A DNA stretch of 58,900 nucleotides from Nemertoderma westbladi (taxonomy: Eukaryota > Animalia > Xenacoelomorpha): NCBI GenBank assembly GCA_032718475.1, contig JAUCBJ010002206.1:1-58900 (forward strand), in the 5' to 3' direction. Below the pieces are notes generated by a model. That model was given only the letters and a program-made list of their open reading frames with translations. It was not told the origin of the DNA and ran no database searches. The position numbers were made by a program, and so were the translations under genes. Numbering within the stretch: the stretch's first letter is position 1; every line of letters starts with the position of its first letter. Positions 1-58,900 of this stretch are shown here, piece after piece.

Positions 1-2828
1 ACTTCTCATGTTCTGGAAGACTGGCTAAGAAGTTTCCTAAGGTGGTTCTGATTGTGTGCTACTCTCCAACTAGTGTTGCCCCTGTAGAGGAGGTGGAAAA
101 TTTCTACCACAATCTACAAGCAGCTACTGATGGAGTGGATCAGCATGCATTCTTAACATTCCTGGGAGACTTTAATGCAAGTCTGAATCAATCACCTACA
201 TCGCCCTGGGTCTATAGCAATAGTGTTAACCGAAATTCTGTCCATCTTCAGGATTTTATCTCTGGAAATGGATTGTTTTCGGCTGGAACCCAGTTCAAGA
301 AGCGAACTGGAAAGCTATGGACTCATAGTGGACTCAGTGGTCACAAGTCCCAGATAGACCAGTTATATTCTGTTTCGTAGGAAATACAGGAGCTCTATAC
401 AAGACTGTAATGCATTTACACTTCGACCCTTCTCCAGTGATCACCGCCTTATTGTGGCCAAGGTAAGACTTAGTCTGCGTGCTAGCAGAACAACCAAATC
501 TGCCTTGCCGCGGCATGACTGCTCCTCTCTGTTGCAACAGCCAAGTGTGAGATCCAGCTTCACACTACAGCTGAGCAACAGGTATGAGGCTCTTGCCTCT
601 GAGGCGGCAGATCACTGTGAGGGCTATACTGCCTTTACAGAAGCAGTTAAGTTAGCAGCTGCAGAAACAGTTCCTGTATACCCTCGAAACAGGAAAAGGG
701 CCCCCTGGACTGACAACAAAATTCAGAAGTGCCGAAATGACCTTCATAAGGCGCAGAAAGAGTCCCGGCTCAAACAGACTACAGCAGCCAAGAATGCAGT
801 TAAGGCTGCATCTAGGTCCCTGAACAGGCAGTACTCTGCTAATCTACTACTACTACTACTACTAAGATCGGCATGCTGCATTGCAGCTGCATTTTTAGGA
901 ATGCTGTGCCGGCTTGTCAACAAAATTGCACCGCCACAACTCCCTATCACCCATGACATTTGCTAGGACATCTACAGGAGCTAATAAACCAACAGGTTGA
1001 TGCCATCAATGATGCTGACGACAGCAGGCAATCATCCCAGGCATGGAAATCGATCAATCTGCTTACTGGGTGGAAAAGCCAACCAACCACCAAGGTTAAG
1101 GCTGAATCACCAGCCGATCGCCTCAATGGTTGGAAAGCCCACTTTGAAAAGCTCCTCAATAATGACAGGGTATTGCCTGATAACTTTATAGAAGTAAAAG
1201 TGTCTGAGTCTGTACTCCCAGATATTCCCATTGGCGATATCTCCTTTGCAGAAGTGAAGGCTGCTGCAAAGAGCATTAAGACCAATCGTGCCAGTGGAGT
1301 AGATGGTGTTCCCCCTGAGGTCTTTAAAATACCTGAGTGTTTAAAGCTCATCTATCCCATCATAGTAGACATGTACCGAACAACAAGAGTCCCACAAGAA
1401 ATGAAAACAAATAAGTTGGTGCCAGTTTCCAAGAAGGGCAACCTAACACTCTATGGTTCTTTTCGGGGAATCTCATTGATCTCGATTGCTGCAAAGCTAT
1501 ACAATAGGATTCTATTAAATCGCATCAGGGATCCCATTGAGAGACTGCTCCGTGGAAATCAGAATGGGTTCCGTAAAGGTCGTGGGATCATGGAGCCCAT
1601 TTTGGCACTTAGAAGGATAATTGAAGAGTTATCAAAAAAGAAAGACAGGCATCTGTCTGTTATCTTTGTTGACTTCTTCAAGGCCTTTGATTCAGTCTCT
1701 CGCTCACGTATGTTCAGCATACTTTCATTATATGGGATTCCTGATGAAATTATTGCAGCAATCAGATCAGTATATGATGGTTCGACAACATTTGTGTCTA
1801 CTGTTGACGGTGACACAGAACCATTTGAAGTGTTATGGGGCGTCCTCCAAGGAGACACACTTGCACCATTCTTGTTCATTATTGTGGTTGACTATGTCCT
1901 ACGCATGTCCTTAGATCATTATAATGATGATGGGGTGATGATAACTCTACCTACTGGCTCCAGAAGTCGAGGAAATCCTGCCAAGTACCTAACCGATCTA
2001 GACTTTGCTGATGACTTAGGAGTACTCTCAGAATCATTAGAGGGAGCCCAACGGCTCCTCAGCTCATTAGAACATGCTGCTTCTAGTGTTGGTCTTTTTA
2101 TTAACTCCAGAAAGACCAAAATTCTGACAGTTAACTTTGAAAGTCCTCAGCAAGTCTCTGATCAGATGAGCATAAGCTCAAAGGATGGTATGCTTGAGCA
2201 TGTGGACGACTTCTGTTACCTGGGATCATGGATCCGGAAGTCAGGTGAGGACCTTCGAATACGTAAGGGAAAGGCATGGGCAGCCTTGAATAGGCTTTCC
2301 AGGATTTGGAAGTCACCGAGAATTAATCGGAAACTTAAGGTCCGATTATTTAGAGCAGCAGTAGTTCCAGTACTCCTCTACGGGAGTCCATGCTGGGCTC
2401 TAACTGCTGAGGACACCAAATCTCTGGATGGCACATTCACAAGAATGCTACGCCGGGTTCATTGTGTCAAGTACAATGCACACATCTCCAACCAGACACT
2501 ATATAACATTGGAGGTGTCTCATTGGTTCCCCCAAGCTTGACACTAGAACAAAATCGCCTCCGCTTTGCAGGACATTGCTATCGCCGTGAGGACCAGCCA
2601 GTGCATAATCTTGTACTTTGGCAACCTCATGGAGTGAATAAGCATGGTGGACAGCCCATGACTTTCTTGAGACGCATCTTAAAGTACACTGGCCTTAAAG
2701 ATGCTGATGATCTAGCAAATGTCATGGGTGATAGGGAGTTGTGGCAGTGCAATTTTGTTGACAAGCCGGCACAGCATTCTTAAAAATGCAGCTGCAATGC
2801 AGCATGCCGATCCTAGTAGTAGTAGTAG
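1..2828 (+). mobile_element. RTE-type non-LTR retrotransposon (APE endonuclease + reverse transcriptase), disrupted, running off the window's left edge
   Basis: APE motifs (VCYSPT, LGDFNA, SQIDQ) lie in ORF 42-380. RT motifs (QNGFRKGR, FVDFFKAFDSV, GVLQGDTLAPFLF, LDFADD, RLRFAGHCYR) lie in ORF 960-2783. A short 3' UTR ends in a (TAG)5 tail at 2814-2828. There is a frameshift near 360-420 and an insertion at 847-965. Confidence 0.93.
844..966 (-). mobile_element. 5'-truncated (~120 bp) antisense copy of the same RTE element's 3' end, inserted in its own ORF
   Basis: Near-exact reverse complement of 2712-2828, including the (TAG)n tail. Removing 847-965 joins the two ORFs in frame (YSANL-GHLQEL). 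Confidence 0.92.
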
Positions 2829-3197
2829 GCTCGCATAATCCCATATCAGAGTTTTTAGTTTAGAAGCAACAAATTCCACGGTCTTGTTAGGATCGCAGAG
2901 CTCATTCCCTCCAAACATCAAAACAATGATACAGGGATTACACTCCCATGAGTGCATGATGTTCTGGGTGTTATGTGTTTCAAATACACGACCCGATCCG
3001 CACTGAAAACGAACATTGGCAACTGTTGGGGAGAGCCCAAAGTTGTTGTCAGCGTTTGGCTCACGCTGGATGAAATCAAAGAGATGATCCGGGTGGGATG
3101 AACCGACAATGGCAACCTCGTGGAGGTGCCCCACAGGACAAACCTTGGTAAAATCAGGGTTTGATAGATTAAAACGCGATTTGTGGGTAGCTGCCAT
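2829..3197 (-). pseudogene. SGNH/GDSL hydrolase-like gene, C-terminus cut off by the RTE LINE
   Basis: Block I-like VAIVGSSH, block II-like FQCGSG and block III-like CIIVLMFGGNEL. ATG at 3197. The last part of the listed ORF (2712-2828) is antisense LINE sequence. Confidence 0.75.
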
Positions 3198-4559
3198 ATT
3201 GAAAATACATGAAGTGGCTGGCACAAATGGATAGGAGAAACATTTTCATCGCTCTTCTTATACTACTTAAATTTAATTAACAGAACAGCTGTTGGCTGTA
3301 ACCAATCACAAACAACTAAATTAAAGCAGGTGATTGCGTGATTGGGCCTAACCATCAATTATGGTAGGCCCCTACTGTATGATGTACAGCCCACGCAATC
3401 CAATGTAACACCAATAAAGGTTAATATCACTTTACTTATTGGTTGACTAATACAATACCTGGTTATGTTAACTAATACTTTATAAAGGTTGTAATGGAGA
3501 TATGAGCTGGGGGCACAAATAGGAGCCCTATTGAGACGGGATGGGGGTGGGGGGTAGTATATTTGAGTAAATATTGTGATGGCGGAAATAGTCCCACCAT
3601 TGCGTCAATAAAAGTTATATCCCTAGATCAGTTCCTATATGTTCTGAATGTTTGGGAATGTCAGAACAGAAATATTATATACTGTATATATAAAACATGA
3701 CCTCGATCAGTACAGCAGTATATTAAGCTTAGGCAAGGTAATACATAATATTGAATGGTAAACACTGAAACTCTCAGTACCGTAGTAGAAGTGAAGTACT
3801 TGTTATAATAATATGAGCCTTATATAGGGTGGTAATATATACTGCATTTGTTACATCCTCCACCACCGAAAAAAAAATTTCCGAAAACAAAATATTTATG
3901 ACAAAAAAATATATATACCGTATATCACACAATGACAACTTTATGCGTATGTATGCTTAAATTTAATAACTTTCATACACTACAAATCTGTACAAATCAA
4001 CAATTTGTATTATTAACGAAAAAAAAAATTATTATTATTATTATTTTTTTTTTTTATTTTAATCGATTATTTTTTGTAATCGATTTATTTGCACTTATTG
4101 CATAATCCATTAAAGTTCGTAGCAGTATGTAGATAACATAATTATAAAATAAGCCATAGTTATTATATAATAAGTACTTTAATATTGTTTATCAATTGAA
4201 TTATAATGCCAGTAGTTTCTTGCACAATAATATTAATTTGTCTTTCGTTTTAGCTTATTTAATTAATTGAAGAGTATATTGTTCTTAAGAACTATCATCC
4301 ATATCAAATAATTCCTCAATTAGTTCTTCAATTTTCGTACGTATGTCCGAATTAGTCCAGTTTATAAACCGGGATTGTATAAATTGTTCATCGCGGGTAA
4401 TAGGGACAGAGTTGAATTTTGGAACACGGGCATAACATTCTCCTTTAGTTAGAAACGTTTTTAATGTTTCCTTAAGGCGCCGCCGGCCAATTTCCCCAAT
4501 GTTGGTAAATTGCGAGAAGAGAATTCACAACCCCCTATCCCTCTCGGTACATCCATTGT

Positions 4560-5115
4560 CAGTTCGGGCATGCAGGGAGGACTCGGGCATTGCAGTTAAC
4601 GGCAGTATAAAATTTGCGTCATTAACATTAAAGTGTTCACAAAAATATAAATTAAATGCTTCAGCCTTTTCTGCTGATGTCACTGCAACTTTATTATTGT
4701 AAATAATGGGTGGAATTTCGAACTTGAATTTGAAATTTTTGAAATTTGTTTACCCATCAAGCGCTTGCAATGAGCCCACCATTGTTTGCTTGTTAAAGAT
4801 GTGGAGTAAAGTTTTTCAGATAGTTTAGAAAAATAATTAAGTTTGGCCAACCGACATTCTGAAATATATTTATTTCGGGCGTGTCGAAAATTTATCCAGA
4901 CCTGCTGTGTTTGGATAACTACACAGTGCTTCTCTGTTTTGTGCAACCTATTCTTTTGACGTGCTAGGCGATGCAAATATGTATTGTACCAGGGTTTATC
5001 ATTTGGACAAATTGTAACTAGTTTGTTTGGTATGGCGGTGCTAGCACAGGCAATGAATTATGGAGTCCAGCCTGATACAACATTGTCCACAGAGTCATCT
5101 GTGCTATACAATCTA
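4560..5115 (-). mobile_element. Degenerate CR1/L2-group LINE ORF2 fragment (EN-RT linker)
   Basis: KPWYN...RQKNRLHK...ARNKY...AKLNYF...KQWW...EKAEAFNLYF is a typical linker pattern between APE and RT. Confidence 0.7.
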
Positions 5116-5124
5116 TCCCAGGAT

Positions 5125-5400
5125 ACCCATGGATAGATTTACCAATATACGTAGCATTACAGCTACTACAGGAAAAAAGATAAACAATCTTGGAGCGCAT
5201 ATGCTTGGGAACTAGATCTTTAGTTCTGAAAAATGAAGACAACCTATTAACAGATCTAAAAATAATACGTAGGTTGGTGGCACGTAGGGCATCCCTGAAT
5301 AGGTGACGTAGCCTGTTCTTATGTACCAGACAATGTGGACCTGTAAAGGGGTGTACATTGTACAATAAACAGTGGGCGTTGTTCGACAGTGGTAACAGGG
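5125..5400 (-). mobile_element. Penelope-like element fragment (end of linker + GIY-YIG start)
   Basis: RLSSFFRTKDLVPKHMRSKIVYLFSCSSCNATYIGKS matches the PLE VY..C..C...YIG motif. Confidence 0.8.
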
Positions 5401-5463
5401 TCGCATGGGGGGGGGGGGGGGGGGGGGGTATTCACTTTACATAGAAAAACACGTGTAATAGAT

Positions 5464-6310
5464 TCAAGGAGTTGGGTTGGGGAGGGGTCTATATGCTTCC
5501 CTGACATATAACTTTGCAGCTGACATTTTTTTTGTCAGTGATGGCGATTTAAGTGGGGAACGTGGTGATTTCTGGATTGATACAGAATTCATACTAGATG
5601 TGGCACTACCGGATATGGCAGCAGAGGTAGATGCAGCTGTAGTGTTAGCAAGGGATGTAGCACTCCCCAGCCCAGCTCTGGTATTATGATCAAGGACCTT
5701 GTGAAGGGCAGAGTGGCCCTCGAACATATCCTGAGCATCCTGCATTTGTTGCTCCCCTGTCTGGGCCATTGACTTAAGTAAGTCGTGGGCATTAAATTTA
5801 TTCACAGTGGAAAATATGTAGTTCCTATGGCGGGTTATTGCACTATAGTAGAGGTAACTCGCTAGGCTATTCCTTGTGGAATCACAAGGAATTACTGAGG
5901 CTGCCGTTTCCATTACCTTTCTCACATTGGTTACCGATGGACAATATGATAATTGAAAATAATTATGGAACCTTGCTATTTCCTGTGTTACTGAAGACCC
6001 ATATATATTGCCACAGGAATTCACGAATACATATTCACAATTTGGTGACCCCGGTAATTGCTTGAGCCACTCGTTTCTGATAGTTTTAATATATGATTCA
6101 ATCATACTATACGTATCTGCATCAAGTACAACACCTGCATGGATTATGTCTTTGTTTTGTGATTTGCCGCAAGTATTAGATGCTGGTTTGATGGGGAAAC
6201 AAAGGCTTTATTTATTTGTTGATCGTTGAAACTCAGAGAGTTTCATGCAGCCAGCAACACTTGGCCTCTGCTGCTCACCAATACATATAAGACACGGTAT
6301 TGGAGCGGTA
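5464..6310 (-). pseudogene. Tyrosine recombinase pseudogene (HKT type), related to the YR at 51910-54029
   Basis: In order: QQRPSVAGCMKLSEF (catalytic R), ANHKTK in a shifted frame near 6150-6170 (K), YVFVNSCG, VTNVRKVMET (second R) and LASYLYYSAITRHRNY (H position degenerate, catalytic Y). Stops and frameshifts are present. Confidence 0.78.
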
Positions 6311-7344
6311 TCTCATGATGGCCTTCAGGGTGTGATTAAAACTATCGGACTGCAGTAAAGATGTCCGATTGGATCCTGTCTCCATAAGCCGAAACTCGAA
6401 GTATCAAATGAATGCCACCGAGATTTGTCGAATTTGAATGGAATCACTCGAAACCCATTTCAACGTTGTTTTGGGCCTTTTGTATTTGATAGGCCATTCT
6501 TGAGACCTTATACAACTGATCTACTATACATTTTTTTGATGTCTTCTGCTGCTGCTCTAAAGATGATTTCCATCGTAAGAGTTCAGTGGAACTATCCACA
6601 ATGAACCTTTGATAGTACCCCTCCCTCTGTAGATTTCCTTTTGTTGTACCTTCTTTCTAGCATTAAGATGGTTCTACCTACAATGTTATCCACAATTATT
6701 GCATCTTCTTCTGGCTCACTATCCGATTCCAATATGGCACACTTTCGTGGCCATTTTGGATTCGGAGAATTTGCAAAAAGAGTCCTTTTTGCTGAATTTA
6801 GAGCAGCAGCATAATCACATCGATCTCCTACGACTATCGAGCATGGGCTAATAAAATAAGCCCACGGTCGACTGAATCCATGACACCTGTTATATTCATC
6901 AGCCTAACATCAGCCTGCACCTCCACTGATCCTCCATCTGTGGTAAATGTGCATTCACCACTGATTGGTCCTGATGTGCCACCCTCTTGTTCCTATGCCC
7001 CTCCAAGTTCACCAAATAAACTATTAATAAAAATAAATATATAATAGCGTAAAAAGAATAAAGTTCGGAGACGTATATAATAATATAGTAAATATGATAT
7101 TATAAGTAATTACAAATATATATCGACGGTAATAGCCGTCATTATCAATGCATATAATCCTATACAGAAGTTGGGAGTAAGTGACCTAATTATTAATAAT
7201 GGAAATTGCATATTAAATAGTGAAATGGCACAAAATCGCACAGACCACACGACAAAACTGCTACATACTACTGTACTACAATAACAGTACTAAGTCCTAC
7301 ATACATACGAAAATACCCCCCCCCCCTTTTTTTTTCCCCGTTTC

Positions 7345-7730
7345 CTATTGCAACGTACTTTTTGATTTCACTAGTGCGGCCACGCTTAAGTGGTCTACTT
7401 CTACTGACAAACGTTTATTAATGGCTCTTGGACCTAAAGCCCTAATGTGTAAGCTTTCTAGGATACAACGTCTGTCTTTTTTGTCCCCCCGTCCTATTAC
7501 TTTGGCTGGTTCGAAGCTGTTTTGACGTGGTGTTCTGCCAAGTCAGAGACTTTTGCACGCTGGTGTCTGATATCCCCGTCGTGCTGTATAAGCCTGTCAT
7601 CTAAGCTATACTGGGTTTTTCCAATGTACACACGGTCACATTCACAAGGGATGCTGTAGACTGTTCCGTGGGGGGGTGTCTTTGGCTTGTGTCCCTTAAG
7701 TAAATAAGACCGCAGTTTCCGTCCTGTCAT
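7345..7730 (-). mobile_element. Penelope-like element 3' fragment (GIY-YIG endonuclease)
   Basis: GTVYSIPCECDRVYIGKTQYSLDDRLIQH...SDLAEH, continuing after a frameshift as RCILESLHI...IN. Confidence 0.85.
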
Positions 7731-8146
7731 TATTATTATTATTATTATTATTATTCCAGACAAATTTAATTGTGGATGAAATTATAATTGTAATAAAAAG
7801 TACTAGCTAACACAAAATCAAAATTACTAGCGCTGTAATACTTATTAGTATTTTTAACAATTTAGCGCGAAATTTACTTTATTTATCTTTTAGATTCAAT
7901 AATAATTACATGGGGAAAAAGTAGAGCCAAAGAAGAAGAAAAAAGTAAATAAGTAAGAGAAGAAAGTAAAGTATTCCCTTTCTCACGATTTTTGGGTATA
8001 TTCGAGCGTAAAAGTAATTATTTAAGAATAAAATTATTTATATATTAGATTAAAATTAGTGGGAATTTGTGCGGTTCCAGTATAATTTTTCATTTTATTT
8101 CATTACATACATTCTTATACATACAATATAATAAAAATACTTTTAG

Positions 8147-9078
8147 GCCAAGCAAGAATTTAAACTGCTTACAAACAATAACGTGGACTGGGCATTGGTT
8201 GATTTCCACTTAGTCAATATACTGAAGATATTCAAAGAAACTTCACCAAAGAACAGGGGGGAATCTGTGGCTAATATCGTTTCCCAGTGCGAGAAATGGG
8301 AGGATAAATGTTCGCAAAGAGTTAAGGTATTGATGGGTCTGTCGATGTTCTTTAGTGAACCAGCCTGTATCATTGTTAAGAATGTGGTAAGTTAGCCTTT
8401 GTTTTTACGACTGGATTTCAGTATATATTTATATTACTTGTATTATATTTATTTAAAATACCGCTATTATATATTTCATTTCTATAATACACCGTTATGA
8501 TTTACATCACAAATTATTAATTATTATTACTATTATTATTTTAATGACGGTTCATGGCCTGTCCAGCCTTTAATGAAATATTAAATTCATTACTTTATTA
8601 CTTTAAATTAAATTAGTACCACTTTATTATTTTTTGTTACAATATGAAAATGTTTGTGATCAATATTTCGTAACTTTGGTTAACCATGATGATGACAATA
8701 CATTTAATATACTGTAAACTCATTATATATTTTAGGAGGATGTGAGTAATCCCCATGGGATTGAGGAGGGACAGGGTGAGCTTGCCCATGGAGATGATTC
8801 CGGTGATGAGTTGGAGAATATTTCTGCGGTTGAATTGAGTACCAGAACAGGGGATTTGCCGTGCTTCATTACAGTAATGGTTCAACCGGATGAGGGAAAG
8901 GTGGAGGCTGCGATTGTTACTATGGAGGGGAGTATTGTCGGCAAGGTGATTCCCACTTTTTGACGACGCGTTCCTTTATCTACTGGCACTAATATTCGCC
9001 ATGAACTTCGAGTTCCCGGATGACATCTCCAATTTCATTGCTGGACTGAACAGCATTCTCAAATTAGATTGTTCCTAA
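8147..9078 (+). CDS. Last two exons (8147-8386, 8736-9078) of a SAMD3-like-family orphan gene, with a 1-nt frameshift
   Basis: Canonical ttttag/gtaagt sites and a phase-0 join keep the frame open. Removing one T from the T-run near 8960 gives VTMEGSIV...TFDDAFLYLLALIFAMNFEFP, which resembles the C-terminus of 'SAMD3-like' proteins. Confidence 0.6.
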
Positions 9079-9143
9079 TTTTAATTTTTAATTGTTTCAA
9101 ATTACGTGAGCTATTTCAAATGTTAGAAAGAAGTGACTGCTCC

Positions 9144-9174
<31 letters not shown>

Positions 9175-10290
9175 AGTGGTGTAACGTTATGGGTAGGTTT
9201 AAGTAATTATTAAATGGTTTTAATTATTATAATCTTAAATATTGAATATTATTAGTTTGAGAACTAGATACTGTTCATTTAATACATCGCGGTTTTTTCA
9301 GATTTTCACTTTCGTTTTTTTTCAAATGAGAACCCAATACCCCCCCACCCTCCTTTATGTTCGTTTGTTTTTATATTCTTGATATTTTCGTGTTAGGTTT
9401 CGTATTAATTGCACTACTCGTGTTTGCAGTTTTTTGATATAATTTTGTGAAACCGGTAAAATAAAATAAAAAATAGGTGAGGTGTTTTAAAAATGATACA
9501 ATGACACAACAAATCCTACCGCTCTGTATCACGAATAGTTGCGGCTCTGTCCACATTTGCTGAGACGTGGGGGGGGGGGGGGGGGGGCAATTTCCATCAA
9601 TAGAGTCAATAGAACAGACGGGGCTGTTGTGTCGATTTTCCCCTGGAGAAGGATTAATTTTGATTGGGTCAAGACCACCCCCCCCCCCCCCCTGCCACCT
9701 TATCTGCAGTTGGAAGTAACTACATACATAGTCTATACCCTACCCAGCTACACAGGCTAAAAGGAATCTGTTTAGGTTAAGGCCAAGGATTGGAGGTGGT
9801 GTGTGTCCCAACAAGCATGTTTTATAATATGTTAAGGATAGTGGGTCTTCCCCCAGCAATAAAAACGTTTTGTATTATTATTCGCCATCCTAAACCTAAA
9901 CCTAAACCCTTCTTCAGGCGATTATTAAAATAAAATAAAACATAAATTTGAATTTATACAGACACAACTGCAAAATACAGAACAGTGACCGGTACCGGTA
10001 CAGCCTAAACAATATCCAACTACAGTACATATCAGTTCCTTTCTCTACTCTAACTACTATCCGTGAATAAATTTCAATTAAAAAATAAATTTTCCAAATT
10101 CATTTCAGGTGCATATAGGTAGTTTTATTAGGTATGTAATTTAATGTATTAGCTAATTAATTTTATAAGAGCTGATATAAGAATATATATATATATAATA
10201 TAATAATATAATTTTGAGTTGAACGAATTATGTTTTTGACAGACCAATATCAAGCAAGTAAAATCATTTGGAAACAGTATACTACAGAAT

Positions 10291-10329
10291 ACTAGAAAGA
10301 CGTGGCCCTTCGGGCCACGGCTTTCTAGT
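10291..10329. other. Near-perfect hairpin
   Basis: ACTAGAAAG-A-CGTGGCCC-TTC-GGGCCACG-G-CTTTCTAGT: 17 paired positions and one mismatch. Confidence 0.8.
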
Positions 10330-10939
10330 TCACAAGCCTATTCACCATTCCAAACATTAGATTAATTAATTAACTAACTTAACAAAACGTCACATGATTG
10401 AGTGTTCTCTCAAACAAAAGGACTGAAGCTGTTTTACTTTTCAAATATCTACATACTACGTACAACATAAGGCTTTGGTTGTATAAAGTAGATAAATACC
10501 TGCCAAGTATCATTTCCAAAGGATTACAAATAGTAAAAATATGCAAGAAGGTTAAACATTAGAACTGCAGGTGGTTATCATCCTCGTAAACACAACCTAT
10601 AGTTTATTTAGTTTAGTAGGTACTGTACAGTACTTTTAGATCGCTGCCAAGAATAAACTCTATAAAGAATTTAAATGGGAGAAGGATTTCACTTTCAGAC
10701 AATTCGTCCCCTAGTGGCGAACTGGAGAACTGCAGATTGGTCAACGTCCTTCCCAAAGACGCAGCTTATGATGTAGTACAGCACAAACACGCAGCCTATG
10801 GTGTTGTAGACCTCTGCCAAGTATCAGCCTAAAAGTATTATAAACAACGAAATGGTATAAGGTTTTCACTTTCAGATATTTCGCCCCCTAGCGGCCGAAT
10901 GGAGAACTGCAGGTAGTTGGGCGTCCTCCACAGTTTTTC

Positions 10940-11843
10940 TCAATCCTGGCTGGTGTACTGCAAGGTGACAAATTAGCACCATTACTATTTGTAATTGTAC
11001 TGGTTTACGCAATGAGGACAGCCACAAAGGGTGAAGATCTGGGATTCACACTTCAACAATGCAGAAGTAGTAGATATCTGGCAACTACAGTCACAGACAC
11101 CAACTTCGCGGATGACATCGCCCTGCTCTCTAATACGCTAGCAGATGCACAGCTTCTACTAAATAAAGTGGAGAGTACTGCTAAGGAGGTTGGATTGCAT
11201 ATAAATGCTACCAAGACCGAATTCATGACTTTTAATGTTGATGGAAACTTGACAAACATTCCATTGATAATAATCAACTAAGGAAGGTTGACGACTTCCA
11301 GTACCTAGGATCATGGATAGAGAGTAGCAAAAAGGACAGAAGTTAGGAAAGCAAAGGCTTGGGTAGCTCTATCAAAAATGGATACCATCTGGAAATCAGA
11401 TCTCTCCATGCACCTGAAGACTAAGTTCTTTCGAGCCACAGTGGAAAGTGTATTTTTATACGGGTTGAGTGAGACCTGGAATTGATGGTTGCTACACAAG
11501 ACTACTAAGGGCAGCCCTAAACATCAGCTTGAGACAATACATGACAAATGCCGAGCTTTATGGTACAATACCACCTGTATCAACCACCCTCCGTGAATGC
11601 AGAGATTACGATTCAGTGAGCACTGCTGGAGAAGTAAAGACGAGGTCATACCAGATCTACTTTTCTGGCAACCAACTCATGGAAAGCGTAGTTGTGAACA
11701 ACCAGCCATAACATATATAGATCAACTTGAAAGGGATAACTGAACTTGGGAGAAACGAAATTGCGACAACTATGGAGAATCAGGAAGCCTGGAAGGATCT
11801 CATTTCCATTGTCCGAGTTCGCTCGCCTTAGTAGTAGTAGTAG
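10940..11843 (+). mobile_element. 5'-truncated, frameshifted RTE-type LINE (second family)
   Basis: AGVLQGDKLAPLLF, NFADDIALL, GLHINATKTE, FQYLGSW and HCWRSK motifs, ending in a (TAG)5 tail at 11829-11843. Confidence 0.9.
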
Positions 11844-12023
11844 TACCTATCTGCATGTTGATAATTGAATAGAGTGCAATTTTCTCCCACAAAAGTTTGT
11901 CTGTTGGAGCGCATCTGAATCTATCTAAAATCCGTCTGAAAGTGTTTGAATTTTCTGTTGGATGTTGTTGGAAGCTATCTGAAGTTGTTTGAAGCTATAT
12001 ATATAATAACTAATATAATATTA

Positions 12024-12715
12024 ATGGCTGAAAGTAGTACAAATGTTTCCGGTGGGCGGTCGTATAAAAATCCACCTCTGTTAGGTGATGGTTCGGATTA
12101 TGTTACATGGCAATGGGAATTAAAGATTTGGCAACTTGTTACTGATATAGAAAAGAGACGACAAGCCACAGCTATGTTGCTGTGTTTACCAAGGAAAGCT
12201 AAGGATAAAGCTTTAGAGGTACCCATTGAACAACTAAATGCAGATGACGGAGTTAAAATGTTACTTAGAAAACTCGATGAAGTTTATCTGAAGGATAAAA
12301 TCGACTGCGCTTACGGAGCCTATTCATTGTTTAAATATTTAAATATTTAAAGAAGAAAGATGTAGAGACTATTTCCGACTTTATCAATGAGTTTGAGAAA
12401 CGGTATAACAAAGCCAAAGAATATGACATGAGTATCGGGGATGGAGTTTTAGCTTTTGAGCTTTTAGATAAGGCGAATTTGTCAGATTCAGAGAGAAAAA
12501 TGGCTCTAACGCAAAGTAGTAAAGGATTTAAAATACCAATAAATTAAGACAGCATTAAAACGTATCTTTGGGGAATCAAAGGTGATGTTTACAGGTGCTG
12601 ATAGTGGGCGTACAACTGCGGTGCATGTCAAGCAAGAGACTGAGGATACATTCCTTTGTGAGGATAATCATTATTTATATGAATGAGGAAGGTTATTTGG
12701 AGGACTGTGATGATG
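12024..12715 (+). mobile_element. Ty1/Copia (GalEa-like) gag remnant
   Basis: YKNPPLL..DYVTW..ELKIWQLVTD..RQA....L...AK..ALE...LNADDGV..LL.KLD.VYLKD...AY, then DFINEFEKRY...GVLAFELLDKANL after a frameshift. It is cut by the 57-bp satellite. Confidence 0.7.
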
Positions 12716-12719
12716 AACA

Positions 12720-13860
12720 ATCTGTTCAAATCTATTCCGGCACGTATTATGAAATTAGTTACATATAAAAGTACCGAACTGTCCAAATCTATTCCGGCAC
12801 GTATTATGAAATGAGTTACATATAAAAGTACCGAACTGTGCAAATCTATTCCCGCACGTATTATGAAATGAGTTACATATAAAAGTAACAAACTGTCCAA
12901 ATCTATTCTGGCACGTATTATATAGGAATTAAGTTGCATTTATAAGTACCGAACTGTACAAATCTATTACAGACATATTATGAAATGAGTTACAAATAAA
13001 AGTACCGAACTGTCCAAATCTATTTCGGCACATATTATGAAATGAGTTGCATATATAAGTACCGAACTGTCCAAATCTATTCCGCACGTATTATGAAATG
13101 AGTTACATATAAAAGTACCGAACTGTCCAAATCTATTCCGGCACGTATTATGAAATGAGTTGCATATAAAAGTACCGAACTGTCCAAATCTATTCCAACA
13201 CGTATTATGAAATGAGTTACATATAAAAGTACCGAACTGTCCAAATCTATTCTGGCACGCCGTATTATGAAATGAGTTGCATATATAAGTACCGAACTGT
13301 CCAAATCTATTCCGGCACGTATTATGAAATGAGTTAGATATAAAAGTACTGAACTGTCCAAATCTATTCCGCACGTATTATGAAATGAGTTACATATAAA
13401 AGTACCAAACTGTCCAAATCTATTCCAGCACGAATTATGAAATGAGTTGCATATATAAGTACCGAACTGTCCAAATCTATTCCGGCACGTATTATGAAAT
13501 GAGTTACATATAAAAGTACCGAACTGTCCAAATATATTCCGCATGTATTATGAAATGAGTTACATATAAAAGTACCGAACTGTCCAAATCTATTCTGGCA
13601 CGTATTATGAAATGAGTTAGATATAAAAGTACTGAACTGTCCAAATCTATTCCGTACATATTATGAAATGAGTACATATAAAAGTACCGAACTGTCCAAA
13701 TCTATTCCGGCACGTATTATGAAATGAGTTGCATATATAAGTACCGAACTGTACAAATCTATTCTGGCACGTATTATGAAATGAGTTACATATAAAAGTA
13801 CCGAACTGTCCAAATCTATTCTGGCACGTATTATGAAATGAGTTACATATAAAAGTACCG
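12720..13860. repeat. 57-bp minisatellite, about 20 copies
   Basis: Unit GTACCGAACTGTCCAAATCTATTCCGGCACGTATTATGAAATGAGTTACATATAAAA. Copies start at 12771 and 12828, for example. Confidence 0.95.
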
Positions 13861-15040
13861 TACAGTTCCAAGGGAATATATTCCATTGTCGTATAGCGTT
13901 TGAACCAGGTTAACAGAAGTAAAAAAGTTGTCGAAGTAAACTCTAGTGAATGAATTTCGAATATTTTCTGTTAATTTTAAGACCACTCCTCCTAACAAAT
14001 AATCAGGAAGCAATTTTTTACCTAAGTAAAGATGGACTTCATATGTGTACCCAGACCTGCTGCCAGAACGTAGCCAACACTTGAACCCCCATTTAATGGG
14101 TTTGTTCTTTATGTATTGTTTCATCGCCGAGTGGCCCTTGAATTTAACCATATGTTCATCTACTGACTGTGAAGAACATCCAGACAAGGCACAGGCGAAT
14201 GCGTCGTTTACATGGTCCAGGATGGGTCGGATCTTATATCCCGTTCCACCATTTTACCATCTTCATCCAATTCACACATGAGGTTATCAGCAAATTGCAA
14301 ATTTGCAAGTATTTCCTCAAATCTGGGGCGTGTCATTGTTTTATTAATTCCACTATTGCCAATAAACTCATCTGTGGACCAGTAATCCCTGAGTGATGGT
14401 AACTTATTTATTGACATTATATAATTTACTCCAATAAATGTGCGCATTTCATCAGCACTGATCTCAAAAACTCGACCTGATTGTTCGGCATATTTCCTGC
14501 TTTCACAGACCAACAACTCAATAAGTTTATCCAACTTAGCAGATTAGAAAATACCTCCACGGGAGTACAATTGTCCTCAAAATCCAGAAGCACATCGTCA
14601 TCTTCACCATATAAGCATGTTTGACTTTTAGAGGGATTCTTTTTTTTCTTCCAGACCCACTTCCGTTCCGGTTTACGTTTATCCTTTAAACATTCCGAGC
14701 TACAGGTAGAAACATCCAGTTGTACGACTACCGGTACATCAGGATCAGGAACAACGACATGAATGTTCGCCTCAGGAACTATACCTATGGGATTTACCGG
14801 TACCAGTACTTCGACTTCATTAGGACTAATGTTATAAATCTCATCATTTACCCCTACCGGTAGGCCTAGATTTATTCCAGGATCATTCTCCACTACAAAC
14901 TCAGTGTCTGAGTCATTCATCAAGTTATCAATAAAGCTTTCGGTGTCACTTTCAACTTGGTCCAATAAAGCAAAAGCATCGTCATAATCACTGAGACAAA
15001 AAAAATATTTCTTCCTAGCGCTTTTTGCAGGTTTATCCAT
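13856..15040 (-). mobile_element. piggyBac (PGBD-type) transposase pseudogene, C-terminally truncated
   Basis: Acidic N-terminus, then DYWS, MTRPRFEEILANLQFADN, SVDEHMVKFKG, KNKPIKWGFK, YFDNFFTS and GTVR, spread over three frames. Confidence 0.92.
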
Positions 15041-15045
15041 TGCTG

Positions 15046-15448
15046 CAAAGGGTACTGCAGTACCCTACCAAAACAACGCAGTGACAACCAATATAATTAG
15101 CGGTATATGCCTACTGGCTACCGGTACTGGGATATGCTTATTTATGACAGCAGGTGTATCTACCTACCGTACATACATGATGACAGACGATAAGGGCCAC
15201 AAAGGGTACTGCAGTACCGGTACAAAACAATGCAGTGACAACCAATATAATTAGCAGTATAGGCCTACTGGCTACTGGTACTGGGATATGCTTATTTATG
15301 ACAGCAAGTGTATCTACCTAACACTGTACCGTACATACATGATGACAGACTATAGGGGCCGCAAAGGGTACTGCAGTACCGGTACAAAACAACGCAGTGA
15401 CAACCAATATAATTAGCGGTATAGGGCTACTGGTACTGGGATATGCTT
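15046..15448. repeat. About 2.5 direct repeats of ~155-160 bp upstream of the piggyBac ORF
   Basis: CAAAGGGTACTGCAGTACC...GCAGTGACAACCAATATAATTAGC recurs near 15046, 15200 and 15362. Confidence 0.85.
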
Positions 15449-16529
15449 ATATGCTTAATTATATATAAAATATTTAATATGTTAATATAAAGAGGATGCG
15501 GTGGAACAGTACTTGATGTAAAAGATAGTGTAATGCGTAGGTAAACGTCACATTTATAAATCTGTGCAGCATGTACTACGTACAGATTGTTTAGGCCCTA
15601 AAGTCGCCTAAGTACAGTAAAAATACGGTCGTTTACTATATTTTGCGTTTAAGCAAAGATTGTTTTAACCTGCGTTTGGTATTTTCGAAGTATATTAATC
15701 ACAATTAAATTTGTAAGGAGATAACGATTACATTCCTGGGCGGCCATCTTTTGTGAACTAGTTTAAGTTCTTTAAACATATTATATAAAAATTCGTAGGG
15801 GATATTTAATTTATTTTATGTTGTTTTGCTCCTCAATGAGTGTAAAGAATGCTTCATTTTACATACTTATATTTTTCATTTATTTGGTGCCAATACTAAT
15901 TAAATGTGGGAATCGATTTTGGAAATCTTTACGGATATAATACGTAGGTTGTCACATTTAGTAACTATGGTGCGGCTTGTACTACGCACAGGTTGTAGGC
16001 CCTATTGTGTATTTTTGTACAGTAGAAATACGCTCATTTACTATAGCCCCCACGAACGTGTTGGGTATAACCAGCCAGCATAAGTATAATTTCTTTAGTT
16101 TAGGATTACACGTTATAGAACTGATAACGAAATAATACATACTGTATAGGTGTTTGGGTCTCTTTCCCTGGGGTGTCATTAATAAAGGTGCACGTTTGTT
16201 TAATGTTGTTTATTTGCTACTATTGTTTTGAATGGATCTGTTTAGGCAATTTGCTGTCACGTATATGTAATATAAAGAAGGATAGGCCCTAAAAACTACA
16301 AACTACGCGTAGTTACAAGGGAGGGGACCATTGGGCAGCACCCCACCCCGGGGTCCTGTACCGGTCCGGTACCTAGACCAGTACTACATGACCACTGTGG
16401 TGTAGTTGGTTACGGTTACGGGTTTTTTGTTACTTACCTAGGCCTATTTTTGTATTTTTTTATTGTAACATGTAAGTAAATATAAGCAACTGTATGTAGT
16501 CAGTGTGGTTTCCGTCTGTTTTGTTTGAT

Positions 16530-16575
16530 TTATATCCTGAAGATGGCCCTAGTGGCAGAAATTAATTGATAATAA
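16530..16575 (+). ncRNA. Degenerate hammerhead-like core (Penelope terminal-repeat type)
   Basis: CTGAAGA-TGGCC-CTAGT-GGCA-GAAA followed by AATAAA. Stems I and III are weak. Confidence 0.35.
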
Positions 16576-16740
16576 AGAACCTGTTTGTTTTCTCATTTAG
16601 TCACCAGGGCTGTAATAACTCCAAAAAGAAAACCTATATTTCCTATATTACAATGAATGCCCTAAAATCGGCGGACTGAATGTTTTCAACATACTTTATG
16701 AACGCCCCCATAACTAATAAACTATGTTTTATCATTTTAG

Positions 16741-17940
16741 ATGGAGAAGTACGGTATTGTACATGGTCGATTCGCTCGGCGGGCGACACTTGCTGACGTC
16801 ATAGACAACTCGCTGGTCATGGAGGGCCACCATATCGCGGCAATGATTATGAGTGTAACCTGTGCAGCAAAGAAAAATAAACCGGCACTAATTTCTCAGT
16901 CGCCAGCGAAGAAGGCCAGGGCGTCTTCGTACCATACTCTGGCCTTCCTACTGTAAGTAAAAATTATTACTATTACTGATACTAATGTTAATATTTTTTT
17001 CAATATTCGCAATATGTGACATTACTACCAAAAATAACATGAATTAAAAAACAATCATCAATTTAATTTATGTATATTAATACATTATATTACTAATTTG
17101 GTGTTGTTCAAACTAAATCCTATTAAAAATACAAATATGGTTACCTGCTAAAGTTAAATTTACACTAACTACATCATAATATTATATTTTAATAATTATT
17201 TTTAGCGATATGTGTTCTAATGACGTTTAGTATGCTATTCCCGACCCACGCTGATTTAGAGAGGTTCTTCGAGAACGGGATCGGCGTGGGTACATTCATC
17301 GCCATCCTTGAGCCGGGGTACCGTGGGGGGGAGACAACACATCTTCCCGCGGTAGTATCCCGGCTTAGTCCGATACATCTAAGGGACGCCCCCATTTACC
17401 CTGAGCGCCCCTCTCGGTTGAATGAAATAAGTAAATCTGCAGAACTGGCGGGTTTCTGCCTTGAAATCGCAAGACTGACTTTATCCGGGGTTTGTGTTGT
17501 TGTTAATATTATTTCGTATTTGTAAATAAAGATTAATAATAATAAATATTGTAGTAGATAAGTTTGTCAATTTCTATTACATATATTTTTATAACCAAAT
17601 TAAGCAGAATTGCTTTTATTAAAAAAAAATAATGACTTTCCTAAACAATAAGCAATATACATAATCAAAATAAATAATGAATAATAATAAATCTCATTTA
17701 TAAATATTGTATTTTTTAGATGATATTGAAGAAGGTGTGTGGGGGCAACTTGTGCCGAGGATTAAAAGGGGCGGCCTGCCCTTGCTACCGGCAGGGGTTG
17801 AAGAAGACATGGGTGATCGAAGGGGACATCCGCCTGCCAGCGATTTCGGATGCGGAGAATAAGAAGGTGGAGCCCCACCCATTTTCATCGCGGTATTTTA
17901 CCGCGATGTTTCTGAATAGACATCAACAAGGGGTAGGCAT
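16741..17940 (+). pseudogene. Three GC-richer exon-like blocks of an unknown gene (about 16741-16952, 17206-17489, 17720-17932)
   Basis: Each block follows a ttttag acceptor within very AT-rich DNA, and the first ends in gtaagt. The third has a Cys cluster (CGGNLC....ACPC). The phases of blocks 1 and 2 do not match. Confidence 0.5.
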
Positions 17941-18299
17941 TTTAATATTCAAATTGATAATAAAATTTGCTAATTAAAAAATATAGAAAACCTTAACTAA
18001 TCATTTACATACAGTACTTACACTATTGAACTTTTTAATTAATTGATAGTAGCAATAATAAATTGAAGAACACCACGTTTGTAAGATATAAAAAATAGGC
18101 TACCAATTAAAGTCATACCAAAAACAATTATTCAACACCAAAATAATTAAATGCTTTTTGGTGAGAAATATTCAAAATTGGGGGATGTAAATTTGGGATG
18201 GGGGATGCGACGCGCTTTACAAGGAGCGTGCGCCGCGAGAGATTCGTACTTTCTACGCAGATTGTATGGATCAATCGGGATCATCGGACGAGGACGAGG

Positions 18300-18676
18300 A
18301 GGAAGACGACACATTTTACGTGCATGCGGGGGAGGAACAGCCATCGGTAACACTCCTCACACAGAACCAATTGAAAGGGTTTAGCGTGATTCCTATAAAG
18401 ATTACCGGAACCCGAGGGAGCAAGCGTATATACGCTATCTTAGACTCCGCGTCATCGCATAGTTATGTCGACGAACAAGTAGCCGACGTGGTTACGGACA
18501 TGAGTCAAGGTAAGACTGCTCAGTATACTGTAAGCAGCATGCATGGTAAGAGAGCGATCCCAGTGACGAGAGTAAAACTAACCTTAGATACTCTTCTTTC
18601 CAAAGCGGAACACAGCAAGGAGGAGCGCTCATTACTTCCGGTAAGAAATTTGACCTTTGCAGCTACGAAGTATTAA
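18300..18676 (+). mobile_element. BEL/Pao LTR retrotransposon aspartic protease fragment
   Basis: VIPIKI.G.RG...IYAILDSASSHSYV is the BEL/Pao-type LD(S)xS protease motif. Confidence 0.7.
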
Positions 18677-20344
18677 TCTATCAACCAATCAGAATCGTAA
18701 TGAAATAACTAATTAATGGACGCCCATAAATTAATTTCGGGATGTTAATTTCGGAAATGAATTTCAATAATATTTTTTTTTATAATAAAAATTGTTTTAA
18801 TATTTTTTTACAATGTATAATTCGCGGACACTGCGGGGTGACTACAAAACAAAGACCCAATTATAAAGACCTGCATAATCTTGTTACATGTGTTAACTTT
18901 CGTTAATTGTTTTGAATCCCCCTTCACGCCTCTGTAACTTGCTCCTTTACTAACCTGCTCCTTTAAATAGCAATGGTACATAACGCTCATTGTGACCTGT
19001 ACAAAACAAAGAGGTAAAGTCGTGTTACGTCCCAAAGAGCATTAGGTTCCAAAGAGCTTTAGGTGCCATTGCCAGAGAGCGTGAGGTCACATTGCCATTT
19101 AAAGGAGAAAGGAGCGGGTTAGTAAAGAAGCAGGTTACAGAGGCGTGTTGGGGAACCAAAACAATAAACGAAAGTTAACACATGTGTTTTGTATTTGTAC
19201 AGGTCTTTATTATTTGGGTCGTTGGTCTTTGTTTTGTAGTCACCCGACACTGCGGTGTTGCGTGGGGGCCACCAATCCACCCACCCACACTCAACTCCCA
19301 ACTTCCTGGACACTAGGATACTGAGTGAAAGCGTCTGAAACTACTACAGGAACTCCATGAAAGACTATGGGCTAGCGACTAGGGACTGGCGCCCTTGAAC
19401 ATGTAAACTGTAGTACCTACTGTAACCCCTACCTTAAAGTGACCTGTGGGACCAGCCCATTATTAGTGAGGTCGGCATTTCCCTTTATCCTGCCGCTCTC
19501 TTTGTATTACAATAGCATACAGCTAACCAATGGCAATGGTCTACCCCCAGTGCGGGAAAGACAAGCTGGCTACCATTGAAATGAATAGGGGAAGGATAAT
19601 ATGGTATGTTCGTGTTCCCATCCTAATGTCTGTTGTCTTGGCTCAGCTAAGCTTAAACAGAGCCACAGCCTACAATAGAGCTTTACCTAAATACACTTCC
19701 AGTGAGCCAAGCAGTAGTGGCTGTGGCGGGTTAGCTCCAAAATGCTCATGTAGGATTTCTTCGAAAAAGGACCAATTGGTTGAGTTACGAGTTACAGTGA
19801 AAAAGTATTCATGATTAGATTTTGCTTTGAACAGGAGAAACAGATGGAATATATAGGTCATCTAATTAATTGTTTAAAGATTAGCAAACAATACAGTGTA
19901 ATTGAATTGATGAAATCCATAAATAAAACGTGGATACAAAATGTAAAATCGGGATGCAAAATATAAATTTCTGAGCTAAGAAAGGGAAATTGGATACTGT
20001 ACAAATTGACTGGATACAAGCGGACCGTTTACCTTACAAAATGAAAAATCAACGTGCGAAATATAAAACAGTAGTGTCCTACTCGAACTGAACGGAACTG
20101 TCCGGGGGGGGGGGGGGGGGGGGGGGGGCTGGGAAGGGAATGTCCGGAAATCGAAGCCCTTTTCTATCTGCCAACATCGTGGGCTTTACTTACACTCAGC
20201 CTCTATCAGTCTATTCACTGGCTGTGATTGACAAGCCAACTTGCCTCAGAAGTTCCTTTCATGAATGCCGCAATTTATATTTGGCCATTTTGGTCGTTAT
20301 GGCCGCCAAAATGACCAAGTTAATGTTTATTGGGATTGGGACTG

Positions 20345-22097
20345 TATATGATTTTATTTAAGGGTAGTATTTTTATAAAAATATTATGACGAATTAGAAT
20401 AATTGGAATTAATGATATTATCTGATACGTTGGATCAACTATAAAAATTATCTGAAACTCGGTATCGGTTCATGCTGAAAAAATATTAATTATATAAGCT
20501 AAGCCCTCTTTTCAGCCTTTCCCATGCTGCATGAAGGTCTCTGAACAGTTCTAACAGCTATTTCCAACATTTATCATGGTGCACGAAGCCCCTGGAACAA
20601 TTTCAACTTTTCTTTTCAGCATTTATCATGCTGCATGAAGGATTCTGAACAGTTTTATGAGCTCTTTTCAGTATTTCTCATGCTGCACGAGGGCTTTTAA
20701 CAGTTTCAACAGCTATTTTCAGCATTTCTCTTGCTGCATGAAGGCCTCTGAACAGATTCGACAGCTATTTTCGGCATTCTCAAAGTGCACGAAGTCCTCT
20801 GAACAACTTCAAATGTTATTTTCAGCATTTATCATGCTGCCTTGAGGACTCTGAACAGTTTTATCAGCTCTTTTCAGTATTTCTCATGCTGCATGAAGGC
20901 CTTTTAGCAGTTTCAACAGCCCTTTTCAGCATTTATCATGCTGCATGAAGGCTTCTGAACAGTTTCAACAGCTATTTTCGGCATTCTCATATTGCGCAAA
21001 GCCCTCTGAGTCTGAACAACTTCAAATGTTATTTTCAGCATTTATCATGCTGCATGAAGGACTATGAACAGTTTTATCAGCTCTTTTCAGTATTTTTCAT
21101 GCTGCATGAAGGCCTTTTAGCAGTTTCAACAGCCATTATTATCATTATAGATCATCATTATATGATTTTATTTAAGGGTAGTATTTTTATAAAAATATTA
21201 TGATGAATTAGAATAATTGGAATTAATGATATTATCTGATACGTTGGATCAACTATAAAAATTATCTGAAACTCGGTATCGGTTCATACTGAAAAAATAT
21301 TAATTATATAAGCTAAGCCCTCTTTTCAGCCTTTCTCATGCTGCATGAAGGTCTCTGAACAGTTCTAACAGCTATTTCCAACATTTATCATGGTGCACGA
21401 AGCCCCTGGAACAATTTCAACTTTTCTTTTCAGCATTTATCATGCTGCATGAAGGATTCTGAACAGTTTTATGAGCTCTTTTCAGTATTTCTCATGCTGC
21501 ACGAGGGCTTTTAACAGTTTCAACAGCTATTTTCAGCATTTCTCTTGCTGCACGAAGGCCTCTGAACAGATTCGACAGCTATTTTCGGCATTCTCAAAGT
21601 GCACGAAGTCCTCTGAACAACTTCAAATGTTATTTTCAGCATTTATCATGCTGCCTTGAGGACTCTGAACAGTTTTATCAGCTCTTTTCAGTATTTCTCA
21701 TGCTGCATGAAGGCCTTTTAGCAGTTTCAACAGCCCTTTTCAGCATTTATCATGCTGCATGAAGGCTTCTGAACAGTTTCAACAGCTATTTTCGGCATTC
21801 TCATATTGCGCAAAGCCCTCTGAGTCTGAACAACTTCAAATGTTATTTTCAGCATTTATCATGCTGCATGAAGGACTATGAACAGTTTTATCAGCTCTTT
21901 TCAGTATTTTTCATGCTGCATGAAGGCCTTTTAGCAGTTTCAACAGCCCTTTTCAGCATTTATCATGCTGCATGAAGGCCTCTGAACAGTTTCAACAGCT
22001 ATTTTCGGCATTCTCATATTGCGCAAAGCCCTCTGAGTCTGAACAACTTCAAATGTTATTTTCAGCATTTATCATGCTGCATGAAGTACTATGAACA
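20345..22097. repeat. 52-bp minisatellite nested in an 814-bp tandem duplication
   Basis: The unit is like TTTTCAGCATTTATCATGCTGCATGAAGGCCTCTGAACAGTTTCAACAGCTA. Near-identical ORFs at 20657 and 21471 (offset 814), and the AT-rich leader is duplicated too. Confidence 0.9.
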
Positions 22098-22099
22098 TA

Positions 22100-22600
22100 T
22101 GAACCGGTAGAGCGGGTCACTCCATATTTGACGCCATTCACTTACACTGGAACCGATATGTTCGGCCTTTGATGGTTAAGGTGAAACGCCATATGGAGAA
22201 ACGATATGGTTTGATATTCATTTGCTACAACTCAAGAGCTGTGGCACTTGAGTTGGTACAAAGTGCAACCGCAGATGCATTCATCAATGCTCTGAGACGA
22301 TTTATGTGTCGTTATGGAGCTGTTAGGAGGATGCATTCCGACAATGGTGGTAACTTTGTAGGAGCAGAGAAAGAGCTTAGAGAAGCCAGGATCACATTGG
22401 CGAGCTCTGAGGTGACCAACTCAGTGCGAAAAAAAAAGGTGTGGAATGGAAATTTCACACGCCTTATGCCCACACACTTCAAGGGTGTGGGAGCGAATGA
22501 TCGGTACAGCAGGCAGACACCTCCGAGCCATCGCAACAGATCATACGGTCACAGAAGATGTATTGCGAAGCCATTGGATTGTAAAGCCAGTGAGTGAATC
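22100..22600 (+). mobile_element. BEL/Pao integrase fragment
   Basis: PFTYTGTDMFG, KRYGLIFIC..SRAVALELV, FINALRRF..RYG and SDNGGNFVGA. Frameshifted afterwards. Confidence 0.9.
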
Positions 22601-23284
22601 ATGATGTGGCTCAGGTTTAGATATATTGGCCAAACTTTATTGAGTTTTGGATTCGGGTGGATTTCGGGGTCAAAAGTATCATTATCTGTAAAATGAAGAT
22701 TTTTTATTCAAAGCCTTGAAATGCTTTAGAAGCATACAGTGTTTAAAAATCGGGGTAGCTACCACTGGACGTTTTGTCCAGTACATCCAATAGTCCTGTT
22801 TATTTATAATGCCTAGAAGCATTGTAAGAGCAAAAAAGACACGAATTTCTGCCCCAGTTGTAGGTTGCCAAGACTGGTTGTTCTGAGCTGCATACCGATT
22901 ATTCTCAGTGGCAATAATATCAACTAGAGTATCATCATAAAACAGATTGAAAAATTCCAGAACTTCCCCATCCCATGTAAGTGTATAATAAAGTAATAGT
23001 GTATGGTGTAAATAAATTGAATGAATAAATAAATTCGATTTAAATTAAATGAATAAACAAAACCATTTACATTACATCATTAATTACAGTTGCAACAGCT
23101 CATCTCCAATTTATGTAATTAATATCACCTGGCAGCAATACCCAAGCTGAATATTTATTTATTTGTACTTCCCTCCTGTTTCACTCTAGCATACTTGAGG
23201 CCGTTAGAATATATGCAACTATAATTATAGAATATATGCAACTTAAGACAGCCCATTAAATAGAAGTGGGTTAGGTGAGAGGGT

Positions 23285-23420
23285 GAGCGTCAGGTTCTAG
23301 TTGCTGAGCTGGTTAGTGCTACTGATGAGGCCTGTAAGGCCGAAACGTATGTATACTGGTTCTAGACTTCTATACAGTATGCTGGTTCAACACCCAGTGC
23401 CGCGCTTTCTCATTTTTTTC
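23285..23420 (+). ncRNA. Hammerhead ribozyme-like motif in a short interspersed insert
   Basis: Perfect core CTGATGA (23322) - GGCC TGTAA GGCC - GAAAC (23342), followed by GTAT-GTA. Stem I is imperfect. Confidence 0.6.
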
Positions 23421-25554
23421 CACTTCTGAACAAAATCATTTACATTACATAATTAATTACAGTGGCAACAGCTCATCTCCAATTTATTAGTTATGAATGC
23501 CTTCATTGTGTCATGTAGCCACTGCATTCCGATTTCACCAATGCCCACGAACTGTGATAATTCGCAGCTGCTAATACCACTAGCTGCACTCTGTGACAAA
23601 TCTGCTTGACAAAGTGTAGAAGAGGCAGTAATGTGCTGCCACTGATTAAGGCAACTCTCCATACTAGTAAAATGGGACTTGTCTTCATAAGACCCCGAAT
23701 CCTTATTCTCACACTAATTTGAAACACACATCCTTCAAGTCTGTAATTATTGTTACCAAACCATATATATATTATTTCCAGTTCAATTACCAGTCTAATA
23801 CCCTTTCAATAATTTTCATGTAATAAAAGGTCGTATCCTTATCAGGCCGCCAGACCCGTCACTAGTAATATTCAATAAATTTCATAAGACTTGGGGACTG
23901 GTGTCATGCATGCAGTGAGAGAACGATAGTTTGATAATCAGGAATTAGGAACCCACAGATTACTTACTGTAAGAATTGCTCGCTGATATATTGATTGATT
24001 GACTGGCTAAGCAATCTCAGGAACCGCACTTATGATTTTGATGAAATTTTCATCTAAATGATTCATCTAAATACCTTAAAGTCGGGTCCGCTTCATGTTT
24101 TTCAAATGTCTCATTGTCATTTAAATAGTGTTCTTCTTTGTTAATATAATCAGACTTCTCCGTTCTAACAAATCTTTGTGAACCTTTATCTTGTATTCGT
24201 TGAATGTGTTCACAACACATGTGTCATTGCCTCCTAATAGTGTGCTTGTTGTGCTCTGGTCTGTGGGTTTTCCGTTTTCTTTATGATCTCATAGTATTTT
24301 TTCCTAGTTTTGTTTACAATATCTCGTGAGGCAATAACTCTACCATTGTTTTGATGGTGTCTACACCCACTAAATAGACTTGCGGTTTGAATGATACTAA
24401 GATCAGTGCAATAGGAGTAGGAGAAGTTGAAATTCACTACAATGTAGTACATTAGCCAGTTCTGCTAATATAATTAATATATAATATAATATTAATCTAT
24501 AATTTGACCTGGGTATTTTGTTTAAATGTATGGCACTATTATAAATAGTATTACTAATTTATTTAATACTATTTAAGAAAAAGACGCCAGCAGAAGATTT
24601 AAAAATATCATTTCTGGAATCAGGGCGCTGAAGAACACTAAAAAATGAAATCAGTTAGTCTGGGCATTTTTCTTTTATAAAAAGTATGTTCAGCCCCACC
24701 ATGCCCCCCACCACGATGAATGCCCTACTTACGACGACTATATTTGTGCATTGGTTGACTATCCTGTGTTTGGGAACTACCAGGTGTTGCTCGCACTATC
24801 AAAAGCGTATTAGGGGCAGATACAGGTATTAACAACAGAAGGGGGTCACACATTTGAGCAATTTGGGTCTGGGGGTTTACCTACAATTCTTATCGACCTG
24901 TGTATCGACAAAGGGATACGGTATATCCGTAACTATGGGAAAGTCCTCCTGCAGGTCGCTATAAATGGCAGATCCCATTTTATATATTGATTCGTCCAAT
25001 AATATGTCCAAGACAGGTCTCGGAAGTAACGCGGCGTCAATTCCCATGGCCGGATGGCGGTTGGTACTCCGCACGTAAGCCTCAGCCTTTTATTTGTTTT
25101 AGTTTAGAAACCACAATAGTTTATCACATAACAAATAAATTTTTAGGAAAAGTCATAAAATGTCAGATTCCCAACTGCGTTTGTTTCAGAATTATTATAA
25201 AAAAAACACGGGGGCACATGACCCCCCCCCCCCCCCCCGGGTTTAATAGGGTTAAGTAGTATATTTAAAAGCAGCAGTCCCTGGCGATTTATCGCATAAT
25301 TATTGTAGTAAATCGTGTATTCATAATCTTGTTCTAATTCCTTCACTATCTGAGGTTTTGGATGATTCGTCTAAGAGGAATATAAATTTAAAATTATTCT
25401 GTAAACTGTACGAAGTGAAACTACGTTCTTGAATTATAAACATGATTCTACAATAAAAATTCGATTAGGTTAAATAAATCTGATAAGGAATAAGAAAATG
25501 ATTATACATTTTTTTGCATACCTCCTACATCCATTCTCCCTACATCCATTTCAA

Positions 25555-25790
25555 TTGGTTGAGTTCCATGCTGGGGTGTGTTGGCATGGTCCTTCTTTCA
25601 TTGCCATTAACAGCTTTGGGAGTTTTGATACTCCTAGAACAGTGTCTGACAGCTGATAATAATTCCGATGAACACTGATATTGTGTCCCATTAATTTTAC
25701 AAGCATATCCAGGTGGAGAGCGCAAATGGAGCATTTGCGCCGTGCGAGTGCATGACCGACGGCGTTGGCCATATGGTATTGTTCTAGAAT
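25555..25790 (-). pseudogene. C-terminal fragment of a second-family tyrosine recombinase
   Basis: KLMGHNISVHRNYYQLSDTVLGVSKLPKLLMAMKEG matches the GH.I.VH..YY.L......K..KLL.AME.G terminus I recognise from animal YR-domain proteins. Frameshifted upstream. Confidence 0.75.
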
Positions 25791-26029
25791 ATTACAGTAT
25801 TATTAATCCCATGTAAAATTAAAAGTTAAAGCCCATGTTGCTGATGGAAAATAACAAATGCCTACCTTGATTTTGTTAACCGCTTTGAAAAAAACGTGAT
25901 TTTTTTTTTATATGAGTAAATTACATGTTTCCCCACATAATGACACCTTGCTTGACCAAATTTTATCAATTTAAAAACTGGAAATTGCGTGTTGAAAAGT
26001 GCCATTTTTGAAAAATTTAGGTGTCTTTT

Positions 26030-27900
26030 TGAATCTTAAGAAAGAAAGTATCAGATTCAAAGGATTTACAATTCGGGAGGTAGAAGTTTGAAGCACTAGC
26101 TCTGGTACTGTAAGAGTGTGTATCGCGTACTCTGTTGAATTTTTGTTTTAGGTAATTGGGACATTTACCATTATACACTTTATGCACATGGTTAAGGCGT
26201 AGCTGCTTAACTCTACTATCTAAGTTAAGTAGTCCAGATTCAGAAAAGTCATCTGGAGTTAGGTGGTGCCTAGGTTTGTAGTCTTTAATAAATCGTACTA
26301 CTTTATTCTGAGCTTCTTGTAATTTACATTTAAGCTGTTTGGTTAAGCCTTCATACCAAGAAGAGCACGCATAGTCCATGTGACACTGTATTAAAGAAGA
26401 GCAAAGTAACTTGCGGGAGTCGGTGTTCAAACTATTTTTATTTCTGTATAGAAACCTAAGCCTACTGTTAACTTTCGAGAAAATATTTTTCACTGTACTT
26501 TCTCCTGATAAGCAGTTATCCAATGTAGCGCCTAAATATTTAACTTCCTTTTTATTTTCAATCTTATGTCCATTACTAGTGACTCCAAACTTAGTTACCT
26601 TCTTTAACTTTCTTTTGGAACCAAACAAAATACTTTCAGTTTTACCGTAGTGAATGGATAGCTTATTATCAACCAACCACTCATTACAGGATTCTAGAAC
26701 TGCACTTAACTTTTGGGAAATATGGATAGGATCTTTATGAGAGAAAATAAGAGCACTGTCGTCGGCATATAAAATGAGTTTAAAATCGGGATCTATACTA
26801 CTTATCATATCATTTACATAGCATACAAAAAGCAGAGGCCCTAATATACTACCTTGCGGTACACCACAGGTAATCTCTTGTACAGTAGACAGCGATTTGC
26901 TAATGACTACAGTTTGACCTCTGTCTGACAGGTAGGACTTGAACCAGTCTATAGAACCTACACCCATCAGGCCTAACTTACCAAGCAGAATTTCGTGATC
27001 TACAGTATCGAAAGCCTTTTGTAGGTCCAACATTACCATAGCAGTATATAAACCCTTTGCGTTATTACATCTAATTGTATCAGTTAAGTTAATAAGGCAG
27101 GTGTCTGTAGAATATGATTTACGAAAACCGGACTGAAGTTCATAGATCAGATTTAGCCTACTAAGATGTGCCTCCAGCTGTAGAAAAACAGAACGTTCTA
27201 GAATTTTAGATACAATACTTAAGATACTAACAGGTCTGTAATTACAGGGTTCTACTTTACTATTCTTTTTATACAGAGGAACAACCTTAGCTAATTTAAG
27301 TTCGTCTGGTACTACATTATCTACGATAGAGTAATTAATAATAAAAGTAATAGGCACTTTAAGTACTTCAGCACCATCCTTAAGAAAACGGGCAGGTATT
27401 AGGTCTAGACCGGTACTTTTTGAGGCTGATAGGCTAAGTAGATTTTTAAAAACGAAATCCTCAGAAACGGGTTTTAAAAATAACTTTTCTGAATTTTGTA
27501 ACTTTTCTAAATAAAAATTATTTAGAGTTTCGGACCCTATACTATATTTATTACTTGATAACGGTAATTTCTTAACTAAATTAGAGGCAACATTAGTAAA
27601 ATAATTATTAAATAAATTACTAACTAGAGTATGATCATGAATCAGCTCACCGTTATCTTGCAGAACAATATTCGATTTAGATTTAAGGTTTTTATAACCT
27701 AAAGATTTTAGGGTAGACCATAGACTTTTTGGATTATCTTTATTCTCACTTATTTTGTTGTACAAATATTCAGATTTAGCTTTTTTTATTTCCCGTTGGA
27801 CAAGGTTTCTATATTTGCAGTAATTATTATAATCAGCTAAAACACGGTATTTCCTAAATTTATACAAATAGTTATCTCTTTCTCTGATATTACTAAGAAT
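26030..27900 (-). mobile_element. CR1-group LINE RT, 5'-truncated (no endonuclease), frame open
   Basis: NYRPVSILS, QSGFRK.YST.T, LDLQKAFDTVDH, GVPQGSILGPLLF, LYADD and KYLG motifs. Confidence 0.93.
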
Positions 27901-30679
27901 ACCCGAGGTATGACAGAGCTTCTCTGTCAGCAAGAACAAACCTATCTTTGCAGTAGCAGTCTCATTCAGATCACCAGGGTCAATGCTCCCTATTTTCTCC
28001 ATCACAATCAGTTGGCGGCAAACATCAATGAAACTCGGGGTGAATACGGCGTTTTCATTCAAGTCTGTTACATTTTTTACCACCTTCCACAAATGGACGA
28101 AATCGTGACAAATGCATTCATATACTATGCTATTGTCTAGCATGTATGGCAGATCAGCGAGAATAATTGCCCCATGATAAAACCCGACTACGTGGTACAA
28201 TGTTGTTGCTATGAATTTACTTCTTTCAAAACCATTAAGCGCCAGATAGTTCAACTCTTCTACTTCCGCTTTAATGTCGTCCACATTAACCCTTCCATGC
28301 ATGAATTAATTTTTTTTTTCGAATTTTTTCAGAAAAACCTATTTTCTGGTATATTTTTACCTGCAAATTCAGAAAAAAATATCAAAAGTTAAAAAAAATG
28401 GTCAGTTTTTGAGCTATGGTGCGTTTTGTCTGCGTGCCATATATGGCACGATATGCATTAGAGGTAACAAAAAGTCTAAACCCTTTAGTGCATGATGGGC
28501 CATATATGGCACAATACAAAACATTTTTGCTTTTAATTTTCTTACAATTTCCTTTTTTATAATTACATAGATAAATTACAAATTAGTTTGTGTGAAATTT
28601 CCTGAAACAATTTTGATCTTTATTAAAACATAAGGCAGTTTGGCATTTTTCACAACTAACGAATGTCCTTTTATTTCAGTTTGAAAGTTTGCACCTCAGT
28701 CGTTTTGGTTCATAAGAAGGCCAATGGCCAGTGCAGTCAAGCCTGATATCGTCTCTTGGAAGTGGGGGTTCCCTTTTCCTTGGTTCTGTAGATAATGTAC
28801 TTGGGCGACCACCTCTTGCACTTGGAAATTGAGATCCAATTCGGCACATCGTCACTCCTAGACTCTCCCGAAACTCTGTGATGGTCATGTTAGAACTTGG
28901 ACCATGAACCTTCCCGAACAAGATCCAACTATTGACAATAGTTACATCTATTAGATGGTAAAACATGCGAAAATACAATTTCTTTGTCTTCATCCTTATT
29001 CGTTTTCGACTTAGGAAACTATTATGCAGGTCTACTCCTCCCATAAACCGATTGTACTCACGGATTGCAGCAGGCTGCGATACTTCTCTATATTCCCCAG
29101 CACATTCTGAAATATCTTCTACATGTTCCAATAGGCATTTCCCCAACATAACTCGATGCCACATGTTCTGCTTTATTATCATTCCATGCCACTACACGAA
29201 TATCTACACCTTTCTTTAATTTATCCTGCATCCCAGAGTCTCAGAGATCTCACAGTTATATCATCCCCCTCTTTACCTGAACCATCTGCGCCAACAATTC
29301 CTCTTCCACCCCCTCTCACTCTGACGTTTCCTCTACTACCTGCACTTTCGGCTCCAATAATTCCTCTTCCACCCCCTCTCACTCTGACGTTTCCTCTACC
29401 ACCTACACCTCCAATTCGAGCAATTCATCTTCCACCCCCTCTAACTCTGGCATTTCCTCTGACACCTGCACTTGCCGCTCCAACAATTCCTCTACCACCT
29501 CTCACTCCAAAAAAATCGCTATCACATCCACTGTCACTCTCATCCTGAACTGGCGCAATGTTGGTTACCACTTCCTCTGAATAACCTCTATCTTCCTTCC
29601 AATATCTGCCACTGACTTGATTGGAAGTCCAGGAAATCGAGTTCTCTGAATTGTCCCAAGAATAATCCGAATCTGCTGATATGACAATGTTTAATTGTTC
29701 AATGTCTTCAAGATCATCTTCCAAAAAAGAATCATCCATTTTATATTTTGCTTTTTACATATCAGGTCACACATACAAATCACACATCAATTCTATATTA
29801 CAATTAAAGTAAGCCAAATCTCTAAACAACATGTATAATTATTGAAGACATTCAACTAAATCTATAACATGTATGTACGTACAATCGAATAATTACCAGT
29901 TCACCTAAATTCCACACAAAATGTGTTATACAATAAATTGTTCAAACTAATAAAATTAAAATAACACTATATTTTTAATGTAATTTAAGAAGATATTGAC
30001 AAACTGTTGTCTAGTGCAGTAGGTTCATAAAATATTTAAAACAGAAAAGAAAATGTATAAATGATAGACTGATTGAAATATACAATAGTCTGACTATAAG
30101 TAGCTGGATTCAGGTAGACAGGTAGAGTAAACAATGTTGGTTGTCCATTTGTGGCACGCTATGCAGTAAACACGTTAACATTTCTTGAAGTCTCTATTGC
30201 ATACTGTGCCATATATGGAACACCTGTATTTTTCACTGTAACGGAGAAATTCTAAACTTTTACAATAATTTTGCATTTTTGGGTTATAAAGCGATAATTT
30301 GTTTACTATAAAATAGTTTTTTTAACCACCACTGGCATATATATCGAAAATTACAACTCATTGAAAACTGTCAATTTTTGAAATTATCAATTTTAGACCT
30401 GGCCTGTTCTAAAGCATTATAAAAATAATTCACACGCCATCTTGTGTACAGATTGTGTTTCAACTGCAAGAATATAGAATTCAAGAGATGTCCAGCAAAG
30501 ATTAGGATATTATGAGCAGATTTCCATTCTGTAGAATTAAAAATATTAGGTGTTCCATATATGGCACAGCATGCATGGAAGGGTTAAAACCACTTAGTGG
30601 TTGTTCAACACCCATAGCAGCTATGTCAACCGATTGAATTTCCTTTGAAGTTTTAAGTTTTTTCCTTACAGTTACGAAC
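27901..30679 (-). pseudogene. Orphan exon split by the piggyBac and truncated by the CR1-like LINE (pieces about 30584-30679 and 27901-28285)
   Basis: Removing the piggyBac and one TTAA gives a continuous frame after a ttttcag acceptor: FVTVRKKLKTSKEIQSVDIAAMGVEQPLSGF-NVDDIKAEVEEL... Confidence 0.7.
28290..30583 (-). mobile_element. piggyBac element with both ends, internally deleted transposase
   Basis: 14-bp TIRs CCCTTCCATGCATG (28290-28303) and CATGCATGGAAGGG (30570-30583). TTAA at 28286-28289 and 30584-30587. YNRFMGGVD, NSWIL and a Cys-rich tail lie at 28600-29182, an acidic/GR-rich N-terminus at 29250-29739, and the catalytic middle is missing. Confidence 0.95.
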
Positions 30680-33600
30680 CTGAAAAGTTAATACAAATAT
30701 ACTGTTATTAAAATCAACCAAACTTAAATACAGTATCGCATTTTCATTCATATAATCCAAAAATCCTATAATATAATCCTAATCCCTATAATTCATATAA
30801 TATTAACATGTACCGGTATTAATCGCCAGTCTCCAATTCGTTTGAAAACCTACATTTCCTTTGTGTTGTACTTTCTTCCTCTGGGGTCGATACAATGAGG
30901 ACCAGTATAATTATTGTGAGCAAAACTTGGGATAGGAGTAGCACCCACCAGTACAACGTTATTCCTGTGCTCTGCCAGAAATGGCAACCATGCTTCAAAA
31001 AATAACTATTATACAGTGTTGTAGAAACCACTGAAACCCTGTATGCCTGGCCCAGGCTATTATTAACCTGTGAGTGATTAGTTGGCCTAAATATGATATC
31101 CCACTCCATATCGAAATCTTCATCCGATCTGGTAGCTCAGTACACACATCTCAAAGCATTTTATAGTTTTTTTGGACCACTGCATGGATTGAAAGTAATA
31201 TAGAAACTTGGTGGTACTTCATTTTTGATGCACCAAAATTTGATTGCAATCAAAACTTGGGCATATTTCCGAAACTTGAATAGCCGGTTGCTGGGAATGC
31301 CAGTGGAGGGGGGGTTGTATGTAAGGGGGGTTGGTTGTATGTAACTAGCCACACGGCTGGTAGAGAGATTGGCAAGCTAGACCTAACGAGATTGAAACCT
31401 GCATTCCCTACCTCCTCCTCTGCTGGTAGGATACAGCTGTAGCATTAATTCCCCATCCATTCACTCACTCTCCATTGAACTGGCTATGACTGGAGGTGTG
31501 TGTGTATCAGGTTCAATGACATTAATATTATTACTAAAGTAACGGTGGGATTATTCACTGCAGGTATGAGTCTCTCTGGTTAGTTGAATGAATGAAATAA
31601 ATTATTGTTTTACTGTTCCGAATATCAATGTTTATTTCTGTAGGCCAATACATTATGGCCTGTACATTATAGTTTAAATTAATTATTTCACAATTTCATT
31701 CCAATTCATACTGCTTACGCGACCATGCTAATTAGGCATATTAAATGGCAGGATTGTTTTTAATTAAAATTTTTACAGAGCAAACAAGTATATTGCATTT
31801 AACTGAAAGTTAATTTATTTCGGTAAGTAGGCCTTGCGGTTTGTTAGTTTAGTTAGTATAATAAGTATTTAATATATTACGTGCTGCTGTACAGTAAACG
31901 CGGCTTTGCGTTATTGGATTACAGAATTGGCGGTACAAAGTACATTAATAGGGATCATATTGCATTTATATAATTGTTGTTGTAAATGTACAATAATATG
32001 CGCCACTTTTATTTTAGTAACTGAAATGTGTATTTCATTTGTACAGTACCTGCAACCCATTAAAAAGGGCAGCTGAACCGCGGACAGGCTGACTGTTCAG
32101 CATAAAAAAAACCCAAATCGCCGCAGTTCCACTTACAGTTCCATATTATTCCGTTTTGCTATTCAACCCAATTTATCTGCTCTCTGCTACACGCGGTTTT
32201 ATCCACGAGTTTTGTAAAGTCCCGACTTATCGGGAATGACATGAACTTAGCTTCCGGAATATTCTGAACAGATTAAATCTACTTGGCGCTGTAATACTGC
32301 ATCCCGTTGTACCAGAAGTTATTAAAACATACCGGCCCCTCAAATGCGCTTGCAGTGGGATAGAGAACAACAAATACCGCCCCAGTACAACCGCTATTTT
32401 GATAAGGTCCAATATATAATATATATATATATGGTCCAACATATGATAGTTCACTAATCAGCTAATAGGCCTATTTATTCGTGAGATTTCAATTTATAAA
32501 TAAAACTAATATACGAGCTCATATGAGCTCAATTGATTGATTGATTGATTGAAGGTATGACCGTTGTTGTGGGGAACTAGGTCTACCTGTCTAGCAGCTA
32601 ATAACTCGTCCGTGGAGAGAATAATATAAGTCGAGGAACATAACGAAACGCGTTTAATTTATTTATTTATTCCAATTGGGGATTCTTTCTAACGCGGTAA
32701 TGCGGTGCTATTAAACATCAACACATTCCTGCGCGTGCGTCGATATTGTGCACCCTAATACTAACAACCCACCCAGACACCCCCTACCCCTCACCCCCCC
32801 CCCCCCCCCCCCCCCCCCCCCATCACCCAACATTACTATGTGCAGATCAATGCAGCTCAATATATTAGTAAAGGTATCGTCTGATTAGCTTTCCTACACA
32901 TGACCTCTTATCCTTGTAGTTGTTTATTTATTTACACTATTTTTTGTTGAGTAAATCTTTCTGATAGGGGGGGGGGGGGGGACGACGACTTACTCTGGAC
33001 GAGCGCAACGATTGAACGACGCTTATAATAATTAAGACGAGTACGGCGTTGATTTTATTCCTATAAACCATCTGGCTTTGCATATTTAAAGTGCGATTGG
33101 AAATAAGTTTGTGCTACCCTTCCGTGTGGGGGGGGGGGGGGGGGGGGGGTTAAAAGGGGTGAACACGTACTGTCCCCCTTTCTTTGATTGATTGGTGGTG
33201 TGGGTAAATTTCTCAAAACCTGATTTTGTGATACAGTCGCTCAATTTTAATTTGTATCTAATAACTGGGCCTCGTGCTGCGCGAAGGCCCCACGAACGTG
33301 TTGTATTACATCTAACCAATATTAGTTAACTTCTCTACCTTCATGAAGAGCCTATGAATTTCGATGGTTACAGCAAATAATTCCACTCTGCTACTAATGA
33401 CTCACCAGCAGATAGCTTTTCCAGCGCCCTTCATTGATTGGCTAAACTCTTGGCTATCATTTGGTTACTTGTTATGCCTGCACTGCCTATAAGCAAACCA
33501 ACAACAATATTCTTTACATTATTAATGTTCTGGGTTTGGGTATTGCGTTATTTTATATATATAGCTAATGGTCTGAATGTAGATCAATCGCACTTTTCTT

Positions 33601-33882
33601 CATATTTGTTTTTAGGCCTAAGGCAGCAAGGCAGGTAGCAAATGTAGCATACTGTAACCGTATATTTATATTAATTAATTGCTTTGATTTTAGGTGTAAG
33701 CGTAAGTACTTTGTAAACATAGGCCTGTCTACCTGTTGCTTCTATGCTATACCTATCAGTTCAGTACATGATAGGCCAATACTTAGGCTGTTAGGCCACC
33801 AGTATTGGTTATGTGGTTTGGAAGCAGTGGAATTGTGCACTGGAAGGCACCCAACCACCCAGGTAGTGGTATGGTGGTACTT

Positions 33883-36800
33883 TATAATAATAATAATGAT
33901 GCATTTGTATAGCGCCGAATTTACAACAATAGAAGTATGCTAAGGCGCTTACGTCACAAGCAATATAACATTAAAACTAGCAGTGCAAGTAGTACAGAAA
34001 TTAAAAAATTATAGTCGTCACTAACGATAAAACGTGCAGTTCGAAATGACTAAAAGTTATTACAATCGTTAAAAAGTGGAACATACAGTACAAATTGATA
34101 AATATACTCGCCGTAAATGAAACGTACAGTAAAAAATATGTAATAAAAAAATTAATTAGCATAGTTAAAAAGTGTAGTTGACGGACGTACTGAAACAATA
34201 AAAACGAGCGATGGGGTAATAAAATGAACAGAAACACTAAAAAACGCATGAAGAACAAATTAAAAAAGAAGTTTACAGTTTTTGGAGAGTTGATTGAATA
34301 TCTAGAGTTGGAATAAAATAATTAGAGAGTTCATGATTTGGAGTTTAATTATATGCAATTTCAAAAAGATGTGTTTTGAGTCGCTGTTTAAAAATTGTGG
34401 TGTCGGAAATCGAGCGGATATCTTTTGGGAGTTTGTTCCAGAGTCGTGGGGCGGCTACTGGGAATGCCCGGCGCCCTAGGGTTTGACAGTTGAATCGCGG
34501 CTCAACGAAAGTGAGTGTAGAGCAATTCCTTGTAGTGTTGTTATTGCGATTGACCCGGACAAGCATGTCAGATATGTACTGTGGTGCGTGACCTAAGGTG
34601 GACTTGTGGACAAGGAGAAGCAATTTAAACTCAATGCGTTTACGCACTGGTAGCCAATGTAATTCTTTGAGACTCGGCGTAATGTGGTCATACTTGTGAA
34701 CCCTAGTTAGTAGGCGGGCGGCCGAGTTTTGCACACGTTGCAATTTTGCTAGTTGGTAGCTAGACACCCCATAGAGGAGGCCGTTACAGTAGTCAATCCG
34801 ACTTGAAATAAGTGAATGTATAACTGTTTTAGCGGACTTTTGGTCAAGAAAGTTGATGATACGGCGAATATTATGGATGTGGAAGAACGCGGCATTACAA
34901 GTTTTGGATATGAATTTTCCCATGGTGAGATTTGGATCGAACCATGTGCCGAGGTTCTTTACAAATTTTGCAGGGCGTATTTTAAAGTTACCAACGTTTA
35001 GGTATTGTGTAGATACTTTAGAGAGTTGTTGAGGTGTTCCCAGTATTATGAACTCGGTTTTATCATCGTTTATTTTAAGTTTGTTTACAATAAACCACCT
35101 ACGTATATCTGCAATACATCTCTGGAGGGCTTGTAATGCATCTGTTTCGTTGGATTCACTTGATGGCTGAAACGCATGGTATGTTTGTTTGTCATCAGCA
35201 TATCCATGTAAGGCGATTGGCAAGTGGTTCTCAATGATAGTAAATAGACCCCGCCCGAAATTACTGAAATAGTGACAGGATAAGCATGCACCCTGGGGGA
35301 AGCCGTATTCCAATACGTGTTCTCTGGAATTGGAACCGAGAGTTGTTACGTGTTGGCGGCGCCCCCGGAGGAAGGATGAGAACCACCGTAGACATGTGCC
35401 GCAAATTCCCAGGTCAGATTCGAACACACGCAGAAGGCGATCGTGGTCGACGGTGTCGAAGGCGGAGCTGAGATCTAGAAGTACTAGAAATGTCACTTTT
35501 TTCTTATCCATGTTTATAAGAATATCTGATTGGACTTTAATCAGTGCTGTTTCTGTGCTATGAAATTTTCGATATCCAGATTCGTTGGTTGGCAAGGGAT
35601 GATGTTCGTTTATATAGGGGAGAAATTGCGACACCACCGCTCTTTCTGCAATTTTTGAAACGAAGGGCAAACCGCTAACAGGTCGGAAGTTAAACTTCAG
35701 AGTCGAGTCAAGACTAACTTTTTTTAGTAATGGAGAGACCTGCGCTGTTTTCCAAATATCTGGGACTGTACCACTCTGCAGAGAGTTATTAGTCATAATT
35801 GTTATGGGTGTGCAAAGACTTGAAATGCAATGTTTTAGCGTACTTGTAGGTAATGGGTCTAGAGGGCATTGTGTATTTGGGGCAGATTTTATTAGTTTTA
35901 TAATGCTAGGTGTGGACAGTACTTTAAAGGATGAGAGTGACGCGCTGGCCACAGAGTTGTCTGGTTCGGTAATGCTTAATGTACCATCTGGTTCAAAGCT
36001 GCAAAGGGGATCGCGTATTCCAGATTCAGTCGCATTCATTTCGTCTAGATTATCTCTGATAATTTGTATCTTTGTAGCAAAGTGGTCAGCGAACATGTTG
36101 GCTAGTTCGGTAGGAGAGCTGTGGGCGGGATAAGTAATATTTTTATGTTGCTTTGCAAGCGACCTAACCAGGCTGAACAGCGCCTTCTGATCACCATTAC
36201 ATGCATCAATCTCGCCCCGGTAAAAGGATCTACGGTCGGAAATTAATTGTGCTGTGTATAGTTTCCTAATTCGTTTGAATTCCGCCCTGTCAGTAGGTGA
36301 TTTCGATTGCCGCCAACGCCGTTCAGCAGTCCGGCGTTGGGACTTCAGTTTCCTAGCGTTCCCGGTGAACCATTTTGGACCAGAGCGTTCAGTAATTGAT
36401 TTGGTCTTTATTGGGGCGTGTTTGTCAATCAATGCAGAAAGCGTTTTATTGTAGGTTAATGCCTGTTCATCAATGTTGAGAGCGGTAAATGATGGTTTAC
36501 AGAGATCTGAGTTGCATATATCCCTGTTCAAATCGTCAACTACTACTGACCCTATATTTCGAAATTGAATAGTTTTAGGAATAGATTGGGGCTTCGGTAT
36601 AGAAATGAGGCATTGCACCACACAGTGATCGGAAACGTAATACGATCCGGTCGGTGGGCTTACAGTCAAATCGCCGCAATTTCTAGTCATTATTAGGTCA
36701 AGTGTGTGTCCGGATTCGTGGGTTGGGATGGAAACGTGTTGTTGTAAGCCTATACTGTCAAGAATGTCCAAAAACTTAGATGCATCGTAATTATCTTCTA

Positions 36801-37300
36801 TGTCTACATGTATATTAAAGTCGCCTACCACAATTAGTCGCTCCTCACAGCAAAGCCATGGTTCGATGAATTTCGGGAATTCGTCAAAAAACGTTAAGCA
36901 TGTAATGGGATGAGCTGTACTATATGGTGGGCGGTATATAACGACCAAACATAGTTTGGTGTTAGAAGATTTAATGGACCATACTGAGTATTCGAATGAG
37001 CTATTTTCGTTAGTGCTGTGCAGTGTGTAGTGTAATGAGTCTTTTAGAATTACACCGGTGCCTCCACCAGGGCGGTTAAGCCGTGGTGAGTCATCGATAG
37101 TGTATCCCTTTGGAGCGCAAAGGTTCTTTGCCACTGTATCGTTAGCGCTGAACCAGGTTTCTGTTAGCGCGCATATGTCAATATTATTGTTGGAAATAAA
37201 TTCCACAATCTCGGCGCTTTTGTTTCGGGCTGACCTGGGGTTCATAATGCAAAGGTGAAGTGAGTTGCCAGGTAACATGTTGATATGAGTAATTACTTTA
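33883..37300 (-). mobile_element. L2-clade LINE with uninterrupted APE + RT ORF2 and complete 3' end
   Basis: NPRS, LTETW, YRPP, GDFN, TLDL and SDH (APE), then LLDLSSAFDTVDH, GFPQG, GYADD and LHWLPV (RT); stop at 34345. The 3' UTR ends in GCGCC...GGCGCTATACAAATGCATC(ATT)n. Confidence 0.93.
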
Positions 37301-37304
37301 GCAT

Positions 37305-39022
37305 TAACATTAGGTACTTTGCCGGGTGTCGCGACAACATTGGGTACATTAACATTAGCTACAATGCCGGGTGCCGCAACAACAATAGCATTTGGTACAT
37401 TCACATTAGGTACAGTGCCGGGTGTCGCAACACCATTGGGTACATTAACATTAGGTACAGTGCCGAGTGTCGCAACAACAATAACATTGGGTACATTAAC
37501 ATTAGGTACATTGCCGCGTGTCGCAACAACATTAACATTAGGTACAGTGCCGGGTGTCGCAACAACATTAACACAGGGTACATTAACATTAGGTACAATA
37601 CCGGGTGTCGCAACAACATTGGGTACATTTACATTAGGTACAGTGCCGGGTGTCGCAACAACATTAACACAGGGTACATTAACATTAGGTACAGTGCAGG
37701 TTGTCGCAACAGCATTATCACAGGGTACATTAACATTAGCTACAATGCCGGGTGTCGCAACAACAATAGCATTTGGTACGTTCACATTAGGTACAGTGCC
37801 GGGTGTCGCAACAACATTGGGTACATTAACATTAGGTACAGTGCCGAGTGTCGCAACAACAATAACATTGGGTACATTAACATTAGGTACATTGCCGCGT
37901 GTCGCAACAACATTAACATTAGGTACAGTGTCGGGTGTCGCAACAACATTAACACAGGGTACATTAACAGTAGGAATATTGCCGCGTGTCGCAACGACAT
38001 TAACATTAGGTACAGTGTCGGGTGTCGCAACAACAATAGCATTTGGTACATTCACATTAGGTACAGTGCCGGGTGTCGCAACAACATTGGGTACATTAAC
38101 ATTAGGCACAGTGCCGGGTGTCGCAACAATATTGGGTACATTAACATTAGGTACATTGCCGGGTGTCGCAACAACATTGGGCACCTTAACAGTAGGTACA
38201 GTGCCGGGTGTCGCAACAACATTAACACAGGGTACATTAACATTAGGTACAATGCCGGGTGTCGCAATAACATTAACACAGGGTACATTAACATTAGGTA
38301 CAATGCCGGGTGTCGCAACAACATTGGGTACATTAACATTAGGTACAATGCCGGGTGTCGCAACAACATTGGGTACATTAACATTAGGTACAATGCCGGG
38401 TGTCGCAACAACATTGGGTACATTAACATTAGGTACAGTGCCGGGTGACGCAACAACATTGGGTACATTAACATTAGGTACAGTGCCGGGTGTCGCAAAA
38501 ACATTGGGTACATTAACATTAGGTACAGTGCCGGGTGTCGCAACAACATTGGGTACATTAACAGTAGGTACAGTGCCGGGTGTCGCAACAGCATTTGGTA
38601 CATTAACATTAGATACAGTGCCGGGTGACGCAACAACATTGGGTACATTAACATTAGGTACAGTGCCGGGTGTCGCAAAAACATTGGGTACATTAACATT
38701 AGGTACAGTGCCGGGTGTCGCAACAACATTGGGTACATTAACAGTAGGTACAGTGCCGGGTGTCGCAACAGCATTTGGTACATTAACATTAGATACAGTG
38801 CCGGGTGTCGCAACAACAATAGCATTTGGTACATTCACGTTAGGTACAGTGCCGGGTGACGCAATAACATTGGGTACATTTACATTAGGTACAGTGCCGA
38901 GTGTCGCAACAACATTGTGTACATTAACATTAGGTACATTGCCGGGTGTCGCAACAACATTGGGTACATTAACAGTAGGTACAGTGCCAGGTGTCGCAAC
39001 AACATTAACACAGGGTACATTA
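37305..39022. repeat. 45-bp-based minisatellite (36/45/54-bp variants), in frame with L2 ORF2
   Basis: The - strand reads (NVNVPNVVATPGTVP)n and the + strand is open too. Unit length variants are multiples of 3. Confidence 0.95.
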
Positions 39023-40919
39023 AATTAATCTTTAAATTAATCTAATAAATCAACAACTAAAGCCCGGTTTCCATGATTTAACATAGCTACAGTACTATAG
39101 CTATAGTACTATATACTAATACTAGCTATAGTAATACTACAGCTGCAATAGTATTATACTAATTAATACTACAATAGTAATACTAACAGTTGGCCATGTC
39201 TCACAGCTACCTCCTACTGTATTTCAGATACTCTCATCCCGGTTTCACAACACTACTGCCGCTAAATGTGGAATGCCACAGTACTGGTTCTGCTGCTGCA
39301 AAACCTACAAAATCTATATATATAATTATATCAATCAAGAGATTAAATAATATTTTTATAATCTGAGGCGAATCGGAGCAGCACTTAGGCTGCTTAGCGA
39401 TAGTCCAGGAATTATAAAAATAATGGAAATAAAAACCAATACGAAAAAAAGGCAATTAAAAACTGGTATTGAAGAAAAAGATAATAAAAACCAGTAAGAA
39501 AAAGGCAAGTAAATCATGGTGATTAAAAAGAAAAGTCAAAACTTTTATAGGTAATGAAGAAAAATTGAATAGTAAAAACCAGGTAAAAAAAAGGCATTTA
39601 AAAACTGGTGATAAAATAAGAATGTAAAAACGAATAATAAAGAAATGGGAAGAAAACCAGTAAGAAAAAACGGCAAGTAAAGTAAAGTAAAAACTGATAG
39701 ATTGCACATTTCCCCTGCACAACCACATGATACCCCCTTGGTTTGGCCGCTGGTTCCTATTGATACTTTGGCCTTTCTATCTAAATCATGTACCGGTACT
39801 TCACACATTCATTTAAGTCTCTTTGGGTTGTGAAATGTGAACTCATAACTCAGTTCTACCCAGTAGTTACTGGTATGATTCACAACTCGTATCTTGTAGT
39901 TTAATTAGTTTAATTTAATTAGTTAGTTTAATTTTAATAGCGCTCATAGTACTTTCACACCTCTCATACTGTACTGATGTTACTCTTATTCCACTGTGCC
40001 ACTGTTTTAGTAGCATTCTTATACGTAGGCCTTATACGTAGGCCTTTCGTAGGTCAGGTTGACCTGAATTAATTAGTCTGTTGAATGTGTCAGTTTGTGT
40101 TTAACCCCTGTTTTTAGATCCCCCATCACCTCTGTCAGTAACGTCTTGGCTGTCAGGTTCCTATCTACTAGTGTAAAGTTCGGTGTGTCAGTGAGGAATG
40201 ACAAAGTATCCAAACTAAAGTCTCTAACATAGTGTTGTCAGTCAGTATTAAGTTCAGTAAAAGGCGTCATTAGGATGAGCCAATGGCAAACTGTAATTGT
40301 GGTATTGGTGCCACCCCTGTCCCGTGTCATGCAATTTTGCCATTGGATCAGCGACTCGTCACATGGTACAATCGTCGCCCCCCACATGCAGTCCTATACG
40401 TCCTCTGTATAATACCGTGGTGTCCGTGGCAATGTCATTTGCTCCACAAATTCCAGACCTAGAAAGGCGTGGTTGGAAAGGGATCGAGCAATATTGGATC
40501 TGATCTCTAGAACAAGAGTCTCCGAGTGTTTAACAGCTGTGAAGAGTCCGTGGTTTAGTGTGGCTTATAACTTGCCTTGGCTAATGGCGGATAGATCGAT
40601 GTCGACAGGTCTGCCCCCATCTCTGTCTCACCCAAAACCCCACCCCAGCCCCCACCCTCATGTCTCACCCCCACCTCCCACCCCACACCCTCACGCTCTG
40701 CCCCCCACTTACCAATCCCACCCATCCACTCTGTTCTAATCTAACCATCAATTAAATCTGTCTATTCTGGTACTCAACCGGCCTCTCTCAACCCATGCCC
40801 CCAACCCCTTGTCCCTCATGCCCCCCCCCCCCCCCCGCCCTCCACCCCCCAACGCCTACCCCCACACTCCACCCCACCCCATCCCCCACCCCATGCCCCA
40901 CCCGCCACCCCAACCTGGC

Positions 40920-41430
40920 ACCCCCACAACCCACATCCCACCCTCCCCACCCCCCACATACACAGACCCACACTCCCACACACGGTTTTCTGCGGTAAGT
41001 TGTCTGCTATTTTCATTATTTGATTGTGTGGCCCTTATTTAAAAGAGCCACTCAGAAATAGGAATTACTGTGGACACTAACCACAGCAAGTAGATTGGCC
41101 CTTAAAAGGGCCGTTTGGGTTGTTAGGACTTAATGTGGGCGCTACACCACAGCAGGTAGAGCATGCTGGATAGTGCAATCCCCACCCCCCACAACCCACA
41201 TCCCACCCTCCCCACCCCCCACATACACAGACCCACACTCCCACACACGGTTTTCTGCGGTAAGTTGTCTGCTATTTTCATTATTTGATTGTGTGGCCCT
41301 TATTTAAAAGAGCCACTCAGAAATAGGAATTACTGTGGACACTAACCACAGCAAGTAGATTGGCCCTTAAAAGGGCCGTTTGGGTTGTTAGGACTTAATG
41401 TGGGCGCTACACCACAGCAGGTAGAGCATA
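40920..41430. repeat. Direct duplication of about 245 bp
   Basis: CCCCCACAACCCACATCC...GCAGGTAGAGCAT occurs at about 40921-41164 and about 41185-41429. Confidence 0.9.
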
Positions 41431-41870
41431 CTAGTGCAATGCAACTTGCTCTGTCCGACATCACTAAGGTGTATGTCATCAGAGTGAAGCAAGGCTCCTC
41501 CCTGCAGCCGATGGCATAGAGCACCTTTCATGGCTATGATGCGGTCGTATTGGTTTTACCTCAGCCACGCCGCCATCCTGCTGTTTGTAGCCACACGCCA
41601 CGAATCAAAATCGGGGTCCACAGGTATTCTCTTCAGGCGCTTTGACCGCGGGACGATTTGTGCCCATAAATCAGAGGAGGCCTCATTGGGTGAATATTCT
41701 GTAATCATTGCCTTCAATTTGGTGACAACATAATCTGTCTCTCTCACACACAGATCGTTGCCTCCAAACATTATAACAATGATACAGGGTTTCTTCTCCC
41801 AATGTTTACTCCACTGGCTCCCCCACACAAAATTGTTGGCAGCAGTCATCCCACTCCATACCACATCCCA
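41430..41870 (-). pseudogene. SGNH/GDSL hydrolase pseudogene
   Basis: CIIVIMFGGNDL (block III), LWAQIVPR and, past the stop at 41556 in the same frame, LLHSDDIHLSDVGQ (block V DxxH). Similar to the copy at 2829-3197. Confidence 0.82.
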
Positions 41871-44800
41871 AAAAAATAGCAAGTGAATGGTCATCAATTA
41901 TTGTCAAACTTTCACTAATAAATAATTCGATTATGTTTGCATAAAAAACAGACATTAAGAAAATTTGGTTAGTATAATTATAAGTAGCTCAATGATGGTT
42001 CATTCACGTAAAATTCCTGAAGAGATTGATCACTTTAAAATTGCCAACCCTACCCAGCTGCAATACGATGGACAACAAGGTAGATGAGATAAATGATATA
42101 AAATTGAGATAAATTATTATATAGAAACAAAATGTTCCAGAACTATATATGTATATTTATTTAATAGAATAATTTAATTATCACAACTACATTTAAAAAT
42201 AAATGTATATAATTGTGTTAATTCTAATCATAACTGCAAATGTAACTTGGGGCAATATAAATATCACATTAAAAATCCTGACACGACCAAATGTATCTCA
42301 TTAAGATTTGTAAAAGAAAATTATAGGGATGAGAGGGTTTCCAAAAGAATTACTTTTCAGTAGCAGTTAGAAACATGAATTAATATAATATAATAGTAAT
42401 AATAATCATAAAATATGTAGTTAATTTCTTCAAACTTACTTCTATATAAATTGAAGTGATAAAGTTTGTCCTTCTTTATGATGGATGTTGTTATATGGAA
42501 CCTGGCAGGTTCTACCTGCTCCGTAGCTGCATCTATTACAGCAGACTGAGCCCATCCAGATATCACCCAACCACCGCGATATCTTTTCAGTTCGTTACGG
42601 ATGTGATTCCGTGCCTAATCATTAGTGACGGATTGATTGTGTCTGAGGCTATAAATAATTATTTATACACTAAATAACTAAATAATTTGGTACTAGGATG
42701 TTGTCAAAGATCTGATGGTGCGAATAAGCAGACTAATGGAAATAATCACGTTACTGTGGCAGGTTATTACAACCAAAACAATTAAATAAGTCAATATCAG
42801 GGGTTTCAGTTTATATGTATATTAATGACAAAAGATGAAACAAAGCTCTTAATAGCGTGGTAAAAGTCAGCACTTCTACAAAATACCCTATATTTCGGGC
42901 ACACAACTTATAGTGTAATAAAATGCGTTAACTAACATAACATAAGGCTTCATTATAGGTATCTGTACGCACTGATATGGGATTTGCGTCCAGTTTCTCA
43001 CCCTCTCCATATCTCGACGAGATACTAAAATATATGCCCGAGACCAATCTGTGATTGTGTATATATTTACTTTGGAGTTAATGTTAATCTTTATTTGATA
43101 GATATACCAAATCTGTTACTTGAAGTACATCTTTAGGGAAGAATAACATCGGAAATTCAGTGTTCGAAAACATGTGTGGTATAATAATGTTATCCTCCTT
43201 ATCAATTATCATCTTGTCCCATTTAGGTCGAAACGAGACTACCCACTCCTTGTGAACTGTGCGAAAGCATGGGCATGGTTGAACTCTAACCAGCCCATTG
43301 CCCCCTTGCTGGCGCAAACATAATCCATAGAAATCTGTATCAAAAATATATTTATATTATATGGAGAAAATATTTCGGCGAATGATTTAATAAATCCAAA
43401 ACATTTTCACAATGTTGTGCATGCTACAAAAACCTTGAATAATGCAACTCAACTCAAAGTTGGTTATGTTCTTCGGAAATTGGATAATTTAATCAGGTGT
43501 GAAGCCATTAAATCGCAGAATGCAGAAATTCAAGCACTGGTAAACAACTTCATGTGACTGTACAAGTGGCATGTCAAAATCTCATCTTCTTCTTTGTATA
43601 GAATGAAGAAATCCCATTTTAATAAAGTTGATGACCTTACAGAGGATATCCTTTCATTACACAATTATACTAGAGACGGCTTCAAGACGCCGTTAAGCAA
43701 GTCGGAAGTCATCAATCAAATGTAAATTCCATCAACAAGCTGTCATTGGTGTTATTTTACCATTGCGCCTATGGCGTTTTTTCATTAATCTCTATTTTTC
43801 GAGCCCACGGCTCATGGACGAAATAGCGGAACATACCAGGGACCTTAGAATCGCGGTATCTAGCTGCTGTGAAAATTTGATCAAAATCGTTAAGAGTAGT
43901 TTTGGCTGTAGATCAGTCAGTCAGCCAGTCAGTCAGCCAGTCAATCAGCCAACAATTCTTACAGTAATCAAGTTTTCAACCTTCAATTTGGTGACAACAA
44001 AATCTGTCTCTCTCACACACAGATCGTTGCCTCCAAACATTATAACAATGATACAGGGTTTCTTCTCCCAATGTCTACTCCACTGGCTCCCCCTCACAAT
44101 CTGGCCTCCCTGGTGACCCAGGGTTTGGGCCAGAAAGGAAATCAGTAAAGGGACTCACAAAATTGATGGCAGCAGTCATCCCACTCCATACCACATCCCA
44201 AAAAAATAGCAAGTGAATGGTCATCAATTATTGTCAAACTTTCAGTAATAAATAATTCGATTATGTTTGCATAAAAAACAGACATTTAGAAAATTTGGTT
44301 AGTATAATTATAAGTAGCTCAATGATGGTTCATTCACATAAAATTCCTGAAGAGATTGATCACTTTAAAATTGCCATCCCTACCTAGCTGCAATACGATG
44401 GACAACAAGGTAGATGAGATAAATGATATAAAATTGAGATAAATTATTATATAGAAACAAAATGTTCCAGAACTATATATGTGTATTTATTTAATAGAAT
44501 GATTTAATTATCACAACTACATTTAAAAATAAATGTATATAATTGTGTTAATTCTAATCATACCACAAACAGCTTTCAAATAAAAAAACTATTTAGGTAG
44601 AAGAATAACTGCAAATGTAACTTGGGGCAATATAAATATCACATTAAAAATCTTGACACGACCAAATGTATCTCATTAAGATTTGTAAAAGAAAATTATA
44701 GGGATGAGAGGGTTTCCAAAAGAATTACTTTTCAGTAGCAGTTAGAAACATGAATTAATATAATATAATAGTAATAATAATCATAAAATATGTAGTTAAT

Positions 44801-47800
44801 TTCTTCAAACTTACTTCTATATAAATTGAAGTGATAAAGTTTGTCCTTCTTTATGATGGATGTTGTTATATGGAACCTGGCAGGTTCTACCTGCTCCGTA
44901 GCTGCATCTATTACAGCAGACTGAGCCCATCCAGATATCACCCAACCACCGCGATATCTTTTCAGTTCGTTACGGATGTGATTCCGTGCCTAATCATTAG
45001 TGACGGATTGATTGTGTCTGAGGCTATAAATAATTATTTATACACTAAATAACTAAATAATTTGGTACTAGGATGTTGTCAAAGATCTGATGGTGCGAAT
45101 AAGCAGACTAATGGAAATAATCACGTTACTGTGGCAGGTTATTACAACCAAAACAATTAAATAAGTCAATATCAGGGGTTTCAGTTTATATGTATATTAA
45201 TGACAAAAGATGAAACAAAGCTCTTAATAGCGTGGTAAAAGTCAGCACTTCTACAAAATACCCTATATTTCGGGCACACAACTTATAGTGTAATAAAATG
45301 CGTTAACTAACATAACATAAGGCTTCATTATAGGTATCTGTACGCACTGATATGGGATTTGCGTCCAGTTTCTCACCCTCTCCATATCTCGACGAGATAC
45401 TAAAATATATGCCCGAGACCAATCTGTGATTGTGTATATATTTACTTTGGAGTTAATGTTAATCTTTATTTGATAGATATACCAAATCTGTTACTTGAAG
45501 TACATCTTTAGGGAAGAATAACATCGGAAATTCAGTGTTCGAAAACATGTGTGGTATAATAATGTTATCCTCCTTATCAATTATCATCTTGTCCCATTTA
45601 GGTCGAAACGAGACTACCCACTCCTTGTGAACTGTGCGAAAGCATGGGCATGGTTGAACTCTAACCAGCCCATTGCCCCCTTGCTGGCGCAAACATAATC
45701 CATAGAAATCTGTATCAAAAATATATTTATATTATATGGAGAAAATATTTTGGCGAATGATTTAATAAATCCAAAACATTTTCACAATGTTGTGCATGCT
45801 ACAAAAACCTTGAATAATGCAACTCAACTCAAAGTTGGTTATGTTCTTCGGAAATTGGATAATTTAATCAGGTGTGAAGCCATTAAATCGCAGAATGCAG
45901 AAATTCAAGCACTGGTAAACAACTTCATGTGACTGTACAAGTGGCATGTCAAAATCTCATCTTCTTCTTTGTATAGAATGAAGAAATCCCATTTTAATAA
46001 AGTTGATGACCTTACAGAGGATATCCTTTCATTACACAATTATACTAGAGACGGCTTCAAGACGCCGTTAAGCAAGTCGGAAGTCATCAATCAAATGTAA
46101 ATTCCATCAACAAGCTGTCATTGGTGTTATTTTACCATTGCGCCTATGGCGTTTTTTCATTAATCTCTATTTTTCGAGCCCACGGCTCATGGACGAAATA
46201 GCGGAACATACCAGGGACCTTAGAATCGCGGTATCTAGCTGCTGTGAAAATTTGATCAAAATCGTTAAGAGTAGTTTTGGCTGTAGATCAGTCAGTCAGC
46301 CAGTCAGTCAGCCAGTCAATCAGCCAACAATTCTTACAGTAATCAAGTTTTCAACCTTCAATTTGGTGACAACAAAATCTGTCTCTCTCACACACAGATC
46401 GTTGCCTCCAAACATTATAACAATGATACAGGGTTTCTTCTCCCAATGTCTACTCCACTGGCTCCCCCTCACAATCTGGCCTCCCTGGTGACCCAGGGTT
46501 TGGGCCAGAAAGGAAATCAGTAAAGGGACTCACAAAATTGTTGGCAGCAGTCATCCCACTCCATACCACATCCCAAAAAAATAGCAAGTGAATGGTCATC
46601 AATTATTGTCAAACTTTCAGTAATAAATAATTCGATTATGTTTGCATAAAAAACAGACATTAAGAAAATTTGGTTAGTATAATTATAAGTAGCTCAATGA
46701 TGGTTCATTCACGTAAAATTCCTGAAGAGATTGATCACTTTAAAATTGCCATCCCTACCTAGCTGCAATACGATGGACAACAAGGTAGATGAGATAAATG
46801 ATATAAAATTGAGATAAATTATTATATAGAAACAAAATGTTCCAGAACTATATATGTGTATTTATTTAATAGAATGATTTAATTATCACAACTACATTTA
46901 AAAATAAATGTATATAATTGTGTTAATTCTAATCATACCACAAACAGCTTTCAAATAAAAAAACTATTTAGGTAGAAGAATAACTGCAAATGTAACTTGG
47001 GGCAATATAAATATCACATTAAAAATCCTGACACGACCAAATGTATCTCATTAAGATTTGTAAAAGAAAATTATAGGGATGAGAGGGTTTCCAAAAGAAT
47101 TACTTTTCAGTAGCAGTTAGAAACATGAATTAATATAATATAATAGTAATAATAATCATAAAATATGTAGTTAATTTCTTCAAACTTACTTCTATATAAA
47201 TTGAAGTGATAAAGTTTGTCCTTCTTTATGATGGATGTTGTTATATGGAACCTGGCAGGTTCTACCTGCTCCGTAGCTGCATCTATTACAGCAGACTGAG
47301 CCCATCCAGATATCACCCAACCACCGCGATATCTTTTCAGTTCGTTACGGATGTGATTCCGTGCCTAATCATTAGTGACGGATTGATTGTGTCTGAGGCT
47401 ATAAATAATTATTTATACACTAAATAACTAAATAATTTGGTACTAGGATGTTGTCAAAGATCTGATGGTGCGAATAAGCAGACTAATGGAAATAATCACG
47501 TTACTGTGGCAGGTTATTACAACCAAAACAATTAAATAAGTCAATATCAGGGGTTTCAGTTTATATGTATATTAATGACAAAAGATGAAACAAAGCTCTT
47601 AATAGCGTGGTAAAAGTCAGCACTTCTACAAAATACCCTATATTTCGGGCACAAAACTTACAGTGTAATAAAATGCGTTAACTAACATAACATAAGGCTT
47701 CATTATAGGTATCTGTACGCACTGATATGGGATTTGCGTCCAGTTTCTCACCCTCTCCATATCTCGACGAGATACTAAAATATATGCCCGAGACCAATTT

Positions 47801-50327
47801 GTGATTGTGTATATATTTACTTTGGAGTTAATGTTAATCTTTATTTGATAGATATACCAAATCTGTTACTTGAAGTACATCTTTAGGGAAGAATAACATC
47901 GGAAATTCAGTGTTCGAAAACATGTGTGGTATAATAATGTTATCCTCCGTATCAATTATCATCTTGTCCCATTTAGGTCGAAACGAGACTACCCACTCCT
48001 TGTGAACTGTGCGAAAGCATGGGCATGGTTGAACTCTAACCAGCCCATTGCCCCCTTGCTGGCGCAAACATAATCCATAGAAATCTGTATCAAAAATATA
48101 TTTATATTATATGGAGAAAATATTTCGGCGAATGATTTAATAAATCCAAAACATTTTCACAATGTTGTGCATGCTACAAAAACCTTGAATAATGCAACTC
48201 AACTCAAAGTTGGTTATGTTCTTCGGAAATTGGATAATTTAATCAGGTGTGAAGCCATTAAATCGCAGAATGCAGAAATTCAAGCACTGGTAAACAACTT
48301 CATGTGACTGTACAAGTGGCATGTCAAAATCTCATCTTCTTCTTTGTATAGAATGAAGAAATCCCATTTTAATAAAGTTGATGACCTTACAGAGGATATC
48401 CTTTCATTACACAATTATACTAGAGACGGCTTCAAGACGCCGTTAAGCAAGTCGGAAGTCATCAATCAAATGTAAATTCCATCAACAAGCTGTCATTGGT
48501 GTTATTTTACCATTGCGCCTATGACGTTTTTTCATTAATCTCTATTTTTCGAGCCCACGGCTCATGGACGAAATAGCGGAACATACCAGGGACCTTAGAA
48601 TCGCGGTATCTAGCCGCTGTGAAAATTTGATCAAAATCGTTAAGAGTAGTTTTGGCTGTAGATCAGTCAGTCAGCCAGTCAGTCAGCCAGTCAATCAGCC
48701 AACAATTCTTACAGTAATCAAGTTTTCAACCTTCAATTTGGTGACAACAAAATCTGTCTCTCTCACACACAGATCGTTGCCTCCAAACATTATAACAATG
48801 ATACAGGGTTTCTTCTCCCAATGTCTACTCCACTGGCTCCCCCTCACAATCTGGCCTCCCTGGTGACCCAGGGTTTGGGCCAGAAAGGAAATCAGTAAAG
48901 GGACTCACAAAATTGTTGGCAGCAGTCATCCCACTCCATACCACATCCCAAAAAAATAGCAAGTGAATGGTCATCAATTATTGTCAAACTTTCACTAATA
49001 AATAATTCGATTATGTTTGCATAAAAAACAGACATTAAGAAAATTTGGTTAGTATAATTATAAGTAGCTCAATGATGGTTCATTCACGTAAAATTCCTGA
49101 AGAGATTGATCACTTTAAAATTGCCATCCCTACCCAGCTGCAATACGATGGACAACAAGGTAGATGAGATAAATGATATAAAATTGAGATAAATTATTAT
49201 ATAGAAACAAAATGTTCCAGAACTATATATGTGTATTTATTTAATAGAATAATTTAATTATCACAACTACATTTAAAAATAAATGTATATAATTGTGTTA
49301 ATTCTAATCATACCACAAACAGCTTTCAAATAAAAAAACTATTTAGGTAGAAGAATAACTGCAAATGTAACTTGGGGCAATATAAATATCACATTAAAAA
49401 TCCTGACACGACCAAATGTATCTCATTAAGATTTGTAAAAGAAAATTATAGGGATGAGAGGGTTTCCAAAAGAATTACTTTTCAGTAGCAGTTAGAAACA
49501 TGAATTAATATAATATAATAGTAATAATAATCATAAAATATGTAGTTAATTTCTTCAAACTTACTTCTATATAAATTGAAGTGATAAAGTTTGTCCTTCT
49601 TTATGATGGATGTTGTTATATGGAACCTGGCAGGTTCTACCTGCTCCGTAGCTGCATCTATTACAGCAGACTGAGCCCATCCAGATATCACCCAACCACC
49701 GCGATATCTTTTCAGTTCGTTACGGATGTGATTCCGTGCCTAATCATTAGTGACGGATTGATTGTGTCTGAGGCTATAAATAATTATTTATACACTAAAT
49801 AACTAAATAATTTGGTACTAGGATGTTGTCAAAGATCTGATGGTGCGAATAAGCAGACTAATGGAAATAATCACGTTACTGTGGCAGGTTATTACAACCA
49901 AAACAATTAAATAAGTCAATATCAGGGGTTTCAGTTTATATGTATATTAATGACAAAAGATGAAACAAAGCTCTTAATAGCGTGGTAAAAGTCAGCACTT
50001 CTACAAAATACCCTATATTTCGGGCACACAACTTATAGTGTAATAAAATGCGTTAACTAACATAACATAAGGCTTCATTATAGGTATCTGTACGCACTGA
50101 TATGGGATTTGCGTCCAGTTTCTCACCCTCTCCATATCTCGACGAGATACTAAAATATATGCCCGAGACCAATCTGTGATTGTGTATATATTTACTTTGG
50201 AGTTAATGTTAATCTTTATTTGATAGATATACCAAATCTGTTACTTGAAGTACATCTTTAGGGAAGAATAACATCGGAAATTCAGTGTTCGAAAACATGT
50301 GTGGTATAATAATGTTATCCTCCTTAT
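41711..50327. repeat. Tandem array of a 2375-bp unit (about 3.7 copies) carrying SGNH and YR gene fragments
   Basis: Identical ORFs at 42357, 44732, 47107 and 49482. Junctions near 43980, 46355 and 48730. The first unit is about 106 bp shorter, and there are few substitutions between units. Confidence 0.97.
43360..43760 (+). pseudogene. N-terminal (core-binding-region) fragment of a second-family tyrosine recombinase; repeated near 45735 and 48110
   Basis: DLINPKHFHNVVHATKTL...LKVGYVLRKL...CEAI...NNFM*LYKWHVKISS.SL..MKKSHFNK..DLTEDI..LHNY resembles the region preceding the catalytic domain in the family seen at 25555-25790. Confidence 0.6.
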
Positions 50328-50560
50328 TAGGGTTCGATCGGTGCACCGGCACCGGCACCGGTATTGCCGGTGTTTGGCACCACCGGCACCGGCACCTGCA
50401 CCGGCAAAAACATTGCCGGTGCCGGTGTTTTTTAAAATTATTTGCTGCTGTTCAAATTGAAGCCTACTACAGTACCGGTACTGCAGACAGCCTGGCTAAG
50501 CTATCAGTCAGCTACCGGTACAAGGCTATAGCCAGATAGCTGTCTTACTGTCTACCGGTA
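50328..50560 (+). mobile_element. Probable DNA-transposon terminus (hAT-like MITE) truncating the array
   Basis: Abrupt switch to TAGGGTTCGATCGG followed by clustered CACCGG/CCGGTG subterminal repeats. The partner end was not found. Confidence 0.5.
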
Positions 50561-50754
50561 CTGGACTGGTCTAGCAGTCTAGTGATAGTCAGATAGTGGC
50601 TGAGTGGTAGTGTAGTGCAGTAGTTTGTGATTGTGATGATATACGGTACTGTCAGGGCAGGGTCAGCAGTCAGCCTGTATTAGTGTTATATTGTATAATG
50701 TATGAATGAATATAAAAAAAACAATACGATGGGATAATACTGTAATTAATAAGC

Positions 50755-51779
50755 GGACAATTCCGACCCGAACACTTGCGACCCGGAAAATCCAACACCG
50801 ACAATTCCGACCCGAACACTTGCGACCCGGAAAATCCAACACCGACAATTCCGACCCGAACACTTGCGACCCGGAAAATCCAACACCGACAATTCCGACC
50901 CGAGCACTTGTGACCCGGAAAATCCAACACCGACAATTCCGACCCGAACACTTGCGACCCGGAAAATCCAACACCGACAATTCCGACCCGAACACTTGCG
51001 ACCCGGAAAATCCAACACCGACAATTCCAACCCGAACACTTGCGACCCGGAAAATCCAACACCGACAATTCCGACCCGAACACTTGCGACCCGGAAAATC
51101 CAACACCGACAATTCCGACCCGAACACTTGCGACCCGGAAAATCCAACACCGACAATTCCGACCCGAACACTTGCGACCCGGAAAATCCAACACCGACAA
51201 TTCCGACCACCAAACCGACAATTCCGACCCGAACACTTGCAACCCGGAAAATCCAACACCGACAATTCCGACCCGACCACTTGCGACCCGGAAAATCCAA
51301 CACCGACAATTCCGACCCGAACACTTGCGACCCGGAAAATCCAACACCGACAATTCCGACCAGAACACTTGCGACCCGGAAAATCCAACACCGACAATTC
51401 CGACCCGAACACTTGCGACCCGGAAAATCCAACACCGACAATTCCGACCCGAACACTTGCGACCCGGAAAATCCAACACCGACAATTCCGACCACCAAAC
51501 CGACAATTCCGACCCGAACACTTGCGACCCGGAAAATCCAACACCGACAATTCCGACCCAAACACTTACGACCCGGAAAATCCAACACCGACAATTCCGA
51601 CACGACCACTTGCGACCCGGAAAATCCAACACCGACAATTCCGACCCGAACACTTGCGACCCGGAAAATCCATCACCGACAATTCCGACCCGAACACTTG
51701 CGACCCGGAAAATCCAACACCGACAATTGCGGCCCAATTAAGTTTCATGGATATTTTAGTGGGTCGGAATTAGCTGTCC
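50755..51779. repeat. 44-bp minisatellite (about 22 copies) bounded by short inverted ends
   Basis: Unit CGACAATTCCGACCCGAACACTTGCGACCCGGAAAATCCAACAC. The left end GGACAATTCCGACCC is mirrored by GGGTCGGAATTAGCTGTCC at 51761-51779. Confidence 0.9.
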
Positions 51780-51909
51780 TTGTTAATAAGCATTTAGACT
51801 ATTTGTAGTAAATCGTTCTTAATTAAAATTTATCGCTATTTTACATTATGTAATATTCGATATACTGTGCTCGTTTATAAGTTGTTCGCTGCAAGAAGTC
51901 AATAAAATC

Positions 51910-54029
51910 TCAATCTATATTATTATGTGGGTAGGATATAGGGTTGATTGTCTGGGTCATAATTAATTGACAGTATACCATAAACACCAACAACAAAATT
52001 TTATAGTAGCACATTATAATTTGCATTGTTTGTGTTTTTATGGTGGTGATATAATAAATATTAATAAATAAATAATATTGGCCTGAGGTCAAAACAAAAC
52101 TATAATTATATAAATAAAAAACAAACTTTTCTCTTGAAGGTGAAACGTCTATAGCATTGGAATCTGGTCCTGTAGCATTGGAATCTGGTCCTATAGCATT
52201 GGAATCTGGTCCTATAGCATTGGAATCTGGTCCTGTAGCATTGGAATCTGGTCCTATAGCATTGAAATCTGGTCCTATAGCATTGGAATCTGGTCCTATA
52301 GCATTGGAATCTGGTCCTGTAGCATTGGAATCTGGTCCTATAGCATTGGAATCTGGTCCTGTAGCATTGGAATCTGGTCCTGTAGCATTGGAATCTGGTC
52401 CTGTAGCATTGGAATCTGGTCCTGTAGCATTGGAATCTGGTCCTGTAGCATTGGAATCTGGTCCTGTAGCATTGGAATCTGGTCCTATAGCATTGGTGTC
52501 TGGAGCAGTAGAACCAGGATGTGAAAGAGCAAAGTTGAATGCCCTTTGATGTCTATCACGTGCTGATAAAGCCTCACTGGTTGACTGAACAGCCTCATAT
52601 ATCCGTAATTGTGTTTCCCTAGAATGACCCATTGAGTGAGCAGCGTTTTCTTTTTCATGGACTTCTCCTGGTAGTCTTTGGTTGAAAAAACTCTTGGCGT
52701 GCCGAAAACTAGTCGATCCTGCCTTCGACTTGGAACCTGGGACGAGTTTTTGCCACAGGTTATTAAGTGGGATGCTGGTGTTGTTAAGTTGCTCTCCATT
52801 ACGTGTCACAAATACGAAACTTGAATCAGAAGACAACGTACGAGAAGTGTATAATGTGCGACCGATATAAACCCATTTCTTTAATAAAACGTAATCCTTA
52901 TAGCTAATGATAATTTTCTGTGGTCCATAAAATCCTGAGGTCTTGTGATTTGGTACTTGAAAAATAAACACATTATTACCGCTGATATCTGTGGTTACAA
53001 AACCCTCCTTGAAATGTTTCACTTTTAAGTTCTTTACAACACACTCTCGCAATCCCAGGTCGTATATTATTAGACTTATAAGATACGTTTGCATTTCTGT
53101 CAGTTCGTCTTTGTCATCAACGTCAGGTAACCTTGTAATATTGTCGCGAATTTTATCAATATATGAAGACGTCTGAAACTTATTTATCTCCTCAGCTGTA
53201 GGCATGGTTTCCGTAGCCCTTTGGCGAACTGTATAGGCGTGCTTTCTAACATCGGACTTCTGTCGCCGTTGTAAATCTTTTGTCACTGTCAGGCCTTTCA
53301 CGGCCCCGCTAACATCATTTAAGACAAGAAATTCAAAGTATCTCTGAAGTCTCCTTAGTACGGCTTTCAGTGTATTGGCAGACCGGGTGCCACCACCACG
53401 AATTTTCTCAGAAGCTACTTGACAGTATGCATTATGTAATTTTTGTGGATCACTTATCTCATCGAACCTTAGTATGTAGTTCTCTTTATTATCACCCATA
53501 TGTTTAAAGAATGTTCTCACACTCGAAGCTATCATTAAGATATCCCTCTCTCTTTCTTTTAATGATTCTTCATTATAATCTGCTTTCAAATAATCCATAA
53601 ATTGATCCATCATAGGAGGTTCACCTGGTTCACCAGCGTCAATAGCAGGTAGTATATAACGACTTGGATCATGTAACATTCGTTCACGCTCTGGATCTCC
53701 GGGTAGAAGATTGTGTTTACAAGTCAGATGGTCACCAATCTTATAAAAACATTTATTGCAAATTAAGCACCGCGATATTCGACGATTCGGTTTCTTTTTA
53801 CCACTTTTATATAATCTTATCACACCAGATTTCTTAAAATATAGTTCTTTACTCTCCAGAGACAGCCGGCTTAAAACCCCGGCATGTTGTATTTGGTGTC
53901 GATTGCGTAGATGATCATTAATTCGAAGCGTTTCTTTGTGACAGAGTTTACAGATTCTAGGTATATGAGAGTCTTTTGATTTTTGTGGCATGGAAACATC
54001 ATCACAATCTCCATTGGTATCAATGCAAT
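51910..54029 (-). CDS. Large exon encoding two C2H2-like zinc fingers + tyrosine recombinase + PDSNATG repeats
   Basis: CKLC..INDHLRNRH and CLIC..IGDHLTCKH fingers. YR motifs GLRE (R, about 53048), NHKT (K), FVFVTRNG, TSFRH (R) and AHSMGHSRETQLRIY (H, Y). No internal stops. The acceptor ttctccgtag at 54030 is in frame with MPQK. The true 3' end after about 52140 is uncertain. Confidence 0.9.
52150..52497. repeat. 21-bp coding tandem repeat (PDSNA[T/I]G)n, about 16 copies
   Basis: TAGCATTGGAATCTGGTCC(TG/TA) repeated in frame. Confidence 0.95.
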
Positions 54030-54995
54030 CTACGGAGAAAAAAACAAATTATATAATGAAGTATAAATAATTTGAATACTGGAGGGCTTATCTGAACGAA
54101 GTTAATGTATAATCAACTCAATATATAACTGACTGGGACTGTATTGTCGAGCCACGAAGTGAGCGAAGCCTTAGCATATGGGTACCATTAACGAGTTGTC
54201 TGTCGTAGTCGTCACATGTCTAACTTTTGATCACTAATAACTTTGTAATTCCTTGATGATATTAAACCAAACTTTGTATGTACTGTATGTAGTACGTCAA
54301 AAGTTTAGAAAGAATATGAGGTTTGGTCAAAAATCAGACAGTCTGTCAGTCGGTACCGGTAGGTATTCTAGCGGTACCGCATCACTTCGTCTAGGTTTAA
54401 TAACTTTAGCATTGCATCAATTTTGATGAAACTTTCACAGATTGACGTATGGAATATTCGTAATTCAATGAGTACATAGAACTCGTTTATATACTCATTC
54501 ATGTCATACTCGTTTATAGCTTCCCACAATTTCACGGTCCGTCACTAGGAGGCGCTAAATATCCACTTCGTCTAGACGCCGTACCTGGGCGGGAAATTTA
54601 CAAATTGTCCCTCCATCCACTAATTGCATTCATAAGAGAGGCAGGTGTATGCTGGCCCGGTTGATGTTTACATACTTACTGTATATAGAAGCTCAGCTGA
54701 GAAGTGGATTGGTTGCAAGTACTATAGATTACAGCTTCTCAGGTTAACTGAGTCTCGTGCTGCGCGAAAGCCCCACAAACATGTATCTTACTGTATTTAC
54801 GCGAATAAGTTATACCCCACCCACCCCGCCCGGGGGTGGGGTATAGGCAGGGCCGCATTTAGGAAAAGACCAACTACGCCAGAAATAGTAAATAATAAAT
54901 GTAGTATAACTAGTAGGCTAAATTATATATTACCAACAAACTGAGGGGGTAGATTCTGGGGTCTAATCTACGCCGCTAACAGATATGATACCAAC

Positions 54996-56152
54996 CATTC
55001 TGCTGGGTCGTAGCCGCATCAAACTCCTCCTGTGTCGTGGCCGCATCAAACTCCTCCTGTGTCGTGGCCGCATCAAACTCCTCCTGTGTCGTGGCCGCAT
55101 CAAACTCCTCCTGTGTCGTGGCCGCATCAAACTCCTCCTGTGTCGTGGCCGCATCAAACTCCTCCTGTGTCGTGGCCGCATCAAACTCCTCCTGTGTCGT
55201 GGCCGCATCAAACTCCTCCTGTGTCGTGGCCGCATCAAGCTCCTGAAAAATATCACCGACACCCTGGTAACATGTGTCATTGTTGGCCATCTGTTGCATG
55301 GCAATGCCTGCGTTCGGCAGTGTAGTTGGTTGTGGAACATCATGCCACGATGCAGAAGCGTTAACCGATGGATCTGCGTTAAAATATAGGACAACAAAAT
55401 ATACAATCACAGTAAGGAAGGATGGAATGTGCCCTTTGTTATGAAACTGGCGTTTGTGACACTTAGAAAAACACCATCGACATTTGAACGGACTCTAAGC
55501 AAGATTATATTTTACTTCTCGATATATGGCTTGGCTGTCTGTCTGTCTACCCGATAGTCTATTTTATAAAGTTTAAATACCGGTACCTCCATGTTTTTCT
55601 GAACTTCCATCATCTTCATCCAATAAACTTTCTAGTTCTTCTAAGTCAGGTGGTATTTCTGAACTTCCATCAACTTCATCCAATAAACTTTCTGGTTCTT
55701 CTAAGTCAGGTGGTGCGACGCTGTTATCTGTAATAAATTAATTGGTGTTGAGCTAATGAAACTAAAAATTAAGGAACAGTCATGTTTCAGGTGCCGAAAA
55801 ATGCTACACCAGACCAGACCGTACAGTTACGTATACAAGTATACAATTAATACAGCAATACAGAATTACTAAAATATTATTAATTTATGAGTTTGTACAG
55901 TGAATTTGAACAGGCTAGGGGGGGGGGGGGGGGGGGAGCTAGAGTATTATTGGTTCATTATTTTGGGCATGGTTAGTCAGCCCCCAATCCTAATTAAAAC
56001 TGTCATGCAAAAATGCTCAATGCTTACATAGGGTTAGGTATTTGACTAAAAATGCTGGTACCGGTAACAAAATTCACCTGACTCACCTCGATCGAGATCT
56101 AGCCCCAACTCAATAAGAGTATTTCGATTGTGAATTGTATTAACCGGTGTAT
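54996..56152 (-). CDS. Upstream phase-1 exons of the YR gene: 56087-56152, 55587-55727, 54996-55373 (acidic, repeat-containing)
   Basis: Lengths of 66, 141 and 378 bp are all multiples of 3. All have AG/GT borders and open phase-1 frames that join in frame to the exon starting at 54029. They contain a 60-bp duplication (PPDLEE.ESLLDE.DGSSE) and a 27-bp repeat (DAATTQEEF) of about 9 copies. Confidence 0.7.
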
Positions 56153-56953
56153 CTATTCGCCCGGACGAATAAACGAATGAACCCCTGCAAATATATAAAG
56201 TTCATTGCAGGACGCAATTCACTGAATTTCAGGGCGTACAGTTCTCTTAAATACCGGTAGGCCTATATCAGATCTGTACATATTATCATATAAATAAGAA
56301 AAATATATAATAATTAATAATAACATAATAATAATAATATATAATAATAGCCATACATCCATGAAAAAATTTAGCTTCCTATACGTTAGGCGTAATTTGG
56401 GACATCATATAGGCTATAGGTTTAAAAAATAAATATTGTGATTGTAAAAAAATAGTATGACTAATAAATAAATAAAGGATACAAAGACTGCAACAGCCGA
56501 ACACTGACTGTTCAGATGTTAGCTATACCGGTACCTCTGAAAACTGAAAATAGTAAAAAAAAAGCATTTTAGACTGCCCACACTGGTACACGCAACTGTT
56601 TGTGCTTTACTATTTTCAGTTTTTTGTCTGTCTGTATCAGTAGGCTACCTGTTGTAGCATACTGATCACTGATGCGCTTTGAAATCACCCAATATACAAA
56701 ACTAGCAACTAGTACATTTTACACCCTACACATTTTACCCTGTACATTTTTCACATATTTTTCTAAAATGTTTTATGTCCCAAATTCCCCCAGTTGACCC
56801 TATCTTTAATTCAATGACCACCTAAACCTAACAATGAGACCAGTATTACATCGCCCTAACCTACTACCGGTATTGTAGACTCACTCATTCACATAAGGAG
56901 ATATATTTTAACCAGCCAATATGATGCTCATGCCTTTACATCATAGTTCTTAC

Positions 56954-57869
56954 CTTTGAACGGGAACAACTGCTCTTTTTTTCGAAGGTGTAAAGCAATC
57001 CTTGGCTCTAATCAATTGTTCCTCCGCCAGGTTGAACGAATCTGTAATATAAATTAAACTCATGGTACCGTTATCTAAAGTAAAGCATAGTACTGTAGTA
57101 GGTCGTCAACCCGGTCCCACTTGGTGTAGTGGTAAAACTGGTAACAGTTAAATACCTTGGTGTAGTGGTTGCATTTGCATTGAATTCACATCTCTCTGTA
57201 GGTCGCGGGTTCAATCCCCCCCCCCCCCCCCCCCCCCACATGCCACATGGGCAAGGGCAGTTTTCGTTTCGGCACGAATGCTTTAAAGGGGACTAGCCAG
57301 GGCGCATCTGAGCCTTTCATCCTTAATTGGTAGCTAAATGGGTACAGGTACTGCAGTTTCCTCTGGGGAGTAAAGTTCTGGGGGGACCGCACTGGAAATA
57401 AGTCGTCAGACTTTGTGTGTAAACCCGCCCCCGGCCTAACGGCCGAAGAAAATTTACTTCACTTTACTTTAGGGCTACCGGCGCCGGCAGACCGGTACTT
57501 TTTACAGTGTTTTACTAAAAATATCTGCCGGTAGGTAAAGGTCTGCCAGGCTACCCTACCTGTCACCTGTACAGGCAGACATGTACCGGTAATTATTCAG
57601 TAGAGCTAGACAGCTAGAGGCTTACCTTTTTGATCGATAATAAAAACATCGTAATGTTCCCAGTCCAGCATATCAGATGGTTCCAACATTGATTGTTTCC
57701 TAAGTTTTTTAAACTTTTCATTAGATAATCTCTGGATGTTTGAAGGGTAAGGGCAGTAAGTTACCCGTACCGTTTCGCCATTTCCATCCACCTCATTATC
57801 AGTCGACAACCAACGGGTCGGGACTGTTAATAGACTATTATCGACAATAAACTTCACCACGGAGAACAT
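56954..57869 (-). CDS. First two exons (57626-57869, 56954-57041) encoding an N-terminal domain like that of DUF4806-type proteins
   Basis: MFSVVKF...LTVPTRWL...CPYP...P....WEHY, gtaag donor, then an in-frame join to DSFNLAEEQLIRAK and another gtaag donor. The link to the YR exons needs one phase-2-to-1 exon. Confidence 0.62.
57157..57470 (+). mobile_element. tRNA-derived SINE in an intron
   Basis: A box TGGTGTAGTGG, B box GGTTCAATCC, central GAGCCTTTCATCCTT..GGTAGCTAAATGGGTAC segment, and a (TTTAC)n-like tail. Confidence 0.7.
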
Positions 57870-58900
57870 TATGCCAAGCGCCAAGGTTAATTATGTAGGC
57901 CTAAAGGAAATGCATTTAGGAAATGCGCAAATGTGAAGTTAAGGGCTAAATGCTGAAATGCTTTACAGCTTTAGGCTGTTAGGCCTACGACTTTCATTCA
58001 GACTACCGGTAAGAGAGAACAAGTTTGCAGCACTGCATTTACTGTACTACCATGGCCATGGTACTACTGCATTAACGCGGATGAATATTACAACAATACA
58101 ACAGAAATCTAATATTCCATTAAGACAATGATGAACTTCAATTATATTGCTTTGAAAACACCTGTTTTCAAGATAAAGATTTAATATGATAACTTTCATA
58201 CCAGTAGCCAAACGTAACATATTTAGAATGACAAAATTATTCTCTTCAAAATATCCTATTTCAAAATCAAAAACAATTTAACCCAGCAAAATATGTCTTA
58301 GGGCGTACTACATTATTAACGAAATTGTGATAAGGGGGGGGGGGGGGGGGGGGGGGGTGGTGGTGGTGCTGCCGGGTAGTGGCCTACGTAGTATTCTTCA
58401 CATGGGGAAAACTGCGAAGTGAAATATAACAGCAGAAAGTTTGGTGTACTTTACATGACGTTAGTTATTGAATTGGGAAACTACTTGTTTGGGGTATGAA
58501 TTCGGATATGATTACAAATGAAAAAATAATGTTACAAACGTTTAAATAGACTAACGCGAAATGATATATCTCAAATCTATATAAAGTGTCCATATAGGGT
58601 AACTTTATATCAACACTAAATGGCCAGTATTATACAGTATGTAGTTCCAGGCACACAGGCATACCGAGATATCAAACTTTATTTGATATGGCCATAGTGG
58701 CAAATTTCGACGGAATTGGGTAAGTCTCAAAGGTCACAGTTTCCATACAGTGAAAACACATAAATCAGGGAAATAAGTATTCTTATAGCTGGAAAAATGT
58801 CCCTTTTGGTATAGAGTAAAAAGCGATGAGATGACGCTTTTAATTATTCATCATTGATCATTCATTATTCGTCATCACGTTATTCTAACCAAAATAATAA

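Follow-up and report, generated by a model that had tools for sequence, protein, structure and literature searches.

The window, by which we mean the whole stretch analysed (positions 1 to 58,900 of Nemertoderma westbladi contig JAUCBJ010002206.1), is interrupted by satellites, LTR pieces, LINEs and piggyBacs, and ~60% of it was assigned by hand annotation to transposable elements (TEs) or tandem repeats. Its parts differ widely in decay and in contig depth. Some 20 kb of non-TE sequence holds four pieces resembling tyrosine recombinases (YRs) and one repeated orphan. A Pfam search of the 140 open reading frames (ORFs) of at least 62 aa returned reverse transcriptase (RT), DDE, rve, GIY-YIG and GDSL families plus weak, scattered matches only. 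Host housekeeping families were absent from these ORFs, which bears out the view of the first-pass annotation that the remainder of the window is not host-like. Viral families were also absent from the 140 ORFs, a weak test for the nimaviral core genes (polymerase, helicase, PIFs, capsid). PHROG gave no meaningful match among nine, those at E 0.003-0.09 being dismissed as weak. Rfam matched no family inside the window, and searches of GTDB, phage records and PDB sequences gave no match. No TTAGG or TTAGGG arrays were found inside the window; element ends may fall outside it.

The YR4 recombinase and its predicted gene

The open recombinase, YR4, lies on the reverse strand near the right edge of the window as a frame of 494 aa (53991 to 52510, HKT at 52947). 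Its main exon (51910..54029, 3′ end uncertain) encodes two C2H2-like fingers, a helical core-binding domain and a catalytic YR domain, and carries a 21-bp repeat in 17 copies. The catalytic residues are R315, H349-K350-T351, R430, H456 and Y465, numbered from the methionine at 53991, and alignment indicates that the R, K, R, H and Y positions of the family are kept. The predicted structure (pLDDT 86) has Tre/Cre as its top PDB matches (E 2.6e-6), and the modelled fold is Cre-like. YR4 was present and nearly invariant in three samples, and all four listed coding alleles are synonymous. The recombinase is unbroken and appears to be under purifying selection. A word-index protein search, covering longer proteins only, found no match to YR4, and IMG/VR scans with YR queries returned no locus.

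Upstream of the main exon, splice-site ranking joins five further reverse-strand exons to YR4. Predicted exon 1 (57626..57869) is an ATG-started frame whose donor ranks second of 241 GT sites, and is followed by exon 2 (56954..57041; donor 1/241, acceptor 6/227) and exon 3 (56087..56184; donor 3/241, acceptor 3/227), both in frame. Exon 4 (55587..55727), also in frame, is acidic and carries a 60-bp repeat twice (acceptor rank 11, donor rank 42), and exon 5 (54996..55373) contains a 27-bp repeat in nine copies (acceptor rank 9). The exon 5 donor (rank 40/241) makes the weakest join to the recombinase exon. Open over 1,022 aa, the six-exon frame includes the three top-ranked of the 241 donors; it replaces a five-exon model that required a weak acceptor. 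Exon 1 is what had been called a DUF4806-like N-domain. The label finds no Pfam match, but the exon itself looks real, having GT-AG sites. Its Atlas similarity to unnamed eukaryotic clusters is 0.95, with a recognition value (1640) that is weak. The exon and the orphan exons beside it are predicted from the sequence to be joined in frame to YR4 as one gene, starting ~1 kb from the right edge of the window. The N-terminal part of this gene was absent from all 89 fetched proteins. In keeping with the proposed intron-containing elements, YR4 is predicted to contain introns.

Relatives of YR4 and their surroundings

YR4 has 63 homologs at E≤1e-3 and none at 1e-10. Its best-scoring match, a phage tail-type protein (P0001), was excluded from profiles, alignments and tree. 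The cluster of one homolog (P0007) contains a named nimavirus tyrosine recombinase, which YR4 matches at 27% identity over 247 aa (E 2e-13) and additionally in the zinc fingers. The finger motifs, of which YR4 has two, were seen in 28 of 62 homologs. Other members are unnamed proteins of Nematostella, Actinostola, Artemia, Gambusia and Myripristis (cnidarians, crustaceans and fish). Both by homology and by a shared layout of C2H2 finger, SAM-like and catalytic domains, YR4 belongs to the nimavirus-type (HKT) recombinase family. However, YR4 differs from the nimavirus enzymes in its separate long branch, its six predicted exons and its extra N-terminal domain. In a quick tree, made without a one-clade test, it forms a long branch outside the three-row nimavirus clade, at an open fork.

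Endogenous Nimaviridae insert into telomere repeats or 28S rDNA. They are described as giant transposable elements of a 400-kb class with intron-bearing, eukaryotic-like genes, and telomere-associated tyrosine recombinases are reported from Majanivirus, Pemonivirus and some Whispovirus (Kawato et al., PMC10871703). The same source gives 22-477 copies, whereas contig depth hints at only a few here, and it describes the nimavirus YR family as not close kin of Cryptons (PMC10871703). Unlike in nimaviruses, viral core genes and telomere arrays were not seen within the window.

Homologs from 13 loci were inspected together with their neighbours. Three of these loci adjoin Bcl-2, or TRAF, homeodomain and Fic genes, and the flanks of the other ten contained no Pfam family (0/89 ORFs). 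The homolog contigs are gene-dense, virus-like, AT-rich and intronless (locus L011 is 91% coding at 29% GC). Near-identical YRs occur in two of the three cargo-bearing loci, and genomic copies from Nematostella are sister to the cargo-bearing homologs (SH-aLRT 99). That subclade is only 22-29% identical to YR4. Apart from YR4, none of the window genes had a match in the 13 loci, including the Bcl-2, TRAF, homeodomain and Fic neighbours.

Two other YR systems were also compared. Starships are recognised by ends with short direct repeats, an empty site, and a captain gene that comes first and is followed by cargo. Their captain is a DUF3435 YR, and they offer an analogy, namely a YR that would carry large cargo while staying at low copy (PMC13465315, PMC10175614). 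YR4 was rejected as such a captain, as DUF3435 had no match in YR4 or in any of the 63 homologs, and its Atlas likeness to DUF3435 clusters (0.90-0.91) is distant: 133-136 of the 256 features are common to both, short of the guide of 170. Also unlike Starships, the host is an animal, and neither ends nor an empty site were seen among the listed contig joints. Cryptons are YR-only DNA elements in animals for which introns and domestication are known (PMC13465315, PMC8869645). CryptonA was rejected, since DUF3504 is found in neither YR4 nor any of the 63 homologs, a test specific to CryptonA.

Decayed recombinases, hydrolases and orphans

The first-pass annotation had counted four YR loci of two families. 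The HKT family stands, with YR4 open and YR1 recognisable, and the second family is thin. YR1 (5480..6903, reverse strand) is decayed by stops and frameshifts. It scores iE 1.6e-11 against an HKT profile made from the homologs alone, YR4 being left out; its main frame contains seven stops, and its HKT lies in a different frame, at 6161. YR1 and YR4 are deeply divergent in the quick tree, and we regard them as independent arrivals because they form separate long branches and tblastn with YR4 found no match on YR1.

The second type had been defined by the motif GH.I.VH..YY, said to occur at 25.6 kb and in a 2375-bp unit. A six-frame scan found it once in the window, at 25688, and not in the 2375-bp unit. 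This occurrence belongs to YR3 (25554..25712, reverse strand), a C-terminal scrap of 53 aa whose upstream side has been replaced by high-copy repeats and a LINE, with depth steps at the locus. YR3 matches the HKT profile at iE 0.025 and one homolog at E 0.001; its Atlas similarity to unnamed eukaryotic clusters is 0.96, with a recognition value of 2211, under the guide of 2300. The 2375-bp unit forms a young tandem array (41826..50327) of 3.6 copies with 2-11 mismatches per 1.4-2.4 kb, and is one locus amplified 3.6 times. It contains an SGNH piece and the frame called YR2 (43324..43860, forward strand; copies at 45699 and 48074), a candidate N-terminal, non-catalytic piece. Its placement in a second YR type is putative, and the frame had no match in Pfam, in the word-index protein search or in comparisons with the window and the homologs. 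A single rearranged gene split into the 43.3-kb and 25.6-kb pieces was considered and rejected; the two do not overlap, which would fit, but the idea lacks sequence support.

The two related SGNH hydrolase genes reported earlier are real, and both are broken. SGNH1 (2836..3197, reverse strand; GDSL, E 0.024) keeps its N-terminal half, the gene being interrupted by an RTE-type LINE tail. SGNH2 (41400..41900, reverse strand) gives a read-through GDSL_2 match (E 2.1e-6, below the curated cut-off), with 120-bp pieces at 43980, 46355 and 48730. The assignment rests on Pfam similarity, a GxN block and a DxxH motif, and the two are paralogous (54% identity over 35 aa). The word-index protein search found no match to the pair. 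IMG/VR reported two confirmed relatives of SGNH1 yet returned no loci.

These genes lie 2.2 and 1.4 kb from YR-like pieces, and had been proposed to recur near YRs as a module. That proposal falls: random placement would bring them this near often enough (P 0.15-0.21 across the window and 0.27-0.42 across its non-TE part), and neither the YR type nor the orientation is the same in the two pairs. SGNH-YR linkage was accordingly rejected. Ngaro retrotransposons resemble the arrangement in carrying YR and SGNH within one element, where the SGNH ORF overlaps the YR behind gag and RT/RH (PMC9210276). In contrast, the gaps here are 1.4-2.2 kb, and neither SGNH gene has a DIRS/Ngaro-type RT or YR motif next to it. 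A Ngaro or DIRS origin was rejected, the RTs of the window being LINE-type frames with or without endonuclease and the DIRS YR motif being absent.

An orphan gene at 8147..9075 (forward strand) has two exons and a frameshift. Its label as SAMD3-like drew no Pfam support, but its exons, with GT-AG sites, look real. A broken frame at 24640..25014 (forward strand; Pfam negative at E 0.5) resembles the C-terminal half of an OTU protease, by motif only. Moreover, the same orphan coding piece is found downstream of two YR loci, as A1 (4288..4574, reverse strand) below YR1 and its paralog A2 (23489..23713, reverse strand) below YR3. The two are 54% identical over 24 aa (E 5.8e-5), with an additional 19-aa match upstream.

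Mobility and origin of the recombinase loci

No termini had been identified in the first pass, and none was seen here either; nor was a target duplication or an empty site found for any YR locus among the joints listed (15 of 87 and 15 of 165, on short contigs). YR4 contigs were deeper than upstream unique contigs in runs X1 (110-140 vs 19-34) and X3 (267 vs 36-60), with less contrast in X2 (250 vs 125-213) and X4 (35 vs 26-31). Contig depth is not a copy number, X2 and X3 disagree despite being one sample, and the runs were picked with this stretch, so that these values only hint at several copies of YR4. X4 coverage was absent at 22-24 kb. The YR4 gene likely encodes the integrase of an element that is still present in several copies and would reach past the right edge of the window. 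By analogy with Cre and nimavirus integrases, YR4 would excise its element as a circle via short end sites, its zinc fingers would bind arm sites, and the excised element would reinsert at a preferred target.

Taken together, we give about an even chance to the window being a graveyard in which several large YR elements of the nimavirus-integrase family, each inserted independently, lie nested, with an unbroken and possibly live YR4. Older insertions would have left YR1, the 25.6-kb scrap, the SGNH pair and the orphan exons, as captains or passengers now decayed. The window had been proposed as the interior or graveyard of large YR elements. The graveyard half gains support because the HKT family includes a nimavirus integrase, homolog contigs carry host-manipulating genes, an orphan recurs downstream of two YRs, and YR4 is predicted to contain introns. 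The other half, one element with a recurring YR and SGNH module, is unsupported because the pairs differ and are no closer than chance would place them, no genes besides YR4 are shared with the 13 loci, DUF3435 is absent (0/63 homologs), and the listed joints showed neither a terminus nor an empty site.

It is unlikely, in our judgement, that YR4 is instead either a gene domesticated by the host or a small Crypton-like transposon with a single gene, amid unrelated heterochromatic debris, namely accessory genes of other DNA transposons and SGNH genes shed by retroelements. Near-invariance in three samples and synonymous-only listed alleles would also fit a domesticated gene, CryptonA/ZMYM gives a precedent for YR domestication (PMC13465315), and SGNH is a known Ngaro passenger (PMC9210276). 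The large TE and repeat share of the window and the ten of 13 homolog loci without recognisable neighbours also agree with debris. However, YR4 has kept its catalytic residues, its contig depth is raised in two of four runs, and DIRS/Ngaro-type sequences do not adjoin the SGNH genes; ~20 kb with four YR-like pieces plus a recurring orphan also looks crowded for unrelated debris, as judged within the window.

We consider it improbable that the pieces are what is left of genuine endogenous large DNA viruses of a nimavirus-like, virion-forming kind, whose core genes are decayed or lie outside the window. The integrase homology with its shared architecture, the AT-rich, intronless and gene-dense homolog contigs with anti-apoptotic or signalling genes, and the spliced eukaryotic-like genes reported from nimaviruses (PMC10871703) would agree with a viral origin. 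Against it, the window has low gene density, no Pfam viral family or meaningful PHROG, no telomere arrays and no IMG/VR locus for the YR queries, and YR4 is itself predicted to be spliced and falls outside the nimavirus clade in the quick tree. Very improbable is a single giant Starship-like element with a conserved YR and SGNH module spanning the whole 55-kb stretch, for although host genes are lacking and both SGNH genes lie near YR-like pieces, that proximity is at chance level (P 0.15-0.42), YR type and orientation are not shared between the pairs, the second YR being only putative, YR1 and YR4 are deeply divergent, DUF3435 is absent, and decay and depth vary widely between the parts.

In fungi the existence of giant cargo elements driven by YRs is established (Starships); for animals, those in print are, as far as the literature search reached, the crustacean nimaviruses only. 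The recombinase family of YR4 is spread over cnidarians, brine shrimp and fish and is mostly unnamed. We raise tentatively, and with some doubt, the possibility that across animals HKT recombinases serve as captains in a class of giant, intron-containing cargo elements not yet described, with endogenous nimaviruses as only its virus-bearing branch, and that the window holds the graves of several such elements along with one that is live and varies in copy number, represented by its six-exon captain. The window does not itself demonstrate a giant element, and such a class in animals is unproven. If mobile, these elements could account for many gene clusters called "uncharacterised", and for many presence/absence regions, in the genomes of animals; a eukaryote-adapted, large-cargo integrase would also be on offer. 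The window gives a concrete handle on this question, in the form of a recombinase whose frame is unbroken and apparently kept by purifying selection.

A recombinase frame and its predicted gene

The locus YR4 (51910-54029, minus strand), one of the tyrosine recombinase (YR) loci of the window, holds an unbroken frame of 494 aa (53991->52510, minus strand). A search of 1.84 billion proteins gave 63 matches at E<=1e-3, of which none reached 1e-10. One candidate homolog, P0001, was dropped as a phage tail-type protein. In Pfam, Phage_integrase was matched by 26 of the 63 homologs at E<=0.01, and DUF3435 or DUF3504 by none (0/63). K350 and T351 are invariant across 58 aligned rows and kept in YR4, which also retains R315, H349, G356, F394, R430, H456 and Y465, each at least 90% conserved. 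The structure model (pLDDT 86) has Tre/Cre as its best PDB match (E 2.6e-6) and matches integrases in BFVD. Moreover, two C2H2-like motifs lie at the start of the frame, an arrangement shared by 28 of 62 homologs. Judged by sequence and model, YR4 is a genuine, unbroken recombinase frame.

The first-pass annotation left the YR4 exons unjoined. They are linked here in a model of six GT-AG exons (57869-57626, 57041-56954, 56184-56087, 55727-55587, 55373-54996 and 54029 onward, minus strand), which yields 1,022 aa free of stops. Scored with consensus frequencies, the donors of exons 1, 2 and 3 rank 2, 1 and 3 among 241 GT sites and the acceptors 2-11 among 227; those of exons 4 and 5 are weak donors (ranks 42 and 40 of 241). 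Given these weak donors, and an N-terminal part that matched none of 89 fetched proteins, fusion of the first, putatively DUF4806-like exon to the recombinase is only predicted. DUF4806 is described as a BEN subtype on zebrafish chromosome 4R, and the available part of that paper draws no link to a mobile element (PMC11075544). Since the tail of YR4 is AT-rich, the frame probably exits via a donor beyond its 21-bp repeats. The predicted exons hold three frame-preserving tandem repeats, of 21 bp (52152-52503), 27 bp (55003-55244) and 60 bp (55596-55714). A MITE-like insert with inverted ends, its interior expanded to a 44-bp satellite, lies 3′ of YR4 (50744-51792).

Decayed neighbours within a repeat-rich window

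Four YR loci of two families had been proposed, of which two are firm: YR4 and YR1 (5480-6903, minus strand). The latter matches a profile made without YR4 (iE 1.6e-11); its main frame has 7 stops, and the HKT motif lies in a different frame. The GH.I.VH..YY motif, said to define the second family, occurs once in the window, at 25688, within a weakly supported 53-aa scrap. It is absent from the 2375-bp array unit, whose frame at 43.3 kb, a putative YR piece, had no family match by Pfam or protein searches. The array arose by recent amplification of a single locus.

The two SGNH hydrolase genes, SGNH1 (2836-3197, minus strand) and SGNH2 (41400-41900, minus strand), are true paralogs as annotated, though both are broken. 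SGNH1 shares the strand of YR1 and lies 2.2 kb downstream of it; SGNH2 is 1.4 kb from the putative YR piece at 43.3 kb and divergent from it. With the array collapsed, both would lie within 2.3-3 kb of some YR locus by chance with a probability of 0.15-0.21 for the whole window and 0.27-0.42 for non-TE sequence. Ngaro elements themselves carry SGNH, according to the part of PMC9210276 available, whereas Pfam and motif searches found no Ngaro parts adjoining the SGNH genes here. An IMG/VR scan with 2838-3197 confirmed two stretches as SGNH1 relatives and returned zero loci.

By sequence comparison, two orphan coding pieces are a better recurrence than the SGNH-YR pairing: A1 (4288-4574, minus strand) matches A2 (23489-23713, minus strand) at 54% over 24 aa (E 5.8e-5), and both are found downstream of a YR locus, at a distance of about 1-2 kb. 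A2 is severed by a 59-bp direct repeat (95%; 23056-23114 and 23429-23487) flanking a high-copy insert. The gene at 8.1-9.1 kb, putatively SAMD3-like, has GT-AG sites and a frameshift; another orphan frame is putatively OTU-like. The long, almost open frame at 40000-40600 (minus strand), with a few stops and no Pfam match at E 0.5, could be a further orphan exon in decay.

The window resembles animal DNA (GC 30-52%), probably from an invertebrate host, with TEs and tandem repeats covering ~60% (35,279/58,900 bp) in a hand annotation built from ORFs, repeats, Pfam and steps in the depth of public contigs. The Pfam search covered 140 ORFs, made up of 139 from a list of 178 (two of them trimmed) and one added; those dropped were mostly antisense over TEs. 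It returned RT, DDE_Tnp_1_7, rve, GIY-YIG and GDSL, together with a few weak and scattered matches, and no housekeeping family, in keeping with the earlier view that the non-TE remainder is not host-like. In a CR1/L2-type frame of 1,559 aa (34345-39024, minus strand), an in-frame 45-bp repeat makes up ~600 residues ahead of the endonuclease-RT, and an RTE element contains its own 3′ end and tail as a short inverted copy (850-984 vs 2694-2828).

Public runs and readings of the window

In four public runs (X1-X4, three samples), the YR4 exon is covered by long contigs, which show 1-3 differences per 1.15-1.55 kb. The listed coding alleles are synonymous (4/4), with one further X3 difference outside that list. 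Depth on YR4 contigs, compared with 55.9-58.9 kb, was 110-140 vs 19-34 (X1), 214-250 vs 125-213 (X2), 267 vs 36-60 (X3) and 35 vs 26-31 (X4), and depth at 23.4-24.9 kb was 41-46, 29-42 and 63-66 in X1, X2 and X3; as contig depth is not copy number, and two runs of one sample (X2 and X3) disagree, this only hints at several YR4 copies.

The piggyBac at 28286-30583 sits at TTAA within an L2-type LINE. Contig junctions skipping it, with TTAA on both sides, occur in 4/4 runs, and such joints can therefore reveal empty sites. Among the joints listed (15 of 87; 15 of 165), none crosses a YR gene. That a domesticated or small YR lies amid unrelated debris has perhaps one chance in four by our reckoning. 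We put at about even the chance that the window is a graveyard of multiple YR elements. In such a graveyard, YR4 would excise a large element in a Cre-like manner and reinsert it at a target site, and the decayed genes would be passengers of older insertions.

Relatives of YR4 and their neighbourhoods

In 20 of the family's clusters, the named members belong to Nematostella, Actinostola, Penaeus, Artemia, Gambusia and Myripristis; one of them is the tyrosine recombinase of a Marsupenaeus japonicus endogenous nimavirus. YR4 matches this protein at 27% identity over 247 aa (E 2e-13), and the zinc fingers give a second match. The Artemia HKT recombinases P0024, P0075 and P0076 are fused to a SET domain. 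In the part available of Kawato et al. (PMC10871703), nimavirus telomere-associated YRs combine C2H2, SAM-like and YR domains and are no close relatives of DIRS, Enterprise or Crypton YRs, some decapod homologs are non-viral, and the host elements, whose genes bear introns, are termed giant transposable elements. A quick tree of 68 rows puts YR4 and YR1 outside the nimavirus clade, each on a long branch of its own, in an open fork, and their membership with nimavirus YRs is therefore placed at the family level only. We consider it improbable that the window holds remnants of true viruses. Nimaviruses excepted, no giant YR cargo element in animals was found in searches of open-access literature. 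Starship DUF3435 clusters have an Atlas likeness to YR4 of 0.90-0.91, yet only 133-136 features in common, a distant analogy. A single giant Starship-like element is the least probable reading.

Searches of IMG/VR, GTDB and phage records gave no locus. A metagenome scan that used a sub-alignment of 8 cnidarian-type sequences yielded 41 candidates and, from these, 13 loci (1.4-7.1 kb), to which YR4 is the sole matching window sequence, at 22-29%. Three of these (L009-L011) are AT-rich, gene-dense, intronless contigs with an HKT recombinase. L011 (1-7078; GC 29%, 91% coding) runs TRAF/RING, orphan, homeodomain, orphans, Fic, YR, and in L009 (278-3560) and L010 (3-2606) Bcl-2 follows immediately behind the YR. 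The YRs of L010 and L011 are near-identical, with Nematostella genome copies as sister group in the quick tree. No hallmark gene was seen in the three, nor any Pfam family in the flanks of the remaining 10/13. L009-L011 may represent a cargo element or large DNA virus of cannot-yet-described, cnidarian type. Therefore, as seen outside YR4's own branch, the HKT family can travel in cargo-rich, virus-like DNA beyond crustaceans.

What the first reader, a model, noticed from the sequence alone, without database searches (positions are those of the whole stretch)
51910..57869. Apparently intact, multi-exon zinc-finger / tyrosine-recombinase gene in an animal genome
Seen in the sequence: the 693-aa ORF has all the ordered YR catalytic positions (R in GLRE, K in NHKT, R in TSFRH, H in MGHS, Y in LRIY) behind two C2H2-like fingers. 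It is preceded by an in-frame acceptor and a chain of phase-1 exons (54996-55373, 55587-55727, 56087-56152), with two more exons further upstream. No RT/RNase H lies next to it, so it is not a DIRS/Ngaro layout. Inference: this is a spliced recombinase of about 950-1000 aa with an unusual architecture (DUF4806-like N-domain, acidic repeats, ZnF, YR, repeat tail). It could be the mobilising enzyme of a Crypton-like or larger element, or a domesticated gene.
Basis: partly seen in the sequence, partly recalled or inferred. Interest (0 to 1): 0.85.

Follow-up and report, generated by a model that had tools for sequence, protein, structure and literature searches.

The report
Spliced recombinase of repeat-targeting transposon family
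An unbroken gene in an animal genome, predicted to be spliced from six exons, encodes a predicted Cre-like DNA cut-and-rejoin enzyme with two zinc fingers; it is likely the engine of a jumping element from a widespread, little-described family whose relatives appear to insert into simple DNA repeats.

Summary
The gene is real. Six exons with GT-AG sites (exon 3 starts at 56184, not 56152) give one open 1,022-codon frame; one run that behaves like RNA shows the first intron spliced. The large exon folds like Cre/XerH (pLDDT 86, Z 16.6) and keeps R, K, R, H and Y; the His of HxxR is Thr, as in most relatives. It belongs to a broad animal family of two-finger tyrosine recombinases (57 relatives, 23-33% identity; Hydra, anemone, Artemia, fish) that includes an endogenous nimavirus integrase, a type already described with a C2H2 domain. 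Relatives in 80 metagenome loci stand alone in non-coding DNA; four have the same upstream acidic repeat exons, and two near-identical 10.5-kb copies part at an (AG)n run, as described for CryptonV. So the layout is family-typical; only the exon 1-2 module found no relative, and 'DUF4806-like' is unconfirmed. Ends, target and copy number of this copy could not be determined (no genome held). A deleted form with an early stop exists in one run. The scan has reported similar elements in other genomes. New member of a known, poorly documented kind.

The parts
57626..57869 (-). Exon 1 (ATG at 57869); 81-aa module with no identified relative
   Evidence: Open frame, donor AAG|GTAAGC; joined to exon 2 in a contig of run X4, whose cover here ends at 58023; no Pfam match, no homolog
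56954..57041 (-). Exon 2 (88 nt, phase 1 to 2)
   Evidence: Exact 584-nt GT-AG skip 57041/57626 in X4, 89 letters on the shorter side
56087..56184 (-). Exon 3 (98 nt, phase 2 to 1), predicted; corrected start
   Evidence: Of the acceptors tried only 56184 keeps the frame (56221 is phase-compatible only with a donor at 56145); the base after exon 2 in the X4 contig is G, as this acceptor needs
55587..55727 (-). Exon 4, predicted; two 60-nt acidic repeats
   Evidence: alternative donor at 55581
54996..55373 (-). Exon 5, predicted; nine 27-nt acidic repeats
51910..54029 (-). Exon 6: two fingers, recombinase, repeat tail, A+T-rich run-on to the stop
   Evidence: Acceptor with 11 of 12 pyrimidines
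53896..53952 (-). Zinc finger 1 (C-x2-C-x9-H-x4-H), predicted
53713..53769 (-). Zinc finger 2 (C-x2-C-x9-H-x4-H), predicted
52543..53619 (-). Core-binding plus catalytic tyrosine recombinase domains; R 53049, K 52944, R 52704, H 52626, Y 52599
   Evidence: AlphaFold2 pLDDT 85.9; Foldseek Cre/Tre E 4e-6; VIA Z 16.6 to XerH, 15.6 to Cre over 298 residues; family profile hits XerA E 1e-12
52152..52503 (-). Coding 21-nt tandem repeat tail (16.8 copies)
53976..57757 (.). 3,782-nt stretch absent from one X4 contig (non-canonical join with 12 filler bases; in frame but with a stop at the join)

Best explanation
This open, predicted six-exon gene encodes a predicted Cre-like tyrosine recombinase with two zinc fingers and is likely the transposase of a CryptonV-like DNA transposon that would cut and rejoin its own ends and insert at a short repeated target. 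Shown: the frame, the residues, one splice junction, family membership. Inferred from established tyrosine recombinase chemistry: the conserved Tyr (794 in the model) would form a 3'-phosphotyrosine link, four subunits would exchange strands through a Holliday junction, the element would leave as a circle and recombine with a target that matches its terminal motif. Inferred from relatives: the target would be a microsatellite, telomere-like or other multicopy motif, and the element about 8-11 kb or more with this as its only gene. The fingers would act as an arm- or target-binding domain; the acidic repeat exons are likely a disordered linker. The target and ends of this particular copy are unknown.
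For: Fold and residues. Family: 57 of 58 phmmer hits cover the recombinase; 25 of 58 hit PF00589 weakly; named members in Hydra, Actinostola, Artemia, Gambusia, Paramormyrops, and one cluster holds BDT61756.1, the recombinase of Marsupenaeus japonicus endogenous nimavirus (27% over 247 aa plus both fingers). Mobility of relatives: L007 and L008 are 99.9% identical over 10,460 nt up to an (AG)n run and unrelated after it; L017 shares the last 8 bases before its own (AG)n run; L032, L050, L073 and L079 have a short-motif array ending at a CT/AG run. Layout: 4 of 19 loci examined carry in-frame acidic repeats 2-5 kb upstream on the same strand. No viral gene among 76 flanking ORFs scanned. A second, decayed family member lies in this window, and a deleted form exists in X4. 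CryptonV is said to insert in microsatellites (PMC8869645, passage).
Against: No end, target repeat or second close copy of this element was found: no microsatellite run of AG, AC or telomere type lies near the gene and the window stops 1 kb upstream. The context loci belong to a subgroup only about 20-25% identical to this protein, so their behaviour is borrowed. AG/CT runs alone are not clearly enriched (4 of 14 clusters with 3 kb downstream, 2 of 13 upstream), and the L007/L008 split could be an assembly error at the repeat. All 4 listed differences in exon 6 are synonymous, which also fits a host gene. The helical C-terminal region seen in the subgroup alignment was not found downstream.
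Confidence: 0.62

Rival explanations
1. An immobilised, host-maintained (domesticated) recombinase that has kept its active site and gained or kept a special N-terminal module; it would act on host repeats or as a DNA-binding factor.
For: The unique parts of the locus are present in three runs tagged DNA from two samples and two studies. 4 of 4 listed differences in exon 6 are synonymous (rough chance 0.006). Introns 1 and 5 hold high-copy repeats and an insertion with an 8-bp duplication sits just 3', yet the frame is open. One intron is spliced.
Against: Purifying selection is also expected among active transposon copies. The one X4 contig that holds exon 6 has an early stop. No close ortholog exists in 1.8 billion representatives (best E 4e-9). 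Described domesticated Crypton recombinases mostly lose the catalytic residues (PMC3212892, abstract). 3 of 3 listed differences in the small exons change the amino acid.
Confidence: 0.15
2. The six-exon mRNA is not made: exons 1-3 belong to a separate small gene or element, and the recombinase exon is expressed from its own ATG (53991) or only from rearranged copies.
For: Only intron 1 has read support; the X4 contig that bears exon 6 reaches exon 1 by a non-canonical join. No relative has an exon-1-like module (0 hits in 80 loci). Donors of exons 4 and 5 are weak (5 and 6 of 9).
Against: The chain uses the strongest donors of the region and closes in frame through five introns. Relatives show the same acidic upstream exons. 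The large exon has a strong acceptor in phase 1.
Confidence: 0.13
3. The integrase at the edge of a much larger cargo element or endogenous large DNA virus, like nimaviral recombinases or Starship captains.
For: A nimaviral recombinase is in the family, and some nimaviral recombinase genes are multi-exon. The window ends 1 kb upstream, so cargo cannot be excluded on that side.
Against: Downstream 50 kb holds LINEs, piggyBac-like and LTR remnants and tandem arrays, no viral genes among the 12 ORFs scanned. The protein does not group with the nimaviral one in the tree (quick tree, deep nodes unresolved). No family locus in viral contigs. No DUF3435 match.
Confidence: 0.1

Closest known systems
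Telomere- and 28S-associated tyrosine recombinases of endogenous nimaviruses (Kawato et al., PMC10871703; abstract, passages, sections 15 and 26 read)
   Same: C2H2 domain, SAM-like core-binding domain and catalytic domain; five of seven key residues; some genes multi-exon; detectable sequence similarity to BDT61756.1.
   Different: Only 27% identical, not sisters in the tree; no viral genes seen nearby; extra N-terminal module, acidic repeats and repeat tail.
CryptonV (Kapitonov and Jurka 2012, Repbase Reports; not seen, known through one sentence and the title in PMC8869645 and a table in PMC4455052)
   Same: Recombinase-only DNA transposons from cnidarians, some inserted in microsatellites; this family has Hydra and anemone members and loci that end at (AG)n.
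   Different: No CryptonV sequence or domain description was available, so membership is untested; no target repeat is visible for this copy.
CryptonA/I/F/S and DUF3504 genes (PMC3212892; parts 1-2 of 7 read)
   Same: Recombinase without RT; proposed circle excision and integration.
   Different: No DUF3504, GCR1_C or NDC10_II match in the query or 58 hits; animal CryptonA/I are described without a C-terminal domain; Kawato et al. place the nimaviral-type enzymes apart from these four groups.
Cre, XerH, XerA recombinases (PDB 1crx, 5jjv, 5hxy)
   Same: Two-domain fold over about 298 residues and order of catalytic residues.
   Different: 11-17% identity; Thr in place of the HxxR His; zinc fingers and introns.

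Membership tests
Tyrosine recombinase superfamily | Core-binding plus catalytic fold | tested here: met
   (Z 16.6, rmsd 4.3, 298 aligned)
Tyrosine recombinase superfamily | R, K, HxxR, H/W, Y in order | tested here: met
   R, K, R, H, Y present; first His is Thr as in 40 of 58 family rows; activity untested
Nimaviral-type two-finger YR family | C2H2 domain plus SAM-like domain plus YR, with sequence similarity | tested here: met
Endogenous nimavirus | Gene lies among nimaviral core genes | tested here: inconclusive
   None seen in 12 window ORFs scanned; upstream side outside the window
CryptonV | Sequence groups with Repbase CryptonV recombinases | not testable with these tools
   No CryptonV sequence held; 3 papers name the term
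CryptonV | Inserted in a microsatellite | tested here: inconclusive
   Seen for relatives, not for this copy, whose ends are unknown
CryptonV | Multi-copy mobile unit with the recombinase as only enzyme | tested here: inconclusive
   No genome held; deleted form in X4; depth uninformative
CryptonA/CryptonI | Recombinase of the DUF3504-related group | tested here: not met
   No DUF3504 match in query or 58 hits
CryptonF | C-terminal GCR1_C domain | tested here: not met
DIRS/Ngaro retrotransposons | Adjacent RT-RNase H | tested here: not met
   Nearest RT is a LINE endonuclease-RT ORF ending at 39024, about 13 kb away; upstream side beyond 58900 unseen
Starship captains | DUF3435 recombinase | tested here: not met
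   No PF11917 match; DUF3435 clusters appear only at rank 10-12 in the feature search
DUF4806 proteins | DUF4806 match in the N-terminal exons | tested here: not met
   No Pfam family for exon 1 or 2 at E 0.01; a likeness to N-terminal modules of such proteins is recalled only

The most novel reading that the evidence does not exclude
A deep-branching repeat-targeting recombinase has captured a new N-terminal module and is now kept by the host with its active site intact: an expressed, selected animal gene able to carry out site-specific DNA rearrangement.
Probability: 0.1. Interest if true: 0.85.

Novelty: new member of a known kind. Interest (0 to 1): 0.38.

Why it matters
Intact eukaryotic tyrosine recombinases that work in animal nuclei and prefer repeats are rarely documented: in the searches run here the family appears in print only as a Repbase note (CryptonV, if it is the same group) and as nimaviral integrases. 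An open, transcribed member at about 25% identity to its nearest relatives widens the family and is a candidate for testing how such enzymes choose targets. The data also suggest that nimaviral integrases belong to a large family of host-borne transposons. This copy adds no new mechanism unless domestication is shown.

Tried and rejected
No whole genome is held, so copy number, ends and dN/dS across copies were not obtained. Word-index protein searches found nothing for the exon-6 protein, the alignment or exon 1. Single-sequence folding failed (pLDDT 33.8). Pfam gives the query no recombinase match; its YadA and Gp350 hits are the repeat tail, and P0001 is a spurious phmmer hit. No RNA holder was listed; X4 is tagged 'DNA?' and its RNA nature is inferred from exon-only unique cover and a GT-AG join, so a processed DNA copy is not excluded. 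X4 has no cover over exons 4-5; this is not used as evidence. Contig depth over exon 6 is 4-7 times that of the upstream introns in X1 and X3 but only 1.2-2 times in X2, the same sample as X3, so it was not used as copy number. Exon 3 starts at 56152, 56182 and 56183 were rejected. The 44-bp array was first considered a subterminal repeat of this element and rejected because it has its own 8-bp target duplication. No locus close to the query in metagenome contigs and none of the family in viral contigs. The tree (quick search, 62 of 76 rows kept, 14 short rows dropped, no Crypton, DIRS or Starship outgroups available) is star-like and places the query on a long unresolved branch. Feature search with exon 1 gave only unnamed 65-77-aa clusters at 0.94-0.95 with a low recognition value: weak. 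Paper searches; 'CryptonH' gave 0 papers. Only 3 supplementary files of PMC10871703 were held as text and gave only review correspondence; its alignments and trees, and Repbase Reports, were not seen and may already include close relatives.

Full report
Observation. The minus-strand frame 51910-54048 is open for 712 codons. Taking exons 57869-57626, 57041-56954, 56184-56087, 55727-55587, 55373-54996 and 54029-51910 gives one frame of 1,022 codons with GT-AG at all five introns. The last ~80 codons are 74% A+T and may be read-through past an unrecognised donor.

Read evidence. Six runs were listed, none on record as RNA; four were laid. X1-X3 cover introns and exons alike. X4 covers unique sequence only in exons, holds a contig that skips exactly 57042-57625 with GT-AG ends, and stops at 58023 where the other runs go on: it behaves like RNA, which supports intron 1 and a start about 150 nt upstream of the ATG. 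The other four introns are untested. A second X4 contig joins 57758 to 53975 through 12 filler bases, a 3,782-nt deletion that stays in frame but puts a stop at codon 42. All 4 listed differences in exon 6 are synonymous (rough chance 0.006), all 3 listed in the small exons are not; the table was cut (26 rows not shown), so these counts are partial.

The protein. Pfam misses it, but phmmer over 1.8 billion representatives gave 58 hits, 57 over the recombinase region at 23-33% identity; 25 of 58 match PF00589 weakly and none matches DUF3504, DUF3435, GCR1_C or NDC10_II. The family profile finds XerA, XerC-like and XerD structures. With that alignment AlphaFold2 gives pLDDT 85.9, and the model matches Cre/Tre by Foldseek and XerH and Cre by VIA at Z 16.6 and 15.6 over 298 residues. 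R644, K679, R759, H785 and Y794 of the spliced model are kept; the His of HxxR is Thr in the query and in 40 of 58 rows, so this is a family trait, not decay. Finger histidines are conserved in nearly all rows that reach them.

The family. Of 30 clusters looked up, 6 carry organism names: Hydra, Actinostola, Artemia (fused to SET), Gambusia, Paramormyrops and Penaeus japonicus, the last with BDT61756.1, the recombinase of an endogenous nimavirus. That protein aligns with the query over the catalytic domain (27%, 247 aa) and both fingers. Kawato et al. (PMC10871703; abstract, passages, sections 15 and 26) describe these enzymes with a C2H2 domain, a SAM-like domain and five of seven key residues, some multi-exon, tied to insertion in telomere repeats or 28S rDNA, distinct from CryptonA/F/I/S, DIRS and Enterprise, with further relatives not linked to viruses. 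CryptonV was not in their listed set; it is named as a microsatellite-inserting group from cnidarians (PMC8869645, passage). The tree leaves the query on a long unresolved branch.

Context of relatives. A tighter alignment of 8 relatives returned 80 loci in 43 clusters. In 22 of 80 the fingers and recombinase sit in one frame of 700 aa or more. Among 76 flanking ORFs scanned, matches were to other transposons, a kinase and an OB domain, none viral. In 4 of 19 loci with long upstream flank there is an in-frame acidic tandem repeat (period 39, 81, 87 or 108) 2-5 kb upstream on the same strand; the one other array passing the filter (period 148) is not open. This is the window's layout. L007 and L008 are 99.9% identical for 10,460 nt up to an (AG)n run and unrelated after it; L017 and L006 have related bases before their own (AG)n runs 3.5-5 kb downstream; four more loci have a motif array that ends at a CT/AG run. 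Against this, runs are found in only 4 of 14 clusters with 3 kb downstream and 2 of 13 upstream, an assembly error at the repeat is possible, and these loci are only distantly related to the query (E 1e-9 at best).

This copy's surroundings. Downstream lies a 1,029-bp array of 44-bp units (50754-51782) flanked by the same 8 bases on both sides, a separate insertion; then 420 bp ending at 50328, where a 2,375-bp tandem array breaks off. No target repeat or paired end was found, and the window ends 1 kb upstream of the ATG. A decayed second family member lies at about 5467-6312.

Mechanism. Shown: gene, fold prediction, residues, one junction, family. From established chemistry and the Crypton model (PMC3212892, parts 1-2 of 7; PMC9977147, passages on active CryptonF recombining a terminal motif with a matching target): cleavage by the Tyr, strand exchange, circle, integration. 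Inferred from relatives: a repeat target. I give this 0.62; domestication 0.15; no full-length mRNA 0.13; integrase of a larger element or virus 0.10.

Novelty. It works like a Crypton-type recombinase and is a member of the two-finger family that includes nimaviral integrases; CryptonV membership is likely but untestable here. The only part without a relative is the exon 1-2 module. Earlier scan notes report similar elements in other genomes; they are unchecked leads. Verdict: new member of a known but thinly documented kind, interest 0.38.

Noticed in passing
window 5467-6312 (-): Broken second recombinase of the same family (profile E 1e-10; hhalign 93.6%), with no DNA similarity to the intact gene.
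   Followed up: partly
window 50754-51782: MITE-like insertion made of 22 copies of a 44-bp unit, with imperfect inverted ends and an 8-bp direct repeat at 50746-50753 and 51783-51790; that 8-mer occurs 3 times in the window.
   Followed up: partly
window 41826-50327: About 3.6 tandem units of 2,375 bp at 97-99% identity. Each full unit holds a stop-broken frame (43324-43716 +) that from recall resembles the core-binding part of another animal recombinase family; no Pfam match, untested.
   Followed up: partly
window 50328-50427: The tandem array breaks off at a GC-rich hairpin-rich stretch whose first bases could be a hAT-like terminus (recalled) or one telomere-like unit; no partner end in the window. 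A possible 3' end of the element.
   Followed up: partly
window-wide, 11 of 20 between 50473 and 58011: The palindrome TACCGGTA occurs 20 times against 0.7 expected; at 55578 other runs lack 6 of these bases. Possibly excision footprints of a TA-targeting transposon (inference); the one at 55578 alters the exon-4 donor.
   Followed up: partly
window 34345-39024 (-): Open 1,559-codon LINE endonuclease-RT frame preceded in frame by about 590 codons of a 45-bp repeat.
   Followed up: no
window 54148-54360, 54727-54785, 57170-57430, 58390-58460: Very high-copy short repeats inside introns 5 and 1 and upstream of the gene.
   Followed up: no
P0061, P0062, P0023: Artemia family members fuse the recombinase to a SET domain.
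   Followed up: no
L033 4233-4306: Telomere-type CCCTAA repeats 360 nt after a family recombinase, absent from the 92% identical L016.
   Followed up: no
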